Below are positions 1-64,000 of a stretch of 64,000 nt of DNA, piece after piece (the stretch's first letter is position 1; each line of letters starts with the position of its first letter). The notes beneath the pieces were generated by a model. That model was not told the origin of the DNA, did no database searches, and was given only the letters and a program-made list of their open reading frames with translations. This DNA is from Peptococcia bacterium (GTDB taxonomy: Bacteria > Bacillota > Peptococcia > Peptococcales > SKKY01). The stretch lies in contig OZ245787.1 of NCBI GenBank assembly GCA_965228015.1, positions 446,938-510,937 on the forward strand. The letters run 5' to 3'. The translations under genes were made by a program, and so were the position numbers.

Positions 1-285
1 TCCGTCAAAAAGGCCTATTACTCCTTCAATTATGCTTAATTCTGCATCTTTACTTTTTTTATTAGCAGCTCTTTTACTAATTCTTCTCCAAGCATCCAGG
101 TATCTAAATTTCTGGAAAATTTACCTATTGCAATTGTGTGATAACTTGGATCTATGTAGTCTGGTCCTGATTTAAATCCCTGTACATTGATACCAGCATT
201 TTTAAACAACCTCATTAAACCACTGGTAATAGTTGTTTTTTCCTGATCCGCTGTTAACACCAGCAATAACAATCCTGGATTTCAT
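1..285 (-). pseudogene. cbiA: cobyrinate a,c-diamide synthase CbiA, 5' part (continues beyond window start), frame-disrupted
   Basis: ATG at 285 sits behind AGGTGA and reads MKSRIVIAGVNSGSG. The T6 run at 236-241 then changes frame into KTTITSGLMRLFKNAGINVQGFKSGPDYIDPSYH (ORF 36-272). Bases 1-35 read IIEGVIGLFDG in a third frame. Confidence 0.75.
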
Positions 286-387
286 TATAAATCACCTGCT
301 TTATATTTGATAAAATTTAAGAGATAAAAAAACCAATAGTAATTGCAAGAACTACCCATAGAAAAGTTGTTAAACATAATATGCTGA

Positions 388-1254
388 CTATCCCTGGTAT
401 TTTTTTTGAAGATTTTCTCCCATATATGCTCTAAAGTGTTTTTCGCCAAAATAATAATTATAACCACCAAGTCTGATTTCAAGAGCACCTGCAGCGGCAC
501 TTTCAGTATAACCACCATTTGGGCTGGGATGTTTATGTGCATCTCTTATTACGCTTTTTAAAGCATTTTTCCCATTTAAACCAGGATGTAAAAAGCAATT
601 ATTATAATAAGCAAAGAAGTAATTCTGGCTGGAATAAAGTTAAATGCATCATCAATTTTTGCTGAGAATCTGCCGAAATATAAATATTTTTCATTTTTAT
701 ATCCTACCATTGAATCCATAGTATTTACAGCACGATATAAAAAAGCCAGGGGCGCCCCACCTATCATTCCATAAAATAAAGGGCTGGTAATACCATCTAC
801 AATATTTTCAGCAACAGTTTCAATTACAGCCCTGGAAATTTCTTCCTCATTAAGTTTTTCTGTATCTCTTCCAACTATCATTCCAACTTTTTTTCTTGCT
901 TCTATAATTTCATTTTTATCTAATAAATCATATATTTCCATAGCTGCTTTTTTTAAAGCTTCTGTAGAAATTGTAAAAGAAATCAAAATTCCGGAAATTA
1001 ATATATAAATATAAGGATGAATTAAAGAAGCGAAATATACAATTAAAAAAACGATAAAAAACAATTAGCAATACTAAAAAATTTAAAAGCATGCCCTTTA
1101 AATTTTTATTTTTATTTGTATTTTCTTCTTTAAATAATTTCTTTTCAAATAAAGAAATAAGACTACCAATTAAAACCACAAGATGGGGAATTTTTTTAGG
1201 TTCTGAAAATATTAAATCCCAAAGGTAACCAAAGGTTATAATTATATAATTCAT
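388..1254 (-). pseudogene. cbiB: adenosylcobinamide-phosphate synthase CbiB/CobD, split into three frame segments
   Basis: N-terminal ORF 928-1254 (LWDLIFSEPKKIPHLVVLIGSLI). Middle ORF 576-1064 (GRDTEKLNEEEISRAVIETVAENIVDGITSPLFY..NFIPARIT). The C-terminal part at 388-575 reads HKHPSPNGGYTESAAAGALEIRLGG in another frame. Confidence 0.7.
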
Positions 1255-2778
1255 TTCAGCCCCATAATTTTATATACTTTTTCCATATCGAAACTGTTTC
1301 TTACAACATCTGCAAGTTCATTAAAAACTTTTTCTTTTTCTAAATTATAATTAATGGTTGTTTCTTTTATTTCTTCCCATCCTTTTTCTTTTCTAAGATT
1401 ATTTAATATTTTTCTTCTAAGGGAGTCTGCATCAAAGATACCATGGATATAAGTTCCTATTATTTTCCCTTTTGCATTAATAACTCCATCTATTTCCTGG
1501 GCATCTTTACCAAAACGGTGATTTATTAAAAAAGGATTTACTTTTTCTGTCCCAAATTCTGTAGTACCCATATGAATTTCATAACCATAAAATCCTTCCC
1601 CAAGGCACCCTTCAAGTAAACCTTCCTCTTTAACAATAACACCTGTAACTTGAGTAGTAATTTTTTCTTTACCAAAAGTAGTAGTAGTATCAAGTAAACC
1701 TAAGCCAGCTAACTCAAGCAGGTCTGATTCAGTTTTTTCAGGATCATATATCATTTTCCCAAGGAGCTGATAACCTCCGCAAATACCAACAATCCAGGTT
1801 CCCTTTTCTTCTGCTTCAATAATTTTTTTATCAAAACCTGTTTCTTTTAGAAATAACATGTCACCGATTGTATTTTTACTTCCTGGAATAATAATATCAG
1901 GATTGCCAAGATCTTCCGTTTTCTTGACATATCTAAGGTTTACATCAATTTCATCTTTTAAAATATCAAAATCTGTAAAATTTGAAAGATGTCTTAAATT
2001 AATAACTGCAATATCAAGAAGATAATCTTTTTTCTTTAGTACTTTTTTTCTCAATAACCACAGAATCCTCTTCAGGAATTGCAATTTCAGCAAAATAAGG
2101 AACTACGCCTAAAACTGGCTTCCCTGTTTTTTCTTCAATAAAGTCTAAAGCAGGTTTAAGTAAATCTATATCTCCACGAAACTTGTTAATTACAATACCT
2201 TTTACTAAATCTCTTTTTTCTTCATCTAAAAATTCCAAAGTCCCAACCACAGAAGCAATTGCACCTCCACGGTCTATATCTGCAATGAGCATAACAGGAG
2301 ATTTAAGTTCTTTGGCAACCTTTATATTTACAACATCATTTTCTTTTAGATTAATTTCAGCAGGACTTCCCGCACCTTCAATAAGTAATGCTTCGTAAGT
2401 GCTGGTTAAATAATCCATACTTTCTTTAATTACTTCCCAGGTCTTAGTTTTATACTCTCTATGATATTCTTTAGCACTAAGATTACCTGTAGGTCTTCCA
2501 AGAACTATTACCTGACTCTTTGCATCTTGTGTAGATTTTAATAAAACAGGATTCATTCTTACGTCCGGCTCGAGTCTGGCCTCTTCTGCCTGAACAACTT
2601 GAGCCCTGCCCATTTCGCCACCATCTTTTGTTACATATGAATTCAAAGCCATATTTTGAGCTTTAAAAGGAGCAATATAATATCCATCTTGTAGTAATAT
2701 TCTGCAAAATGCTGCGGTTAAAGCACTTTTCCCAACATTTGAGCTTGTTCCCTGAAACATAAGTGTTTTTGCTTTCAA
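1251..2778 (-). pseudogene. cobQ: cobyric acid synthase CobQ/CbiP, one frameshift
   Basis: N-terminal ORF 2014-2778 (MFQGTSSNVGKSALTAAFCRIL, KAQNMALNS). The C-terminal amidotransferase ORF 1251-2093 (GICGGYQLLG, IHGIFD) is in a different frame. The junction is at the T7 run 2043-2049. Confidence 0.8.
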
Positions 2779-2783
2779 AAAGA

Positions 2784-3425
2784 TTAATCCCTTTCAATAA
2801 TTGAGTACAATAATGCATTAATTACTGAAGCCGCTATTGGGCTTCCTCCTTTAATTCCCCTTACAGCAATATAGGGAACAGGAGATTCTTCAATAAGTAA
2901 TTCTTTACTTTCAGCTGCACCAACAAATCCAATAGGAGTATTAATAATCAAAGCTGGTTTTACCCCTTCATTTTTACACATTTCTAAAACTACAAATAAA
3001 GCAGTTGGAGCATTACTAATTGCAATAATACTTCCATCCATTTTATCTTTAAGCATTTTCATTGCGGTCATTGATCTGGTTTCACCTGTCTTTTTCGCCT
3101 CATCAGCAACTTCTTTATCAGAAACTATACAAACAGCCTCAGATCCTGTTTTATTTAAAGCAGGTTTATTTATGCCTGTTTTAAGCATATTAACATCAGT
3201 AATTATTAAAGCGCCTTTTTTCAGCGCTTCAATTCCGCTTTTAATTGCATCAGGATGTATTTTTACAATATTTGCATAATCAGGATCTCCTGATGTATGA
3301 ACAATTCTATGTACTACAGACTTAAGAAGAGGATCCCAGGACTCAGAGCCAATTAATCCTTCAATTATATCCCTGCTTTTGTTTTCAATACCCATAGGAT
3401 TTATTTCATATTCATAATTATTCAT
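2784..3425 (-). CDS. cbiC: cobalt-precorrin-8 methylmutase CbiC
   Basis: 213-aa intact ORF with HRIVHTSGDPDY and GNAPTALF-type (ISNAPTALF) motifs. The ATGA start/stop overlaps the upstream gene. Confidence 0.85.
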   Translation of the reverse strand: MNNYEYEINPMGIENKSRDIIEGLIGSESWDPLLKSVVHRIVHTSGDPDYANIVKIHPDAIKSGIEALKKGALIITDVNMLKTGINKPALNKTGSEAVCIVSDKEVADEAKKTGETRSMTAMKMLKDKMDGSIIAISNAPTALFVVLEMCKNEGVKPALIINTPIGFVGAAESKELLIEESPVPYIAVRGIKGGSPIAASVINALLYSIIERD

Positions 3426-4180
3426 ATAGAAACCTCCATTATTTTTTCTATTAAATCACTAATATTATTAAAAATTACAGGATAATTTACTCCTGGTCTT
3501 TTTATAACAATAATGTTTATACCAGTTTCTTGTGCTGATGATACTTTTTCTTCGAATCCACCTGCTTTGCCACTCTCTTTCGTAATCAATAAATCAATAT
3601 TTTTTCAGATATTATTAATTTATTAAATTCAGCGAAAAAAGGACCCTGCATGGCTATAATATTCCCAGTTTTAATTCCTGCTTCATCACAGGATTTTATT
3701 GAATTTACATCGGGGAGAACTCTTGCAAAGATATTTTTATTTTCAATTACTTTTTTAAATTCTCCCAATCCGCGAGAACCTATTGTTAAGAGAATGTTTT
3801 TTCCATATAATATAGTCTTTTCTGAAGCTTCCTTTGTATTCTCAACTAAAAAAAGATTTTTATTGTTTTCCAATGATATTTCTGGTCTTTCATACCTAAT
3901 ATATTGAATATCTCTTTCTTCAGATGCAATCAAAGCATTCTTAGAAATATTTCTTGCAAAAGGGTGGGTAGCATCAACGATAGTTTTTATATCATTTTCG
4001 ATAATAAAATTTATTAATTTATCTTTATCTAATACTTCCTTTATAACATTATCAGAAAATTCCTCAGCCAGATATTTCCCATAATCACTTATTGTTGTGG
4101 TTATAAATTCTACTTTACTTTTTTTTAAATTCTTTTGCTATTTCACGAGAATCAATTGTTCCCCCTAAAAGCAGAATCAT
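3422..4180 (-). pseudogene. cbiJ: cobalt-precorrin-6A reductase CbiJ/CobK, at least two frameshifts
   Basis: ATG 4180 gives MILLLGGTIDSREIAKEFKK, then stops. Reading continues in another frame after the T8 run 4119-4126 (SKVEFITTTISDYG..DATHPFARNIS, ORF 3586-3933). The C-terminal part at 3422-3585 (LITKESGKAGGFEEK) is in a third frame. Confidence 0.65.
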
Positions 4181-5289
4181 ATTTTTCCCTTCCTTTTCAA
4201 CCATATGTTATTATTTTTAGTTAAAACAAATGGCCTCTCTTCCGAAACAGCTATTGTCATTCCTTCCATTTCTGCTCTGGTTAAAATTAAAGTTAAATTG
4301 TTATTTACAGAAAATAATGCAGAGGGTTCCGCTACTCCCCAGGAATCAGTATTTTTATATACAAAATCAGATTTGTTCAATTCTGGGTTATTATCAAAAA
4401 CACTATTTAGTTCCGTTGAAGAAAAAGTAATAAATGGAATTTTATATTTATTAGAAAAATTTTTAATACATTCCTCTTCACTTTTTAGCTGAATACTTCT
4501 GATTTCTTTGACAGATTTAATTGAAATATTTAATTCTTTTAATGTGTTAATTATATTTTTTTCGAAAATATCTTTTGGGAAATTCTTTTTACATCCAACC
4601 CCAATAATTATGTTCTTTGGTCTCAAAAAAATATCAGTTTTATTGAATTGAAACTCTTTATTAGTTATATATCCTTTAAAGGAACTTGTAGAAAACAAAT
4701 TTTTAAACTTGTTTATCTCAGGAAAATCTATTGATTCATCAAGAATTAGTTCTATATTGTTTCCATTAAGGAGAGCAGCATTAAAAAATTTTATATTTTT
4801 AACTGGTTCTATATTAAGGTCGTAATCTGATGCAAATGAATCTAATGCATATATTTTAATTACATCTGTGGCAGTTGTAATTACCGGATTACTGTTTAAA
4901 AACTCCGCAACTTCTTTTGTTAGTTTATTCCCACCACCAAGATGTCCTGAAAGAACACTTATAGTATTTTCACCATTTTCATCAATTACTATAATCCCAG
5001 GGTCAACATCTTTACTTTTTATACTGTCTTTTATTGTTTTTACAACTATCCCAAGTGCCATGATAAATATCAGACCGTCATATTTATCAAAAGATTCTTT
5101 TACCAGAAAAGAAAAATTATCCCATTGAGAATTCCAATTCCGCCGTTCTTTAATCGTCAGTAAATCTACATTAGAATATTCAGTTGCTATTTTTTCGCCC
5201 AAAAGAAAGCCCTTATTTGTAAGAGCTATAAGGCCTATCCTCTTTATTATTTTTTGCTTCTCTGTATTCTGTAGTAAAAGATGGATCAT
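4177..5289 (-). CDS. cbiG: cobalt-precorrin-5A hydrolase CbiG
   Basis: 370-aa intact ORF in a cbi operon position between cbiF and cbiJ. IGLIALTNKG N-terminus. The true start is uncertain because of a 77-nt overlap with cbiF. Confidence 0.7.
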   Translation of the reverse strand: MIHLLLQNTEKQKIIKRIGLIALTNKGFLLGEKIATEYSNVDLLTIKERRNWNSQWDNFSFLVKESFDKYDGLIFIMALGIVVKTIKDSIKSKDVDPGIIVIDENGENTISVLSGHLGGGNKLTKEVAEFLNSNPVITTATDVIKIYALDSFASDYDLNIEPVKNIKFFNAALLNGNNIELILDESIDFPEINKFKNLFSTSSFKGYITNKEFQFNKTDIFLRPKNIIIGVGCKKNFPKDIFEKNIINTLKELNISIKSVKEIRSIQLKSEEECIKNFSNKYKIPFITFSSTELNSVFDNNPELNKSDFVYKNTDSWGVAEPSALFSVNNNLTLILTRAEMEGMTIAVSEERPFVLTKNNNIWLKRKGKI

Positions 5290-6007
5290 AAAATTTTGAT
5301 AAAGAATATTCTTTTTTCAAAACATCTCCAACTAATATCAAAGCAGTTTTATTAATTTCGGCTTCTTTTACTTTTTCAGCTATGTCAGATAATGTTCCAA
5401 CAACTTCTTTTTGATCGGGCCAAGAAGCTTTTTGAACAACAGCAATGGGAGTTTCAGCTGAATATCCACCTTTTAAAAGTTCATCTACAACATCTTGAAC
5501 CATGCCAACACTTAAAAATATTGCCATGGTTGCTTGATGTTGAGCTAGTAAATGAAGCTTTTCTTTTTCAGGAACGGGAGTTCTTCCTTCTATTCTTGTT
5601 AATATAAGAGTTTGAGATACATCTGGAAGTGTATATTCTAAATTTAATGCTGCTGCTGCTGCAAAAACAGATGAAACACCAGGAATTACCTGAACTTCAA
5701 TTCCCAAATTATTTAATGGTTTAATTTGTTCCTGAATAACACCATACATACTTGGATCTCCAGTGTGAAGTCTAACTACATTTTTCTTAGCCTTAACTCC
5801 TGCAATAGTAACTTCCAGCACTTCATCAAGAGTCATATGAGCACTGTTATGGATTTCTGTTCCTTTTTTACAATATTTAAGAAGATCCGGGTTTACTAAA
5901 GATCCTGCATATATAACAACATTAGCTTTTTGAATTGTTTCAAGTCCTTTAACTGTAATCAGTTTTGGATCTCCAGGGCCTGCTCCAACAATATATACTT
6001 TTTTCAT
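5213..6007 (-). CDS. cbiF: cobalt-precorrin-4 C11-methyltransferase CbiF
   Basis: Intact ORF; VYIVGAGPGDPKLITVKG, VVRLHTGDPSMYG and VIPGVSS are tetrapyrrole methylase motifs. Confidence 0.85.
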   Translation of the reverse strand: MKKVYIVGAGPGDPKLITVKGLETIQKANVVIYAGSLVNPDLLKYCKKGTEIHNSAHMTLDEVLEVTIAGVKAKKNVVRLHTGDPSMYGVIQEQIKPLNNLGIEVQVIPGVSSVFAAAAALNLEYTLPDVSQTLILTRIEGRTPVPEKEKLHLLAQHQATMAIFLSVGMVQDVVDELLKGGYSAETPIAVVQKASWPDQKEVVGTLSDIAEKVKEAEINKTALILVGDVLKKEYSLSKFYDPSFTTEYREAKNNKEDRPYSSYK

Positions 6008-6584
6008 TATCTTTCCTCCTGTTTTTTGCTGAAATTATAAAAATTGGTTTTTGCCCCTTAAGCATTTGATACTCTTTAATTATTTCTATATTTGAAATAT
6101 TAATTTGTATACTCTCAAAATCAGCATTTTTTTATTAAAATAATTTATTCCTGAATAAGCAGTATTAATTGTTACTGTGTTAAGAACAATATTTTTTACG
6201 GACTTTAGTGACCATAGATATTCTAAAATATCCTCCAGGTTGCCTCCGCTTCCTCCAATAATTACTTTGTTCGGTACTTCTAGATTTTCAAAAACTTCTG
6301 GAGCCAATCCCTGAACAGGTATTATATTTTTTACATTAAATTTATTAATATTTTCTTTTAATTAAGTTGATTCCATTACTATTTCTTTCTGTAGCATAAA
6401 TTTTTGAATTTGGAAAATTAACAGCTACTTCAACAGAAATACTTCCAGTTCCTGCACCAATGTCCCAAATTATATCATTTTCTTCTATTTGCATTTTTAT
6501 AATCGAAAGAGTTCTAACTTCAGACTTGGTCATTGGAACTTTCTCTCTTAAAAAATCCTCATCTTTTATCTGCTTATAATTCAT
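6007..6584 (-). pseudogene. cbiT: cobalt-precorrin-6B C15-methyltransferase (decarboxylating) CbiT, several frameshifts
   Basis: N-terminal MNYKQIKDEDF..PMTKSEVRTLSI..DIGAGTGSISVE (ORF 6345-6599). Middle piece is ORF 6086-6307. The tail is in another frame, where an A7 in place of the A6 at 6024-6029 would give AKKQEER-stop overlapping the cbiF ATG. Confidence 0.65.
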
Positions 6585-7215
6585 AATTATCCTCATCAAT
6601 CAAAATCATTACAGCAGGCAGCTGCTCATTTATAGTGTAATTTTTATAATCTTTTAATTTAAATTCAAGAATATCTTCATTATTATAACCTAAATTTATA
6701 CATATAAGAACTATGAAATTTCTATCTGCTTTTGCTTTAAGATATTCACAAACTTTTAATGGATTATTTTTTGGATCTGTCAACATCCCTATTTTCTTTT
6801 CTTCCATGTGATTATCTAATATTTCAAGATTCCTTCCATGAAGATTAAGGAGTACAGCGTCATGCCAAGAAAGGCCTGCTTTGGCAAAAGCCATTTGCAT
6901 TGAACTAATTCCAGGGATCATTTTTATTTCTTTTCGATGGAAAAATTTTGAAATATAATTTAGTAAACTGTAAAATCCCGGATCTCCGGAAACCAGAATG
7001 ACAATCTTTTTATTATTGTAATTATTTTTTATTATTGTAATTATTTCAGAAAGATTGCTTTTTATAACATAATTTTCTTTTTGCAAATATAACCATGGTT
7101 CAAGATTTCTTTCTCCGGCAATTAATATATCGGCTCCTTCAATTGTTCTGATACCCTCTGGTAAAATATATTCTTTGATCCCTAAACCAGTTCCAACTAT
7201 TGTGAAATGTTCCAT
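6574..7215 (-). CDS. cbiE: cobalt-precorrin-7 C5-methyltransferase CbiE
   Basis: 213-aa intact ORF with a tetrapyrrole methylase fold (VGTGLG, VSGDPGFYS, IPGISS). Confidence 0.8.
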   Translation of the reverse strand: MEHFTIVGTGLGIKEYILPEGIRTIEGADILIAGERNLEPWLYLQKENYVIKSNLSEIITIIKNNYNNKKIVILVSGDPGFYSLLNYISKFFHRKEIKMIPGISSMQMAFAKAGLSWHDAVLLNLHGRNLEILDNHMEEKKIGMLTDPKNNPLKVCEYLKAKADRNFIVLICINLGYNNEDILEFKLKDYKNYTINEQLPAVMILIDEDNYEL

Positions 7216-8310
7216 CCCGCAAATTCTCCAATCTTTCCAGCTTTATTATTAATATAAAGTATATTCTCTCTATCCTTTAATAACACGATCCCCACAGAAG
7301 CTTGAGAGAAAAGATATCTTTCACTTCTTTCAGAAGCTTTTTCAGCAATATCTTCCCAAATTTTCCCATAACCATTTTCTTCAATAATTTTCCATGCTCC
7401 CTCTGTGGTAATTTCATTCATAACAGTATTAATTAATTCTGATGGAGCATTATGCCGGGCAAGGTGAGCTGCTAATATTTCCATTCTTGAATCAGATATT
7501 CTGTTATGAGTATAGAAGTTACCTCCTGCTACTTTTACAATTTTACCAATATGACCCCATAAAATAATATTTTCAAAACCATTATCTAAAGCATGCTCCA
7601 GCATATAACCTATAAAATTGCTTGTGGTTACTATAGCATCTCTTGGAATTCCATATTTAACCGCAGAATCCATGCCAATATTTCCTGGTGTAAGAACTAT
7701 AGCTTTATACCCAAGAGCTTTGGTTGTTTTAATCTGGGGGACAAGAGAAACCTTAAATGCTTCTTCAGACATTGGTTCTACAATACCAGTAGTACCTAGA
7801 ATGGAAATCCCACTAATGATGCCTAAATGTGGATTAAGGGTTTTTTGCTAATTCCTCACCTTCAGGTACACTAATTTCAATAAAGAACTCCCTGTTTTCT
7901 TCAAAAAATTCCTGAAGATTTTCTATAATCATTTTTATTGGCCCAGGGTTAATTGCAGGTTCTCCCGGAGGGACAGAAAGTCCAGGTTTAGTTACCTTCC
8001 CAACACCTTTACCTGCAGTTAAAGTAACATCTGTAATTTTATTTGCATTATTTGATATCATTGCAGTAACAACTATGTCTTTTCTATGAGTGATATCCAG
8101 ATCGTCTCCTGCATCTTTTTCAATAGTTACTTTGGCAATATTTTCACTTAATATTTCTATGTTTTTTACAGGTATTTCCAAATACCCACCTCTTGCTAAC
8201 TTTACAGAAACCTTATCATGTTTTTCCTTATTTAATAAAACAAGAACAGTAGCTTTTGCTCCAACTGCCGCGCATGTACCTGTTGTATATCCTTCTCTTA
8301 GCTCTTTCAT
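7197..8310 (-). pseudogene. cbiD: cobalt-precorrin-5B C1-methyltransferase CbiD, one frameshift
   Basis: N-terminal ORF 7834-8310 (LREGYTTGTCAA). After the T6 run 7841-7846 the sequence continues in another frame as TLNPHLGIISGISILGTTGIVEPMSEEAF (ORF 7197-7772). Confidence 0.75.
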
Positions 8311-8315
8311 TTGAT

Positions 8316-8882
8316 TTATATCCTTTCCAAAACAGGTTTAATTTTTAAAGGGATCCCTGCTGTTGTTAAAATTACCTGGTCACATTCTTCCCCAACAAAT
8401 TGATTCATTCTTCCGCTAATATCACGAAAAACCCTTGCAAGGAAATTTTCAGGCACTATTCCCATGCCAACTTCATTGGAAACAATAATTAATTCTTTAT
8501 CTTCAGGAATTAGTTCTATAATTTTACTTACTTCCTTATATATATCATTCTCTTTTTTATCCATAAATATTTCTTGATTATCACTTTCATAGTCATAATC
8601 TTGTAACATTAAATTTGTAATATATATTGTTAGACAGTCCATTAAGATTACATCATGGTCTTTTAGTATTCTTTCTAATAAAGAAGAAATACAGTAAGGT
8701 TCTTTATAGTTTGTCCAGATGCCCCTTCTTCTTTCCTGGTGTTTCTTAACTCTGTCAGCCATTTCCGAATCATAAATCTGAGCTGTTGCTATGTATGCAG
8801 GTTTAGTTGACTTACTTAAACAATAATTTTCTGCAAAAGTACTCTTCCCGCTTCTGGCTCCCCCAATAATCAAAGTAATCAT
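8316..8882 (-). CDS. cobU: adenosylcobinamide kinase / adenosylcobinamide-phosphate guanylyltransferase
   Basis: 188-aa intact ORF with P-loop IIGGARSGKS and a conserved CobU/CobP layout. It is the first gene of the cbi block. Confidence 0.8.
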   Translation of the reverse strand: MITLIIGGARSGKSTFAENYCLSKSTKPAYIATAQIYDSEMADRVKKHQERRRGIWTNYKEPYCISSLLERILKDHDVILMDCLTIYITNLMLQDYDYESDNQEIFMDKKENDIYKEVSKIIELIPEDKELIIVSNEVGMGIVPENFLARVFRDISGRMNQFVGEECDQVILTTAGIPLKIKPVLERI

Positions 8883-8957
8883 AATACCTCCATTAAATTA
8901 AAAAAAGAAAAAATTCTTTAGCAGAACTAAAAAATTTTATAATTCCCTTAGATAATC

Positions 8958-9797
8958 TTAACAATTTTGATATACAGGGTCAAGATTACCTCTTTTCATC
9001 TTTTTCATCATTAATATGTTTTCATAAGGAAGTTTGAAATAATTTAAGCATTTATAATTCTTATCACCATGCCAGTCGGTTCCCCCAGTCATAATCAGGT
9101 TGTTTTTTTGAGCATAGTTATAAAAATAATCAATTAATGTTAAATTATGATCCGGGTGCCACACTTCAATTCCTTCAATCCCCAGGGAAATTATTTCATC
9201 CAGCTGCGTATTTAAAAATGAAACCCCTGGATGAGCTAAAACCGGAATACCTTGAGCTTTTTTGATAATAGAAACTGCCTGTGATACACTAACTTTTTTC
9301 CTGGATATATAACCTACTGTACCTTTACTTAAATATTTAAGAAATGCTTCTCGCCTTGTTTTAACATACCCTTTTTCAATGAGGATATCCGCAATATGAG
9401 GTCTTCCCAAGACCCCATGATCTGTTTCTTTGTCAAGAATAATATCTTTAAAAACCAGACCTTCTCTTTCAAGCTTTTCTATAATCCTGTTAGCTCTGTT
9501 ATATCTGTTTTCTTTAAAACTTTTTAGATGTTTAATTAACTCCGGGCATTTATGATTTATATAGTAGCCTAAAATATGAACCTCTCTGTTTTCAAATTCT
9601 GTACTGATTTCTATCCCTGGAATAAACTCTAAAGAATGTTTTTTTGCTTCATAGGCTCCTTCATCTATTCCATCAACAGTGTCATGATCTGTAAGAGCAA
9701 AAATTCTAACTCCGTTTAAGCTTAGGGTATTAGTTATTTCTTTTATTGAAAGTACACCATCTGAATACTTAGAATGAATATGCAAATCAACTCTCAT
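8958..9797 (-). CDS. PHP-domain metal-dependent phosphoesterase
   Basis: MRVDLHIHSKYSDG..ALTDHDT..HPG..GIEVWH motifs over a 279-aa intact ORF. Confidence 0.7.
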   Translation of the reverse strand: MRVDLHIHSKYSDGVLSIKEITNTLSLNGVRIFALTDHDTVDGIDEGAYEAKKHSLEFIPGIEISTEFENREVHILGYYINHKCPELIKHLKSFKENRYNRANRIIEKLEREGLVFKDIILDKETDHGVLGRPHIADILIEKGYVKTRREAFLKYLSKGTVGYISRKKVSVSQAVSIIKKAQGIPVLAHPGVSFLNTQLDEIISLGIEGIEVWHPDHNLTLIDYFYNYAQKNNLIMTGGTDWHGDKNYKCLNYFKLPYENILMMKKMKRGNLDPVYQNC

Positions 9798-9810
9798 ACT
9801 AATCCCTCCT

Positions 9811-9845
9811 TAAAAGAAGACCTGCTATTAAGTTAATAGCAGGTC
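9811..9845 (-). terminator. intrinsic terminator after spoVS
   Basis: Perfect 13-bp stem GACCTGCTATTAA/TTAATAGCAGGTC (9819-9845), followed on the minus strand by TTCTTTT. Confidence 0.65.
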
Positions 9846-9854
9846 AAAAACAAA

Positions 9855-10115
9855 TTATCTTACTTCTACTATTAACTTAATAGCAGTTCTTTCTTCACCA
9901 TCAATTACAATGTCAGTAAAAGCAGGAATACAAATTAGATCGATTCCGCTCGGGGCAACAAATCCTCTTGCTATCGCAATTGCTTTAATTGATTGGTTTA
10001 ATGCTCCCGCTCCTATTGCCTGTATCTCCGCTGAACCTTTTTCTCTAATAGTTCCAGCCAGAGCACCTGCTACAGAATTTGGATTAGACTTTGCTGAGAC
10101 CTTCAAAACTTCCAT
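9855..10115 (-). CDS. spoVS: stage V sporulation protein S
   Basis: 86 aa from ATG 10115: MEVLKVSAKSNPNSVAGALAGTIREKGSAEIQAIGAGALNQSIKAIAIARGF. The longer track ORF is an upstream extension. Confidence 0.9.
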   Translation of the reverse strand: MEVLKVSAKSNPNSVAGALAGTIREKGSAEIQAIGAGALNQSIKAIAIARGFVAPSGIDLICIPAFTDIVIDGEERTAIKLIVEVR

Positions 10116-10134
10116 GCAACAACTACCTCCCCAT

Positions 10135-10899
10135 TTAATAATATTTATGGTTAATTCTATTAATAAAAATACAACTACCCAAAGTATCAAATTCCATTTC
10201 CAAACCATTAACCATAAGATCCTCATCAGAAACTTCAAATCTTACTGGCATCTTAGTCAAAAATCTCTTTATTGCTATATCCTTTTTTATACCCAATACA
10301 GAATTATTTGAACCACACATTCCTGCATCGGTAATATATGCAGTTTTATTATTTAATATTTCTTCATCCGCTGTTTGAACATGAGTATGTGTTCCAATTA
10401 CAGCAGAGACTTTTCCAGCGAGGAAATGACCGATTGCTTTTTTTTCGGAAGTAGCCTCTCCATGTATATCTACAATAATTATTGAATTTTTTTCAATTTC
10501 ATTTAAAACTTTCTCTACGCTTTGAAAGGGAGGATACAAATTATCAAGGAATACAGTGCCTAAAAGATTTATTACCCAAATTTTTTTATTATTAAAAGAA
10601 AAGGAACGGATTCCTTTTCCAAGGGTTCCTGGAGGATAATTTAACGGCCTTACAAACCTTGAGTCATCTGCTATTTTCTCAAATCCCTTATTGTCCCAGG
10701 TATGATTCCCCATTGTTATTGCTTTAATACCTAATGAAAATAATATATCAGAATCATTTTTATTAATACCTTTGCCTCCAGTGACATTCTCACCATTTGC
10801 AATAATAAAATCATATTTTTCTTTATTCTTTTCCAAAAACATTTCTACTGCTGACACTCCAGGCTTGCCTACAATATCACCTAAAAATAATACTCTCAA
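10135..10899 (-). CDS. ymdB: YmdB-family metallophosphoesterase (2',3'-cyclic-nucleotide phosphodiesterase type)
   Basis: MRVLFLGDIVGKPG, GENVTGG, GNHTWD and DIHGEATSEK motifs. It lies in the conserved rny-ymdB-spoVS order. Confidence 0.85.
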   Translation of the reverse strand: MRVLFLGDIVGKPGVSAVEMFLEKNKEKYDFIIANGENVTGGKGINKNDSDILFSLGIKAITMGNHTWDNKGFEKIADDSRFVRPLNYPPGTLGKGIRSFSFNNKKIWVINLLGTVFLDNLYPPFQSVEKVLNEIEKNSIIIVDIHGEATSEKKAIGHFLAGKVSAVIGTHTHVQTADEEILNNKTAYITDAGMCGSNNSVLGIKKDIAIKRFLTKMPVRFEVSDEDLMVNGLEMEFDTLGSCIFINRINHKYY

Positions 10900-10974
10900 A
10901 TTTTTACCATCCCGTTTTTTTATTCTTTAACTATAACTACAATAATAATATAAATCTATAATATTTCAAGTAAA

Positions 10975-11000
10975 CAAGAAAAACGACCCCGAAGGATCGT
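10975..11000 (-). terminator. intrinsic terminator after rny
   Basis: Minus strand ACGATCC-TTCG-GGGTCGT stem-loop followed by a T-rich run. Confidence 0.6.
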
Positions 11001-11008
11001 TTATAATC

Positions 11009-12538
11009 TTATTTAGCGTATTCAACTGCCCTTGTTTCCCTTATTACAACAACTTTAATTTGTCCAGGGTACTCAAGGTTCTTTTCAACTTCTTTTACGA
11101 TATTTCTTGAAAGAAGTACTGATTCATCATCTGATATTTTCTCTGGTTTAACAATAATACGAACTTCTCTGCCAGCTTGAATTGCAAAAGATTTTTCAAC
11201 TCCATCAAAGGAATTTGAAATTTCCTCAAGTTTTTCAAGACGCTTAAGATAAGTTTCAAGAGTTTCTCTTCTGGCACCAGGTCTTGCAGCAGAAATAGCA
11301 TCAGCTGATGCAACAAGCACAGCCTCAACACTCATAAAGTCTACATCACCATGGTGAGCTTCTATAGAGTTAACAACCAGTGGATTCTCATTATATTTTC
11401 TAGCGATATCTGCACCTATAGTAGCATGGGAGCCTTCAACCTCATGGTCGACAGCTTTGCCCAGATCATGTAAAAAACCTGCTCTTTTTGCAAGTGTTAC
11501 ATCAAGCCCCATTTGACCAGCCATAAGACCTGCCAAATGTGAAACTTCTACAGTATGTTTTAATACATTTTGTCCATAACTTGTACGATACTTAAGTCTG
11601 CCAATCAGCTTAATTATTTCAGGGTGTAGACCATGAACCCCAGTCTCGAAAGTAGCTTGTTCTCCAGCTTCTCTCATTGTCTGATGAACTTCTTTGGTAG
11701 CTTTTTCTACCATTTCTTCAATTCTTGCAGGGTGAATACGTCCATCCTGAATTAGTCTTTCTAAAGTAATACGGGCAATTTCTCTTCTTATTGGATCAAA
11801 ACCTGATAAAATAACTGCTTCAGGTGTATCATCAATAATCAATTCAATACCTGTTAAAGTTTCAAGAGTCCTGATGTTTCTTCCTTCACGACCAATAATA
11901 CGGCCTTTCATTTCATCATTAGGAAGATCTACAACTGAAACTGTACTTTCTGCAACATGGTCAGCAGCACATCTTTGAATTGCCATAGAAATAATTTCTC
12001 TGGCTTTTTTATCAGCTGTTTCTTTAGCCTGAGCCTCAGTTTCTTTAATCATTATTACTGTTTCATGTCTGATTTTGTCTTCAATCTTTGTTAATAAAAA
12101 ATTTCTGGCTTCATCAAAAGTTAAATTAGCCACTTTCTCTAATTCAAGTAACTGTTGTCCCTTAAGAGCTTCAGTTTCTTCTTTAATTACAAGAATAGCT
12201 TTTTCTTCCCTTTGAATATCTTCTTCTTTCTTTTCAAGAGATTCAATTTTTCTTTCAATTGATTCTTCTTTTTGAATTAAACGTTTTTCATTTTTTTGAA
12301 GTTCATTTCTTCTTTCTTTTACTTCACGTTCAATATCATTTCTCATGCGAAAAACTTCATCTTTTGCTTCCAAAATTGTTTCTTTTTTCTTGGATTCAGC
12401 ATCTTTTTCAGCAGCACTAACTATTCTTACCGCTTCTTGTTCAGCTGATTTTATTTTCGATTCAGCGATTGTTCTTCTAACGAAATAACCAATCCCAAGA
12501 GCAACAAGGAATACTATTGCATTTATCAAAATATCCAT
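11009..12538 (-). CDS. rny: ribonuclease Y
   Basis: Starts at ATG 12538. N-terminal TM helix [20 protein letters not shown], a long coiled-coil, a KH motif [12 protein letters not shown] and an HD motif GFLHDLGK. Confidence 0.92.
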
Positions 12539-12599
12539 AAAACCATTAATCACCTCTTTCCATTTACATTTTCTCTTTCCATATTTAATTAAATTTTTC

Positions 12600-12626
12600 A
12601 TAAAAAAAGTCGAGCATACTCGACTT
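12600..12626 (-). terminator. terminator-like hairpin upstream of rny
   Basis: Minus strand AAGTCGAG-TATG-CTCGACTT followed by T7. It lies 60-90 nt upstream of the rny ATG. Confidence 0.5.
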
Positions 12627-12770
12627 AAAGAAATTACAAAAATACCCACGGTTCTAATGATAAATTTTTATAAAATAATATTAAAATATTATATTTAATA
12701 GTCAAATTTTTAAAATTTATATATATAAAACTCGTAAAAGTTAGTAATTTCTAAAAAGTATACCTTCGTA

Positions 12771-12799
12771 ATTTTAATTCTTTATATATATATTGTCAA
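12771..12799 (-). promoter_or_regulatory. sigmaA-like promoter (TTGACA-17-TAAAAT) facing rny
   Basis: Minus strand TTGACA (12794-12799), a 17-nt spacer, then TAAAAT (12771-12776). Confidence 0.35.
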
Positions 12800-12963
12800 G
12801 AATGGTAGCCTTCTGGATCGTGTCAATTAATTATGGGTTTTAAAAGAATAAAAAAACCCCTTGTATGTATTACGTGCTAAATCGCACTCGCTATCCTTTT
12901 AAACAATTCTCTTTTCCAAGTTCTGTAATGGTCAAGCATCTTTGTAACACTAAGTACGGAAAA

Positions 12964-13821
12964 TCAGTTTATATTTCGTGCTTCAAATGGAGTCAGCCCT
13001 CCATTGTATGAATGAGGTCGAATGTGGTTGTACCACACATAAACATATTTATTGATAGCTTCATCTAATTGTAGGTCGGTTTCAAATTTTTGGTAGTAAA
13101 TAAGCTCTGACTTAAGTGATTTATAAAATCTCTCCATTGGAGCGTTATCATATGGGCAACCTGTTTTACTCATGCTTTGCCTTATTCCTTGGCTTTTGCA
13201 GTACTCTACGAAAGCCCATGAGGTGAACTGTACCCTCTGATCTGAATGTAAGACTAACCCTTCATCTGGGCTCTCTCTTTCAAGAGTTTTAGACAAGGCT
13301 TCTATTGCCAGATCTGAGTTGATTCATTTTGAGTTAACCGTTGCTATCGCTTCCCTTTTTGCTAAATCTATAATAGTACAATTATAACGCATTTTACCGT
13401 TTGTTAATCTTATATAGGTGAAATCAGTACACCATACTTTATTTCTTTCTGTGACAGAGAAATTTTGATTAAGAATATTGGGAAATACTTTGTTCTTTTT
13501 ACCTTTTACATATTTGGGCCTTTTTCTTACAGTGATTGCATGCAGGTTTAATTCCTTGTTCATATACTTATGTGCTGTTGTCTTACCAATAAATATATTT
13601 TGCCTTGCAAGAAAAGCGACCATCCACCTATGGCCGATAATGCGTCCATTATTGTAATAAATACTTTTTATGTTTTCTTGAACTTTAGCCTTTCCCTCAC
13701 GATACGTGGATTTTCTGTTCTTTAAGTAATTGTAGTACACATTCGGAGAGAGGTTGAACTTGCGGCACAACCAGCGCAATCCAAACTCAAGTTTATAGGC
13801 ATCAATGAACCGATATACCAC
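12964..13821 (-). pseudogene. IS3-family OrfB (DDE integrase core) with in-frame TGA
   Basis: Identical architecture to the uninterrupted copy-3 OrfB, but the Trp codon (TGG) is TGA at 13324-13326. The segments either side are in the same frame. Confidence 0.85.
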
Positions 13822-14104
13822 TAATCGATTTCCTTTGCGAAGAATGCTGCTGCTTTTTTAGGAAGTCATTTTCCTTTTGAAGTTCCATAAGCTTCTTGTT
13901 AAGCGCTCTATATTTCTCTGGTGATATTGCATTTTCTTTATTTTGTGGTTTTGTGTAATGACATTCTTCGCTGTATTTTTTTATCCATCCGGACATTGTT
14001 GATTTTGATACACCGTAGGTTGCAAAAAGATCACCAAGGCTTTTGCTTTTTAGATATTCATGTACAACCTCCTTCTTGAATTCTAAATCGTAACGTTTGC
14101 TCAT
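13802..14104 (-). CDS. IS3-family OrfA (HTH)
   Basis: MSKRYDLEFKKEVVHEYL..GVSKSTMSGWIKKYSEE..LQKENDFLKK. The slippery CTA AAA AAG lies near the 3' end. Confidence 0.8.
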   Translation of the reverse strand: MSKRYDLEFKKEVVHEYLKSKSLGDLFATYGVSKSTMSGWIKKYSEECHYTKPQNKENAISPEKYRALNKKLMELQKENDFLKKQQHSSQRKSISGISVH

Positions 14105-14177
14105 TTTGTAATCCTCCTAGTTCGGGTTTATTATATATTATCCGTACTAGGTGTTACAACAAGACTATACCATTACA

Positions 14178-14439
14178 CTTCACCAAATATCGTCGCCAAA
14201 CTTTTCTTCGACTTTGTTTCCTTTATTTTCCAGCCTCTTTTTCTTACACAATCTTTTTTAACTAAAATATCTACAGTTTCAAGTGCTTTTTCCGTAATTG
14301 CAACCCCAACTTCATCCAGCATTTTTTTGGTTTTTAAAATGAATTCAGATATATTATTTCCCTCAATTAAAGTTGTTTCCATATTTTCTGCTATTTCTTT
14401 ACTGATTTTAGTTGCAATTTCATGTATAATATTATTCAT
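14178..14439 (-). pseudogene. ISLre2/UPF0236-type transposase, N-terminal 87 codons only, truncated by IS3 copy 1
   Basis: MNNIIHEIATKIS..LDEVGVAITEKALETVDILV..RKRGWKIKETKSKKSLATIFGE ends exactly at the IS end (14177). The rest of the gene is absent on the other side of the IS. Confidence 0.55.
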
Positions 14440-14536
14440 TAGAGTTTCTCCTTTTTTGCGATTTGGTTTAGCGATTTAATTGTAACATAAGGAGTTGCTC
14501 TAATATTTTTTGTTTTTTACCCATAATTATTTTACA

Positions 14537-15013
14537 CTAACAGCCTTCTGATTCTTTATGAAGCTTAAGGATAACACTTCTGACCAAACTTCCGGGGAAA
14601 CCTTTTCTTAGAATAAAATTACAAATAGATGATAGCTCTTTATCTGAAAGTTTTTCTTTGTTGGGGGTTTTTTTAAGATATATCTGTATTATTTTCTCTC
14701 TTTCTTTTTCAATACTAAAAAATGAATTGATTTTTTCTTCAATTAAATCTTTAGGTATACCTTTTTTTAATAAATCATTTTTTATTTTGTACCTTCCCTG
14801 GTTTGAGAAATTATATTTATCTCTAATCCAATATTCGGCAAATTCTGAATCATTAATATATTTATATTCTTTTAATTTCTCTGTTGTATATGAAATATCT
14901 GCTTCGGATATTTTTTTCCGAAGCAGATAATCTTTTATTTCTTTTTCAGTACGTATTTTATAGCCAAGATATTTTAAGGCTATACTCATCGCTCTATCTT
15001 TATTTTTATTCAT
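14537..15013 (-). CDS. recX: RecA regulator RecX
   Basis: 158-aa helical-repeat protein 8 nt downstream of recA (AMSIALKYLGYKIRTEKEIKDYL). Confidence 0.8.
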   Translation of the reverse strand: MNKNKDRAMSIALKYLGYKIRTEKEIKDYLLRKKISEADISYTTEKLKEYKYINDSEFAEYWIRDKYNFSNQGRYKIKNDLLKKGIPKDLIEEKINSFFSIEKEREKIIQIYLKKTPNKEKLSDKELSSICNFILRKGFPGSLVRSVILKLHKESEGC

Positions 15014-15021
15014 AATTTAAA

Positions 15022-16044
15022 TTATTCCGGTTTCTTTTCAGTTTCTTCTTTCTTTTCAGTTTCTTTTATTTCTCTCATAATAAGGTTTTCTACTTCATCC
15101 ATTAGTTCCGGATGTTCAGTAAGATATCCTTTTGCGTTTTCTCTTCCCTGACCAATTTTTTCATCGTTATATGAATACCAGGCTCCGCTTTTTTTAATAA
15201 TTCCCATTGTTGCAGCAAGGTCAACAATACTTCCTTCTCTGGAAATACCTTTTCCGTACATAATATCAAATTCTGCTTGTTTAAACGGAGGGGCAACCTT
15301 ATTCTTTACAACTTTGACACGAGTACGGTTACCAATCATTTCATCCCCTTGTTTAAGGATTTCGATCTTTCTAACATCAAGTCGTACGCTGGAATAAAAC
15401 TTTAAAGCTCTTCCTCCTGGAGTAGTTTCAGGACTTCCAAACATTATTCCTACTTTTTCCCTAAGTTGATTTATAAAAATTGCAGTAGTTTTAGATTTAC
15501 TAATCGCTGCAGTAAGTTTTCTTAGCGCCTGACTCATAAGCCTTGCCTGAAGACCAACGTGACTGTCTCCCATTTCTCCTTCAATTTCCGCCCTAGGGAC
15601 TAAAGCAGCAACAGAGTCAACAACAACAATATCCACCGCTCCACTTCTTACCAGAGCCTCTGTTATCTCAAGTGCCTGTTCTCCTGTGTCTGGCTGGGAA
15701 ACAAGCAAATTATCTATATCAACTCCAAGATTTCTGGCATAGAGTGGATCAAGGGCATGCTCAGCATCTACAAAAGCTGCTATTCCTCCTTTTTTTTGGG
15801 CTTCTGCTATTGCATGTAAAGCAACTGTTGTTTTACCAGAAGACTCAGGACCATAAATTTCAACAACTCTTCCTCTTGGGAAACCTCCGACACCAAGGGC
15901 AACATCCAAAGCTATTGAACCTGTTGGTATAATTTCTGTTTCCATTGTTGCTGTTTTTTCACCAAGTTTCATTATTGACCCTTTGCCAAAATTTTTCTCA
16001 ATCTGGCTAAGAGCGAATTCCAATGCTTTTGTTTTATCTGACAT
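15022..16044 (-). CDS. recA: recombinase RecA
   Basis: [16 protein letters not shown] Walker [10 protein letters not shown] and [12 protein letters not shown]. 340 aa, intact. Confidence 0.97.
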
Positions 16045-16129
16045 ATACCTCTCTCCTTTTATTAAAATTACCCTATACTTAGTAATTAATTTAACTATTC
16101 CTTAAATACTTTTATTATTTATTAATACA

Positions 16130-16141
16130 GAAAGTATGTTC
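16130..16141 (-). promoter_or_regulatory. candidate LexA (Cheo-type) box upstream of recA
   Basis: Minus strand cGAACATACTTTCt. This matches GAAC-N4-GTTC with one mismatch, about 90 nt upstream of the recA ATG. Confidence 0.45.
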
Positions 16142-16145
16142 GTAT

Positions 16146-16727
16146 TTATTCTATCATTGATTTTTGCCAAAAGCAAACTTTTATTTCCAGATAATCAATT
16201 AAAAAATAGAAAAAATAACCTAGGAATCCCATTAAAATTATTCCATTGTACATTTCGAAATAAATTCTTAATTCCATAGCATTTAATATAAGATAGCCTA
16301 AACCTCTGTCAGCAATAAAATTTTCCGTAATAAAAAGAACCGCAATTGCCATTCCCGTAGAGACTCTTATGCTTGAAAAAGCACCCGGAGCAGCAAAAGG
16401 GATGTATAATTTATAATAATCAAAGGGGCTTGCTCCCAAAGTTTTAAACAACTCAATATATTCATAATTAATATTTTTCACACTATCCCTTACACTGACA
16501 ATTATTTGAAAAACCAGAATAAATACAATTAATACAATTCTGGTAACCTCACTTATACCAAAAAAACAAAAAACAAAGGTAAAAATACAATTTTAGGTAA
16601 AGGATAGAAAAAATATAATATTGGAGACATTATATTATCCACAATTTTATTAATGCCGGTAATTATTCCAATAGGAAAGCCAACAATGAAAGATAAAAAC
16701 AAAGAAATTACAATTCTTTTAAAACTT
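16146..16727 (-). pseudogene. ABC transporter permease (NitT/TauT-like), 3' part, separated from its 5' part by IS3 copy 2
   Basis: Removing the IS and one CTT copy joins DFIVS|FKRIVISLFLSFIVGFPIGIITG in frame. A further frameshift occurs at the T-run near 16555-16567 before VKNINYEYIELFKTLGASP. Confidence 0.7.
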
Positions 16728-17981
16728 TGTAATGGTCAAGCATCTTTGTAACACTAAGTACGGAAAATCAGTTTATATTTCGTGCTTCAAATGGAGTCAG
16801 CCCTCCATTGTATGAATGAGGTCGAATGTGGTTGTACCACACATAAACATATTTATTGATAGTTTCATCTAATTGTAGGTCGGTTTCAAATTTTTGGTGG
16901 TAAATAAGCTCTGACTTAAGTGATTTATAAAATCTCTCCATTGGAGCGTTATCATATGGGCGATCTGTTTTACTCATGCTTTGCCTTATTCCTTGGCTTT
17001 TGCAGTACTCTACGAAAGCCCATGAGGTGAACTGTACCCCCTGATCTGAATGTAAGACTAACCCTTCATCTGGGCTCTCTCTTTCAAGAGCTTTAGACAA
17101 GGCTTCTATTGCCAGATCTGAGTTGATTCATTTTGAGTTAACCGTTGCTATTGCTTCTCTTTTTGCTAAATCTATAATAGTACAATTATAACGCATTTTA
17201 CCGTTTGTTAATCTTATATAGGTGAAATCAGTACACCATACTTTATTTCTTTCTGTGACAGAGAAATTTTGATTAAGAATATTGGGAAATACTTTGTTCT
17301 TTTCACCTTTTACATATTTGGGCCTTTTTCTTACAGTGATTGCATGCAGGTTTAATTCCTTGTTCATATACTTACGCGCTGTTGTCTTACTAATAAATAT
17401 ATTTTGCCTTGCAAGAAAAGTGACTATCCACCTATGGCCAATAATGCGTCCATTATTGTAATAAATACTTTTTATGTTTTCTTGAACTTTAGCCTTTCCC
17501 TCACGATACGTGGATTTTCTGTTCTTTAAGTAATTGTAGTACATATTCGGAGAGAGGTTGAACTTGCGGCATAACCAGCGCAATCCAAACTCAAGTTTAT
17601 AGGCATCAATGAACTGATATACCACTAATCGATTTCCTTTGCGAAGAATGCCGCTGCTTTTTTTAGGAAGTCATTTTCCTTTTGAAGTTCCATAAGCTTC
17701 TTGTTAAGCGCTCTATATTCCTCTGGTGATATTGCATTTTCTTTATTTTGTGGTTTTGTGTAATGACATTCTTCGCTGTATTTTTTATCCATCCGGACAT
17801 TGTTGATTTTGATACACCGTAGGTTGCAAAAAGATCACCAAGGCTTTTGCCTTTTAGATATTCACGTACAACCTCCTTCTTGAATTCTAAATCGTAACGT
17901 TTGCTCATTTTGTAATCCTCCTAGTTCGAGTTTATTATATATTATCCGTACTAGGTGTTACAACAAGACTATACCATTACA
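16728..17981 (-). mobile_element. IS3-family insertion sequence, copy 2 (1254 bp)
   Basis: Same IRs as copy 1, with a 3-bp direct repeat CTT at 16725-16727 and 17982-17984. orfA is frameshifted (T6 instead of T7 at about 17772-17777). The slippery run is A7 instead of A6. orfB carries the same TGA (17128-17130) as copy 1. Confidence 0.92.
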
Positions 17982-18157
17982 CTTACAATAAAATCAAAAT
18001 ACAAATCTTTTTCAATAAAATTTTCTGTTAGATAAATTAATGTTCCAAAAGGGTCGGGAAGAAAAGATTTATTTATTATTTGAGAAATCAGGAACCATAA
18101 AGAAAATACAAAGAAAAAACCTGTAAAAAATCTTATAGTTTCTTTTTTATAACTCAT
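17982..18157 (-). pseudogene. ABC transporter permease, 5' part
   Basis: MSYKKETIRFFTGFFFVFSLWFLISQIINKSFLPDPFG.. runs into the IS end. Confidence 0.65.
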
Positions 18158-18216
18158 TTGCTTTCACCAATAAATTCCTTAGTAATAAGCTCATCAATTG
18201 TATATTTTTTTTGATA

Positions 18217-18997
18217 CTATTTTTTATCTATCATCCATTCATTTACTTCAGTTATTATATTTTCCTCAGGCAAAAACAATTCTTCAATGGCATAAAACTT
18301 ATATTCAGATAATAAACTTTCATTAATTCCAGCCTTTTCTGAAGTAAGACTAAAATACTTTTCCGGATTTTCATTTAAAAGCTGCCCTGCAGTTAAAATA
18401 TCTTCAAAAAAATCAACCATCTTCATTCTGTTATTATTTATGTAATCTGTCCTGAATAAAAAACTGTTTGTGAAAAATTAGTACCAAGTTTAGCATCATC
18501 AATAATAGTTCTCATCCTTCTTATTCTGCATATGTAACAAGTGGTTCCGGAAGCAGAGCGGTTTCCAGGGAATTACTAATTAGTGATTCAAATCTTAATT
18601 TAATATCCGGTGCAGATTTTAAATTTACATTAATTATATTATTTTCCAATAACACCTTATCCGTTAAAAAAGATGCTATAGAATTATAAGAAATACCTAT
18701 TTCAGAGTTAGTTAGATCATTTATTGAAAAAATATTGTTTTCCGGAGCTGCTACTATAGCAAATTTTCTTTTTGGAGATGGATTTGGGGATACGGAGGCA
18801 ACTATTTTTACATCCTCTTCTCCTCCCTTTATCAAAAGAGTTCTTACTAAATCTGTTAATATTCCATCGATAACCCCAGCTTCAAGGGCAAGATCCATTT
18901 CTCTGGTATTACTAAAAATAACTATTTCCGCTTCATTTTCAAAAAAGCCAAGACTTTCTGCTGTATAAACAGGAAGAGCATCTTCAACTCTCAACAC
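18217..18997 (-). pseudogene. ABC substrate-binding protein (NMT1/SsuA-like), frameshifted and lacking a signal peptide
   Basis: ORFs 18521-18997 and 18217-18426 are in different frames. No lipoprotein or signal sequence is present, and only 43 nt separate it from the upstream gene. Confidence 0.5.
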
Positions 18998-19040
18998 ACC
19001 AAATTGTTGTAAACAAATGATATTTACAACACGGCCACTT

Positions 19041-21446
19041 TTATTTAGTTTTTATTGTGAGAGATTTTGTAAAATTATTCCATTCAATTTCTCCGCCAAA
19101 AGCATCTGAAACATATCTGGTTGGAAGACAAACTCTTCCATTAACATTTTCTGTCTGAACATCCATATATAGGGTTACTCCATTTTGTTTATAATAATCC
19201 TTCCCAACCATAAACTCTACAGTATCACTTCCCTTAATAAGAGTAGCGGTATTAGTAATAGAATCCCATTTAATATTTCCATCTGTAACACCTAAAGCTT
19301 TAGCAATAACCCGAATCGGGAAGAAGCTTCTGTCACTCTTAATATATGGTGTTGCATCGGAAGTTTCTGTTTTGCCGTCAAGTATATAATAATTACTTCC
19401 TATTGTTAGAACAGCTTCTCTGGTAAGTTTTGGTTCAGTAATAGTAACTTTTATTGATGCAGGAGAAAGGTTGTCATAATCTCTGCTATTTGAAATACTA
19501 ATATTAATATATGCAATTCCAGTTTTATTACCTCGAATTTGCTTATCTGAATAAGCTGTTAGATAAGAGCTGTATTCACTTGGCACATAAACTTCAAAAC
19601 TTGAAGAAATGTTATCTAATAAAACATTCTTTGCAGAATAAATTTCAGCCTTCGTAATATATTTTAATAAATCAATTCTTTCATTTACCGCTAAAGTTAT
19701 TTCTGAAGATACTACTTTAACATAATCATTTTCTTTTAAAGTAAAGTCTTTTTCTATATCATAACTAGTTATACTTATTGCATCTGTTTTTGTTCCATAA
19801 CCGTTTTTTGAAATAGTAATTGTATAGGTACCTCTTTCAAAACCAGTTATTGTATAGTCGCCGCTACTAGCCGCTACTATTTGTAGTAGTTTCCTTGGTA
19901 ACACCCGATGCAGTTACTTTTACATCCACATTACTTAAATCAGAACCGTTGTTATCTTCAATAGTCCCAGTTAACCTGTATCCTGTTCCTATACGATTAA
20001 CATTAATATCCCCTACTTCGGTTTTTGAACCAGTAATTTTCAGGTCTGTCTCTAATAATTTTTTTCATTATTAATTCTTGCGTATAAATCATATTTTCCT
20101 TCTCTTACATCAGAAAAAGTGAAATATCCATAGTAATTGGTTGTTGCTGTATATGAGTCTAATGAATTTTGAAGATATACCGTAATACCATTCAGGCCAC
20201 TCTGACTGTCTCCAACAAGACCTCCTACTACAGAACTTGACCCTTGAGTTACTTCCATTTGAACCTGAGATACCGAATAGTATGAACCATTAATTCTTAC
20301 TTTATCGGTTAGTTTTTCTGTTTTATAACCCAGCTTTTTGAATTCAATTGAATATCTGCCATTTTGAACATAATCAAATTCATAATAACCCCGGGAATCA
20401 GAAGTTGTTTTCTTTACCCTTGTGTTTCCGTCTAAAAGATATATTTCGACACCCTCAAGATACTCCCTGTCTTCATCAAGAACTCTCCCGTAAACTTCAT
20501 ATCCAGTACGGCTTTCAATTCTTATTACAAGATTAATTTCTTTTTCTCTGTCTGAGGACAGGATTCTGGCATAATTTATTCTTTCCAGAAGTTCATAACC
20601 AGTTGCACCTACTCCTATTGTGTAGGTTCCTGTTTCAATGTCATTAAATGTATAATAACCTCTTGAGTCCGTTATTGTTTTTGTTTCCTCTTTATTTTCA
20701 TTAATAATATAAACTTCAGCATTTTGAACATAATATCCATTTTCATTAGTAATTCTGCCAGTTAAAGTTTTATCTGATGTGCTTGATGAAGACCCTGTAG
20801 TACTATCTAATTCAATAGTATCCATATCATAATCACCAGTTCTCAGCCTTAAAAGACTAGATCTTTCATAATCTTTGTAACCGTATTTTGTAACTGTAAC
20901 CTCATAATCTCCTAAAGGAAGATTAATTACATCAAAATTACCCCTTGAATTTGAATACCCAACATAGGTTATACCTTCATAATTATCTACAAGAAGTATT
21001 CTTGCGTCGCTAATATAGAAATTATCATCGTCATCTACAATTGTGCCATAAACTCTGTAATTCCCAGTACTTGAAGAGCTTCCAGAATCAAGGTAATTTG
21101 TTCCTAAATTAATATTGCTGGAATAACTTGAAATTGTAATTGATTTTTTATGTATCCGGTTCTGAATATTTCCGCCCTTTTAATTGTATTTGAGGCATAA
21201 ACAGTGGTGTCAATTCTGCTGTTATTGTCTGTATAAGTACTGATAAAAGGAATACTATTATTCTCATAGAATAAATCTACTTTAGCATTATATACAGGAT
21301 TCCCTGTATCATCATCCCTTACATAACCATAAATATCAACCCGGGAATCTCCAAAGGCTGAAAAAGGAATAATTGAAAAAAACAAACATTAATAATATAA
21401 GTAAACTAGTCTTTTTTCTGGTTTTACTAAATGATAAAGAAAACAA
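19041..21446 (-). pseudogene. large secreted surface protein: CarboxypepD_reg-like repeats plus a C-terminal copper-amine-oxidase-N-like domain, at least 4 disruptions
   Basis: TTG 21446 sits behind AGGAGG with a signal peptide (KTRKKTSLLILLMFVFF). Repeats of the GxVxD..G..v..A.V pattern include TDSRGYYTFNDIETGTYTI. The C-terminus reads SFFPIRVIAKALG..IKWD. Frame breaks occur at 21376-21382 (T7), about 21146-21151, 20057-20063 and the 10-bp duplication at 19860-19879. Confidence 0.65.
19860..19879. repeat. 10-bp tandem duplication GCCGCTACTA x2
   Basis: Read directly from the sequence. Removing one unit restores ..TKETTTNSSGDYTITGFERGTYTI.. in the surface-protein gene. Confidence 0.9.
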
Positions 21447-21505
21447 ACTATTTTCCTCCTTATTTCCATAATATTTTTATTCATTATATCAATAAAATGT
21501 AAATA

Positions 21506-22443
21506 TTATTTTAATAGAATTTTTTCTTTTACTTTATCGAATCTAAAACTTCCAACTATCTTTTCATCCCTGTTTTTTACGCATACTTCAAGAATTTTAA
21601 GATCAAAAAGAGCCTTTATTCCTTCAAGAACAGAATTATCATCATATATATAATTTTCATTATCATTTACACATTCAGATAAGACATCAGATATTTTTAT
21701 CTGGCTTAAATAAGAAGTAAAGTTTTTTAATCCTAAAAAGTCCTTAATAAAATCATTAGCTGGCTTGAGCAAAAAATCTTCTGGTGAACCGCTTTGCTCA
21801 ATCTTACCATTATTCATAATTACTATTCTGTCTCCAAGCTTAATTGCCTCATCAATATCATGAGTAACAAAAGCAATGGTTTTCTTTAGCCTTATTTGTA
21901 ATTGTTTTAATTCTTCCTGGAGATTTTTTCTTACAACTTCGTCTGCTGCACCAAAGGGTTCATCCATTAAGATTATTTCTGGATCAGCAGCTATAGCTCT
22001 GGCAACTCCAACCCTTTGTTTTTGTCCACCACTTAATTCTCCTGGATATCTGTCTAAAAATGAAATATCCATGCCAACCAAATTAATTAATTCTTCTGCT
22101 CCTATTCTTTTTTTATCTTCACTTATTTTTTGCAGATCCAACACATAACTGATATTTTGAGCTATAGTTAAATGAGGGAATAGTCCCGTTTGTTGTATAA
22201 CATATCCAATATTTCTTCTTAATTTTATGGGATCCCAATCTTTTTAAAGAATATCTTTTATATATACTTCACCTTTCTCAAAATCAATTAATGCGTTTAT
22301 TATTTTTAGAAGAGTAGTTTTCCCACACCCTGATGGTCCAAGGATTACTAAAAATTCTCCCTCAGAAATATTTAAATTTATATTATTAAGAATAACATTG
22401 TCACCATATTTTTTGTTAGATTCTTTATTTCGACAATATTCAT
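21506..22443 (-). pseudogene. OpuC-type osmoprotectant ABC transporter ATP-binding protein, two frameshifts near the 5' end
   Basis: MNIVEIKNLTKK / YGDNVILNNINLNISEGEFLVILGPSGCGKTT / ..LSGGQKQRVGVARA. The N-terminal third is spread over three frames; the C-terminal ORF is 21506-22144. Confidence 0.75.
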
Positions 22444-23325
22444 ATTAATCCTTTCTCTTTAAGAAAGTTTAAAGCAACTTTTTTTGGGTCTTTGTTCTCC
22501 TTGTCTACTTGATAATTTAAAAATATCATTTCTTCATCTGAAACAGTACCTTCAAGTTTTTGTAATATTCCTTCAAGCTCTGGATATTTTTCTAAAGTTT
22601 CATTTCTCACTAAAGTTGCTCCCTGGTAAGAAGGAAAAAGAATTTATTATCTTCTAAAACTTTCAAATTATACTCCAGTAACAGCCCATCTGTTGAAAAT
22701 GCATTTATTACATCTACTTTTTTACTTTTTATTGCATTATATTTTAAACTAATATCCATTTCTACTTCATTTTTAAAATCAAAACCATAAACTTCTTTCA
22801 AACCAGGCAATCCATCTTCTCTTTCATAGAAATCATATTCTGCTCCAAATATTAATTCATTGCTTTTCGAAGATAAGTCTGAATAGGTTTTAATGTTCAT
22901 TTCTTCTGCCAGATTTTTATCCATTGCCAGAGCAAAGGTATTGTTAAATCCATATGGCTCCATCCACTTTATATTATACTCTGAATTATATTTTTCCTTT
23001 ACCTCTGCGAATAATTCATCAGGATTATTAATTAAATCTTCTTTTAAAACAAAAAGCCATCCTGTACCTGAATATTCCGGATATATATCTATTTCACCAT
23101 TAATTATACCAGGATGTATATTAGCAGCACCTCCTCCAATTCCCATTTTTTTGTTCTACTACTATATCACTATCAGCTTCTATAAGTGCAGTAAGCATTT
23201 CCACCAAAATAAACTGTTCTGTCATCGGTTTTGAAGCTATAACAACTTTTTTCTTCTTTTCCGCACGAAGTAATTGTTAATAATAAAAGTAACACTAAAA
23301 ATAAACTTAAAACCTTTTTCATCAT
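22440..23325 (-). pseudogene. OpuC-type glycine betaine/choline/carnitine-binding lipoprotein, frameshifted
   Basis: MMKKVLSLFLVLLLLLTITSCG lipobox at the 5' end. The core ORF 22610-23146 carries DIYPEYSGTGW. The tail (PSYQGATLVRNETLEKYPELE) is in another frame. Confidence 0.7.
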
Positions 23326-23981
23326 ATTAACCCTCCTGAGTTACCATATATTTTTTTATTTATTTTCTTTTCTGCATATCCAAGAATCAGATCTGCAATT
23401 ATTGCCAATAACGCAACTAAAATACTTCCGGCAAAGGTCATTTCCGGGAAATTTATTGTTATAACTCTCCATATAGCTACACCTAATCCACCAGCTCCTA
23501 TAAAGGAAGCTATACCGGTAAAGGCCATTGTCATAATAACCATTGTTCGGAATCCGGAGATTATAAAAGGCAAAGCTAAAGGAAGCTGAATCTTAAATAA
23601 CAATTGTTTTTCAGTTGATCCCATCCCTCTTGCAGCTTCAATAATTTGAGAATCAACTTCTTTTATACCTGTGTATGCATTCCTAATCATAGGAAGAATG
23701 CCATAAAGCACTAAAGCAATCAGAGCAGACTTATTTCCTATTCCAGTCATGAAAACTAAAAATCCAAATAATGCTATAGAAGGGATTGTATAGAGGAAGT
23801 TTACTAAATTTAAGACCAAAGAAGATATTTTTTCATACTTTGTAATAAAAATACCCAGTGAAATGCCAATAATTGATATAATTATTATTGCTGTACCAGC
23901 TGAAAATATGTGTTCTAATATTAATTTAAAAAAAGTCACTTCTGGAAGTATACAGCTCCAATACTTTTTGAAAAAATTCAT
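23322..23981 (-). CDS. OpuC-type ABC transporter permease
   Basis: 219-aa intact multi-TM ORF with the EAA-type loop IIEAARGMGSTEKQLLFKIQLPLA. Confidence 0.8.
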   Translation of the reverse strand: MNFFKKYWSCILPEVTFFKLILEHIFSAGTAIIIISIIGISLGIFITKYEKISSLVLNLVNFLYTIPSIALFGFLVFMTGIGNKSALIALVLYGILPMIRNAYTGIKEVDSQIIEAARGMGSTEKQLLFKIQLPLALPFIISGFRTMVIMTMAFTGIASFIGAGGLGVAIWRVITINFPEMTFAGSILVALLAIIADLILGYAEKKINKKIYGNSGGLI

Positions 23982-24031
23982 AGTTTTACCTCCTTCATTG
24001 ACTTTACCTTTTTTTATAATTCTTTTAAACG

Positions 24032-24058
24032 AAAAAAAGGTGCATTAAATACACCTTT
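24032..24058 (-). terminator. intrinsic terminator after the opuA-like operon
   Basis: Minus strand AAAGGTG..CACCTTT stem followed by T7. Confidence 0.55.
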
Positions 24059-24076
24059 TAATTATGATTTTTTAAT

Positions 24077-24982
24077 TTATTTTTGTGGTTGTAATTCTTC
24101 AATAGAATCAATTGTTACATAACTTGGAACAACCCAACCAATTTTTGTTCCATCAAGGTTTACACCAAGATCAATAACATCATCTTTAATTGCATCAAGA
24201 TAATGACCATGAGTAGCTGGTAACCATGCTGCTACCATACCATCCGCATCACCAGAAGCAAGGCCTTGATACATTACACCTGCATCAACTTCAATTAATT
24301 CAACATCATATCCCATTTTTTCCTGAAGTACTGCTGTTACAACATTTGTACTGGCAATTTCAGAATCCCATGGTACATAAATTAATTTAACTGTTCCTTT
24401 TTCAGTTGCTGTTTCTTCTGGAATCCATTCTGCTACTTTATCAACATTTTCTTCAATCCAGGCTACTGCATTTGCATATTCATCTGCGGCTTCTTCAGAG
24501 TTAGAAACCATTAATGCAGCCATATCATCAGGAGTCCAGTTAAAATTGTCTAGCAATGCATAAACATCAGGCATATCTGTATCCAAACCTTTTCTTACCA
24601 GAGTATGAATTTGTTCATCTCCACTAAATACATTTTTAGGGTCTTCAAGATATTTCAGATCCCATTTAGCGAACTTCCAGTGAGGAGTCCAGCCAGTTAT
24701 AATAACCCATTCTTCATTAGCTATAGCATCTGCTAAAGTGGCTGTCATTGTTGCACTACTTCCATCCATCAACGTGTAATCAGTTAAACCATATACTTCA
24801 ATTGCTTCTTCAGAAGCAGACATTAAACCTGCACCTGGCTCAATTCCAATAACTCTTCCCTGAAACTTATCTACTACACTTTCTTCTGCTGGTGTTTCGG
24901 CTTTCTTTCCACCACAACCTGCTACTAGTAAACTCAATACTAAAAGAGTTGCAAGACCAATAATTGTTTTTTTGTTTTTCAT
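24077..24982 (-). CDS. opuAC: glycine betaine ABC transporter substrate-binding lipoprotein
   Basis: Lipobox LLVAGCGG. 301-aa intact ProX/OpuAC-type sequence (ITGWTPHWKF). Confidence 0.85.
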   Translation of the reverse strand: MKNKKTIIGLATLLVLSLLVAGCGGKKAETPAEESVVDKFQGRVIGIEPGAGLMSASEEAIEVYGLTDYTLMDGSSATMTATLADAIANEEWVIITGWTPHWKFAKWDLKYLEDPKNVFSGDEQIHTLVRKGLDTDMPDVYALLDNFNWTPDDMAALMVSNSEEAADEYANAVAWIEENVDKVAEWIPEETATEKGTVKLIYVPWDSEIASTNVVTAVLQEKMGYDVELIEVDAGVMYQGLASGDADGMVAAWLPATHGHYLDAIKDDVIDLGVNLDGTKIGWVVPSYVTIDSIEELQPQK

Positions 24983-25001
24983 CTGTTCTTTTCCTCCTTG
25001 A

Positions 25002-25835
25002 TTATTTGTATTTTTTTCCTATGTTTTGAGTAACCCTATCTAAGATAATTGCCAGAATTACTACTCCTAATCCTACTTCAAAACCCTTGCCTGGCTGGAA
25101 CCTTTGAATAGCCCGTAAAACTTCACCACCAAGTCCTCCGGCTCCAATCATTGCAGCAATTACCACCATTGACAAAGAAAGCATTATTGTCTGGTTAATT
25201 CCTGCCATAATTGTGGGTACTGCTATTGGTAACTGAACTTTTAAAAGCTTTTGCTTCCAGGTAGTACCAAATGCATCAGATGCTTCAATAAGTTCTCCAG
25301 GAACCTGACGAATGCCTAAGCTTGTAAGTCTTATTGCCGGAGGCATTCCAAATATAACTGTAGCAAAAACAGCTGACACTTTTCCAAGACCGAAAAAGGG
25401 TATAGCTGGTATTAGGTAAACGAAGGCAGGCATAGTCTGCATAAAATCCAGAATGGGCATTACTATTTTATTAGCTCTGTCATTTAGAGCAGCCAAAATA
25501 CCTAAAGGTAAGCCAATTCCAGCTGCAATAATAGTTGCAGCTAAAACTAAAGACAAAGTATTCATAGTAGCATCCCAAAGTCCAATATTCCAAATCAGCA
25601 GAAGTCCTGCCAAAGAAAGTACAGCAACACCTCTGTTTGTAATAAAATAGGTTAGTACTGCGATTAAAATTATCATTACAATAGGAGATAACAATAATAA
25701 TCCTGCTTCAAAATAATCTAATCCCACTTTTGTAATATCAGAAATTCCTTTAGTAATAAAAGAGAAATTATCTGTAAAAAAATTCAATATTGCATCAATA
25801 TATTTTGCTAATGGAAAAGTTGGTATAGCATTCAT
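25002..25835 (-). CDS. opuAB: glycine betaine ABC transporter permease
   Basis: Start ATG 25835 behind AAGGGGG. Multi-TM, with EASDAFGTTWKQKLLKVQLPIA. Confidence 0.85.
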   Translation of the reverse strand: MNAIPTFPLAKYIDAILNFFTDNFSFITKGISDITKVGLDYFEAGLLLLSPIVMIILIAVLTYFITNRGVAVLSLAGLLLIWNIGLWDATMNTLSLVLAATIIAAGIGLPLGILAALNDRANKIVMPILDFMQTMPAFVYLIPAIPFFGLGKVSAVFATVIFGMPPAIRLTSLGIRQVPGELIEASDAFGTTWKQKLLKVQLPIAVPTIMAGINQTIMLSLSMVVIAAMIGAGGLGGEVLRAIQRFQPGKGFEVGLGVVILAIILDRVTQNIGKKYK

Positions 25836-25836
25836 A

Positions 25837-27030
25837 TTATTTAACCCCCTTTCCTGCAAGCTTTGCTAAAATTGTACCTTTAATAATTATTCCAAGTAAT
25901 TTTTTGTTTTCATCTGCGACTACTATTGGATAAGTAGCTGTGGCTATCACCGGGAATATTTCATTAACGGGAGTATCTGGATCAATTTGAATTACATCCC
26001 TTTTTATAATATTTGTAATTTCCTTTACTCCATTTTCTGTAGCCTCAGCAGCATCTTCCGCCGAAATAATACCGTTTAAAGTACCATCGCGATTTACAAC
26101 AAATATACTGGAAATTCCTTCTTCTTCCATTTTTCTTAGAACTGTTCTTGGACCGTCTTTCGGATATGCAACATTTTTAACTTTTTTCATTACCCCGCTT
26201 GCAGTTAAGATTTTAGATGTGTTTACATCTTCAACAAATTTTTCAACATATTCATCTGCAGGGTTAGTAAGAATATCTTCAGGTGTTCCTTCTTGAACAA
26301 TTGCTCCATCTTTCATCAAAATGATTTTGTCTCCGAGTTTAAGTGCTTCATCAAGATCATGTGTAATAAAAATAATTGTTTTATTTACCCTGTTTTGTAG
26401 AGCAAGTAGTTCATCCTGCATTTCTTTTTTAATTAATGGATCCAAAGCACTAAATGCTTCATCCATTAAAAGAATATCAGGATCAACTGCTAAGGCTCTT
26501 GCAAGACCAACCCTTTGCTGCATTCCTCCGCTTAATTGTTCGGGGAAACTTTCTTCCCAGCCTTTCAATCCTACTAAATCTAATGCTTCCCTTGCCTTTT
26601 GCTCTCTTTCTGACTGTTCCATTCCCTGTATCTCGAGTCCAAACTCAACATTCTTTAATATTGTCCGGTGAGGGAAAAGAGCAAATCTTTGAAATACCAT
26701 TGCAAACTTTTTTCTTCTTAAATTTCTAAGCTCATCGGAATTCATTTTAGTAATATCATTGCCATCAATTATTACACTACCTGTTGTAGGTTCTATTAAT
26801 CTGTTAATTAATCTTACAAGAGTGGATTTACCACTACCTGAAAGACCCATAATTACTAAAAATTGTCCCTCTTCCACCTCAAAAGTGGCATTATTTACTC
26901 CCACTGCCTGGCCTGTTTTATCCATAATTTCATTTTTGGACATGCCTTTATTTAAAAGCTCCAAACCTTGCTCAGGTTTATTTCCAAAAATCTTTGTTAA
27001 ATTTTCAACTTTAATTTTTACTTCTCCCAT
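25837..27030 (-). CDS. opuAA: glycine betaine ABC transporter ATP-binding protein with tandem CBS domains
   Basis: Start ATG 27030 (MGEVKIKVENLTKIFG). Walker A GLSGSGKST, signature LSGGMQQRVGLARA and a C-terminal CBS pair. Confidence 0.9.
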   Translation of the reverse strand: MGEVKIKVENLTKIFGNKPEQGLELLNKGMSKNEIMDKTGQAVGVNNATFEVEEGQFLVIMGLSGSGKSTLVRLINRLIEPTTGSVIIDGNDITKMNSDELRNLRRKKFAMVFQRFALFPHRTILKNVEFGLEIQGMEQSEREQKAREALDLVGLKGWEESFPEQLSGGMQQRVGLARALAVDPDILLMDEAFSALDPLIKKEMQDELLALQNRVNKTIIFITHDLDEALKLGDKIILMKDGAIVQEGTPEDILTNPADEYVEKFVEDVNTSKILTASGVMKKVKNVAYPKDGPRTVLRKMEEEGISSIFVVNRDGTLNGIISAEDAAEATENGVKEITNIIKRDVIQIDPDTPVNEIFPVIATATYPIVVADENKKLLGIIIKGTILAKLAGKGVK

Positions 27031-27075
27031 ATGACACCTTCTTTCAAAATTGTTTTCATTTATGCGACAACAAAC

Positions 27076-27104
27076 ATTATAACACAAGTTGTCACTTTAT
27101 GCAA
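27076..27104 (-). promoter_or_regulatory. sigmaA promoter of the opuA-like operon
   Basis: Minus strand TTGCAT, a 17-nt spacer, then TGtTATAAT (extended -10). Confidence 0.55.
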
Positions 27105-27151
27105 AAAAACAAGACCCGCTATAGCTTATAACGGATCCATTTTTAAATAAA

Positions 27152-27623
27152 TTATAATAGTGTCACTTTGTTATTTTGTAATGATTTCTTTATATCAACA
27201 ACTCTTTGATTTGCAGATCCTCTAAACTTTAACGATATATCTTTTTCTTCAAGTATAAATTTGCCATCGACTAAAACGTCAATTTCTCTAAGTACTGGAA
27301 GATGAGAAATATCTTCAAATAAAAATCCGGTATAAACCCAGATATTTATATCCGGCTTCCTGCTTCTGATATATTTAATTACTTTTAACAATGGTTCATT
27401 TTGTAAAATTGGGTCTCCTCCACTAAATGTAATTCCAGAATGTATTGAATTAATTTTTTTAAAATTACTTTTGCTAACTGGATTTCATCAATTTCGATCC
27501 CTTCATCCAGGGGGAACAAATGAGGATTATGACAACCCTTACAATTCCATTTACAATCTTGTAAGAAAACAACCATTCTCATACCAGGACCGTCTACAAT
27601 AGAATCATTTAAAATATGCGCAT
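27152..27623 (-). pseudogene. nrdG: anaerobic ribonucleotide reductase activating protein NrdG (radical SAM), frameshifted, start codon unclear
   Basis: YAHILNDSIVDGPGMRMVVFLQDCKWNCKGCHNPH (ORF 27385-27582). The frame then changes into GITFSGGDPILQNEPLLKVIKYIR.. (ORF 27152-27391). No ATG is in frame with the conserved N-terminus. Confidence 0.7.
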
Positions 27624-27625
27624 AT

Positions 27626-29747
27626 CTAATCGTTTATTACACATCCATGTGCTTTACTCTGTTTTTTTCCCTCTGTTTTCTTTGCATCATTAAACATTTC
27701 AAGGGTAGATAAATAACCGGTAATTCTTCTGACTCTGCTTATTCTGCCTTTGTTTCCACATGCAGGACAGGTTTCAGAATCGATTACACCGTTAAATCCG
27801 CATTCATTACAAATATCTACTGGGAAATTAACAGCTGCATACCCCATATCTGCATCATACATTGCTTTTACAATTGACTCGAAAGCATCTATATTATGTT
27901 GCGGAGCACTTGGCAGTTCAACATAGGAAATATGCCCAGCATTACATAACTTGTGATATGGTCCTTCAATCTTTATTTTATCAAAAGCATTAATTTTAAA
28001 ATCAACAGGTACATGGAATGAATTGGTATACCAGTCTTTATCTGTAATTCCAGGAATTACTCCAAACATTTTTTATCTTTAGATGTAAATTTTCCACTTA
28101 ATCCTTTAGCTGGAGTAGCAAGAAGACTAAAATTCAAACTATATTTATCTGAAGCCTCATCACATTTTCTTCTTAAGTGGCTGATTATCGACAAGCCAAG
28201 AGCCTGAGATTCGGAACTTTCTCCATAATGCTTTCCTGTCAGGGCAATTAAAGTTTCTGCAAGGCCAATAAATCCAATTGATAAGGTTCCATGTTTAATA
28301 GCATCTTCAATTTTGTCGTCATTTTCCATATTTTCACTGCCAAGATACAGTTTTTGTCCCATTAAAAACGGGAAATCTTTTACTTTAAGATTCTTTTGTA
28401 TATCATAACGATGAAGAAGCTGTTCTGCTATTTTATCAAAAATTTCGTCCAAACTGTTCCAAAATACAGATAGATTTTTTCTGCTTTTATTCCAAGTCTT
28501 GGAAGATTTATAGTTGTAAAAGAAAGATTACCTCTTTTTTCCGTGATTTCAGGACCATTAACATTGCCAATAACTCTGGTACGGCATCCCATGTATGCAA
28601 TATCTTCTTCATAAGGAGAATTGAAAGAAGAATCCTGAAAAGAAAAATTCGGGAATAATCTTTTACAGGCAACCTCCATACTAAGTTTAAATAAATCATA
28701 GTTTGGATCTTCCGGCTCATAGTTAATTCCGTCTTTAATTTTAAAACAAATATTTGGGAATATTGGAGCTTCCCCTTTACCTAACCCTTTTGCATAGACT
28801 TTAAGAAGATTTTCGGCAATCATTCTTCCACCCCTGCTGATATCTGTTCCGATGTTAATTGAAGAAAAAGGAACTTGAGCTCCAGCCCGGCTGTGCATTG
28901 TATTTAAATTATAAATAAAACCTTCCATAGCCTGATAAGCTTCATCCTGGACTCTTGATTCTACCAGATTCTGAAGCTGTTCTTCAGTTATTACAACTCC
29001 CGCTTTTTCCATACTGTCTTTAATCATTCTTTTTTGACGCTCATATTCTTTCTCTACAAAAATTCCCATGTCTCTGTCAAAGTATGCATAGGATTGACCC
29101 CCATGCTGGTCATTTTGATTACTTTGAAGGATAATAGCTGCTAATGCAGCAGCAGTTTTTACTCCTTTTGGAGGTCTGATATATCCATGTCCATTGTTAA
29201 ATCCTTTTTCCATTAACTCAGATAGTGGAATTTGAAGGCAGGTCATAGTTTTTCCGTACCATGATAAATCACGGATATAAAAATCTCCATTTTGATGAGC
29301 TTCTGCTACTTTTTCCGGCAATGCTCTCTTTAAATAAAATTCCTTTGAAGCAACTTCAGAAATTTGAAGAACTTTCGCTGAAGTTGAATTCCCGACGTTT
29401 GCACTTTCTCTGCTGGTTTCAGTTAAAATTGTTGAAACTGCATCAAGCATTTCTGACCTTGCATCTCTAATATTAGTTCTTTTATCTCTGTATAGTATGT
29501 ATGCCTTTGCAGTTTTGGCATGACCTCTTTCAATTAACTCTTTCTCTACTGCATCTTGTACATCTTCAACAGTATATCTTTGATCTCCAAATTGATTTCT
29601 TAATCTCTTTATTACACCAAGCGTAATTTCCATAGCAGTTTCTCTGTTTTCTCCACCAACTGATTTCGCAGCTTCGAAAATTGCATCGGTTATCTTTCTT
29701 TCATCAAAAGGTACTTCTCGTCCATCTCTTTTTACTGTTAGGTCCAT
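27626..29747 (-). pseudogene. nrdD: anaerobic ribonucleoside-triphosphate reductase NrdD, two frameshifts
   Basis: ATP-cone start MDLTVKRDGREVPFDERKI at ATG 29747. Frame changes occur at the T6 runs 28475-28480 and 28069-28074. The C-terminus carries the Zn ribbon CNECG..CPACG and the glycyl-radical motif RRITGYL. Confidence 0.85.
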
Positions 29748-29827
29748 GTTATTTCCTCCGTCGTTGTATTTATAACTATAATTAGCGGTGAGTAACATTT
29801 TACTACCCTACATATAGTATGTTAACG

Positions 29828-29862
29828 AAAAAAGGGTAGCCTCACATTATATGAGACTACCC
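29828..29862 (-). terminator. intrinsic terminator after the 189-aa gene
   Basis: Minus strand GGGTAGTCTCAT-ATA-ATGTGAGGCTACCC (about 12-bp stem) followed by T6. Confidence 0.7.
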
Positions 29863-29902
29863 AAAATTTATTAATAAATCTTTCTTTATAAGGATGTTTC
29901 AA

Positions 29903-30472
29903 CTATTCTTCATTTTTCCAGGCATCTAATTTTTCCATAATTAAGTCATAGGTCCTTTGAGAAATACCAGGAAGTGTATTTCCAATAATTTCTTTCGCTT
30001 TTGCAAAACCTTCATCAATAGCTCCAATTAAAAGATCAAGCTTTCCTTTATCTTCACCTGAAATTGCTTTGGCAAACTCTACAATTCTGTCACTAACTGC
30101 TTCAGCACTAAATTCTCCACCTTCTGCAACAGCAGTTTGTGCTTCTGCTCTGGTTGTTTCATCTACTTCAACAGTTTTTCCTGCCTCAACATCACGGAAA
30201 GTCATTCCTTGACGGGCAAGCATTTCTTCTACCATTCTCTTTAGTGCTGAGAGTCTTTCATCACTTGCTTTTTTTAATTCTGCAATAACATTTTGATCAG
30301 GTTTTTTCACTCCTGGGTTTTCATAAGTTACTTTTTTGTCTGCATTTGAAGATGGAATGTATTCTACTTCTTTTTGAACTTTTTGATCAGGCTTCACTTC
30401 ATGTTCTGCCTTCTTGGAATTCTGCTGATTAATGTGCTGCTGAACGCCAGGTACATTAGGATTAATTTTCAT
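29903..30472 (-). CDS. hypothetical protein (Lys/Gln/Glu-rich N-terminal half, helical C-terminal half)
   Basis: 189-aa intact ORF with its own terminator. No motif I can assign. Confidence 0.5.
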   Translation of the reverse strand: MKINPNVPGVQQHINQQNSKKAEHEVKPDQKVQKEVEYIPSSNADKKVTYENPGVKKPDQNVIAELKKASDERLSALKRMVEEMLARQGMTFRDVEAGKTVEVDETTRAEAQTAVAEGGEFSAEAVSDRIVEFAKAISGEDKGKLDLLIGAIDEGFAKAKEIIGNTLPGISQRTYDLIMEKLDAWKNEE

Positions 30473-30542
30473 ATTAAACTCTCTCCTTCATTATAAACAT
30501 CCATTTTTATAATCTAAGAGTATTATTGGTACTTTTTATAAA

Positions 30543-31328
30543 TTACTTACTTTCACCCTTCAACATATCATAAATATGATTTATATATATTTGTCTGATC
30601 TTAGGATTTTCTCCTAATCCCTTCATATAAACCTCTATTTCAAAACCTTTGTCAGTAAGAATATTTTTCCATGAATCCTCTTCTTCTCCAGCCATATCAT
30701 TGATAGCATGATCCCCTGCTGTAAGCATAAAAGGCATTAATACTATTTTCTTATATGGTGATAATTTTTCCATGATATCATCAATTTCAGGATAGCCCTC
30801 AATATTTGCAATAAAAGTATTTGGTATCTCATCAAAGAGTTTTAACTGCAACGCTGCATAGCAGGAGTTGGCAGGGTGAGTGGCTCCATGGCCCATAAGA
30901 ACAGCTGCTTTTTCATTTTCAAAAGCTGGTATTTGATCTTTTAAAGCTTCAATTGCATTAAAATAATCTTCAGTAGCAAATAAAAGGGATTTTCCTATTT
31001 TTAATATTTCGAAACGATGATTATATTTCCTGGCTGGTTTAATTATTTTTTCGTGATATTCTTCTCCAGGAATAATATGCAGGGTTTGAACATAAACTTC
31101 TTTAAATCCTTCAGCTTCAAGCTTATCCAAAGCTTCTTCAAGAGAGTCTGTTTTAATTCCTTCTTTTTTCAATAATGCTTTTCTAACCATATTAGAAATA
31201 AAAACTCTTCTTATTTCAAAATCAGGAAATTCATTTGCAACCTGATCCTCTACCAGCTTAATACTCCTGTTTAATACTTCGATATAACTTGTTCCAAAAC
31301 TTGCCACGATAATTGCTTTTTTATTCAT
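30543..31328 (-). CDS. cbiK: sirohydrochlorin cobaltochelatase CbiK
   Basis: MNKKAIIVASFGTSY..LHIIPGEEY..LMGHGATHPAN..MLTAGDHA. 261 aa, intact. Confidence 0.8.
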   Translation of the reverse strand: MNKKAIIVASFGTSYIEVLNRSIKLVEDQVANEFPDFEIRRVFISNMVRKALLKKEGIKTDSLEEALDKLEAEGFKEVYVQTLHIIPGEEYHEKIIKPARKYNHRFEILKIGKSLLFATEDYFNAIEALKDQIPAFENEKAAVLMGHGATHPANSCYAALQLKLFDEIPNTFIANIEGYPEIDDIMEKLSPYKKIVLMPFMLTAGDHAINDMAGEEEDSWKNILTDKGFEIEVYMKGLGENPKIRQIYINHIYDMLKGESK

Positions 31329-31349
31329 TTTTTCCCTCCAAAAAATTAT

Positions 31350-31670
31350 TTATATAAATTGCAAAAGAGCCATAGCCGCCATTCCAGCTGCCAGGGTAAT
31401 TCTTGAGCTCTTTGTAATCGCTGCTGAAATAATAGCAGGTATTCCTGAGAGTAAATTTTTATTTTCTAAAGAAATATTTATTATTTCACCATTCCATTCT
31501 AACAACATTGGTATAACAAGAGCTGCAATAGTAGCTACAGGAACAAAGGTAAGCCATTCCTTTACTATTTCAGGTAAATCCATTTTGTTAAGAATTAATG
31601 CAGGAAAAAATCTTAAACTAAAATTTATGGCTCCTAAGGCAAGAATCAAAATAATTAATTTGTTTTCCAT
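31350..31670 (-). CDS. azlD: branched-chain amino acid transport protein AzlD
   Basis: 106-aa hydrophobic ORF overlapping the end of the azlC remnant. Confidence 0.7.
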   Translation of the reverse strand: MENKLIILILALGAINFSLRFFPALILNKMDLPEIVKEWLTFVPVATIAALVIPMLLEWNGEIINISLENKNLLSGIPAIISAAITKSSRITLAAGMAAMALLQFI

Positions 31671-32342
31671 CTTTTTAATACAACTCCTAATGATGCAGCT
31701 ATTAATGTAGCTAAAAGTATATTTGAATCTGTAAAACCAAGACTAATAAGAACCATTGATACTATACCGGCAAAAATCCCTGTTGTAACCATTAATCTGT
31801 TTTCCGCTGTCATAAAGAACAAGGCCATAAATATTGCAGGTAAAGCAAAATTTAAACCAAAGGTTTCCATATCAGGTATAAAACTACCCACATATACTCC
31901 AAGAATAGTACTGCATATCCAGGATAAGTGTGAAGTTACATTAAAGGCAAGCCAAAAAGCTGATTCAGGTTTATTTTCTTTAAAGTGTGTTGTAGATACA
32001 ACAAAAGTTTCATCAGTGATCCCCGCTATAATTATACCAACAAGCCAGGATGAAAATTTCTTTAAATGTAAAGACAAAGCCGCACTAAATAACAAGTAAC
32101 GGGAATTAACTAATAAAATTGTAATTAATATTGAAAAAACTTGCCCCTATTGTCATCATGGCTACTGTAATAAACTGTTCTGATCCGGAAAACAACAATA
32201 TTGACATTAAACCAACTTCAAAAGGATTCATGCCATAATTTTGAGCAATAACTCCAAAAGCTAAACCCAAGGGAAAATAACCAATACATATTGGGAATGA
32301 CTTTTTCATACCAAGGATTATTTCATTTTTCAAATTAATCAA
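31655..32342 (-). pseudogene. azlC: branched-chain amino acid permease AzlC, one frameshift
   Basis: ORF 32106-32342 (IGYFPLGLAFGVIAQNYGMNPFEVGLMSILLFSGSEQF) and ORF 31655-32095 are in different frames. Confidence 0.7.
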
Positions 32343-32370
32343 CCTTCTTATTTTTATATATCACTATATT

Positions 32371-35300
32371 TTAGACTTGTAATAATTCTTTGTCCATAGT
32401 GAAAGAGTATAAGAAGGCTTCTTTAACATTTTTTCCACTGATATTAATAAGAGCCTCTTTATATATTCTTAGCTGGGAATCATATTTTATTAATAATTCT
32501 TCTTCTGATCCCTCATTTACATAGTCTGTTTTATAATCAATAAGAATATAATTTCCTTCTTCTTCAAAATAACAGTCAATTACACCCTGAATAAATATAT
32601 TTTCATCACACCCCTCAGCATCATCAACTGCATTGCAAATATCAGTTTTATATACAAAACTAACCTCTCTTTTTACATTACAAGAGTTAAGCATTCTTTT
32701 TCCAAGAGGACTTTGAAAAAACTTTAGAATTTTATCAGGATTGATTATGCCCCCCTCTTCTTTTGTTAAAAGTTCTTTGTTTATCATTAATTCAATTTGA
32801 TTTAAAATTTCCTCTTTTGTACCCACTTTGTTTAGGTCACAATTCTGCATAAAGAAGTGAATAATTACCCCTTTTTCAGATGAGATAAATTCTTTTTTAC
32901 CTTCAATAAAAGAGGGCCTTTTCACAAGAGATGGGATTCTGTATAAAATTTTACTCATATCTTCTACAGAAACCTTTTTTAAATCAGAAACTGTAATTTT
33001 CGATGGAATCTTTTTAGATTTTTGATCAGGATATTCCCAGGAAAATTTTTTATTTATTTCGTCAGATGCCTTTATTGAATAATATTTGTCAAAATTAACA
33101 AGAGTATCCTTAATAACTATTTTCTCATTGGCATCCCTGGCAATTCCTTCAAGTATATCTTTTTTATTTAAAACATTTATTTTCCATTCTTTTTGATCTT
33201 TGTTTATTTCACTTTCATTATCATACAAGGACAATCCAAGCCAATCTAAATAATTTTTTGCTTTTACTATTTCATATGAACTAATCTCCCTGGACCATTT
33301 TACTTTTGTTTTCTCAATATTATTTATTGTTCCAGTTATAATTAATTTTTCTTTTGCTCTTGTCAAAGCCACATAAAGAACTCTCATTTCTTCAGACAAA
33401 TTTTCGATTTTGGTTACTTTTTTTATGCTGATTTGCGGGAAAGTTTCTCTGTAAACTCTTTTTTCAGGGTTAACATATTTTGCACCAAGTCCCAGATCTT
33501 TATGAAGAAGTACATCACCAATCTGATCTCTTTTGTTAAATTCTCTTCCAAAAGCAGCTGCTATTACAACTGGGAATTCAAGACCTTTACTTTTATGAAT
33601 TGTCATAATTCTAACAACATCTTCGTTTTCTCCTATTGTTTTTGCTATACCCTGCTCACCTTTTGCTTTTTGGAATTCCTCAGAGAAACGGATAAAATTA
33701 AAAAGTCCTCCTATTCCTTTTTTTTCTAAAATAGCTGCTCTTTCTAAAAGAAATTTTAAATTAGCTTGTCTTTGTTTGCCCTTTATCATTCCCCCGGCAT
33801 AATAAAAGAATCCTGTTTCAATCATTAAGTCCCAAAGAAATTCTTCTGTTTTTTTATATTTTGACTTCGTTTCCCATAAATTAATTTTTTTAAAAAAATT
33901 ATTAATTTTTTGAGAAAGATGATTATCATTATTTAATGTATATTCTATTACCCCTTCATGAAAAGATTTTTCCGGGGATTCTTTTCTGATTTCAATTAAT
34001 TCATTTGTGCTAAAGTTACCAATGGGGGATCTTAAAACACTAATTAAAGAAATATCATCTTTGGGATTATCTATAATTTTTAATAAATTTAAAAATATTT
34101 TAATTTCCAAAGTTTCATAATAACCTTGATTATCGTCAGTATAAACAGGAATACCCTCTTTAATAAAAACTTCATTAAAAACATTAGCCCAATTTTTAGC
34201 AGACCTTAACAGAACCACTATATCTTTATAGGACCTGTTTGTATTTTCCATTAATAAATTCTTTATTTTTTTAGCAATAAAATAGGCTTCTGTTTCTGCA
34301 TCGCTTAAGTCTTTAAGTTTTAAATCCGACTCATCATCCTGACCTTCTTCTTCATCCTCATGTTTATCAATTAGAAAAAGTTCAATCTCAGGATCATTTA
34401 TTTCATCAAAATCAGCTCCTGGGTAAAGCCATGCATCTGGAGTATAGTTAATATCTCCAATTTCTTCTGACATTAGTTTTCTAAAAATATAATTAATTCC
34501 TTCAAGAATTTCTTTTCTGCTTCGGAAATTTTTAGACAGATCTATTCTTTCTTCATTTTCATTTTCTTCTTTAATATAGTCATTATATTTTTTTATAAAT
34601 AGTCCCGAATCTGCTAATCTGAATTTGTAAATGCTTTGCTTTACATCCCCAACTAAAAACAAATTATTATTACTTCTTACTTTGTTTATAATGGTTTCCT
34701 GAACCAAATTACTATCCTGATATTCATCAACAAATACATACTTATACTGATCTTTGTAAGTATTAGCTGTATCATTATTTTCCAGTATTTTTAAAGTGAA
34801 ATGTTCCAAATCATTAAAGTCTGCAATGCCTTTTTCCATTTTTCTTTCCTGGTACTTTTTATGGAAATTAAGAGTAAGATTATACAAAGCTTTCAAAGGA
34901 TCATACATTTGATTAATATCTTCCCGGTAATTTTCAATATCTTTTCCAAGAATACTTTTATCTGATAAATCTTTTATAATTTTTTTATACTCATCTCTGA
35001 TATCCTTAACTTTATCCTTAAGTTCTAAAATTACCAAAGGATTATTACTCTTAATAGTTTTAGATTTTGCGAAAGTGAAAACCAAACCCTCTCTGTCAAA
35101 ATCACCATTAAAGTAATCTTCAATATTTTTTTTATATAATTTTAGATAATTCTTATCTTTTTGGATAGCTTCAATATATGCTTCAGGACCTCCTGGAGAT
35201 TCTGCTATAGCTAAACACTGATCGATTAAATCTTCAACTCCATTTAAGTCAATATAAATTGATTTTTTTAATTCTGACATCCAGGCTGAAGAGTAAAGTT

Positions 35301-35913
35301 CTTCTGTGGTTAATTTAAACATTTCAACCTTTTCTTCAAGCCATCTAAAGGGATCTGGCTGACTTTGGATAAAAGAATAAATGGATGTTATTAATTCCTC
35401 TATTTTTTTATCCCCTTTATTTTCTGAATATGAGTCAATTAATTTATGAAAACCAGGGCTGCTTTCTTTGTAAGCTTCTTCAAGAACCTCTTCCATAACT
35501 TCTTGTTTTAAAATAAGCAAATCTCCTTGATCTCCGATTTTAAAAGAAGGATCTAAGCCTATAGAATAGAAGTTTTTTCTTAAAACTTGTATGCAAAAAG
35601 CATGTAGTGTACTAATTGAAGCTTTCCCAAGTAAATTTAACTGATTTCTTAAGTGCTCTTCATTTTCGTTATCTTTTTCCAGTTCTCTTACAAGTACCCG
35701 GGAAATTCTTTCTCTCATTTCTGCAGCTGCTGCATTGGTGAAGGTAACTATTAAAAGCTTGTCAATATCAACCTTATCTTCAATTATTAATTTAACAATC
35801 CGCTCAACTAATACAGCTGTTTTTCCTGAACCAGCAGCAGCAGACACCAAAAGATTTTTCCCTCTTAAATTAATTGCATTTTTTTGTTCTGTGGTCCAGT
35901 TATTCATTTCCAA
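32371..35913 (-). CDS. addA: ATP-dependent helicase/nuclease subunit A
   Basis: 1180 aa, intact. UvrD-type helicase motifs (AAAGSGKTAVLVERI, VDEYQDSN, TIHKSKGLEF, YVALTRAKE) and a C-terminal nuclease motif (GVIDCYF..IDYKTD). Confidence 0.92.
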   Translation of the reverse strand: MEMNNWTTEQKNAINLRGKNLLVSAAAGSGKTAVLVERIVKLIIEDKVDIDKLLIVTFTNAAAAEMRERISRVLVRELEKDNENEEHLRNQLNLLGKASISTLHAFCIQVLRKNFYSIGLDPSFKIGDQGDLLILKQEVMEEVLEEAYKESSPGFHKLIDSYSENKGDKKIEELITSIYSFIQSQPDPFRWLEEKVEMFKLTTEELYSSAWMSELKKSIYIDLNGVEDLIDQCLAIAESPGGPEAYIEAIQKDKNYLKLYKKNIEDYFNGDFDREGLVFTFAKSKTIKSNNPLVILELKDKVKDIRDEYKKIIKDLSDKSILGKDIENYREDINQMYDPLKALYNLTLNFHKKYQERKMEKGIADFNDLEHFTLKILENNDTANTYKDQYKYVFVDEYQDSNLVQETIINKVRSNNNLFLVGDVKQSIYKFRLADSGLFIKKYNDYIKEENENEERIDLSKNFRSRKEILEGINYIFRKLMSEEIGDINYTPDAWLYPGADFDEINDPEIELFLIDKHEDEEEGQDDESDLKLKDLSDAETEAYFIAKKIKNLLMENTNRSYKDIVVLLRSAKNWANVFNEVFIKEGIPVYTDDNQGYYETLEIKIFLNLLKIIDNPKDDISLISVLRSPIGNFSTNELIEIRKESPEKSFHEGVIEYTLNNDNHLSQKINNFFKKINLWETKSKYKKTEEFLWDLMIETGFFYYAGGMIKGKQRQANLKFLLERAAILEKKGIGGLFNFIRFSEEFQKAKGEQGIAKTIGENEDVVRIMTIHKSKGLEFPVVIAAAFGREFNKRDQIGDVLLHKDLGLGAKYVNPEKRVYRETFPQISIKKVTKIENLSEEMRVLYVALTRAKEKLIITGTINNIEKTKVKWSREISSYEIVKAKNYLDWLGLSLYDNESEINKDQKEWKINVLNKKDILEGIARDANEKIVIKDTLVNFDKYYSIKASDEINKKFSWEYPDQKSKKIPSKITVSDLKKVSVEDMSKILYRIPSLVKRPSFIEGKKEFISSEKGVIIHFFMQNCDLNKVGTKEEILNQIELMINKELLTKEEGGIINPDKILKFFQSPLGKRMLNSCNVKREVSFVYKTDICNAVDDAEGCDENIFIQGVIDCYFEEEGNYILIDYKTDYVNEGSEEELLIKYDSQLRIYKEALINISGKNVKEAFLYSFTMDKELLQV

Positions 35914-38900
35914 ACCTCTTTTCAGACATAACTTTTAGAACTTCATCTTTTTTAAACTTTTCAAGTTTTCTATAATAGTTCTCTGGAAAAGCTGTATCAA
36001 ACTGGCAAATACTTAAATATTTACAATAAGTACATGAAAGAAAATTATTACCTTTAGCCGGCTTAATTTTTATATTACCTTTGTTTATATCAGATATCAT
36101 TTGGAGTGACATGTTTTTTACATAAGAAAAAATATTTTCCAACTCTTCTTCTGAAAAAACCACGGAATTACTGCTATAGCTATCATCCTTGTTAACACTT
36201 ACAGGAATTACTGATGACTTTTTGTTTTCTAAAATATCTTTATCCATTGCACAAACATTTTTTTCTTCATTTAAAAGAAAGCCGTCCATTTTTAACTGAC
36301 TATTTATTAATTCCTCTAATTTATATTCATCTGAATTTTCAATTTCTATAAAGGGATCATCTATTCTAAAATAAAAGGCTCCTCCTGGCTTAACTTCTCC
36401 TTTTAATATTTTTTCTCCTTCAAAAACAGCTGCAGTTAAATATATTATTAACTGCAATTGAATCAGATTATATATTTCATTTAGATTGAATTTTTTATTC
36501 CCAGATTTATAGTCAATAACCCTTAAGTAGTATTTCCCTGTCTCATCCTGCCAGATATCAAGGCGGTCAATTCGTCCCTCAAGAGTAATGTTTTCCTTCG
36601 GATCCAGTTCTTCTTTAAAAGGAAACTCAAATTTCCATAAATGGAATTCTCCTTGCTGCAACTGATCAGTAAGAGTCTTTACTGCCCTCTTACTGATTCT
36701 TTTTAATTTTTCCTTTAAATACATATTCCTGGAACTGCTTTGAAGAAGACCATTCTGAAATTCTTCAGAGATTTTATCTACGATTAAGCTGATAACTTCT
36801 TCCGCCTTTTCAGTTGATACTTCTTCCCAAGGTACATTCTGTTTTTGTAATTCTCCTGGAAAAATTTCTAAAGCACCATGAAAAAGATTTCCAATATCCG
36901 GAAGCTCGACTTTATACTCTTTTTTCTCCTGGGGTCTTATTCCATATTTTATAAAATGCTTAAAGGGACAGTTTGAATAAGTTTCCAGTCTAGAAATACT
37001 AAATCGTTCTTTTGATAAATATATATTGTTAATACTATTGTTTCCATTTTCCTTAATTTGATTTTCGTGGAAAAGACCATTTATCAATAAATTTAATTTA
37101 TCTTCCCACGAAGGACTGTAAAAGTACCAGGAATACGTTTCCAGCCAACGGGGATCCATTTTCCCATAATCTAAATAATTTCTTAAATTCTCTGTTAAAA
37201 ACTTAAATCCAGGTGTTGGTAATACGGTACTATCATCAAAAGAATCTTCCATAAAATACAAATCTGTATCTGTTTTAATTTCCGGGAAAATTCTTTTTAT
37301 TCTGTCAGTAATTAATGAAGGTCTTAAAGCTTTTCCTTCATTATCTCCAAGACTCCAGCTAATAAACAATTTTTCAGATGGTTTTGTAAATGCAGAATAT
37401 ACTAAGAACTTTTCTTCTTTCATTTCTGTTAAATTATCTTTATAAAAACCCATCCCTAATTCTTGTAGTTTAACTTTTTCTTTATCAAGTAATATTCCCC
37501 CATCAGAATATGATCTGGGAATAATTCCATCATTACATCCTAATAAAAATAAAGCTTTTATATCATGACTTTTTGAGCGTTCCAAATTTCCTGCCAATAC
37601 CTGATCCATTGTTGGTGGAATTACTCCTAACTCATAACTGTTAAAACCACTATCTATAATTTTATATAAGTCCTTTGTTGAATATTTTTCCTCTCCTATT
37701 ATTTCGGAAATTTGTTCAAAAATCTCCATAACAATGTTCCATATCTGACTATTTTCATTAACAAATTCAAAATTTCCAAGATCCTTTTCTTCTTTAAGAA
37801 TAATCTCAAGTTTTTCTAAAATATTACAATCATTTAAATAATCAAATAAAGCTGTTGCATAATCTTTACCATTTTTTGATTTTTTAAGATTCTCCCTTAA
37901 CTTTTCAATATTAATGGTAATCTTTTCTTTATTTTTTATTTCAAAAGACTTGTTTCTCCAATCCTTTCCTTTTATTCCCTTTTCTAAAATATAATTTTGC
38001 AGTTCATAAGAATCCTCTGAAGATATGTCAATAAAACCAGTTTTTAATAAGAGGAAAACGTCCCCCCATTTATAGTCATCAATAATTATCCTTAAGGATG
38101 ATTTAATAAAATTAACAAGGGGATTCCCGCTGATACTTTTTTTGTCATCTACGAAAACAGGGATACTATATTCATAAAAAACCCTTTTTATAATCGAACT
38201 ATATATATCCAGGGCATTAGTAACTACAGAAATATCCTTCCATTTATAGCCAGAATCACGAACAAGTTTTACTATATTAATTGCTGCATTTTCTACCTCA
38301 TTATATAAGTTTAAAGCAGAAGTTAGTTTTATGCTTTTAACTATTTCTGTATATTTTTTTGCCGGATATGAATATAAGTTTTGTTCAAGGTGGGATAATT
38401 CTTTTGATTTTATATAATTACCTTTTAAAACTATTTCATTTTCTTCCAGGTTATTCCTCTCTGTAATTTCTTTCATTTTTTTATATGTATTAATTGTAGG
38501 GCTAAATAAATCATAGTCCCTTCCAGCCAGATTTAAATCAGTAGTTAATGTAAAGGTGGCTTCCTTTGCTGTTTTAAATAATTCTTCTATTACTTTATAT
38601 TCCTGAATGGAAAAAGAATTAAAACCATCAATCCAAATCTCTGAATCCTTTAGAAATGCAGAATACTTAATATTTTCATACAAAATATTAAGAGTTTCCT
38701 CTTCGTCTATATATTTTCCAGCTAAAGTAGCATCAAATTTTTCATAAATCATTGATATGTCAGAAATTTTATTTTTAAGTATATAGTCATTATCAATTTT
38801 TTCTAAGTATTCATTTAAACTGCTATCAGTCATACCATTTTTTTTGAATTCTGAAATCAGACTGGAAAATTCCTTAATAAATCCCTCTTGATGATAAGCT

Positions 38901-39229
38901 TTTGTAAAAATAGTTAAATTATTTTTATTCTCCTCAAAAATTCTTCTGAGAGTCATTATTTTTCCAAGGTCAGTAATCAAGTTCTTTTTTATACCACCGA
39001 CTTCACTCATGATTTTAAATGAAAGTCTTTTGAAACTTAAAACCTGAACGTTAATAATCCCTTCAAGGTTCATTTTAGTAATAAGGTCAATTTCTCCCTG
39101 AAGAGTGTATTGTTCCGGAACAATAAGAATGTTTTTTTCTTTACCCAAAACAATGCTTTCATTAATTTTTTTATAAGTATAGCAAGATTTTCCGGATCCT
39201 GCTCTGCCTGTAATATAATTTATTTTCAT
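35900..39229 (-). CDS. addB: ATP-dependent helicase/nuclease subunit B
   Basis: Start ATG 39229 (MKINYITGRAGSGKS). C-terminal nuclease plus Fe-S cysteines (CPFKHF..CTYCKYLSIC). Confidence 0.9.
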   Translation of the reverse strand: MKINYITGRAGSGKSCYTYKKINESIVLGKEKNILIVPEQYTLQGEIDLITKMNLEGIINVQVLSFKRLSFKIMSEVGGIKKNLITDLGKIMTLRRIFEENKNNLTIFTKAYHQEGFIKEFSSLISEFKKNGMTDSSLNEYLEKIDNDYILKNKISDISMIYEKFDATLAGKYIDEEETLNILYENIKYSAFLKDSEIWIDGFNSFSIQEYKVIEELFKTAKEATFTLTTDLNLAGRDYDLFSPTINTYKKMKEITERNNLEENEIVLKGNYIKSKELSHLEQNLYSYPAKKYTEIVKSIKLTSALNLYNEVENAAINIVKLVRDSGYKWKDISVVTNALDIYSSIIKRVFYEYSIPVFVDDKKSISGNPLVNFIKSSLRIIIDDYKWGDVFLLLKTGFIDISSEDSYELQNYILEKGIKGKDWRNKSFEIKNKEKITINIEKLRENLKKSKNGKDYATALFDYLNDCNILEKLEIILKEEKDLGNFEFVNENSQIWNIVMEIFEQISEIIGEEKYSTKDLYKIIDSGFNSYELGVIPPTMDQVLAGNLERSKSHDIKALFLLGCNDGIIPRSYSDGGILLDKEKVKLQELGMGFYKDNLTEMKEEKFLVYSAFTKPSEKLFISWSLGDNEGKALRPSLITDRIKRIFPEIKTDTDLYFMEDSFDDSTVLPTPGFKFLTENLRNYLDYGKMDPRWLETYSWYFYSPSWEDKLNLLINGLFHENQIKENGNNSINNIYLSKERFSISRLETYSNCPFKHFIKYGIRPQEKKEYKVELPDIGNLFHGALEIFPGELQKQNVPWEEVSTEKAEEVISLIVDKISEEFQNGLLQSSSRNMYLKEKLKRISKRAVKTLTDQLQQGEFHLWKFEFPFKEELDPKENITLEGRIDRLDIWQDETGKYYLRVIDYKSGNKKFNLNEIYNLIQLQLIIYLTAAVFEGEKILKGEVKPGGAFYFRIDDPFIEIENSDEYKLEELINSQLKMDGFLLNEEKNVCAMDKDILENKKSSVIPVSVNKDDSYSSNSVVFSEEELENIFSYVKNMSLQMISDINKGNIKIKPAKGNNFLSCTYCKYLSICQFDTAFPENYYRKLEKFKKDEVLKVMSEKRFGNE

Positions 39230-39344
39230 ATAACACTCTCCGACCAAATTTTTCTTTATTATATCAAAAAATTGTCACTAATTTGTCACATTACCATTCT
39301 ATTATATAAATGTACCAAGAAAAAAATACAGGAGGTAATTAATT

Positions 39345-39674
39345 ATGAAAAAAGTATTAATATTTTTAACACTTGGAGGTTTTATGGCCTTTGCAGCAGA
39401 TGCCCCAACATTTGCAAGAGGAAACGTTGCAATGCTTCATAATCAAGCAGGCTCACCAGAAGAAACTTTAGCTCTAAAGCTTGAAAGAATTGATGGTTTA
39501 GTTTCTAAAGGAAGAATTACTGCCGAAAAAGCTGCAGAATTTAAAGCAGCAATTACAGAAAGAATGAGTAACTGTGACGGAACAGCAGACAGAGATTCTA
39601 AAGAAAGATTAGGAATTGGATTTGGAAGAACCGGTGACAAAGGTCAGTTTCAAGGTTTTGGAAGAAGTAAATAA
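39345..39674 (+). CDS. small secreted DUF2680/YckD-like protein
   Basis: Signal peptide MKKVLIFLTLGGFMAFA, then an ITAEKAAEFKAAITERMSNC-type repeat. Confidence 0.55.
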   Translation: MKKVLIFLTLGGFMAFAADAPTFARGNVAMLHNQAGSPEETLALKLERIDGLVSKGRITAEKAAEFKAAITERMSNCDGTADRDSKERLGIGFGRTGDKGQFQGFGRSK

Positions 39675-39675
39675 C

Positions 39676-39704
39676 AAAAAAGGTGACCCTGATCACCTTT
39701 TTTT
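39676..39704. terminator. bidirectional terminator between convergent genes
   Basis: A6-GGTGA-ccctga-TCACC-T7. Confidence 0.55.
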
Positions 39705-41102
39705 ACTTTAGTATATTAAAATAAAACATAACTCCATCTTTCAAATTTTCTACTCCCGCATTTCCTTCATGTAAATTAATAATATTTCTTACTATCGCTA
39801 AACCAATACCTGTCCCCTTCTTTTCTTCGCCTTTAAAAAAAGGTTCCCAAATATGAGGCAATATTTCCTCGGGAATGTTTTTCCCTTCATTAAAGACTTC
39901 TGTTCTTATAAAATTACCTTCTTCAGCAATTTTCAAAGTAATTTTACCTTTATTATAAGTATTGTTTATAGCATTTTGAATTAAATTATTTAAAACTTGC
40001 TCTATTCTATAGGAATCAATATTTAGGAAAATATTTTCCTTAAATATTTCTTTAGAAACGTTAATTTGTTTTTCATTAAAAAGAATTTTAAAACTGTTCA
40101 ATTTATTTTCTATTAATTCAGAATAATTTATGTTTTTTAATCTTAAAGGTTCCTGGCTCTAATTGAGTAAGATCAAGTAAATCCTTAATTAGATTGCTCA
40201 TTTTTATTGTTTCTTTTTCAATGATATTTAAATATTCTTCTTTTTCTTCTTCGGACTGAAAAACCCTATCATTTAAAGCTTCAATATGTCCGTTAATTAT
40301 TGCTATTGGTATTTGCAATTCATGGGAAACTCTTGATACAAAATTTTTCCTTAATTTATCAAGGGTTTTCTCTTTTTCAAGTTCATTTTGTAAATCGTTA
40401 AGTGATTTTTCCAGATTTAATGAAACTTTATTAAGAGAATTACCAAGCTGACCTATTTCATCAGTTCTTTTATAATTCCATTTTCCGGAAAAATCCAATT
40501 CTGTAATTCCCCCCCGCAAGCTTATTAAGTTCCAAAAGAGGTTTAGAAGTTTTATTTGCAAAAATACAAGACAATAATAATGCAATTAATAATCCTCCAG
40601 CTAAAATAAATATATAGAAATCCTGAGCAATAGTTATAGCATCTTCAATAGCTTGAAAGGGAGCAAGAACTAAATAAATATAATTTTCACCTTTAGCAAG
40701 AGCGGCTAAAAATTCATTATTCCCTCTTATTGTATTGGTTTTATAAACTAAAATTTTTCTTCCGAGAGCTTTTGAATCTCCTCTCTTGTTATTCTGGTTT
40801 CTTTCATCATCCCCTGAGATCCTTCATATAAAAGAACTTTTTCCCTGGGAATCAAAAACAGTAATCCTTCCATTAAGTTTTTCAGAAATATCAGTAATTA
40901 TATTTATTGAATTGTCACTAAACTCTTCTTTTTGAATTGTTTCATCAATTGTTGATATACTTGATTTAATTATTTCTATTTTCTTGTTTTCATAGTATTC
41001 CGGAAGAAAAAAAATCCGGGAAATCCATATTGTCCCCACTAATATCAACGTAAAAACTATGAAGTAAATGAAAAATTTTGAAAAAATTGAATTAGTTTTC
41101 AT
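39703..41102 (-). pseudogene. sensor histidine kinase, at least 3 frameshifts
   Basis: TM/sensor ORF 40824-41102. HisKA ORF 40118-40585 (FVSRVSHELQIPI). HATPase_c ORF 39703-40101 (GTGIGLAIV). All are in different frames. Confidence 0.75.
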
Positions 41103-41758
41103 TCTTTTACCTCGAATCTGTATCCAAATCCCCTTACTGTTACTATCTTATTTCCATGATCTTCTAATTTTTGTCTAAGTCTTTTAATGTGTGTATCCAC
41201 TGTTCTTAAATCTCCAAAATAGTCATATCCCCACACACCATCCAATATCGTTTCTCTTGAAAGAGACTGGTTTTTATTTATAATGAAATAATTTAACAGA
41301 TCATATTCTTTTGGACTAAAATCAATTTCAGTGTTATCTATAAATACCTTGTGGGATAATCTATCTATTTTTATATTATCTATAATTAAGATATCTTTCA
41401 TTTCGTTTTCTTTTTTACTTCTTTTAATCAAAGCCTTGCTTCTTGCTATAAGTTCTTTAAGACTAAAGGGCTTTGTCACATAATCATCAGCCCCTAATTC
41501 AAAGCCAAATAATTTATCGTTTTCTTCACTTCTTGCGGTAAGCATTAATATTGGAATATCACTTTTTTCCCGGATTCTTTTACACACAGACCAGCCATCA
41601 TATTCAGGAGGCATAATATCTAAAACTATTAGGTCAAAATCATTGTTTTCAAAATTTTCCAAAGCTATTCTTCCATCTTTTGATTCTATTACTTCTGCCC
41701 CTTCTTTTAAAAAATAGGTTTTAATTAGTTGTCTCAAGCTTTTCTCATCTTCTACCAA
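41099..41758 (-). CDS. OmpR-family response regulator (N-terminus probably truncated by an A-run indel)
   Basis: The open frame starts at TTG (..VEDEKSL) with no RBS. An ATG at 41778 (MKNKK) would join as MKNKKILLVEDE if the T6 at 41764-41769 were T7. Confidence 0.75.
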   Translation of the reverse strand: MVEDEKSLRQLIKTYFLKEGAEVIESKDGRIALENFENNDFDLIVLDIMPPEYDGWSVCKRIREKSDIPILMLTARSEENDKLFGFELGADDYVTKPFSLKELIARSKALIKRSKKENEMKDILIIDNIKIDRLSHKVFIDNTEIDFSPKEYDLLNYFIINKNQSLSRETILDGVWGYDYFGDLRTVDTHIKRLRQKLEDHGNKIVTVRGFGYRFEVKE

Positions 41759-41767
41759 TAAAATTTT

Positions 41768-42178
41768 TTATTCTTCATAATATCTATACTCAACTGGAGC
41801 TGAAAGGACTGTTGAAGTATTCACTAAACCAAAGGATATCAGCCTGTCAATCAATTCTCTCATAGAATTAACATCTTGAACCGCAGCTTTCAAAATATGG
41901 CTGGATTCTCCTGTTACTCTGTAACATTCCAAAACATCCTTTTCTTTTTTTATATATTTCTCAAATTCATCTGGCATTACTTTGAGTGCAGAAACGTGGA
42001 TTATTAATAGAATAGGTCTATTTGTTTTTGGAAGAGACAGTCTAATAGTAAAGGCCTCAATAACACCTTTTTCCTGAAGTCTTAATAATCGTTCATTAAT
42101 ACTTGGCCGGCTTAAAGATAACTCTTCAGAAAGTTTACTAACACTTACTCTGCTGTTTTTTTGAAGAATACTTATCAT
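41768..42178 (-). CDS. Lrp/AsnC-family transcriptional regulator (N-terminus probably truncated by an A-run indel)
   Basis: ISILQKNSRVSVSKLSEELSLSRPSINERLLRLQEKGVI. A TTG at 42198 behind AGGAGA would give MDSIDKKMISILQ if the T6 at 42178-42183 were T7. Confidence 0.75.
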   Translation of the reverse strand: MISILQKNSRVSVSKLSEELSLSRPSINERLLRLQEKGVIEAFTIRLSLPKTNRPILLIIHVSALKVMPDEFEKYIKKEKDVLECYRVTGESSHILKAAVQDVNSMRELIDRLISFGLVNTSTVLSAPVEYRYYEE

Positions 42179-42342
42179 TTTTTATCAATAGAATCCAAAT
42201 TCACATCTCCTTTACATATAGAAAGTTATTTATTGCTTTTTAATTCTTTTTGTAAAACAAATTCTTATATTTTATTCATTTGTTTATTCAAAATACAACA
42301 TTAATATTCTAAAATATAATATTGAAAGGACGGTTCTGTCTA

Positions 42343-42900
42343 ATGAGAAATTTACTAGGTGTATTATCTGGAATATTTATTACAAGTATTGGTGCTATAA
42401 TCTTAAAGGGTCCAGAAATAGCTACTGGCGGAACTGCAGGATTAGCATTGGCTGGCTCCTATATCTTCGATATATCTTTCTCCCTTATTTTCTTTTTAAT
42501 AAATATTCCATTTTATATTTTTTCTTATTTCCAAACGGGAATTAAATTCACACTTACAACAATTTTTTCTGTCTCTGTTCTCTCCCTTTTTACAAGTATT
42601 ATATCTAAATTCGCTGTTTTTTCTTATTCCTTTCCAGCATTTATCGGAGTTGTAATTGGGGGAGGACTTGTAGGCTTTGGACTTTCCCTTTTGTTTAATA
42701 ATAATTCCTCTTTGGGAGGACTAAATATTATTGGTCTTTATTTCTCAAAAAATACAATATTAATCCAGAAAAAACCACTTTTCTCTTTGATGTTATAGTA
42801 TTATCAATAGGTTTTTATGCTGTAGGCTTAATTTCCGGTCTTTATTCTGTTCTATCTGTTGCTGTAATTGGGTACATTATTAGTGTTAACAGAAATCTAC
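42343..42900 (+). pseudogene. YitT/YczE-like membrane protein, frameshifted; 3' end uncertain
   Basis: MRNLLGVLSGIFITSIGAIILKGPEIATGGTAGLAL.. The frame changes at the A6 run near 42749-42754 into YNINPEKTTFLFDVIVLSIGFYAVGLISG. Confidence 0.55.
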
Positions 42901-44734
42901 CTAGCTCCGCCTCCGCCGCCACCAGAGGCTCCCATTCCACCGCCACCAGAAAAACCGCCACCGCTTCCTCCACCTGATGAATGCTGTCCTGTGGCAGAAG
43001 CTACTGTTGAGGCCAGAGAGGTTGTTATGGTATTTGTCATGTTGTTTACACTTGCGTTAAAAGAATTCCCTGAATATAAAGAGTGGTTGTAAATATACCA
43101 GCCCTGCCCAAAAATATAATCTCCTTCTTTTAAGTCCGGATATGACAATTCTAAGGCTTTTAATACTTCTTTAGCGGCTCCAAGGCTCACTGCATAAACA
43201 AGATAATGTTCCCACATTACAAGTGAAGGGATTGTCTCTTTTTCTATATTTGAGAAATCTTTAATAAATTTTTTAAAAGCTTTCCACTTATTAAATTCTG
43301 TTGCCCCTTTTTCTGTTCTTCTGCTATGAGATGCGAGACTTATCAGATAAATAAAACCTCCGGAAAACAAACCTATTCCTGCAAAAACAGCACTACCTTT
43401 GAATAAAATAAATAAAATTACAGGAATAATAAAAAATGCCATTCCAGGTATTGTTCTTTTTAGTATTTCTGATGCCTTTGTCTTTTCGAAAAGTTCTTCC
43501 TTGTCCATTATTTTCGTTACTTCTTCTTTCTATTTATTCCAAAACTCAACAAAGTCCTTTTTATTATCTTTGCTATATTTTTCGATTTCCTGAAATGAAA
43601 CACTATCTCCATCTCCCGCATCATTAAATAAAAAGTCATATATTATTTTTTCATGCTTCTTTAGTTCTGAAATATTTTTAGTAACTTTTTTGGTTAATCT
43701 GTAATCCGCCTTATCTTTAAACTGGAAAAATCCTTTCTTTTCAGGAATATATTCTTCAATTACTAGAAAACCTCTTCTGCCTAAGTCTAAAATTGTTGCA
43801 GTAATATCAACCGGGTCAATTCTTTTAAATCTGTACAGGTATCCGACCTCAACAGGAGGCCTTAAAGATGGAAGCTCCCTGTAATAATCTCCATCAAACT
43901 CCCCTTTAAATTCTCTTCCATATTTAAACCATTGAAAAACCGAAAAAACTATGCTGGAAATAAATGCAAAAATACCAAGAATTACACTATACAAAGTATA
44001 ATTTCTTTCCCGGTTAGCTTTATTTGCAAGTTCTGTTTCCTCATATATAATTTAATCTAATCCCTGAACACCGGTAAATCTTGTTGCCTCTGGCACAACT
44101 TCTAAAGGGAAAGCTACTCTTCCTGCAACAAAAGTTCTTGAAGGAATATTATTTATTTCCCAAATAACTGTATTATTTTCTTTTATACTGACTGTTCCAT
44201 TAAGAGGTCCATGTCCCCAGGCTTTTATTTCATTCTTTGGATCTTCCGAGAAACTAAATTCACCTCTAAAATAACTGATTGGTTTATCCCATTCATCACC
44301 GGAAAAAATATAATATAGTTCTGCAATGTCATTATGAATTTTTACTGCATTTTTAATTCGGTAAGAAAGAACAAACGTCCTGCTTTCATTTTCAGCTTCA
44401 AAACTCCAGTCTATGTATATTTTATCTCCTTCGTATTTAATAAAGTATGTACCTGCAGGTCCAATTTCCTGGGAGGGATTGAAGTCATAATAAATATTTC
44501 CTTCTCTGGTTTTTATATCTGTAATTTCTTCTTCCGGTTGCTTATTTATCCATTGAAACAATCCACTGTATTTACCATCAAATACAGCTGCTCTTTTCTC
44601 TTCTATATAAACAGAACCATCTTTTTTCAACTTCAACCTTTACTTCCAAAGATGGGAAACTATAATCTCTGGCATTTGCATTAAAGGTAAAAAAAGAAAA
44701 AGCAGAAATAAAAATATAATTCTACTTTTTTCAT
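42897..44734 (-). pseudogene. DUF2207-type membrane protein (LemA partner): two 5' frameshifts and two in-frame stop codons
   Basis: ATG 44734 with a signal peptide. A/T-run frame changes occur at 44689-44695 and about 44624-44629. In-frame TAA at 44052-44054 and in-frame TAG at 43530-43532. Gly-rich C-terminal tail. Confidence 0.75.
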
Positions 44735-44735
44735 A

Positions 44736-45266
44736 TTAAACACATCCTTCTTCTTTATCATAATAATCAGCCTTATCAAATTTTAACAATTTGGCCAGAA
44801 TATTATTAGGAAAAAGCTCGATTTTTATATTGTATTTTTGAACTGTATCATTATAAAACTGTCGGGAAAACATAATTTTGTTTTCTGTTTCAGCAAGTTC
44901 CTTTTGTAAACTCAAAAAATTTTCATTAGCCTTAAGATCTGGGTAATTCTCAGTAACTGCAAATAAATTTTTCAAAGTACCGGAAAGTTCTCCCTCTGCT
45001 TCAGCAATCTCTGATTTTGAATTTGCTACATTAACTATGTTACGAGCAGATACAATTTGAGTAAATACATTTTCTTCATGTGTGGCATAAGCTTTTACTA
45101 CTTCAACCAAATTAGGAATTAAATCTCTTCTTCTTTTTAAATTAACATCAATTTGGGACCAGGCATTTTTTACTCTCTGCCTTAAAACGATAAAACGATT
45201 ATAAAGAAATATAACCACTATTAATAAAACTACAAAAAAGCCAATAAAACCGGGATTAGTAAACAT
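44736..45266 (-). CDS. lemA: LemA family protein
   Basis: N-terminal TM, then [45 protein letters not shown]. Confidence 0.85.
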
Positions 45267-45303
45267 TATAATCCTCCATTTAAAAGATATTCTGATACAA
45301 CTT

Positions 45304-46703
45304 TTAAAAAACTTTTACAATATCAGGATCAAACTGAGACCCACTGTTTTCTTCAATTTCTTTTACTGTTTGACTAATAGGCAGAGCCTTCCTATAAGGT
45401 CGGTCATTTGTTATTGCATCAAAAGTGTCTGCAATTGCTAGTATTCTTGACTCAACTGGGATTTCCTCTCCCTTTAAACCTAAAGGATATCCAGAACCAT
45501 CCCATTTTTCCTGATGAGTTAGTATATAGTATGATATCTCTTTTAACTCATTGGATTCATTTGCAATTCTCTCTCCTATACTGGAGTGGGTTTTCATTAT
45601 TTCCCATTCTTCCCCAGTTAAAACACCGGGTTTTTTTAATATTGAATCGGGAATACCAACTTTCCCAATATCATGAAATTTTGAAAGCAGCTGAATCTTA
45701 TCAATTTGATTTTGAGTAAGTTTCATTTCTTTTGCTATTAATGTGGCCAAAGTTTCCATTCTGTCTGCATGACCTTCTGTAATATAATCTTTTACTTCTA
45801 AAGCCTTCATTAAGGTTTTTACCAGGTTATTTTTAGTGCTGGACTCCTTAAGCATTTTATTTTGATGCATGTTATTATCTGCTTCCTGAAAGAAGATAGA
45901 AGTATTTACCTCTCCTTTTTACTATATGCATAACCATAAGATAAACTAATACGAAATACCTCTTTCTCCTGGTTATGTTTTTCAAGCAAATTATTTAAAT
46001 TCTGTATCTCACTTTCTACTTCTTCTCTTGAAAAATTTTCAAGAATTACTGCAAATTCATCTCCGCCAACCCTTGCTACGAATCCTTTGTCTTTAAAATT
46101 TTCTCTGATTATATTACTAACAACAACCATTAACCTATCACCAGCAATATGTCCTAAAGTATCATTTACAATTTTCAGCCCGTCTATATCTATTAATATC
46201 AAAGCTCTTGATATATCACTTTTTTCTTCAAATCTCTTAAATATTTCTTCAAAATAGTTTCTGTTATAAAGATTAGTTAAACTATCCTTTTCTGCCATGT
46301 CCCTTAATTTTTTCTCCATTAAAACTCTTTCTGTAATATCTCTTATCATTATCAACACTTCATCTATTTCAGAAGTGCTGATTCTGGCCTCTAAATAATA
46401 ATTTTCTTTTGTTTTATTTAAAATAAAATTTAAAGTAATTAGTTCCTTGTATTTTATTGCTTTATTTATTCCTTCTCTTAGCAATCCGGTTATTTCTTTA
46501 TCCTTAAGAATATCACCAATCAAAGGACTTAATTTTTCGGAAGAAAATGAGAAAGGAGTAACATAACTTCTTGAATCACTTACAAAAAGCATGTCAGGAA
46601 TAGTTTTTAGCAAAGCCTTGTTTCTAATATTCGCTTTCTCAAGCTCCAAAATTTTTTCCTGAAGCTCTGAATAATAATTCTTTCTAAAAGAATCCTCTTC
46701 CAA
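45304..46703 (-). pseudogene. PAS-GGDEF-HD-GYP signalling protein split by one frameshift inside the GGDEF domain
   Basis: ORF 45906-46703 ends ..RVGGDEFAVIL..SLSYGYAYSKKER-stop. The GGDEF C-terminus (FFQEADNNMHQNK) continues in the HD-GYP ORF frame (HDIGKVGIP, HQEKWDGSGYP). The junction is at the T5 run 45916-45920. Confidence 0.7.
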
Positions 46704-47869
46704 ACCAATAATAGCTTCTCTTGTAAAATTCTTTCATAAATATTCCTCACTTCAGCTGGAGAAAGTTCTTTTGGATTAGTAACCATGCAAGGGTCATTCA
46801 AAGCATTTTTCACAACTAAATCATATAAATCATCTTTTGAACCTGCAATTTCAATATAACTTCTGATTCCAACATTTTCCCTTAAAATGCGAATTCTTTC
46901 AAGTAGTTTTTCTTTTACAGAATTTAAAGAATTTATTTCAATCCCCAAACTTCTTGAAATATTATTATATTTCTCTGGTGCTGAATCAAAATTTAAATCT
47001 ATTACATATTCTAATAAAATACTGTTACATTCTCCGTGAGGAAGATCAAGAAGGCCTCCAAGGCTGCGGGCCATACCATGAACTGCCCCAAGACTGGCAT
47101 TAGAAAAGGCAATTCCTGCATATAATGAACCAAGCATTAAATTGTTCATTATTTCAATATCCTTTTCTTCAGTCACAGCTTTTTCAAGATTTTTATTAAT
47201 TATTTTTATAGCCTCCAAGGCATGAATATCAGTTAAATTTGATTGTGCATTAGAAACATATGCCTCTATTGCATGAGTTAAAGCATCCATTCCAGTACAG
47301 GCAATAAGATTTGAATTCATTGTCATTAAAGGTACCAGGTCAATCAATGCAAGGTCCGGTACTACTTTTTTACTGATTATTGCTTTTTTAAGTAATTCAT
47401 TACTATCACATATTATTGCAAACTGAGAAACATCTACTGAGGTCCCTGAAGTACTGGGGATACAAACTAAAAGAGGCCCAGGTAATTTTATTTCATCTAC
47501 TCCTTCATAATCTAAAATATGTCCCCCGTTTGTAGCTACAATTGCAATCCCCTTGGCACAATCCATAGGGCTGCCACCGCCGACAGCAATAATAAGATCA
47601 CAATCTCCCGATAGAAAAACTTCAGCTCCAAGCATAGCTTCATAATCTTTCGGATTTTCTGAAACTCCATCAAATATACTATATGAACTGGTAAACTTTT
47701 CTATCTCATTTAATATGTCTTTATACCATTGTAACTCTGTTATATTATTATCAGTTACTATCAGGGGTTTTTTTGAGCTGAAATGAGATAAATATCTGCC
47801 AATTAACAATCTGGAATCTTCTCCTATTATTATTTCAGGAACAACAAATTTTCTTAATTCTTTACTCAA
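46607..47869 (-). CDS. iron-containing alcohol dehydrogenase
   Basis: GGGSPMDCAKGIA and ALTHAIEAY..HGECNSILL motifs. The 3' end runs about 97 nt into the next gene, so the true stop is uncertain. Confidence 0.8.
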   Translation of the reverse strand: MSKELRKFVVPEIIIGEDSRLLIGRYLSHFSSKKPLIVTDNNITELQWYKDILNEIEKFTSSYSIFDGVSENPKDYEAMLGAEVFLSGDCDLIIAVGGGSPMDCAKGIAIVATNGGHILDYEGVDEIKLPGPLLVCIPSTSGTSVDVSQFAIICDSNELLKKAIISKKVVPDLALIDLVPLMTMNSNLIACTGMDALTHAIEAYVSNAQSNLTDIHALEAIKIINKNLEKAVTEEKDIEIMNNLMLGSLYAGIAFSNASLGAVHGMARSLGGLLDLPHGECNSILLEYVIDLNFDSAPEKYNNISRSLGIEINSLNSVKEKLLERIRILRENVGIRSYIEIAGSKDDLYDLVVKNALNDPCMVTNPKELSPAEVRNIYERILQEKLLLVWKRILLERIIIQSFRKKFWSLRKRILETRLC

Positions 47870-47930
47870 CTTAAAAACCCCCTTTAATAAATCTCCTTCT
47901 ATCTTACCATTTTTCCCTTATTTGTAACCA

Positions 47931-47974
47931 ATAAAAAAGCTATTACTTTCTGGTTATTCCAGAAGGTAATAGCT
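47931..47974 (-). terminator. strong intrinsic terminator after the NifX-like/MinD-Fd operon
   Basis: 16-bp stem AGCTATTACCTTCTGG/CCAGAAAGTAATAGCT (one G-T pair) followed by T6 on the minus strand. Confidence 0.7.
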
Positions 47975-47982
47975 TTACTTTT

Positions 47983-48327
47983 TTATTCATGATGCCCGTG
48001 TTCATGACAAACAGAACCAGCGCAATTCAAATTACCAGATAAGTAATTTCGGAGTACTTCATCGCTTAAACCCTTTGCTCCAATAATAACTTCTATATTA
48101 TTTTCATTAAAGAGATCTACAGCTCCTCCACCCATTCCTCCAGAGATTATTGTATTTACACCTTTCTCGTGAAGGAAGACAGGTAAAAAACCTGGTTTAT
48201 GTCCCGGATTCTGAACCATTTCCTTACTAAGCAGATGCCCGTTATCTACAGTATAAATAATAAATCCCTCACAATGGCCAAAATGTTCAGTAACTTTTTC
48301 ATTATCTGAAGCAATTGCAATTTTCAT
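47983..48327 (-). CDS. NifB/NifX-family (Nitro_FeMo-Co domain) protein with a His/Cys-rich tail
   Basis: MKIAIASDNEKVTEHFGHCEGFIIY..ISGGMGGGA. The tail reads CAGSVCHEHGHHE. Confidence 0.7.
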   Translation of the reverse strand: MKIAIASDNEKVTEHFGHCEGFIIYTVDNGHLLSKEMVQNPGHKPGFLPVFLHEKGVNTIISGGMGGGAVDLFNENNIEVIIGAKGLSDEVLRNYLSGNLNCAGSVCHEHGHHE

Positions 48328-48329
48328 GT

Positions 48330-49193
48330 TTAAACCTCCATGTATTTTTTTATTATTTCATAAATTTTTCGAAGTTCATTTCCTGATTCACACTCTATAT
48401 CAGCAATAGTTAAGCCACGGTTGACTGCTTTTATAGCTTCTTTATCAAAAGGAATCTCTCCGATATAAGGAATATTATTTTTAGAACAAAAATCTTTAAT
48501 ATCATTAGTTTTTTCAATATTAGTGTCATATTTGTTAATACAGACTAAAGAATTGGTTTGAAATTTTGATGACGTTGAAATAATTCTTTCCATATCAGAA
48601 ATCCCAGATATAGATGGCTCTGCAACAATAAGAACCATGTCTACCCCGCTAATTGAAGCAATAACTGGGCAGCCTATTCCCGGAGAACCATCAATAATTG
48701 CAAAGTCAGCATCTTTTGCATTTTCTTTAAGTTGCTTTTTTACTTCGCTAACCAATAATCCAGAAGTACCGCTACCCATTTTTAATTTTGCCGTTGAAAA
48801 TACAACATCATCTTTATACAATTCTATATCTCCGGCTTTTGCTGGCTTTAACTTTATTGCTCCAGCCGGGCATACATATTCGCAGACACCACAGCCTTCA
48901 CAGGCGAAATAATCAATTAAATAATTTCCATTTTCTAAATAAATGCTTTCAAATCTGCATTTTTCCATACATATTCCACATTTAACACAGAACTCTTGAT
49001 TAATTTCTGCTTTGGGCAGACCAAAATAATCCTTTTTTATTGGATCAGTATTTTGTCTTAATACTAAATGAAGATTAGGAGCATCGATGTCACAATCAGC
49101 AAAGGCCTTAGCTTCAGATATTTTTATTAATGCACTTGCAATAGTTGTTTTACCCGTTCCGCCTTTACCGCTTAAAACAAGAAGTTGTCTCAT
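48330..49193 (-). CDS. MinD/ParA-superfamily P-loop ATPase with an inserted 2x[4Fe-4S] ferredoxin domain
   Basis: Deviant Walker A LSGKGGTGKTT. Cys clusters CVKCGICMEKC and CEGCGVCEYVCP. Confidence 0.75.
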   Translation of the reverse strand: MRQLLVLSGKGGTGKTTIASALIKISEAKAFADCDIDAPNLHLVLRQNTDPIKKDYFGLPKAEINQEFCVKCGICMEKCRFESIYLENGNYLIDYFACEGCGVCEYVCPAGAIKLKPAKAGDIELYKDDVVFSTAKLKMGSGTSGLLVSEVKKQLKENAKDADFAIIDGSPGIGCPVIASISGVDMVLIVAEPSISGISDMERIISTSSKFQTNSLVCINKYDTNIEKTNDIKDFCSKNNIPYIGEIPFDKEAIKAVNRGLTIADIECESGNELRKIYEIIKKYMEV

Positions 49194-49194
49194 T

Positions 49195-50034
49195 TTATTT
49201 TACCTCCCTTACTATTTTTTCAAGTAGAGAGGAAAATACTTTTTTATATTCTTCTTTTTCATTAGCGATAATATTTCCTTCACTGTTTAGTTTGCCAATT
49301 TCTTCACTATAATAAATTTTACCTAAAATATTAATATTATTTTCATTACAAAAATATTCAGAAGGATTAATTCCTTCTGAATATTTATTCAAAATAACAC
49401 CTGCGGGCTTATTGAATAATTTTACCAGTTCATAAACCATTTCCAGATTATGGGCTCCGAAAACAGAGGGTTCTGCTACAAGCAAACAGCAATCTGCATC
49501 TTTAATACTTTCCATTACTATACAGGCACTCCCAGGAGGACAGTCTACAATATTAATATAATTATTCTTTTTGTCACTTTCCTTCATTAGTTCTTTTATT
49601 AAAGGCACCCCTGAAGCTTCACCAATATTTAAAATACCTGTAAAAACAGAAACATTTCCACTATTTCCAATTTCTATTTTACCAATGCTTTTATATTTTT
49701 CTGCAATAGCTCCTGCTGGGCAAACTAACATGCAACCTCCACAAGAATGGCAAATATCTTCAAAGACCAGTAATTTATTACCTGTGTATGCTAAGGCATT
49801 AAAATTACAAAAATTAACACATTTTCTGCAGCCAATACATTTTTCCTGATCTACAGAAGGTATTTTGACTTTTATTTCTTTGGTATTACCTTTTTCAGGA
49901 TTGAAATATAAAAATCCGTTTGGTTCTTCAACATCACAATCAATATAATTACTATTCCCTGCTGAATAGGCAAGATTAACCGATACCAGAGTTTTGCCCG
50001 TACCACCTTTACCACTTAATACTGCTATTTTCAT
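49195..50034 (-). CDS. MinD/ParA-superfamily P-loop ATPase with an inserted 2x[4Fe-4S] ferredoxin domain (paralogue)
   Basis: LSGKGGTGKTL. Cys clusters CIGCRKCVNFC and CHSCGGCMLVCP. Confidence 0.75.
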   Translation of the reverse strand: MKIAVLSGKGGTGKTLVSVNLAYSAGNSNYIDCDVEEPNGFLYFNPEKGNTKEIKVKIPSVDQEKCIGCRKCVNFCNFNALAYTGNKLLVFEDICHSCGGCMLVCPAGAIAEKYKSIGKIEIGNSGNVSVFTGILNIGEASGVPLIKELMKESDKKNNYINIVDCPPGSACIVMESIKDADCCLLVAEPSVFGAHNLEMVYELVKLFNKPAGVILNKYSEGINPSEYFCNENNINILGKIYYSEEIGKLNSEGNIIANEKEEYKKVFSSLLEKIVREVK

Positions 50035-50036
50035 AA

Positions 50037-50405
50037 TTAATTACTTACCTTGCCATGAAATCCTTCATGGATATCATTTAATAAAGATAACTTATTATCT
50101 AAAAAAATATCAATATTTTCCCTGGCAGAAACCTTTTCGGATTTATACATTTTTATTTCTGCATTGTTAATAACATCAGCCGCATTTTCTCCGCATCTTG
50201 GGGTAATCAATACTTCCGCACCGCTGTCAACTACTAACTGAGCGGCTTTTATTCCTGCTCCCCCTTTTGCGTTTGCTGCAGTGTTTTCTATATATTCAGC
50301 AGCCTTGCTTTCTGTATCATAAATTAAATAGTATGGCGCCCTTCCAAAGGAAACCGAAACTAGATTATTAATATCTTTCTCATCTATTGGTATTGCTATT
50401 TTCAC
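50037..50405 (-). CDS. NifB/NifX-family (Nitro_FeMo-Co domain) protein
   Basis: GTG 50405 sits behind AGGAGG. VKIAIPIDEKD..SFGRAPYYLIYD..GGAGIKAAQLVVDSGAEVLITPRCGENA. Confidence 0.65.
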   Translation of the reverse strand: MKIAIPIDEKDINNLVSVSFGRAPYYLIYDTESKAAEYIENTAANAKGGAGIKAAQLVVDSGAEVLITPRCGENAADVINNAEIKMYKSEKVSARENIDIFLDNKLSLLNDIHEGFHGKVSN

Positions 50406-50773
50406 TACAAAAACCTCCTGTTCCTTCCTTGTCCAGAACCATGTCCGCATATTCCGCAGCTTTGACCAGGTTCCTGGTCTTCACATAGAAGATAATCTCC
50501 CCCTTCAATTTTCATTAAAACCCCTTCTACTAAGGAGGCTGAAATTTTTTTCCTTGCGCTGTTATATATACCCTGGACTGTAGTTCGGGCTACATCCATT
50601 CTTACAGCACATTCCTCTTGATTTAGTCCTTCATAATCGATTAAACGTATCGTCTCATATTCATCAATACTTAAAACAATTATTTGATCTTCCTGAACTG
50701 ATCCCTTTAATGGGCCAAAAAGAGTTCTTTTAGGTAATTCGCATACCCTTCTTCTTCTTCTCGGTCTGGGCAT
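50405..50773 (-). CDS. DUF134 (UPF0251) predicted DNA-binding protein
   Basis: MPRPRRRRRVCELP..DEYETIRLIDYEGLNQEECAVRMDVARTTVQGIYNSARKKIS..IEGGDY. Cys/Gly/Arg tail. Confidence 0.75.
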   Translation of the reverse strand: MPRPRRRRRVCELPKRTLFGPLKGSVQEDQIIVLSIDEYETIRLIDYEGLNQEECAVRMDVARTTVQGIYNSARKKISASLVEGVLMKIEGGDYLLCEDQEPGQSCGICGHGSGQGRNRRFL

Positions 50774-50776
50774 ATT

Positions 50777-50965
50777 TTACAAGCTTCTCCTTCCCTGTCT
50801 TCTTCCACAACCTCTTCCGGCACCTTGCATTTTAAGTCCTCTTGCGAAACCGAAAGTTCTTTCATTTGATTCAAGTGAGTTATTACTTCCATTGCTGCAA
50901 TTTCCCATTTTTCTTCCAGTCATAGGACCTTTACCTTCTGGACCTGTACTATTTCTACCTGGCAT
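50777..50965 (-). CDS. DUF5320-like small Gly/Arg-rich protein
   Basis: ATG 50965 sits behind GGGGGGAG. MPGRNSTGPEGKGPMTGRKMGNC..GRGCGRRQGRR. Confidence 0.6.
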   Translation of the reverse strand: MPGRNSTGPEGKGPMTGRKMGNCSNGSNNSLESNERTFGFARGLKMQGAGRGCGRRQGRRSL

Positions 50966-50982
50966 TTTTCTCCCCCCTTTAT

Positions 50983-51034
50983 TGACATATGTCATTTACA
51001 GTTATCATTTTACTCCTTTTGCAACATATGTCAA
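50983..51034 (-). promoter_or_regulatory. near-consensus promoter (TTGACA-16-TAAAAT) plus the perfect 12-bp palindrome TGACATATGTCA
   Basis: Minus strand: -35 at 51029-51034 and -10 at 51007-51012. The palindrome at 50983-50994 lies just downstream of the predicted start. The 10-mer TGACATATGT also forms the -35 site. Confidence 0.55.
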
Positions 51035-51037
51035 TAA

Positions 51038-51724
51038 CTATATTTCTGAGAGACCGTAAATTTCCTCTACAGGAAGAACAAAAGCAATCCCATTACCTTC
51101 ATCATTTAACTTAACCTCTTCAATTATGCTTTTTAAAATTTCTGATGTTTTTACTTTATCAGTTAATATCAATATTATTTCTTTTTCCGGTTCAATTGCT
51201 ATTCCAAAAAGTTTTGCCTTTTCATGAATTCCTGAACCTCTGCCAGTTAATATAGTGCCTCCGGATGCTCCAGCCTTTTGAGATGCCTCAATTACACTGT
51301 CAGACCTGCCTTTATTTACAATAGAAATAATTAATTCATGTGTACAAGATTCCAATTTTTCCTCCTCCATTTCAATTATTGTATTTTTATTGAAATTACA
51401 TATATGACATATCTCAGCAATAAAAGAAGGTTTTATAAAAAAAGCTATTCCTTCTCCAGGGTTTTTAAAACAAACTGTTTTTTTTATATTTTCCAAAGTG
51501 TTTCTTGCTATTTCATCCTTTAATAATATTAATATAATTTCTTTTTCTCTTTCTGGAGGAATTCCTAAAAAACTTTTCATTTCTTTGCTGGCTGTTCCTC
51601 TGCCACCAATAATTGTTGCTCCTTCAACTCCTGCCTCTTTCGCAGACTTAATTAGATGTTTCCCCATGTTTTTATTCACTATACTAATTAGAAGTTTGAA
51701 ATTATCCAGAGAATGTACTTTCAT
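51038..51724 (-). CDS. tandem (duplicated) P-II-like signal-transduction protein
   Basis: Two internally similar halves (LLISIVNKNMG..GATIIGGRGT..EREKEIILILL..GEGIAFFI and LIISIVNKGRS..GGTILTGRGS..EPEKEIILILT..GNGIAFVL). The linker has CHIC...CTH. Start ATG 51724 sits behind AGGAG. Confidence 0.65.
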   Translation of the reverse strand: MKVHSLDNFKLLISIVNKNMGKHLIKSAKEAGVEGATIIGGRGTASKEMKSFLGIPPEREKEIILILLKDEIARNTLENIKKTVCFKNPGEGIAFFIKPSFIAEICHICNFNKNTIIEMEEEKLESCTHELIISIVNKGRSDSVIEASQKAGASGGTILTGRGSGIHEKAKLFGIAIEPEKEIILILTDKVKTSEILKSIIEEVKLNDEGNGIAFVLPVEEIYGLSEI

Positions 51725-52448
51725 TTTCTTTCTCCTTTCTGCCATATAGAATACCTAATATCAATACTGAAATAATTGGTGTGAGAGCTACTAAAGCAAT
51801 CATCCCAAAGCCATCTACCAATGGATTTCTTCCTTCAATTGCAGAGGCTACTCCAACAGCCATAGCTAAAATAAAAGTTACTGTCATAGGCCCGGTTGCT
51901 ACTCCTCCAGAATCGAAGGCTATAGCAACAAAGTTTTTCTTAGAATACCTGATTAAAAACAGAGCTATTAAATATCCAGGCAATACAAGATACCAAAAAG
52001 GAAATCCATAAATTATTCTTGCCATTGATAAGGCTATTGATAAGGCAACTCCTGTTGATAATGTAAACAACATAACTTTTTCAGGTATGTAACCTCCTGA
52101 AACCTTATCAACTTCATATATAAGTACTTTTACGGCAGGTTCTGCAAAAACTGCTGTAAAACCTAAAACAAAACCAATTGGAATAAGTATCCAATTATAG
52201 GACAGGCCTCCCAATATAACACCCATTTTTTCCCCTGTGGGCAAAAACCCGACAAAAACTCCCTGAAGAAAAAAAGAAAGCCCCAGGAAAGTTAAAAACA
52301 TTCCTTTAATTATTACTCCTAATCTTTTTAAAGGTAGTTTTAAATAAAAAACCTGAAATATTAAAAATAATATGGTAAGAGGAATTAAAGCCAAGGCAAC
52401 TTCCATCATTACATGCGTAAATCCTTCAAAAATACTAAATGTTTTCAA
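51702..52448 (-). CDS. DUF1538 family membrane protein
   Basis: 248-aa polytopic ORF, paralogous to the next gene (FAEPAV / VAEPDV, DSGGVATGPMTV / DSGGVTTGPMTV). Confidence 0.65.
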   Translation of the reverse strand: MKTFSIFEGFTHVMMEVALALIPLTILFLIFQVFYLKLPLKRLGVIIKGMFLTFLGLSFFLQGVFVGFLPTGEKMGVILGGLSYNWILIPIGFVLGFTAVFAEPAVKVLIYEVDKVSGGYIPEKVMLFTLSTGVALSIALSMARIIYGFPFWYLVLPGYLIALFLIRYSKKNFVAIAFDSGGVATGPMTVTFILAMAVGVASAIEGRNPLVDGFGMIALVALTPIISVLILGILYGRKEKENESTFSG

Positions 52449-53137
52449 GCAAAAAACACCCCCAGTAACATTACTGCAAGGATTGGCCCTACTGAAGCTA
52501 GTGCAATCAAACCAAAACCATCATCTGATGAGTTTCTGCCCCTCATAACTGACGAAACACCAATACCAAGAGCCAAAATAAAAGGTACTGTCATAGGTCC
52601 TGTTGTAACTCCCCCGGAGTCTAAAGCTACCGGCAGAAAAGACTGGGGAGTTATAAAAACTAAAATCAATACTAAAGAATAACTAATAACTAAAATTTTA
52701 TTTATTGATATATCTAATATTATTTTTATCATTGCCAATGCAACAAAAATTGCAACTCCTAAAGCTACAGAATAAATTAGAAGATTCTTACTTATTGCAC
52801 TCCCAGATACAACTTCAACCTGGGTTGCCAGTATCCTTACATCAGGTTCCGCTACTGTAACAACGAATCCTAGTAAAAATCCAAAAAATATTACTAAAGC
52901 TGGTTTACCGGTTTTAGGTAAAGATGCTCCAATCATTTCACCTACAGGAAGGAGTCCTATATTTACTCCAACAAAAAATAATATCAAACCAAAACTTACT
53001 ATTAGAACCCCGGCAATAAAATTTACTAAGTCATCAAAGGGAAGTTTAATTATAGTAAATTGTAAAAAAAAGATTACAAAGGTGACGGGAAAGACTGAAT
53101 ATATTACTTCTTTAAATGCTTCTTTAAAATTGGTCAT
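52445..53137 (-). CDS. DUF1538 family membrane protein
   Basis: 230-aa polytopic ORF and first gene of the triad. ATGA-type overlap with the paralogue. Confidence 0.65.
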   Translation of the reverse strand: MTNFKEAFKEVIYSVFPVTFVIFFLQFTIIKLPFDDLVNFIAGVLIVSFGLILFFVGVNIGLLPVGEMIGASLPKTGKPALVIFFGFLLGFVVTVAEPDVRILATQVEVVSGSAISKNLLIYSVALGVAIFVALAMIKIILDISINKILVISYSLVLILVFITPQSFLPVALDSGGVTTGPMTVPFILALGIGVSSVMRGRNSSDDGFGLIALASVGPILAVMLLGVFFA

Positions 53138-53221
53138 ATTTTTCTCCTTTCTTTACTTTATTATTTTACACTTATTAATAATATGTTAAAATGTTTTAAA
53201 TTATATATATTATAGAAAGGT

Positions 53222-53823
53222 GTGAGTAACATAAGAATTGTTGCTGATAGTAGCTGTGGTTTGAATAAAGATTTAGAGGAGCGATTAAATCTTACCCATG
53301 TTCCTTTAACTATTACTCTCGGGGATGTTCACTATAAAGATGATGAATATCTCGATGTTTTAAAAATGCTTGATGATATTGAAAAATCTCCAGAAGGTCC
53401 TAAATCAACATGTCCCTCCCCTCAAGATTTTATAGAAGCTTTTAAAGAAAAAAGCTCTATTTTTGTAGTAACAATGACAGCTGCTTTAAGCGGAACATAT
53501 AACAGCGCTCGTCTTGCCAAAGATTTATTTCTTCAGGAACACGGAGATAAATTTATACATATTTTTAATTCAAAAGGATCTTCCGTAAGAGAAGCATTGA
53601 TTGCAATTAAAATTAAAGAACTTATTGATGAAAAGCTTAGTGAAAATGAAATAGTTGAAAAGGTAAATCATTATATCGAAAATCAAAAATATTTTTTTCA
53701 ACTAGGAAATCTTGATAACAATGATAAAAAATGGAAGAATCCCAAAATTAAAAGGTATGTTAGCAAATGTTTTAAATATTAAACCTATTCTTTTTTGCAA
53801 ATGACAACGGTGAAGTAGAGCTT
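53222..53823 (+). pseudogene. DegV-family fatty-acid-binding protein, 5' part (two frameshifts), interrupted by IS3 copy 3
   Basis: IRIVADSSCGL..TCPSPQDFIEAF..VVTMTAALSGTYNSA. The frame changes before MIKNGRIPKLKGMLANVLNIKPILF and again at the T6 run about 53790-53795. It ends GEVEL at the IS. Confidence 0.7.
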
Positions 53824-55077
53824 TGTAATGGTCAAGCATCTTTGTAACACTAAGTACGGAAAATCAGTTTATATTTCGTGCTTCAAATGGAGTCAGCCCT
53901 CCATTGTATGAATGAGGTCGAATGTGGTTGTACCACACATAAACATATTTATTGATAGTTTCATCTAATTGTAGGTCGGTTTCAAATTTTTGGTAGTAAA
54001 TAAGCTCTGACTTAAGTGATTTATAAAATCTCTCCATTGGAGCGTTATCGTATGGGCAACCTGTTTTACTCATGCTTTGCCTTATTCCTTGGCTTTTGCA
54101 GTACTCTACGAAAGCCAAGGAGGTGAACTGTACCCCCTGATTTGAATGTAAGACTAACCCTTCATCTGGACTCTCTCTTTCGAGAGTTTTAGACAAGGCT
54201 TCTATTGCCAGATCTGAGTTGATCCATTTTGAGTTAACCGTTGCTATTGCTTCCCTTTTTGCTAAATCTATAATAGTACAATTATAACGCATTTTACCGT
54301 TTATTAATCTTATATAGGTGAAATCAGTACACCATACTTTATTTCTTTCTGTGACAGAGAAATTTTGATTAAGAATATTGGGAAATACTTTGTTCTTTTC
54401 ACCTTTTACATATTTGGGCCTTTTTCTTACAGTGATTGCATGCAGGTTTAATTCCTTGTTCATATACTTATGCGCTGTTGTCTTACTAATAAATATATTT
54501 TGCCTTGCAAGAAAAGTGACTATCCACCTATGGCCAATAATGCGTCCGTTATTGTAATAAATACTTTTTATGTTTTCTTGAACTTTAGCCTTTCCCTCAC
54601 GATACGTGGATTTTCTGTTCTTTAAGTAATTGTAGTACATATTCGGAGAGAGGTTGAACTTGCGGCATAACCAGCGCAATCCAAACTCAAGTTTATAGGC
54701 ATCAATGAACCAATATACCACTAATCGATTTCCTTTGCGAAGAATGCCGCTGCTTTTTTAGGAAGTCATTTTCCTTTTAAAGTTCCATAAGCTTCTTGTT
54801 AAGCGCTCTATATTCCTCTGGTGATATTGCATTTTCTTTATTTTGTGGTTTTGTGTAATGACATTCTTCGCTGTATTTTTTTATCCATCCGGACATTGTT
54901 GATTTTGATACACCGTAGGTTGCAAAAAGATCACCAAGGCTTTTGCCTTTTAGATATTCACGTACAACCTCCTTCTTGAATTCTAAATCGTAACGTTTGC
55001 TCATTTTGTAATCCTCCTAGTTCGAGTTTATTATATACTATCGGTGCTAGGTGTTACAACAAGACTATACCATTACA
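53824..55077 (-). mobile_element. IS3-family insertion sequence, copy 3 (1254 bp)
   Basis: Same IRs as the other copies, with a CTT direct repeat at 53821-53823 and 55078-55080. orfB is uninterrupted (285 aa, 53864-54721). orfA carries a CAA-to-TAA change at 54777-54779. Confidence 0.92.
53864..54721 (-). CDS. IS3-family OrfB (DDE integrase core), uninterrupted copy
   Basis: 285 aa: ..WCTDFTYIRL..HSNQGVQFTS..YDNAPMERFYKSLKSE. It is in the +1 frame relative to orfA rather than -1 (see findings). Confidence 0.8.
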   Translation of the reverse strand: MVYWFIDAYKLEFGLRWLCRKFNLSPNMYYNYLKNRKSTYREGKAKVQENIKSIYYNNGRIIGHRWIVTFLARQNIFISKTTAHKYMNKELNLHAITVRKRPKYVKGEKNKVFPNILNQNFSVTERNKVWCTDFTYIRLINGKMRYNCTIIDLAKREAIATVNSKWINSDLAIEALSKTLERESPDEGLVLHSNQGVQFTSLAFVEYCKSQGIRQSMSKTGCPYDNAPMERFYKSLKSELIYYQKFETDLQLDETINKYVYVWYNHIRPHSYNGGLTPFEARNIN

Positions 55078-55320
55078 CTTTATGCAAATATCAGAAGCGA
55101 AAAGAAATCTATTCGTACATTTGTAGATCTAATTGGAGAACATTGTGAGGATATTTCAGAAAAAATTCTTGGAATCTCTCATTGTGAAGCAATTAAAAAA
55201 GCAGAGGCACTAAAAAAAGCTATTGAAGAAAAATATAACTTTAGAGAAATAGTTATTGTTCCCACTCGAGGTTTAAGCAGTACTTATATGAATCGTGGAG
55301 GAATTACAGTGTCATTCTAA
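55078..55320 (+). pseudogene. DegV-family protein, 3' part
   Basis: (L)YANIRSEKKSIRTFVDLIGEHCEDISEKILGISHCEA..VIVPTRGLSSTYMNRGGITVSF continues in frame once the IS and one CTT are removed. Confidence 0.7.
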
Positions 55321-55327
55321 AAAACAC

Positions 55328-55366
55328 AGGCAGGAAGTTAAGCTATAACGCTTTGACTACCTGCCT
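55328..55366. terminator. bidirectional terminator hairpin
   Basis: AGGCAGGAAGT...ACTACCTGCCT between convergent genes. Confidence 0.5.
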
Positions 55367-55375
55367 TAATTATTT

Positions 55376-55887
55376 TCATTTCTCAGTATCTACAGAAATT
55401 AAAATTTCATTTCTTTTGAAGATTCCTGGAATAAAGGGTGGATTATACCTTGCTAAAATCATATTTCCTTTAGGAATATAAACCTTTTCTTTTATCCAAT
55501 CAAATAGAAGTTTCATTTTTTCTTGTATCAATTCTTCATTAACTGTTCCAGAAAACTTTATTGCAGCGAAGCTTTCATTAATATACTCTTTAAATGATAT
55601 TCTCTCATCTTTTGGCTCTGGGAATTTTGAATCTAATTTATCAAAAGGTAAAACAAACTCAGTTGTAATTCCATCATTCAATATTTCATTTATTACAGGA
55701 GTGGTCATAGCAATTTTTTACCTTACTCATTACTACCGCCAATATAATTAAACAATAAATTAAAACCGGGGCTTCCTCTCAGATCATCTTCTTTTACTTT
55801 TGCAGTAATAAAATTCTTATACTTTCTTAATTCAAAAGGATCCTCCTCTAATACCACATCAAATTCCGCAGTTTTATAAAGCGGCAT
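55376..55887 (-). pseudogene. SOUL/HBP-family haem-binding protein with an in-frame TAA plus an A-run frameshift
   Basis: ATG 55887 sits behind AGGAGG. MPLYKTAEFDVVLEEDPFELRKY..LFNYIGGSNE-TAA(55723-55725)-GKK, then a frame change at the T6 run 55714-55719 into IAMTTPVINE..ARYNPPFIPGIFKRNEILI. Confidence 0.65.
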
Positions 55888-55899
55888 AATAAATCCCTC

Positions 55900-56263
55900 C
55901 TATTTCTTTTCAACTATTTTTCCCACAGCAGGCATTCTTTCCAAAACTTTTAATCCATGAGGTGAAACTTTTTTATACCCTCCGATAGATCATTCCCGGC
56001 AAAGAAATCATTATGCTCACCATTTTTCCATCTGGAAGAATTGGTAACATCATAAATAACACCATCAACAGCAATATAAGCAGCCTTTCCATCTTTACCA
56101 TTAAATTCTTTTAATTCTTCCAATGTAAGTTCTAGCGAGGATTCTTCTTGAGGCATTTCTTCCTCGGCTTTTTTTCAGAACAACCAGTAAAAACTAGTAA
56201 AATAAAACTTAAAATTAATAACAGAAATACTATTCTCGGTTCTTTTTTTAAAGAAATTTTCAT
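55900..56263 (-). pseudogene. cytochrome b5-like haem/steroid-binding lipoprotein, two A-run frameshifts
   Basis: Lipobox LLVFTGCS. The T7 run 56169-56175 breaks the frame before EEEMPQEESSLELTLEELKEFNGKDGKAAYIAVDGVIYDVT. A second break occurs at the T6 run about 55972-55977 before SPHGLKVLERMPAVGKI. Confidence 0.6.
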
Positions 56264-56338
56264 AAACCCCTCCATAAAATTATTATTTTATTAAAGTTAT
56301 ACCTTAAATTATCTTTCTTTACACTTCTTCTTTTAAAT

Positions 56339-57765
56339 TTATACTTTAGAAAAAATCGGCCAAGTATTCATAAAAATATACCCAATAAAAGTTATTGTAA
56401 TTATACTAAGAATTGCTAATCTTGATCCATGTTGGAATAATTTACCAGGATCAAATCCATAACCAACCGGAATAGCACGTATTGATACTGGAAGAATATA
56501 CGCACTATTGAAAGCAACAATTGAAATAAATAAGTATGGTATAAAATTTAAACCGAGTCCAATAGTTATACTCATTATTACTGGTATGGTAATTGCAGCT
56601 GCTGCTGTATTACTTGATATTTCTGAAAGGCCAGAAGCAAAAATAACGAAATATAATATCAATACCAAACCTCCTGATAAATTTCTTTCAGACATTATTT
56701 CTGCAAACTTTAAGGCTGCCCCTGTTTCTGTAACTAGCTTTCCTAAAGCAAGGCCACCCGCAAATAAAAATAACATTCCCCACATCATTTCACTCTCTGC
56801 TTTTTTCCATGTCAGTAAAACTTTTCCTTTTTCATCCTTTACTATAAAAGTAAATAAACCAATAATTAAAAATATATATGCTGGTTTCATTCCTGGTAAA
56901 AATCCAGAATAAAGAGGTCTTACAAATGCAAGAACTGTTGCAATAAGAAATAATAGAAAGCTTATTTTTTCTCCTTTTTTCATTTTTCCCATTTCTCTAT
57001 ACATTTTTTTAAAATATTCAGATGAACCTGCTATAGAGTCCACAGATAATTTTATAGAAAAAAGATATATCAAATTCATAATAAGAATTATTATCAAAAA
57101 TGGCAAAAATCTTATAACCCAATCAATATACATAAATTCCTGACCAGTATATTCTTCAATATAACTTATAGCTACCAAATTAGCCGCTCCACCTAAAGGA
57201 GATGCAAAACCTCCAATTCCTGCTCCCCATGTGATAGCCAAAATTATTGGTACTGCAATCTCACTAACTCCAATATCCTTATCTCCACTATATTTCAACA
57301 TAGATATGGAAATTAGTATTAATATTGCACAAACAACAACATTAGGTAAAAAGACTGATAAAATTGCAGAGGCAAACAGCCACATTGTTATCTGCTGTTT
57401 CATTGATCCTCCAACAAGGCATAAAGTTTTTATAGCTAATCTTTTATCAAGTCCAGTAGTCATCCAAGTTAAACAAATCAAATCTGCACCAAATAGTAAT
57501 ATAATTATCTCAGAAAAATATTAGCTTATAATTATTTCCATGGATACTACATTGAAAATCGCATTAACTGCTATTGGAATTAATGCAGTAACAGCTATAT
57601 GAACAGGGCGGAATATCCACCAAGTAGCCATCCAAAAAATAATACCAATAGCAACTGAGCCCTCAAAATTGAATGAATCTTTAAATAATAAAATAGAAAA
57701 AGCGAATAATACCGGACCTAAAAAAGCGATAAGTAATTGATCTCAAACCTTCTAAAAACTGACAT
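56339..57765 (-). pseudogene. SLC13/DASS-type anion:Na+ symporter with a 5' frameshift and an in-frame TAA
   Basis: ATG 57765. The frame changes within the first ~12 codons. In-frame TAA at 57521-57523 (..VVSMEIIIS*YFSEIIILLFGADL..). The remainder is the 380-codon open ORF 56339-57481. Confidence 0.65.
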
Positions 57766-57887
57766 TCTTTTCTCCTTATAGTAATTAAATTAGGTTAATA
57801 GTTGAAGTATATAATTATGTGTAATATTATAAAAATACATATTATTAATATTGTTTATGATTTTTTACTATAAAGAGGTTGTTAAAT

Positions 57888-58781
57888 ATGAAAATAGATT
57901 ATTTTAGAAATTTTATTACCATCGTAGAATCCGGTAGTCTTACAGCTGCAGCAGAAAAACTTGCTATGGCCCAGCCCTCCTTAAGCATCCAAATAAAAAA
58001 CCTTGAACAAAACTATAATATTAAATTAATTAATCTCAGACCAGGTATAAGTAAGTTAGAATTAACAGATGCAGGTAAGATTTTTTATGAAAAGGCTAAA
58101 TACATTTCTACTTTAGAAGAATCTACATATATGGAATTAACAAATTTTGGGAAAGGTTTAGCAGGAACAATTAAAATTAGTATCTCTCCAGCAAAAGTAT
58201 CTTCTTTTGTCACTAATTATTTGCAACCTTTCCACAAAAAATATCCTTTAATTAAATATGAATTACGAGAAGCCCCCGTTACTGAACAGATAGATCATAT
58301 CCAAAATGGTATATCTGATTTTGCTATCGCTAATACTCCTTTACCTGAACCTCATCGCTTTGATATACTTTTTTCAGAAAAAGATTATTTAATTGTTCTA
58401 GCCAATAAAAAAAATTCTTGGAACTTTAATAATTCCAAGAATTTATCATTATATTCTTTAAAAGATATTCCTATTGCAATTAATTATGGATGTCTTCAAT
58501 TATTTGAAAACACTTGTCTCACAGCTAAATTTAAACCAAACTTTATCTCTATTTGCACTACAAAGTCAACTGTTGTCCAATTTGCCTCTCTGAATCTTGG
58601 TGTTTCTATTGTTACAACAGAAAAAAATGAAAACTTTGAAGAAAGCCTTATTGCTATACCAATTAACAATGATAATCTATTTATTGAAAAAATGCTTTAC
58701 AAAAGAAAAGGAAAACAATTTTCACCAATAGTTAATAATTTCATTGAATTTTATTTAAAAGAAAACTCACAAAAATCATAA
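57888..58781 (+). CDS. LysR-family transcriptional regulator
   Basis: MKIDYFRNFITIVESGSLTAAAEKLAMAQPSLSIQIKNLE, followed by a LysR substrate-binding domain of the expected length. Confidence 0.85.
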   Translation: MKIDYFRNFITIVESGSLTAAAEKLAMAQPSLSIQIKNLEQNYNIKLINLRPGISKLELTDAGKIFYEKAKYISTLEESTYMELTNFGKGLAGTIKISISPAKVSSFVTNYLQPFHKKYPLIKYELREAPVTEQIDHIQNGISDFAIANTPLPEPHRFDILFSEKDYLIVLANKKNSWNFNNSKNLSLYSLKDIPIAINYGCLQLFENTCLTAKFKPNFISICTTKSTVVQFASLNLGVSIVTTEKNENFEESLIAIPINNDNLFIEKMLYKRKGKQFSPIVNNFIEFYLKENSQKS

Positions 58782-58792
58782 AATACATTTAA

Positions 58793-60208
58793 CTAAAAAG
58801 TTGATAAGCCGGTAAACTCCTGAATACGATAGATTATAGTTTTAATAACTGATTCTGTCTTACATTCATCATATTCAACAGTATAATGTCCATCCTCATT
58901 ATTCCAAATTCTATTAAAGTAATTTTTTATGTCATTATTAAATTTGCTATCAGATTTGGTTTTTATTAATAAATTTGTTTCCAAATTATAATCATCAATA
59001 TTTCTTCTGGTTAAATTGGCAGATCCCCCAATAATTATAGATTCATTTTATTTTTCAATAAAAACCATTTTTGTATGAAATTGCTCACCATGGGTATTAT
59101 ACCATTTAATTTATATCTCATTATTAGTTTTATCTCTTAATTCCTGAGCTACCTGCCTGTTGGGAATTCCGTTTTTTCTAATCCAAAAGTATCTTTATTA
59201 GGGTCTAATATTAATTTTATGTTTACTCCTCTTTCTGATGCCCTAACCAGAGATTCAATTGTATCTCTTTGAGTCAGATAAAACATACCTATTGTAATAT
59301 TATTACCTTCTGAGGTGTCATTAATTGTACCAATCAAACTGTTTCTGATTTTACCTTCAGTAATAAGAGCTACCGATGTTTCTGTATCTTGGGAAGTTAC
59401 TTCTTTATCCTTAAAATAAAAATCTTTATTTTCATATCCCGAAAACTCTGCTACTTTAATTTCCGATTCCATTAATTCCTGAAGAACTTTACCTTCTACT
59501 TTAAAGCTATGTTTGAGTGGTACCCACTTCCATCACGGGGATTGGCAGGGGTTACAATTCCTGCTTTATCAGTAACAATTACTTTCCTGTGATTTGCTTT
59601 AAAGTTTAATAGCTTCAAATATCCTCTTAAAGTTACTTTTTCAGAATCGGGGCTGAAAGGATTGGGAAGCCAGCCTTCACCTTCTGCTCCAAACCATTTG
59701 ACAGCAGTTCTCCAGAAACCAGCATATAAAGGATTTGAATCTCTGATTTTTTCATTATCTGTAATTACTACATCTATCTTATTTTCTTTTAGTTCTTTTA
59801 TATATTTAGATTCATAAACCCCATAAAAATTATTTATTTCATCTGTAATAAATAGTATAGGAGTATCTGGTTTCGACTCCTTCTTACTTATTAATGCTTT
59901 AGTAAGCTGCTCAGATACATTAGGGAAATTATATTCTCTGTTATAATCATCATTAAACAGAAACATATCTAAAATAATATATTCTTCAGCATTATTTATT
60001 AAATTGAGCCATTCCTTTAAAATAACTTGTTCATAAACTTTTTCATTATCTTTTATATAGCTTAAGTCATATAAATTAGAATCTGTTCTTTCATTACCCA
60101 TAACTGAAGTTCCCTCCGGCATTGGAGTAGTAAAACCATTTATAATTGAAACAATCAAAAACAAAATTATAAAATATTTAATTACTTTTCTTAATGTTTT
60201 TTATTCAA
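58793..60208 (-). pseudogene. membrane-anchored phospholipase D / cardiolipin-synthase-like protein (two HKD motifs), at least 3 frameshifts
   Basis: HKD-1 is NHRKVIVTD (ORF 59496-60164). HKD-2 is HTKMVFIE..GGSANLTRRN, in another frame near 59000-59090. A TTG at 60208 would join if the T6 at 60197-60202 were T7. Confidence 0.6.
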
Positions 60209-60275
60209 AGTGGCAACCTTTCTTTACTTTTATTAATTTTATATCATCTTTTTAAATTCCAATAAATAATACGAA

Positions 60276-61172
60276 CTACCAACTATGGCTTTTAGACTCC
60301 CATTTACCTTCAAATTCATTTCCTAAAGCTATTGCATGTAAAATATCACTTATAAAAACTTCTAAAAAATCTATTGCCTCTTCAAAGGATAAATCAATCG
60401 CAAATTTCTTTTGAAATATTTCCCATCCATTTATAAACATTTCACTATTTTTAATATTCTTGATACGTGTGAAAGAGTCAGGCTCAATTTTAGTTCCTCT
60501 ATTATCTGCCGTCTCTCTCACCGCTATGCATAATGTCTTTCCATCAAGGTCAAAAGTTGAACCGATATAATAAATATCATAAAAATCTTTTATTCTACTT
60601 GTTAATTCAAATCGTTGTAAAATAGCATCTATCTTTTTAGCAACAGTACTTTCAAGGGAGTAAGTCATTATCTCAAATGTTTCAAATGTATCTAGTTGCG
60701 TTATAATTCTACGTTTTTCAGTGTTAGGAACAACGACATCACCTACTCCAAGATCCAGATGTAGAGGTGTTTTAGTATTAGCAATATTAGCAATTAGTCT
60801 TACAGATATTCCATTATATTTTCTATCAACAGAAATCTTTTCACAGCCTATAATATCGTATGTTATAAACTCATTTCCTGTTTTGATATCAATAATCTCA
60901 CAAACTATCTTTTGCAAATTATCTAAAGAATTCTCAATATCTCTTATCAAGAAGTCCATATCAACAGTTGCTCTGCCTTGAAATCCAGATAATGTGTATA
61001 TTAACAGACCACCTTTTAAAATAAAATTTTCTGAATAGGTATACTTTGATATTCTTCTTAACAACTCTTCTTGGCAAAATAATTGTAGATATAACTGCAA
61101 TGATTTACCGGACTTTTTACTCTCGTTTTTTAATTTTGCTAAAACAGATTTTGCTTCAGCCATTAAAGCCAC
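60276..61172 (-). CDS. abiEii: AbiEii/AbiGii-family nucleotidyltransferase toxin (type IV TA / abortive infection)
   Basis: 298 aa, intact. ..FILKGGLLIYTLSGFQGRATVDMDFLI.. is the DUF1814-type N-terminus. It overlaps the antitoxin gene by 10 nt. Confidence 0.7.
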   Translation of the reverse strand: MALMAEAKSVLAKLKNESKKSGKSLQLYLQLFCQEELLRRISKYTYSENFILKGGLLIYTLSGFQGRATVDMDFLIRDIENSLDNLQKIVCEIIDIKTGNEFITYDIIGCEKISVDRKYNGISVRLIANIANTKTPLHLDLGVGDVVVPNTEKRRIITQLDTFETFEIMTYSLESTVAKKIDAILQRFELTSRIKDFYDIYYIGSTFDLDGKTLCIAVRETADNRGTKIEPDSFTRIKNIKNSEMFINGWEIFQKKFAIDLSFEEAIDFLEVFISDILHAIALGNEFEGKWESKSHSW

Positions 61173-61756
61173 ATCCCTATTTTATCGTATACTTTACGTG
61201 TCACATTTCTTATATCTGCAAATTCCATTAATTTTGATATATTCTTCTTTGGATCATTTATATATCCCTGAATGGCTTTATTAAAGAGTTCAATTTCCAT
61301 TTTATTTTCATATACAAGGCAATCACAAATCAGGCGATCTCTACTGTATATTTTTACTTTTGCATTTTCGATAATTATCTCTTCAACTCCCAGTTCCAAT
61401 AGTTTTTTCTCTATAAAATACGGCTTAATAAAGGGGTAATCTAGTTTTACTTTTGATTTTGATATATCTTTATTAACTGCAATATGCCATTCCACCGGCG
61501 TCCTGTCACTATATCCATAGTAAAAAAGTGCGGAATCAAAACACAATACACCCTCTGGTAGTAGAATTGAAATAAGTTTAATATCACTAATATCATCAAT
61601 TGCTAATTTAAAATAACCTTTTGCAACTCTTTCCAATACTTGATTTTCTATCAACTTTTTTAATTCGTACTTGGACACACCATTATCATAGAGTTCTCTG
61701 GTCTTCATAATGCCATTATAGCTTTTAAAAAAACTTTTTAGATTGCAGGTATCCAT
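61163..61756 (-). CDS. abiEi: AbiEi-family antitoxin/transcriptional regulator
   Basis: 197 aa. N-terminal wHTH of the GIMKTRELYDNGVSKYELKKLIENQVLERVAKGYF type. It sits immediately upstream of the toxin. Confidence 0.7.
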   Translation of the reverse strand: MDTCNLKSFFKSYNGIMKTRELYDNGVSKYELKKLIENQVLERVAKGYFKLAIDDISDIKLISILLPEGVLCFDSALFYYGYSDRTPVEWHIAVNKDISKSKVKLDYPFIKPYFIEKKLLELGVEEIIIENAKVKIYSRDRLICDCLVYENKMEIELFNKAIQGYINDPKKNISKLMEFADIRNVTRKVYDKIGMWL

Positions 61757-61780
61757 AATTCAACCCTCCATTCATCAATC

Positions 61781-61883
61781 TTGCCGCTTTGCAGGATAAA
61801 AGGCGGCATCTTAGACTAATAATATCACATTTTCAATATTTGCTAAAATGCCGCTTCGGTAATATAAAAGCGGCATAACAGAC
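61781..61883 (-). promoter_or_regulatory. abiE promoter flanked by two 36-nt GC-rich inverted-repeat units
   Basis: R1 at 61781-61816 is TTGCCGCTTtgcaggataaaagGCGGCATcttAGAC. R2 at 61848-61883 is ATGCCGCTTcggtaatataaaaGCGGCATaacAGAC. Between them on the minus strand lies TTAGCA-16-TGaTATTAT. Confidence 0.55.
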
Positions 61884-61995
61884 TACAAAAATAAAAAAAT
61901 ATAACCATATTTGACATTTAATCATTTATGATACCGTACCCGTGGTTCCTTAATATTTAAAAAGTTCTTTAGTTGGAAAAATGTGCTTTTATATT

Positions 61996-62199
61996 TTATA
62001 ACTTTTCTGCTAATATTTCTTGTTTGTAAACTATTGCCCCCATAATGTTGGGTTTATAGTCTTTATTCATTTGAATACGATATGTTACTTTCTGACTATA
62101 ATATCTTTCATACATATCCTGATAGACTATAATAAAACTCAACTGTAATTCAGATCTTTTACCTGATTTACTTGAAATAAAATCTTTATACTCTCGCAA
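61996..62199 (-). CDS. hypothetical small protein (possibly a gene remnant)
   Basis: 67 codons from a TTG, with no RBS. The nearest ATG (about 62207) is in another frame. Confidence 0.25.
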   Translation of the reverse strand: MREYKDFISSKSGKRSELQLSFIIVYQDMYERYYSQKVTYRIQMNKDYKPNIMGAIVYKQEILAEKL

Positions 62200-62228
62200 G
62201 AATTCATCTGGTAAGTTGGATTATGTCC

Positions 62229-62708
62229 TTACTTATGATAAGCTTCTCCTCTGTTAATTTTGAATCCTCTATATATCTGCTCCAACAATATTACCCTCAT
62301 TAGTTGATGGGGAAAAGTCATCTTGGAAAAGGACAACTTGAAATTCGCTTTTTTCCTCACATCTTCTGAAACCCCATTAGACCCACCAATAACAAATACC
62401 AAATTACTATCCCCTGATAATGAAAGCTCTGCAAGTTTTCCTGCTAAGTCTTCTGAAGAAATAAGCTTCCCTTCAACATCTAAAAGAATTACATATTCCC
62501 GTTCTTTTATCTTATCTAAAATCTTATTTCCTTCTTTATTCTTTATAATCTCAATATCTTTATCACTTGCATTATCTGGCTCTTTTTCATCGGCGATTTT
62601 AATAATTTCTACCTTTGCGTAAGCACTAAGTCTTTTCACATATTCATTAACAGCATCTTTTAAATATTTTTCTTTAAGTTTGCCCACAGCAATTATTTTT
62701 ATATTCAT
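62229..62708 (-). CDS. rlmH: 23S rRNA (pseudouridine1915-N3)-methyltransferase RlmH
   Basis: [58 protein letters not shown]. Confidence 0.9.
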
Positions 62709-62782
62709 TATTTTCTATTCCTTTTTATATGTTTTATTTATTATAATCTATTTATATGCTACATAACAGGAGACGAAACATT

Positions 62783-63562
62783 ATGATAATTGATGCAAAA
62801 AATATTTCTGAAATAAGAAAATCAAAATATATATTAAAAGATGTAAGCTGGAGTGTAAAAAAGTGAGTATTGGGCTATTTTAGGTTTGAACGGTTCAGGT
62901 AAAACAACTTTACTTAATATGATTAACGGATATATTTTCCCATCTCAGGGGGAACTTACAGTGTTGGGAAAAACCTTTGGAAATATGATTTAAGAGAACT
63001 TAGAAAATCTATCGGCTGGGTTAGTACAGCTTTACAGGAAAGATTGTATGGCAGGGATACTGCTTTGGAAATTATATTAAGCGGAAAATTTGCCACAATT
63101 GGTTTATATGACAATATTACTGATGAAGATATTAAAAAAGCTGAAGAAATTCTGGAAAGTCTTTCCAGCGCTCAGTTCTCATCAAGAATTTATAATACCC
63201 TGTCTCAAGGTGAAAAACAGAGAATTTTAATCGGCAGGGCTCTTATGGCAGAACCTGAACTTTTGATTCTTGATGAACCATGCACTGGTCTGGATATTTT
63301 TTCAAAAGAGCAGTTACTTTCAAACATTGAAAACATTAGTAAAAAGAAAAGCTCCCCCGCGCTTATTTATATTACTCACAGAACAGAAGAAATATTTCCT
63401 GTCTTTGAGAAAACACTATTATTGCGCAGAGGAGAGGTTCATTCCTATGGTAATACCAGTGAAATGTTCAATGAAAATAATTTAAGTGATTTTTTTGAAA
63501 CAAAAGTTATATCAAAGAAAATTAATAATCGTTATTCTTTAGAAATACCTTCACTTTTTTAA
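62783..63562 (+). pseudogene. ABC transporter ATP-binding protein (ModF/YlmA-like), two frameshifts in the 5' third
   Basis: MIIDAKNISEIRKSKYILKDVSWSVKK / EYWAILGLNGSGKTTLLNMINGYIFPSQGELTVLGKTFG / KYDLRELRKSIGWVS.. then ORF 63044-63562 (LSQGEKQRILIGRAL, LILDEP). Confidence 0.7.
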
Positions 63563-63985
63563 ACAAGTAATTTTTGATTCCCCAATAACTTTTATTCCAT
63601 TTTTAATTAATAAGTCTGCGGTGATGCCATTGCCTTCAATTATTTTACCCGAAAAAGTCCCATTATATATTTTCCCGCAGCCGCAGGAAGGACTTCTTTC
63701 TTTTAAAATTGCATATTCACAGCCAAACATCTTGGCAATTTTGAGGGTTTCTTCTGCACCTTTTTTAAACTCAAAGGTCACATCCCTGCCTTCTTTATTT
63801 AATACTTTACCTCCAGCAATTTCACTTGGTGGTCTTGGGGTTTCCAGACCTCCAAGTTGTTCGGGACAAACCGGAATAAAACAGTAGGAGTCTTTTACCT
63901 CTATAATATTTTCATCAGCCTGTTCACTTCCATCATACCTTGAGTTAATTCCAAGCAAGCAAGAGCTCACTAATACTCTCCTCAT
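63551..63985 (-). CDS. DUF523 (YbbK/TudS-like) protein
   Basis: MRRVLVSSCLLG..RYDG..PVCPEQLGGLETPRPP..ERSPSCG. Confidence 0.7.
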   Translation of the reverse strand: MRRVLVSSCLLGINSRYDGSEQADENIIEVKDSYCFIPVCPEQLGGLETPRPPSEIAGGKVLNKEGRDVTFEFKKGAEETLKIAKMFGCEYAILKERSPSCGCGKIYNGTFSGKIIEGNGITADLLIKNGIKVIGESKITCLKK

Positions 63986-64000
63986 TCCCAGCACTCCAAT

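Follow-up and report, generated by a model that had tools for sequence, protein, structure and literature searches.

Mycobacterium leprae is a recently host-restricted bacterium in early genome decay. The same holds for Sodalis glossinidius, with about 50% pseudogenes (PMC7067036), and for Serratia symbiotica (PMC3056288), and luminous symbionts of ceratioid anglerfishes have undergone transposon-mediated reduction (PMC6020299). The stretch of DNA analysed here (the window) is 64 kb of a single 1.9-Mb contig from an uncultured Clostridia ('Eubacteriales') species, and about 26 of its roughly 63 genes are broken. As in the bacteria above, a large share of genes has been lost to insertion sequence (IS) insertions, nonsense mutations and small frameshifts, core information-processing genes are intact, orthologues are intact in close relatives, dN/dS is raised, substitution is faster and whole pathways decay jointly. 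Unlike them, the window comes from a Clostridia-class anaerobe seen only in metagenomes rather than from a proteobacterial or actinobacterial symbiont, the reading covers 64 kb, and the intact comparators belong to the same species (~97.5% identity). Because the comparators are that close, decay has been caught unusually early (pooled broken-gene dN/dS only 0.28). The broken genes represent genuine, very recent genome decay, and they add a case to what is already known of early reductive evolution, in which pseudogenes and IS elements accumulate.

Lesions private to one lineage

We compared the window with contigs from four other datasets, JGI metagenome 3300034524 and Logan assemblies of the SRA runs SRR11566844, SRR28465797 and SRR21539855, and the comparison polarises its lesions. 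All these contigs show synteny with the window; identity is 96.9-97.7% over positions 1-55.4 kb and falls to 85-92% beyond 58.8 kb. Against them, 24 of the 56 genes that can be compared are disabled in the window, by about 60 lesions altogether. The changes include A/T runs altered by ±1/−2, four longer deletions (5, 13, 26 and 131 nt), one duplication of 10 bp, three IS3-family insertions and seven nonsense substitutions, five of which are CAA→TAA (Table 1). Genes broken in the window are intact in the relatives' contigs; the DASS gene has no ancestral codon at its TAA because its island is missing from the relatives. Comparison with orthologues in the closest relatives had been proposed as a check in the earlier note, and it shows that the lesions are real and specific to the window's lineage. 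Because same-species strains from other samples keep these genes intact, the decay is real and very recent, and sequencing error is rejected as its source.

Table 1. Features of the window, lesions relative to the relatives, product length in the relatives, and alignment of joined window products (residues) to family models (residues/model length)
Feature	Position	Strand	Lesions or state	In relatives	Alignment to model
cbiA-like, 3' part cut by window edge	1..281	−	+1 (A5>A6) ~242; −1 (C) ~55	461 aa, intact (one relative)	
cbiB pseudogene	288..1269	−	−2 (TC) ~1057; −1 (T6>T5) ~595; −13 nt ~406	317 aa, intact	7-273 to 3-266/305
cobQ pseudogene	1254..2778	−	−2 (A8>A6) ~2028-2033; in-frame −3 ~1896		9-510 to 1-479/480
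cbiJ pseudogene	3425..4205	−	+1 (A7>A8) 4119-4126; −1 (A7>A6) 3600-3605		2-234 to 16-252/256
cbiF, C-terminal frameshift	5216..6007	−	−1 (A7>A6) ~5256, three codons before stop		
cbiT pseudogene	6006..6599	−	+1 ~6360; −1 (A8>A7) 6127-6133; −1 ~6028		11-195 to 1-187/189
cbiD pseudogene	7200..8310	−	−2 (CA) at edge of run 7841-7846		13-359 to 1-345/346
spoVS, ymdB, rny, recX, recA, intact	9855..16044	−	0 coding indels; sole change IS insertion between rny and recX		
1.7-kb insertion between rny and recX	12816..14541	−		missing	
IS3-family copy 1, within 12816..14541 insertion	12924-14177		orfB TGA 13324 (copy 3: TGG); no target duplication		
UPF0236-type transposase remnant, 100 aa	14176-14475		adjoins IS3 copy 1		
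ABC permease gene, IS3 copy 2 inside	16149..18163	−	also −1 in T run 16560-16566	251 aa	
IS3-family copy 2, in ABC permease gene	16728-17981		CTT target duplication; orfB TGA 17128; further run-length changes		
NMT1-type substrate-binding gene	18164..19005	−	131-nt 5'-end deletion at 19005; CAA>TAA 18521; −1 ~18513, ~18464, ~18226; +1 ~18213		
Surface protein, CarboxypepD_reg repeats + Cu_amine_oxidN1	19044..21440	−	+1 ~21383; −1 21144-21149; −1 20059-20065; 10-bp tandem duplication 19870-19879	798 aa (one relative)	
ABC ATPase, OpuC-like transporter	21509..22447	−	−1 (A7>A6) ~22415; CAA>TAA 22244-22246		ABC_tran match continues across TAA at 22244
OpuAC-family substrate-binding gene	22443..23340	−	−2 ~23253; +1 23146-23152; −1 22635-22639		31-294 to 2-257/257
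Permease, same OpuC-like transporter	23322..23981	−	−1 ~23977 and −2 ~23934, net −3		
nrdG pseudogene	27155..27633	−	−1 (A8>A7) 27454-27460; identical in contig L082		4-148 to 2-154/154
nrdD pseudogene	27626..29747	−	−1 (A7>A6) 28475-28480; −1 (A7>A6) 28069-28074; +1 (G) ~27672; identical in L082		24-714 to 5-701/712
azlC pseudogene	31658..32342	−	−2 (TG) ~32134, adjoining A/T run		21-229 to 9-217/221
addA + addB, intact	32371..39247	−	41 A/T runs ≥6, 0 differ in length from relative		
Sensor histidine kinase	39706..41102	−	+1 ~40843; −1 ~40754; +1 (G) 40509-40515; −5 (AAAAG) ~40137	467 aa	23-475 to 9-454/457
asnC-type regulator, N-terminal frameshift	41769..42200	−	−1 (A7>A6) ~42184; −1 ~41770		
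yitT-family membrane protein gene	42322..42974	+	−1 (T7>T6) 42747-42752		
DUF2207 gene	42900..44740	−	−1 ~44726; −1 ~44689; +1 ~44623; CAA>TAA 44052; TGG>TAG 43530	612 aa	DUF2207_C match continues across TAG
GGDEF + HD-GYP gene	45307..46733	−	26-nt deletion ~46716; −1 (A6>A5) 45916-45920; −1 (C) ~45306	499 aa	GGDEF match continues across T5 run
Nitro_FeMo-Co-domain proteins, two MinD-like Fe-S ATPases, DUF134, DUF5320, P-II-like protein, two DUF1538 proteins, intact	47983..53137	−	0 frameshifts		
degV, IS3 copy 3 inside	53222..55317	+	also +1 ~53718 and +1 ~53792		6-276 to 2-275/280 across IS
IS3-family copy 3, in degV	53824-55077		CTT target duplication; orfA TAA 54777 (other copies: CAA)		
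SOUL heme-binding gene	55379..55899	−	GAA>TAA 55723; −1 (A7>A6) ~55714		9-166 to 2-172/173
DASS / Na-sulfate symporter gene	56342..57742	−	in-frame TAA 57521-57523	island missing	Na_sulph_symp 27-463 to 29-468/472 across TAA
PLD-family gene	58796..60200	−	−1 ~59506; −1 ~59178; CAA>TAA 59111 and 59048; in-frame −9	466 aa (one relative)	
ABC ATPase gene	62747..63559	+	−2 (TG) ~62869; −1 (C) ~62981		

Split genes were assessed by conceptually joining the fragments and aligning them to full-length family models, and single alignments cross the junctions. In total we count 22 clearly broken genes, four subtly altered genes whose reading frames remain open (cbiF, the Fe-ADH gene, asnC and the permease at 23322-23981), three defective IS copies and one transposase remnant, so the earlier estimate of about two dozen broken genes was correct. 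In cbiF the frameshift swaps the C-terminus (264 aa against 253 aa) and leaves the methylase domain intact; in asnC one deletion costs the first HTH residues and the other falls in the overlap with the response-regulator start; and in the permease residues 5-18 are out of frame. The 26-nt deletion in the GGDEF/HD-GYP gene lies between 11-nt direct repeats and also deprives the Fe-ADH gene upstream (46610-47869) of its stop codon.

The sequence described in the earlier note is present at each coordinate it quoted, and some of its readings needed amendment. The T7 run at 2043-2049, which it took for the cobQ lesion, is the same in the relatives, the true lesion being the loss of two A's nearby. 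Its cbiD site stands, with the lesion itself a two-nucleotide loss at the run's edge, and the SOUL stop at 55723-55725 is joined by a further deletion ten bases downstream. The genes it named as hit are indeed hit, but nrdG, azlC, cbiA, cbiB and cbiT were absent from its examples; the kinase at 39.7-41.1 kb and the yitT, GGDEF/HD-GYP, PLD, both ABC ATPase and both substrate-binding genes are broken as well.

Poly(A)-tract frameshifted genes in the insect endosymbionts Buchnera and Blochmannia are reportedly rescued by polymerase slippage (Tamas et al. 2008), and the frameshifted genes of the window might likewise remain functional, through transcriptional or translational slippage or as phase-variable contingency loci. 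As in those endosymbionts, frameshifts concentrate at A/T homopolymers in an AT-rich genome; many lesions lie in A6-A8 runs, the genes hit include a surface protein and several transporters, and two lesion pairs restore frame (23977/23934; 40843/40754), the out-of-frame stretch of the second pair containing TGA 40824. However, most genes carry several independent lesions of differing type, up to five per gene, and slippage is unable to undo stops, multi-base deletions or IS insertions. Efficient slippage rescue needs roughly nine or more A's, whereas the window's tracts are shorter (5-8 nt), the genes hit have additional irreversible lesions and essential genes are spared. Together with substitution patterns that indicate relaxed constraint, these differences make continued function very hard to credit.

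Several in-frame TAA, TAG and TGA codons could also be read as sense codons of a changed genetic code. We rejected this reading, to which we give virtually no chance: all three stops are involved, at codons for Gln, Trp and Glu in the relatives, they are confined to genes that also carry frameshifts, and translation table 11 gives clean readings for about 37 genes.

Run-length changes and sequencing error

Outside their hinges, two sibling contigs of the same organism, L001 and L082, are identical in sequence to the window, and this includes the frameshift sites in nrdD and nrdG. Both are palindromic artefacts and probably come from the same sample as the window; the decayed lineage has so far been seen in one sample.

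As in long-read homopolymer artefacts, reading frames in the window are broken by one-base differences in A/T-run length. Roughly two in three frame changes alter an A/T run by ±1, and the window's run is mostly the shorter by one base when set against the short-read-derived relatives. Homopolymer miscalls that survived in an assembly of long metagenome reads could produce this pattern in genes that are intact in the cell. The sibling contigs' names (ctgN_NNx_l) resemble metaMDBG output and suggest a long-read metagenome assembler; metaMDBG uses homopolymer-compressed reads, and its polishing step fixes errors, 'mostly homopolymers'. The siblings' palindromic structure also favours assembly error, and, with both siblings probably from one sample, a few individual runs may carry a systematic miscall specific to the platform. 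The earlier note, which had the sequence alone, likewise allowed for some error among the real lesions. However, the changes follow gene function. For A/T runs of at least 6 nt, broken genes show a changed length in 36/121 and intergenic DNA in 6/18, compared to 0/58 in housekeeping genes chosen a priori (Fisher p = 1.4e-7 against broken genes; P = 7e-5 for the 58 at the pooled rate) and 0/58 in other intact genes. As the earlier note had argued, uniform homopolymer error would not spare the intact genes; 0/116 changed runs (41 of these runs in addAB) therefore cap such error at a rate of a few per cent for each run, enough to account for about 3 of the 36 changes.

Further features of the lesions fit poorly with miscalls. 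Run lengths change in both directions, +1 and −1, and the nrdD and nrdG sites are reproduced in separately built contigs. Miscalls cannot make the seven nonsense substitutions, mixed-sequence deletions of 2-131 nt, the 10-bp duplication or IS insertions with target duplications, nor would they bring raised dN/dS and a branch-specific substitution excess to the broken genes. These results leave miscalls highly improbable as the explanation of the broken genes.

Relaxed selection and mutation rate

Indels are confined to intergenic DNA and a subset of the genes, and lesions cluster beyond chance, with 32/56 genes free of lesions where about 23 are expected for 60 lesions (P about 3e-4). As the earlier note had stated, neighbouring housekeeping genes are open: addA, addB, recA, recX, rny, ymdB, spoVS, the opuA genes and the 47983-53137 block cover their models fully. 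Pooled across genes, on which this selection signal depends, dN/dS is 0.149 for intact genes but 0.283 for broken ones (Nd:Sd Fisher p = 2e-8). Accessory genes may start from a higher baseline, although those that are intact here give 0.16. Inactivation must be very recent, since the broken genes have yet to come anywhere near a dN/dS of 1. With L091 as outgroup, broken genes show 73 window-specific against 27 relative-specific substitutions (a 2.7-fold excess; p = 4e-6), compared to 140 against 105 in intact genes. Comparison with intact conspecific sequences thus supports the earlier proposal of genuine lesions under relaxed selection on accessory functions.

The earlier note had also suggested a slippage-prone lineage. 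Elevated slippage in a hypermutator lineage, for example one with defective mismatch repair, could act instead of or besides relaxed selection. Run changes are about as frequent in broken genes (30%) as in intergenic DNA (33%) although the genes are only recently neutral; even intact genes give the window a branch longer by a factor of 1.3; its substitution excess is mainly C>T (86 vs 31); and two intact relatives 0.9% apart differ by no indel in 12.4 kb. Mismatch-repair mutators in mutation-accumulation studies typically show at least 90% transitions, but the window branch has 79%, compared to 70% on the relative's branch. No frameshift is fixed in any housekeeping gene of the window, mutS, mutL and related genes lie outside it, and a hypermutator alone leaves the module-wise clustering of lesions unexplained. 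We therefore regard a hypermutator as unlikely.

Lesions hit whole modules at once. Anaerobic cobalamin synthesis is affected in half of its pathway (cbiA, B, D, J, T and cobQ), anaerobic ribonucleotide reduction in both of its genes (nrdD and nrdG), the OpuC-like transporter in each of its three genes, and the NMT1-type transporter in its binding protein and permease. A two-component kinase, a c-di-GMP enzyme and surface and membrane proteins are hit as well. Our preferred reading, with a probability of about 0.88, is that purifying selection on many accessory modules was lost very recently in one lineage, which is in early reductive genome evolution. Replication slippage altered A/T runs by ±1 or −2, G:C>A:T transitions turned CAA and TGG codons into stops, and short deletions, one between direct repeats, arose alongside the 10-bp tandem duplication and the insertion of three 1254-bp IS3-family copies. 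Such lesions persisted in genes no longer needed and were purged from those that still are, namely addAB, recA, recX, rny, ymdB, spoVS, rlmH, opuA and the Fe-S/DUF1538 block. Purely speculatively, a move to a stable, nutrient-rich or partner-dependent niche (host or syntrophy), or a population bottleneck, may have rendered functions dispensable and weakened selection genome-wide; nothing in the 64-kb window points to a host.

IS3-family copies

The window's IS element resembles the IS3 family in its length of 1254 bp, in its imperfect terminal inverted repeats starting TG and ending CA, in its pair of genes, an HTH-type orfA and then an rve (DDE) orfB that overlap at an A6G motif, and in 3-bp target duplications at two copies. 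Two of the copies, 2 and 3, have the look of true transpositions, since they lie inside genes, are flanked by CTT duplications and are missing from the relatives. Unlike IS3 elements, all three copies are defective, two through a TGA in orfB and the third through a TAA in orfA, and copy 2 has extra run-length changes too. Mutual differences of 2-3% show that the copies are no fresh burst from one master copy.

Window genes and their intact counterparts

The window has a G+C content of 31% and carries nearly every gene on the minus strand. Gene order runs from a cbi/cob operon through spoVS-ymdB-rny, recX-recA, two ABC transporters and a large surface protein to opuA, nrdDG, cbiK, azlCD, addBA, a two-component system and lemA-DUF2207; these are followed by a GGDEF/HD-GYP gene, Fe-ADH, an Fe-S/DUF1538 block, degV and SOUL and, at the end, by DASS, lysR, PLD, abiE and rlmH. 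Among the approximately 63 genes, 22 are clearly broken and 4 are subtly altered, all still recognisable. We listed stop-to-stop segments in all frames, joined adjacent fragments where the frame shifts and compared the resulting conceptual proteins with HMMs. Each joined protein gave one alignment that covered nearly the whole family model and ran continuously through the junctions, so the split open reading frames are single interrupted genes rather than adjacent small genes. The sequences quoted in the earlier note were all found at their positions in the window, and the genes it named as intact matched their family models end to end; its observation held overall, with small corrections to some lesion sites. 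The AddA and CbiK open reading frames as listed had no exact database record, and their called starts probably differ. An Rfam scan of positions 1-64000 found no family at gathering score and no tRNA; thus no cobalamin riboswitch was detected near the cbi genes, cbiK or nrdD.

The N-terminal NrdD fragment, used as a protein query, matched a full-length NrdD (703 aa, 97% identical) on a 26.9-kb contig of the SRR28465797 Logan assembly. This contig (L083) is colinear with 16.5-39.7 kb of the window at 97.5% nucleotide identity and carries intact copies of all genes in that span that are broken in the window. Searches with CbiG and a MinD-like protein supplied the remaining comparators: a 152-kb JGI contig from 3300034524 (L084, L086), contigs identical to it in the SRR11566844 Logan assembly (L085, L087), and a second, slightly different strain in SRR28465797 and SRR21539855 (L088, L089). 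Together, the comparators cover 1-55.4 kb of the window at 96.9-97.7% identity and parts of 58.8-63 kb at 85-92%. The earlier note had called for comparison with orthologues from the closest relatives, and every compared gene proved intact in the syntenic contigs from these four other datasets. The two intact strains are 0.9% apart, with no indel between them in 12.4 kb. The lesions are derived and specific to the window's lineage. A RecA-based genome scan gave best listed matches 70-78% identical, with close relatives absent among the matches listed, and we found no paper mentioning the sample accessions.

Gene content differs from the relatives in three places. Where they have a 197-aa gene, the window has a small hypothetical gene, the DASS pseudogene and lysR; the AbiEi/AbiEii toxin-antitoxin pair occurs only in the window, and an MBOAT and DHHW gene pair (2.7 kb) beside rlmH only in the relatives. 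The fall in identity past 58.8 kb suggests recombination or a variable region. The SOUL gene of the relatives (143 aa) is without 117 nt that the window keeps. Because the broken window copy spans the whole Pfam model (2-172/173), it is the intact-looking gene of the relatives that has an in-frame deletion. One conserved block without any break, flanked by decayed regions on both sides, encodes two Nitro_FeMo-Co-domain proteins, two MinD-like ATPases with 4Fe-4S domains, DUF134, DUF5320, and a tandem P-II-like protein with two DUF1538 membrane proteins; it is evidently still under selection.

Lesions and insertion sequences

We counted lesions against the intact strains. Coding DNA shows approximately 28 single-base losses and 13 single-base gains, mainly at A/T runs, the raw tallies double-counting a few events from overlapping comparator loci. 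Among the losses, an A7 run became A6 at each of two nrdD sites, and an A8 run in nrdG became A7. Six 2-nt losses lie within or adjoin runs, among them A8 to A6 in cobQ, CA in cbiD, TG in azlC and TC in cbiB. Larger deletions remove 5 nt from the kinase gene, 13 nt from cbiB, 26 nt at the Fe-ADH/GGDEF junction and 131 nt, the last taking the 5' end of the NMT1 binding-protein gene. The deletion at the Fe-ADH/GGDEF junction occurred between 11-nt direct repeats and eliminated both the stop of Fe-ADH and the start of the GGDEF gene. In the relatives these are two overlapping genes, not a single fusion gene, and the deletion harms both. There are also in-frame deletions of 3, 9 and 18 nt, a 10-bp tandem duplication and seven nonsense substitutions for which the ancestral codon was recovered. 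Leaving the insertion sequences aside, approximately 240 nt were deleted and 22 nt inserted; this deletional bias is accompanied by a shift towards A+T, as in early reductive evolution. Two pairs of frameshifts cancel each other, which may reflect either chance or selection for frame restoration.

Positions of features in the window
Feature	Position	Observation
IS copy 1	12924-14177	No target duplication
IS copy 2	16728-17981	Inside ABC permease gene; CTT target duplication
IS copy 3	53824-55077	Inside degV; CTT target duplication
Block absent from relatives	12816-14541	1.7 kb; the relatives' two flanks overlap by 9 nt
CAA>TAA	18521, 22244, 44052, 59048, 59111	Nonsense substitutions
TGG>TAG	43530	Nonsense substitution
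GAA>TAA	55723	Nonsense substitution
In-frame TAA in DASS gene	57521	Within island absent from relatives
10-bp tandem duplication	19870-19879	
Cancelling frameshifts, permease	23934-23977	-1 and -2, 43 nt apart; ORF open, 14 residues garbled
Cancelling frameshifts, kinase	40754-40843	+1 and -1, 89 nt apart, TGA between
Small secreted-looking protein gene	39345-39674 (+)	Open, 109 aa (relatives 115 aa); in-frame 18-nt deletion, one copy of a short repeat
Intact block	47983-53137	
SOUL segment kept in window	55383-55499	117 nt; missing from relatives at L088 5912-5913
Gene content differs from relatives	55906-58793, 60230-62228, 62717-62762	
Match to L001 (1-6249)	14599-17812	Palindromic contig
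Match to L082 (1-8063)	27119-30563	Palindromic contig

Three IS3-family copies of 1254 bp and one transposase remnant lie within the 64 kb, and the relatives are without all of them. Fragments match rve, rve_2 and rve_3, a small HTH orfA precedes an rve (DDE) orfB, and an A6G motif, the -1 frameshift motif of the IS3 family, lies at the orfA/orfB overlap. The termini read TGTAATGGT...TTGTAACAC and their imperfect inverse, giving TG...CA inverted repeats in addition to the target duplications. All three copies also carry damage: a TGG codon of copy 3 reads TGA in copies 1 and 2, and a CAA codon of copies 1 and 2 reads TAA in copy 3. Copy 1 adjoins what is left of a UPF0236-type transposase (100 aa; profile positions 4-64 of 400), and the layout of the 1.7-kb block points to an older insertion, with a 9-bp duplication, that has since been hit and truncated.

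Sequencing error or biological decay

Long-read metagenome-assembled genomes with many split genes are usually dismissed as poorly polished. If the breaks were artefacts of this kind, homopolymers would be hit regardless of gene function and only run lengths would change. Neither was found. Of the A/T runs of at least 6 nt, those that differ in length from the relatives make up 36 of 121 within broken genes and 6 of 18 between genes, compared with 0 of 58 in genes classed a priori as housekeeping (addA, addB, recA, recX, rny, ymdB, spoVS and rlmH) and 0 of 58 in the remaining intact genes. Given the pooled rate, the housekeeping runs would all stay unchanged with a probability of 7e-5. In a classification-free test, 60 disabling lesions placed randomly over 56 genes left a mean of 23 genes untouched, compared with 32 observed (P about 3e-4). 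Furthermore, run-length miscalls cannot yield nonsense substitutions, mixed-base deletions of 2-131 nt, a duplication or insertion sequences with target duplications. The earlier note argued that uniform homopolymer error would not spare the intact genes, and the contrast between 0/116 and 36/121 runs bears this out.

Two further contigs of the window's organism, L001 (27x) and L082 (10x; both ENA ERZ25074352), match the window exactly away from their hinges and share with it every frameshift site of nrdD and nrdG as well as the TGA in IS copy 2. Both are near-perfect palindromes in which the same segment appears twice, inverted around a noisy hinge, and their differences from the window all fall within approximately 100-300 nt of it. 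They resemble remnants of chimeric reads in a long-read assembly, probably from the window's own sample; their agreement counts against random consensus error, not against systematic error. According to the metaMDBG paper, such assemblies rely on a polishing step for homopolymers, so errors may persist in a few individual runs. None of 116 runs changed in intact genes, which limits such errors to roughly 3 of the 36 changed runs. Thus, of the mixture of real lesions and assembly error that the earlier note allowed for, a few wrong run lengths may stand, but error as the main cause is contradicted by four independent lines: lesion distribution, lesion type, substitutions and reproducibility. 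An alternative genetic code can likewise be set aside for the window, in which all three stop codons occur, clustered as in short out-of-frame stretches.

Substitution pattern, lost modules and parallels

Pooled dN/dS was 0.283 in broken and 0.149 in intact genes (Fisher p = 2e-8, all regions); against the first relative alone, the values were 0.23 and 0.16, a non-significant difference that became significant only after pooling. Given that a three-way comparison lacking an outgroup cannot polarise changes, we replaced it with one using an outgroup species (L091; NrdD 86% identical). Broken genes showed 73 window-specific and 27 relative-specific changes (p = 4e-6), and intact genes 140 and 105 (p = 0.025), an accelerated rate on the decaying lineage. 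Across 13 genes, C>T changes numbered 86 on the window's branch and 31 on the relative's, accounting for most of the extra changes, and T>C changes 81 and 61. Six of the seven polarised nonsense mutations were G:C>A:T transitions. The C>T excess could reflect relaxed selection exposing a mutation bias, or a defect in deamination repair. Transitions made up 79% of changes on the window's branch compared with 70% on the relative's, short of the near-all-transition spectrum of a mismatch-repair-deficient mutator; a mutator contribution to the decay in the window's lineage is possible. Relaxed selection on accessory functions, as the earlier note proposed, is supported by the function-dependent lesions, dN/dS and the branch-specific excess of substitutions.

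Lesions concentrate in particular functional modules, striking their members jointly. Cobalamin synthesis has lost cbiA, cbiB, cobQ, cbiJ, cbiT and cbiD, with cbiC, cbiG, cbiE, cobU and cbiK remaining open. Neither nrdD nor nrdG has escaped breakage, an OpuC-like transporter is hit in all three of its genes, and an NMT1-type transporter in both binding protein and permease. The two-component kinase is broken and its response regulator spared; DUF2207 is broken and lemA spared. Once one member fails or the function turns dispensable, the rest of a module may drift neutrally, and slippage at the A/T runs abundant in so AT-rich a genome, C>T mutation, small deletions and transposition would then pile up. 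The low pooled dN/dS implies that only approximately 15% of the divergence path was neutral, which would make the decay very recent. The rate excess on the window's branch, modest and genome-wide, would fit weakened selection, through a small population or a niche shift. The strain is predicted to be a corrinoid auxotroph capable of salvage, with cobU intact in the window, and to lack the class III ribonucleotide reductase and rely on another reductase. In the relatives, cobS lies shortly past the end of the window.

Decay in the window is a known process and involves no new mechanism. Mycobacterium leprae shows a pattern of early reductive evolution to which the window can be likened. The same pattern is found in Sodalis glossinidius (PMC7067036), Serratia symbiotica (PMC3056288) and anglerfish symbionts (PMC6020299). 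Whereas these systems are host-restricted, the window's taxon is an uncultured Clostridia-class anaerobe without a known host, and unlike them it has intact strains of the same species as comparators. A bolder reading, to which we give roughly one chance in five, is that this is the first Clostridia-class ('Eubacteriales') lineage to be documented just as obligate host or partner dependence sets in, with the near-simultaneous loss of de novo B12 synthesis, of the anaerobic ribonucleotide reductase and of transporters, signalling and surface proteins, as free-living-type conspecifics persist in other samples. Under that reading, a repair defect might lie behind the burst.

Intact conspecific contigs, a function-dependent lesion distribution and substitution asymmetry together form an orthogonal test of such breaks. 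As the breaks here are biological, automatic 'frameshift repair' or quality filters would erase real signal. Decaying and intact strains of one species (approximately 97.5% identity) offer a natural experiment on how genome reduction begins in an anaerobic Firmicute. It can be asked which modules are the earliest to be lost, be it B12 synthesis, nrdDG, redundant osmolyte and other transporters, signalling or envelope, and what share falls to slippage, C>T nonsense mutations, small deletions and IS insertions.

A more distant relative (L090; NCBI GCA_030153525.1, JASEKR010006033.1, 1-11724; approximately 76% nucleotide identity) is colinear with the window from nrdD to the surface protein. It too is fragmented, in nrdD, opuAB, and transporter and surface-protein genes. 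Its stops do not reflect a code change, because they are of all three kinds and clustered in the manner of short out-of-frame stretches. Either independent decay or a noisy assembly may account for this fragmentation; under the bolder reading, it hints that decay may be recurrent in the clade.

Follow-up and report, generated by a model that had tools for sequence, protein, structure and literature searches.

The window, that is, the whole 64-kb stretch of DNA analysed here, contains between positions 47983 and 50965 six tightly packed open reading frames on the minus strand, with the position and packing described in an earlier note on this DNA. An independent gene caller, run on another contig of the same organism, gave six products of 62, 122, 122, 279, 287 and 114 residues, and the junctions between genes range from -1 to +3 nt. 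The domain assignments of that note were all recovered by Pfam: gene 1 (50777..50965, minus strand, as are all those that follow) encodes a DUF5320 protein (PF17253, 6.5e-12); gene 2 (50405..50773), a DUF134 (UPF0251) protein (PF02001, 1.5e-20); genes 3 (50037..50405) and 6 (47983..48327), two Nitro_FeMo-Co proteins (the two matches having E-values of 2.6e-20 and 2.9e-22); and genes 4 (49195..50034) and 5 (48330..49193), a MinD-class ATPase (A) and its paralogue (B), both combining CbiA/ParA with many Fer4 families. Gene 3 starts with a GTG at position 50405, overlapping by 1 nt the DUF134 stop codon, and is preceded by an AGGAGG ribosome-binding site.

Upstream of the block lies a sigma-70-type promoter on the minus strand (51007..51034), TTGACA-16-TAAAAT, which matches the consensus at 11 of 12 positions and was the top hit of a 4-kb scan; the block thus has the near-consensus promoter of its own that had been claimed for it. 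The same promoter architecture is found upstream of the homologous clusters at five related loci (L039-L042 and L125). The intrinsic terminator that had been reported also exists, although it is larger than the 16-bp stem at 47938-47974 first described, since it comprises an 18-bp stem and a 5-nt loop (47936-47976, minus strand), followed by a T-run on that strand.

The ATPase pair and the Nitro_FeMo-Co proteins

Both ATPases contain the deviant Walker A sequence GKGGTGKT, with its signature lysine, and two Cys4 ferredoxin motifs (CIGCRKCVNFC and CHSCGGCMLVCP in one; CVKCGICMEKC and CEGCGVCEYVCP in the other), as the earlier note had indicated. These motifs belong to an insert of about 60 residues behind switch I, which forms a 2x[4Fe-4S] ferredoxin domain. 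ATPase B is 33% identical to A. In ATPase A, the eight ferredoxin cysteines and the switch-II residue Cys171 (D.PPG..C) are invariant among 42 sequences, while ATPase B has an invariant switch-II Cys175 (DGxPGIGCP); eight ferredoxin cysteines and one switch-II cysteine per ATPase are invariant across phyla. The single invariant switch-II cysteine of each ATPase, as deduced from these alignments, is a new observation. Natural A-B fusions of about 600 residues, always in the order A then B, account for 33 of the 150 top cluster representatives; they are also first described here, and would support only the contact between A and B.

The AlphaFold model of ATPase B (pLDDT 90.8) has as its best PDB folds MinD, followed by FlhG/FleN, ATPase-type HypB, CooC1 and NifH. 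The TIGR01968 MinD equivalog model gave 62.8 bits against a cutoff of 212.9. With MinD, NifH, CooC and ATPase-type HypB, dimeric P-loop NTPases of the SIMIBI class, the pair shares the signature lysine of the deviant Walker A and the MinD-like fold; a switch-II cysteine of relevance to metals also occurs in several members that are metallochaperones or reductases. It differs from them in the ferredoxin insert, the obligate pairing of paralogues and the lack of MinC or MinE partners. The switch-II segment of ATPase B aligned to the DSPAGIET sequence of MinD (hhalign probability 94%), and hhalign left this region unaligned to NifH, for which reason the cysteine is at most a candidate equivalent of NifH Cys132. 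No more than one of the two ligands of the NifH-type cluster could have a counterpart in A and B, and a single cysteine per subunit cannot by itself ligate a [4Fe-4S] cluster of that type.

Among PDB sequences, gene 3 matched TM1816 (1RDU, 3.7e-20), MTH1175 (1EO1, 6.8e-20) and, over residues 2-107, the D. gigas orange protein (2WFB, 1.9e-13). Its product has no conserved cysteine, and conservation in the family is concentrated in FGRA...GGAGI.AAQ...G.NA. The similarity to MTH1175 and TM1816 (about 1e-20) exceeds that to the D. gigas protein, and the ligand could be an Fe-S cluster or a thioferrate rather than a Mo-Cu cluster. The literature has not settled whether the Mo-Cu cluster is physiologically relevant. 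MTH1175 belongs to the clade of IssA, a protein of the same domain family that binds an anionic thioferrate with a cationic Gly/Arg tail (PMC5524996). The predicted likeness to IssA lies in an anionic metal-sulfide ligand that needs no cysteines. However, gene 3 lacks the cationic Gly/Arg/aromatic tail, a cationic Gly/Arg peptide being encoded separately by the DUF5320 gene, and IssA, unlike the protein encoded here, has not been reported with a dedicated ATPase pair (PMC5524996).

Gene 6 aligned with positions 265-365 of the 365-position NCBIfam model for MrpORP (NF041136, 4.2e-33), although its 115 bits are far below the 450-bit cutoff and the P-loop NTPase domain is missing; it also matched TM1290 (1O13/1T3V, 5e-15). 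Its HFGHCE motif is retained, its C terminus ends in CHEHGHHE, and the CAGSVCHEHGHHE tail noted previously on one of the two Nitro_FeMo-Co proteins is present; among 55 relatives, H15, H18, C19, H43 and C107 show 86-100% conservation. Gene 6 thus keeps both HFGHCE and a Cys-His motif at the C terminus, which have been proposed as the cluster ligands of MrpORP (PMC6345978), the Fe-S carrier (Orp9) in which an Mrp/NBP35 domain is joined to a Di-Nase domain. In contrast to MrpORP, gene 6 lacks the first cysteine of the CxHFGHCE motif.

Correspondence with the orp cluster of Desulfovibrio

On sequence grounds, the block can be identified as the Firmicute version, here in an Eubacteriales-like metagenomic organism, of the orp (ORange Protein complex) cluster known from Desulfovibrio. 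Homology and synteny place gene 3 as an ORP/IssA-type protein and Orp8 counterpart, genes 4 and 5 as the A and B paralogues of Orp3/Orp4-type ATPases, and gene 6 as a free-standing, Di-Nase-type protein equivalent to the C-terminal part of MrpORP (Orp9) that binds the cluster; DUF5320 and DUF134, found at the head of the operon in Firmicutes and some Desulfobacterota, are accessory genes. ATPase A and the first ATPase of ORP loci are one-to-one best matches, the A/B correspondences with the ATPases beside ORP in Desulfovibrionaceae and other groups ranging from 1e-37 to 9e-65. Among 36 genome loci retrieved by a search with 2WFB, the ORP-type gene matched gene 3 in 35, A and B adjoined in that order in 33, and the full order ORP - A - B - gene-6-like was found in about 26, the gene-6-type domain of the remaining loci differing in position or presence. 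An Oleidesulfovibrio locus (L036) also carries OrpR and an MrpORP fusion, as in the published locus (PMC6345978, PMC8359166). A second sample consisted of 80 metagenome loci picked solely by similarity to ATPase B and blind to neighbours. There, 55 of the 58 loci that could be tested have A immediately upstream of B, and a Nitro_FeMo-Co gene of any type is nearby in 25 of 27 (ORP-type in 24 of 27), which supports a conserved co-occurrence of this gene set.

The D. vulgaris and D. alaskensis orp products form a physical complex of five proteins with [4Fe-4S] motifs in the two ATPases; the orange protein holds a Mo-Cu sulfide cluster, and Orp3, Orp4 and Orp8 co-purify as an ATPase/ORP subcomplex that receives Fe-S from MrpORP (PMC6345978). 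The earlier note had regarded its gene set as functionally uncharacterised and without an experimentally defined role; since the set is that of the characterised Desulfovibrio cluster (PMC6345978, PMC8359166), this claim of novelty fails. With D. vulgaris Hildenborough (Orp3, Orp4, Orp5, Orp8 and Orp9; DVU2103-DVU2109) and D. alaskensis G20, the window has in common the ORP-type Nitro_FeMo-Co protein, the pair of MinD-like paralogous ATPases, which adjoin in the same order and have two [4Fe-4S] motifs each, and an MrpORP-type Di-Nase domain. Moreover, in many Desulfobacterota orp loci DUF134 adjoins the ORP-type gene or is fused to it.

The window has one sigma-70-type operon with a palindromic operator, whereas the Desulfovibrio genes form two sigma-54 operons, which diverge from each other and depend on OrpR and IHF for activation. 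Since OrpR occurs only in delta-Proteobacteria (PMC8359166), the sigma-54/OrpR feature defines the Desulfovibrio variant and not the cluster. In contrast to the Desulfovibrio operons, that of the window is led by DUF5320, and a recognisable Orp5 (a small Fe-S protein of the Dde_3197 type) is not among its six products; at the Orp5-equivalent position, the Oleidesulfovibrio locus has a Gly/Arg-rich ORF without Pfam match, which DUF5320 resembles in composition only. Finally, Desulfovibrio has MrpORP, whose Mrp/NBP35 ATPase loads Fe-S clusters, while only its Di-Nase half is present here, as gene 6; a tblastn search (E<=1e-3) found no homologue of NifH, Mrp, OrpR, MBL or NifU elsewhere in the 64-kb window. 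In Firmicute relatives, the order DUF5320 - DUF134 - ORP - A - B is followed by MBL - Mrp - DiNase or by the MrpORP fusion. The two halves of MrpORP are fused in L040 and L125 and split in L039, L041 and L124, and the Di-Nase half stands alone in the window, L042 and L043. The present copy is, within the 64-kb window, a reduced form without the Mrp ATPase.

Operator, DUF134 and DUF5320

Two palindromic sites accompany the promoter. Site 1 (51022..51033; TGACATATGTTG on the minus strand) is an imperfect palindrome over the -35 hexamer, with two mismatches to TGACATATGTCA, and relatives have a perfect palindrome at its position. Site 2 (50983..50994) is the perfect palindrome TGACATATGTCA; it lies in the 5'UTR, at about +6 to +17 and 18 nt upstream of the DUF5320 start codon, and is the only exact occurrence in the 64-kb window. 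Position 50965 is the likely true start of gene 1, because the ATG at 50995 falls inside the operator. Across 121 loci (1.29 Mb), 27 exact matches to TGRCATATGYCA were observed against 0.25 expected, an enrichment of about 100-fold; 24 of them fall in the 250 bp that precede the first cluster gene, and 22 of these lie at distances of 33-93 bp, clustered at two offsets. The operator accompanies DUF134 even at loci without the A and B ATPases (L124, L126). A conserved dual operator with one site over the -35 box and another within the 5'UTR, which appears to track DUF134, is, to judge from these scans, a new finding.

The DUF134 protein scored 74 bits in Pfam (gathering threshold 27), with weaker matches to Sigma70_r4, and has 2277 relatives at E<=1e-5; Cys11, Cys55, Cys97, Cys106 and Cys109 are conserved. 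Some 50 residues in the core of its AlphaFold model (pLDDT >90) can be superposed on region 4 of ECF sigma factors with a deviation of 0.6-1.4 A, and each half of the operator is similar to TTGACA. A Thr/Ser change in the recognition helix tends to go with an A/G operator variant (4/4 vs 2/8, two-sided Fisher p = 0.06), a covariation that is weak and phylogenetically non-independent. The association of DUF134 with the operator is a correlation. DUF134 is proposed to be an autoregulator that binds this operator. Fusions of DUF134 with Nitro_FeMo-Co occur in Desulfobacterota.

The DUF5320 product is a small, cationic, Gly/Arg-rich protein (62 residues, net charge +9, 14 Gly, 2 Cys) that matched only positions 1-55 of the 99-position profile (46.9 bits, threshold 27). 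It ends in a Gly/Arg tail, and profile positions 56-99 are unmatched. By phmmer, DUF5320 is found in only 9 of 27 neighbourhoods.

Proposed function, rival explanations and broken neighbours

With a probability of about 0.7, the locus is a Firmicute orp cluster in which A and B would handle a metal-sulfur cluster at the expense of ATP, under a DUF134 repressor. The idea of an ATP-driven system for a metal or Fe-S cofactor with its own DNA-binding regulator, already advanced in the earlier note, is supported. For the present organism, we infer all the mechanistic steps beyond homology from sequence. A and B, given that both carry a signature-lysine Walker A and that natural A-B fusions exist, would form an ATP-sandwich heterodimer, whose four [4Fe-4S] clusters and one switch-II cysteine per subunit would couple ATP binding and hydrolysis to the building, reduction or handing over of an anionic metal-sulfur cluster. 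This cluster, which could be Fe-S, thioferrate or Mo/W-Cu thiometallate, would sit non-covalently on the ORP-type protein, while the Di-Nase protein would bind it via His/Cys ligands, and the cationic Gly/Arg DUF5320 peptide may bind it electrostatically, like the tail of IssA. DUF134 would be a dimeric, sigma-region-4-like helix-turn-helix repressor acting on a pair of TGACAT.ATGTCA palindromes, located over the -35 box and just past the transcription start; it would probably sense redox or cluster status via four or five conserved cysteines, taking the place of OrpR, the Fe-S/PAS sigma-54 activator of Desulfovibrio.

Cofactor handling has to be weighed against the original proposal for the Desulfovibrio ORP complex, in which a MinD-like ATPase pair acts as a spatial regulator of cell division that positions the septum, with the metal clusters being regulatory. 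MinD proteins are indeed the top structural matches of ATPase B (Foldseek E about 1e-13), morphological defects appear when orp expression is lost, and MrpORP localises to a cell pole (PMC8359166, PMC6345978). However, the cluster contains no gene for MinC or MinE, nor do the relatives that were inspected, its constant neighbours encode proteins of the cofactor type (Nitro_FeMo-Co, Mrp and at times NifU_N), and the invariant ferredoxin and switch-II cysteines would not be expected in a purely positional ATPase. In addition, the morphological defect could be an indirect effect of metalloenzyme deficiency, and the authors themselves consider the physiological role of the complex still unclear (PMC8359166), all of which makes septum positioning quite unlikely here. 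The expression of orp only at very low redox potential, about -425 mV (PMC8359166), would suit an ATP-dependent low-potential reductase resembling NifH, BchL or an "archerase", in which A/B injects electrons into a separate target and the Nitro_FeMo-Co proteins are adaptors rather than carriers. This explanation is unlikely as well: the SIMIBI-class fold shared with NifH and BchL, the four predicted [4Fe-4S] clusters per heterodimer and the switch-II cysteine point towards it, but the ligands of a NifH-type bridging cluster are not both present, and the core cluster encodes no conserved candidate target. In L044 and L041, a gene for a Glu_synthase-domain Fe-S flavoprotein does adjoin the cluster, accompanied by an exact operator of its own in the former and by a near-operator in the latter; it was found at three loci only and is absent from the window. 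The tight coupling to two cluster-binding Nitro_FeMo-Co proteins, and in relatives to Mrp and NifU, agrees better with the handling of a cofactor.

It is very improbable that the block is a remnant or accessory of nitrogenase cofactor biosynthesis, with carriers of the NifB/NifX/NafY type. The Pfam Nitro_FeMo-Co domains and a weak match of gene 6 to TIGR02663 nifX (0.0043; 17.5 bits, below the family cutoff of 112) are what speaks for it, whereas the proteins group with ORP, MTH1175, TM1816, TM1290 and MrpORP and not with NifX, and the cluster is described as widespread in non-diazotrophic anaerobes (PMC3897727, PMC8359166). In line with the lack of nearby nitrogenase genes stated before, the tblastn search of the window detected no NifH, none appears in the gene tables of those relatives that were inspected, and the ORF map of the window shows no obvious candidate of NifD/K/E/N/B size.

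Within the preferred reading of an orp-type cofactor system, a more specific possibility can be put forward tentatively, and is open to considerable doubt: that DUF134/UPF0251 proteins are undescribed Cys-ligated, Fe-S- or metal-sensing repressors with a sigma-region-4 fold, which, sitting on -35-like half-sites in the promoter and the 5'UTR, would therefore compete with sigma-A, and that ORP is a minimal, nitrogenase-independent cluster maturase. If so, DUF134 would be a dedicated Firmicute switch for metal-sulfur machines based on Nitro_FeMo-Co, the NifH-like A/B heterodimer would give ATP-gated electrons or metal to a cluster on an IssA/ORP scaffold, and the cationic DUF5320 peptide would be a detached IssA-type tail.

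The block lies among broken genes, and its intactness had been taken as a sign of selection. The breaks around it were confirmed (there are split genes for CobQ, CbiD and AzlC, one for NrdD in three pieces, and truncated ones for NrdG and OpuAC), but the inference is weak, because a 3-kb block would escape the breaks by chance with P = 0.3-0.5, at a density of about 15-25 breaks per 64 kb that is a rough visual estimate with only some breaks confirmed by Pfam. Of the breaks whose reading frame was checked, most are frameshifts, a part of them located at T6-T7 runs, and could reflect long-read assembly error rather than gene decay. Even nrdD is hit by frameshifts, in an apparent anaerobe.

Identity of the six-gene block as an orp cluster

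The block at 47983-50965 of the minus strand is made of six ORFs separated by junctions of -1 to +3 nt, and a gene caller predicted the same products of 62, 122, 122, 279, 287 and 114 aa on an independent contig from the same organism (ENA assembly ERZ25074352), which bears out the tight packing described in the earlier note. The domains it had assigned were all supported by Pfam: DUF5320 (6.5e-12), DUF134 (1.5e-20), two Nitro_FeMo-Co domains (2.6e-20 and 2.9e-22) and, in both ATPases, CbiA/ParA together with multiple Fer4 families. The block also has, as claimed, its own promoter (TTGACA-16-TAAAAT at 51034..51007, minus strand, with a consensus score of 11/12) and terminator (an 18-pair stem at 47936-47976, minus strand), and a tblastn search found no homologues of NifH, Mrp, OrpR, MBL or NifU elsewhere in the window, in agreement with the reported lack of nearby nitrogenase genes.

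The first lead to the identity of the block came from gene 6, which matched the C-terminal 100 positions of the NCBIfam model NF041136, "iron-sulfur cluster carrier protein MrpORP", at 4.2e-33. Among solved structures, gene 6 matched TM1290 (1O13/1T3V, 5e-15), and gene 3 matched TM1816 (1RDU, 3.7e-20), MTH1175 (1EO1, 6.8e-20) and the Desulfovibrio gigas orange protein (2WFB, 1.9e-13). At least 36 loci were then fetched from species-representative genomes with the 2WFB sequence, and their ORFs were scored against the six window proteins. These loci were mostly from Desulfobacterota, plus Holophaga, one Nitrospirota and one Eubacteriales genome; among the matches listed, Desulfovibrionaceae and Oleidesulfovibrio stand in for the D. 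gigas and D. vulgaris genomes, themselves absent. In 35 of the 36 loci listed, the ORP-type gene matched gene 3, and in 33 the two ATPases adjoined each other, the best match to gene 4 preceding the best match to gene 5. The window order, that is, ORP, ATPase A, ATPase B and a gene-6-like Nitro_FeMo-Co gene, was complete in about 26 of the 36, while in the remaining loci listed the gene-6-type gene was found ahead of the ATPases or was missing, or the ATPases were distant from ORP. In the Oleidesulfovibrio locus (L036), the cluster is preceded by a PAS/sigma-54 activator and followed by a 374-aa fusion of Mrp with Nitro_FeMo-Co, which is the architecture of the published orp locus (PMC6345978, PMC8359166). 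The six-gene block is, therefore, the known orp (ORange Protein, ORP) cluster and not a new system, although the window copy is simpler than that of Desulfovibrio, being a single sigma-70 operon of six genes without an Mrp domain. In the bona fide orp locus L036, ORP and ATPase A are separated by a 115-aa Gly/Arg-rich ORF (L036:10386-10733) with two Cys and no Pfam match; Orp5 would be expected at this position, and the composition of the ORF recalls DUF5320.

The notion that these genes had received no experimental characterization was consequently wrong, as the ORP complex, its clusters and its regulation have been published for Desulfovibrio. In D. vulgaris Hildenborough, the complex consists of Orp3, Orp4, Orp5, Orp8 and Orp9: Orp3 and Orp4 each contain two [4Fe-4S] ferredoxin motifs, Orp5 is a homologue of a small [2Fe-2S] protein, Orp8 is a homologue of a protein with a non-covalent [S2MoS2CuS2MoS2] cluster, and MrpORP (Orp9), which has Fe-S clusters in both domains, transfers Fe-S in vitro to a co-purifying Orp3-Orp4-Orp8 subcomplex (PMC6345978). 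The orp genes are described as anaerobe-specific (PMC3897727). In Desulfovibrio, OrpR and IHF drive transcription of the operons from sigma-54 promoters; expression is on at about -425 mV and shut off at about -280 mV, and its loss leads to morphological defects (PMC8359166, PMC3897727). The earlier note was right in considering the function unresolved, since the literature continues to call it unclear despite over ten years of Desulfovibrio work, and the domain logic it proposed (ATP-driven cofactor handling) was judged sensible.

Cluster core, ATPase pair and cofactor-binding proteins

So as not to select on ORP, aligned B-type ATPases were used as the query against metagenome contigs, and the 80 loci obtained were annotated. 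An A paralogue was found directly upstream of ATPase B in 55 of the 58 loci with enough flank. Among the 27 loci with wide flanks, 25 carried some Nitro_FeMo-Co gene near ATPase B (ORP-type in 24, Di-Nase-type in 18), so the conserved co-occurrence proposed earlier was indeed observed; DUF134 was present in 13, an Mrp ATPase in 12, DUF5320 in 9 and the six families together in 6. The core of the cluster is thus formed by ORP, A and B, the other genes being frequent accessories. In named Firmicutes (Clostridium tyrobutyricum, Tissierella praeacuta, a Mycoplasmatota bacterium and C. formicaceticum), the arrangement is DUF5320, DUF134, in some cases NifU_N, ORP, A and B, then MBL, Mrp and Di-Nase or an MrpORP fusion. 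The window and its closest relatives (L042 and L043, 77% identity) display a reduced form without MBL and Mrp. The metallo-beta-lactamase-fold protein located between ATPase B and Mrp (as in L039:4947-5768, L040:5868-6692 and L041:5882-6679, L039 being the C. tyrobutyricum locus) occurs in many Firmicute clusters and in 7 of the 27 metagenome neighbourhoods, and is given no role in the ORP papers cited here.

The two window ATPases are paralogues, 33% identical. When all 1.84 billion cluster representatives (50% identity clusters) were searched, 591 relatives were obtained at E<=1e-30, and 33 of the best 150 among them are proteins of about 600 aa in which an A module is followed by a B module; these natural fusions argue for A and B forming a heterodimer. 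Across several phyla (42 A-type and 40 B-type sequences), none of the eight ferredoxin cysteines varies, and neither does one more Cys in each ATPase, Cys171 in A (D.PPG..C) and Cys175 in B (DGxPGIGCP), within a segment that hhalign placed on the DSPAGIET sequence of MinD, i.e., switch II, with a probability of 94%. The AlphaFold model of ATPase B (pLDDT 90.8) had MinD as its top structural likeness, followed by FlhG/FleN, McdA, the ATPase-type HypB, CooC1, NifH/BchL and ApbC. When the ATPase B profile was compared with NifH using hhalign, only the part from the P-loop to switch I aligned, and the half after the insert did not align with NifH switch II. For this reason, no equivalence between Cys175 and NifH Cys132 is claimed, and the analogy serves as a lead only. 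A "DCD" cysteine in switch I was considered as a second ligand and rejected, because only 28-40% of the sequences conserve it. No solved structure of a full-length ferredoxin-insert MinD was found.

The two Nitro_FeMo-Co proteins differ in their conserved residues. The gene-3 (ORP) type has no conserved Cys and keeps the motifs FGRA, GGAGI.AAQ and G.NA, a pattern that fits an anionic cluster bound without covalent ligands. In the gene-6 (Di-Nase) type, the conserved residues are His15, His18, Cys19, His43 and Cys107, equivalent to the HFGHCE and C-terminal Cys-His motifs of MrpORP, for which a role as cluster ligands has been proposed (PMC6345978). The study of IssA assigns MTH1175 to the IssA clade and shows the domain binding anionic thioferrate, helped by a cationic Gly/Arg-rich tail (PMC5524996). 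The window DUF5320 protein (62 aa) has a net charge of +9 and 14 glycines, and it could be speculated that it takes the role of the cationic IssA tail in trans. Literature searches with the DUF5320 family name and COG number returned incidental mentions only.

A candidate operator and its putative regulator DUF134

A 12-bp palindrome encloses the -35 hexamer of the window promoter, and a perfect copy, TGACATATGTCA, is located at about +6 to +17 (window 50983-50994). The same two-site layout upstream of the first cluster gene was observed in C. tyrobutyricum, Tissierella, Mycoplasmatota, C. formicaceticum and many metagenome loci. In 1.29 Mb of fetched loci, exact TGRCATATGYCA matches numbered 27, compared to 0.25 expected, and 24 of them lie within 250 bp upstream of a DUF5320 or DUF134 start codon: 22 at 33-93 bp, grouped at two offsets, with the other two, from the fetched locus L063, at about 200-225 bp. 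The motif is present even in loci, found from DUF134 homologues, that lack the A and B ATPases, such as that of Aminipila (DUF134, a small ORF and Nitro_FeMo-Co) and, as a degenerate copy, that of Paenibacillus macerans (DUF134, Mrp and Nitro_FeMo-Co).

In the DUF134 model, the three helices of the core are confidently predicted and can be superposed on region 4 of ECF sigma factors (0.6-1.4 A, about 50 residues), and the half-site of the candidate operator resembles the -35 hexamer, which region 4 reads. In Firmicute DUF134 proteins, Cys11 is invariant, Cys55, Cys97 and Cys109 are conserved in at least 90% and Cys106 in the majority. In Desulfobacterota, DUF134 is fused either to an ORP-type domain (L002, L003, L005-L008, L013 and L021) or to another Nitro_FeMo-Co domain (L019, L022 and L024-L029), and these two kinds of translational fusion provide a Rosetta-stone link between the HTH and a cluster-binding domain. 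A change of Thr/Ser in the presumed recognition helix tended to accompany the A/G operator variant, in 4/4 versus 2/8 cases (two-sided p = 0.06, cases that are not phylogenetically independent). From these observations we infer that DUF134 is a putative autoregulator of the operon, probably responding to redox or cluster state, and that it would correspond in function to OrpR, the sigma-54 activator of Desulfovibrio orp. Orp7 was reportedly described as a DUF134 protein in the founding orp paper (Fievet et al. 2011). Literature searches with the DUF134 family name and COG number produced incidental mentions only, with nothing on an operator or regulation, and no solved structure of DUF134 was found.

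In three fetched loci (L044:3711-5336, L041:9105-10760 and L051:1-309), the cluster is adjoined by a gene, absent from the window, for a protein of about 510 aa with a Glu_synthase domain and a Cys-rich motif near its N terminus. This gene has its own exact TGACATATGTCA 72 bp upstream in L044 and a one-mismatch site about 125 bp upstream in L041, and it may also belong to the DUF134 regulon.

What is new here is the candidate DUF134 operator, the DUF134-Nitro_FeMo-Co fusions, the natural A-B fusions and the invariant switch-II cysteine; with these, a vague "conserved hypothetical cluster" becomes open to concrete experiments in genetically tractable clostridia. The window copy offers a simpler version of orp to study, with a sharply defined pair of candidate operator and regulator, and the remaining interest lies in this pair, in the fused A-B proteins, in the Cys of switch II and in the minimal form devoid of Mrp.

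Broken neighbours and evidence for selection

The earlier note had taken the integrity of the block, in a window rich in broken genes, as a sign of selection. The breaks themselves were confirmed by partial coverage of Pfam profiles: CobQ, CbiD and AzlC are split, NrdD is in three pieces, in three frames, and NrdG and OpuAC are truncated (the NrdD, NrdG, CobQ, CbiD and AzlC breaks being located in the segments 27152-29798, 1251-2778, 7197-8310 and 31655-32342). SpoVS and YmdB, also considered as possibly broken, are both intact. Most breaks are frameshifts, because the split pairs checked sit in different reading frames, and several fall at T6-T7 runs. The disrupted genes include nrdD, for the anaerobic ribonucleotide reductase. 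Since the contig names resemble those of a long-read metagenome assembler, sequencing error is an alternative to decay, and the breaks could be assembly errors rather than true pseudogenes. In either case, intactness is weak evidence for selection: at 15-25 random breaks per 64 kb, a rough visual estimate from the ORF map partly confirmed by Pfam, a 3-kb block escapes by chance with a probability of 0.3-0.5. The real evidence for selection is the sequence conservation of ATPase B, which has invariant motifs and retains an identity of about 65% between Firmicute families and of 34-40% between phyla.

Directly upstream of the cluster, on the same strand, the segment 51038-53137 encodes a tandem-P-II-like protein (235 aa) and two DUF1538 membrane proteins, with no terminator between these genes and the orp promoter; they were rejected as parts of the system, as they are not conserved as cluster neighbours in relatives. 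On the other side, the Fe-ADH ORF (46607-47869), with an odd C-terminal extension, overruns 97 nt into the next gene, GGDEF (45906-46703), and the GGDEF domain is followed by a separate ORF of the HD-GYP type (45304-45870). Loss of the stop codon, or a frameshift at the T6 run at 46652, could account for this. An IS3-family element is present in three copies (12964-14104, 16768-17908 and 53864-55004), differing by 33 substitutions and two T-run indels. The first two copies are degenerate, whereas the third, which is intact, abuts a truncated DegV gene (186 aa, compared to about 282 aa in the relative L042). Two short ENA contigs with an identical cluster (L037 and L038) show mirror-image gene orders, e.g., DUF1538 - DegV - IS ... 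IS - DegV - DUF1538, and look like fold-back assembly artefacts.
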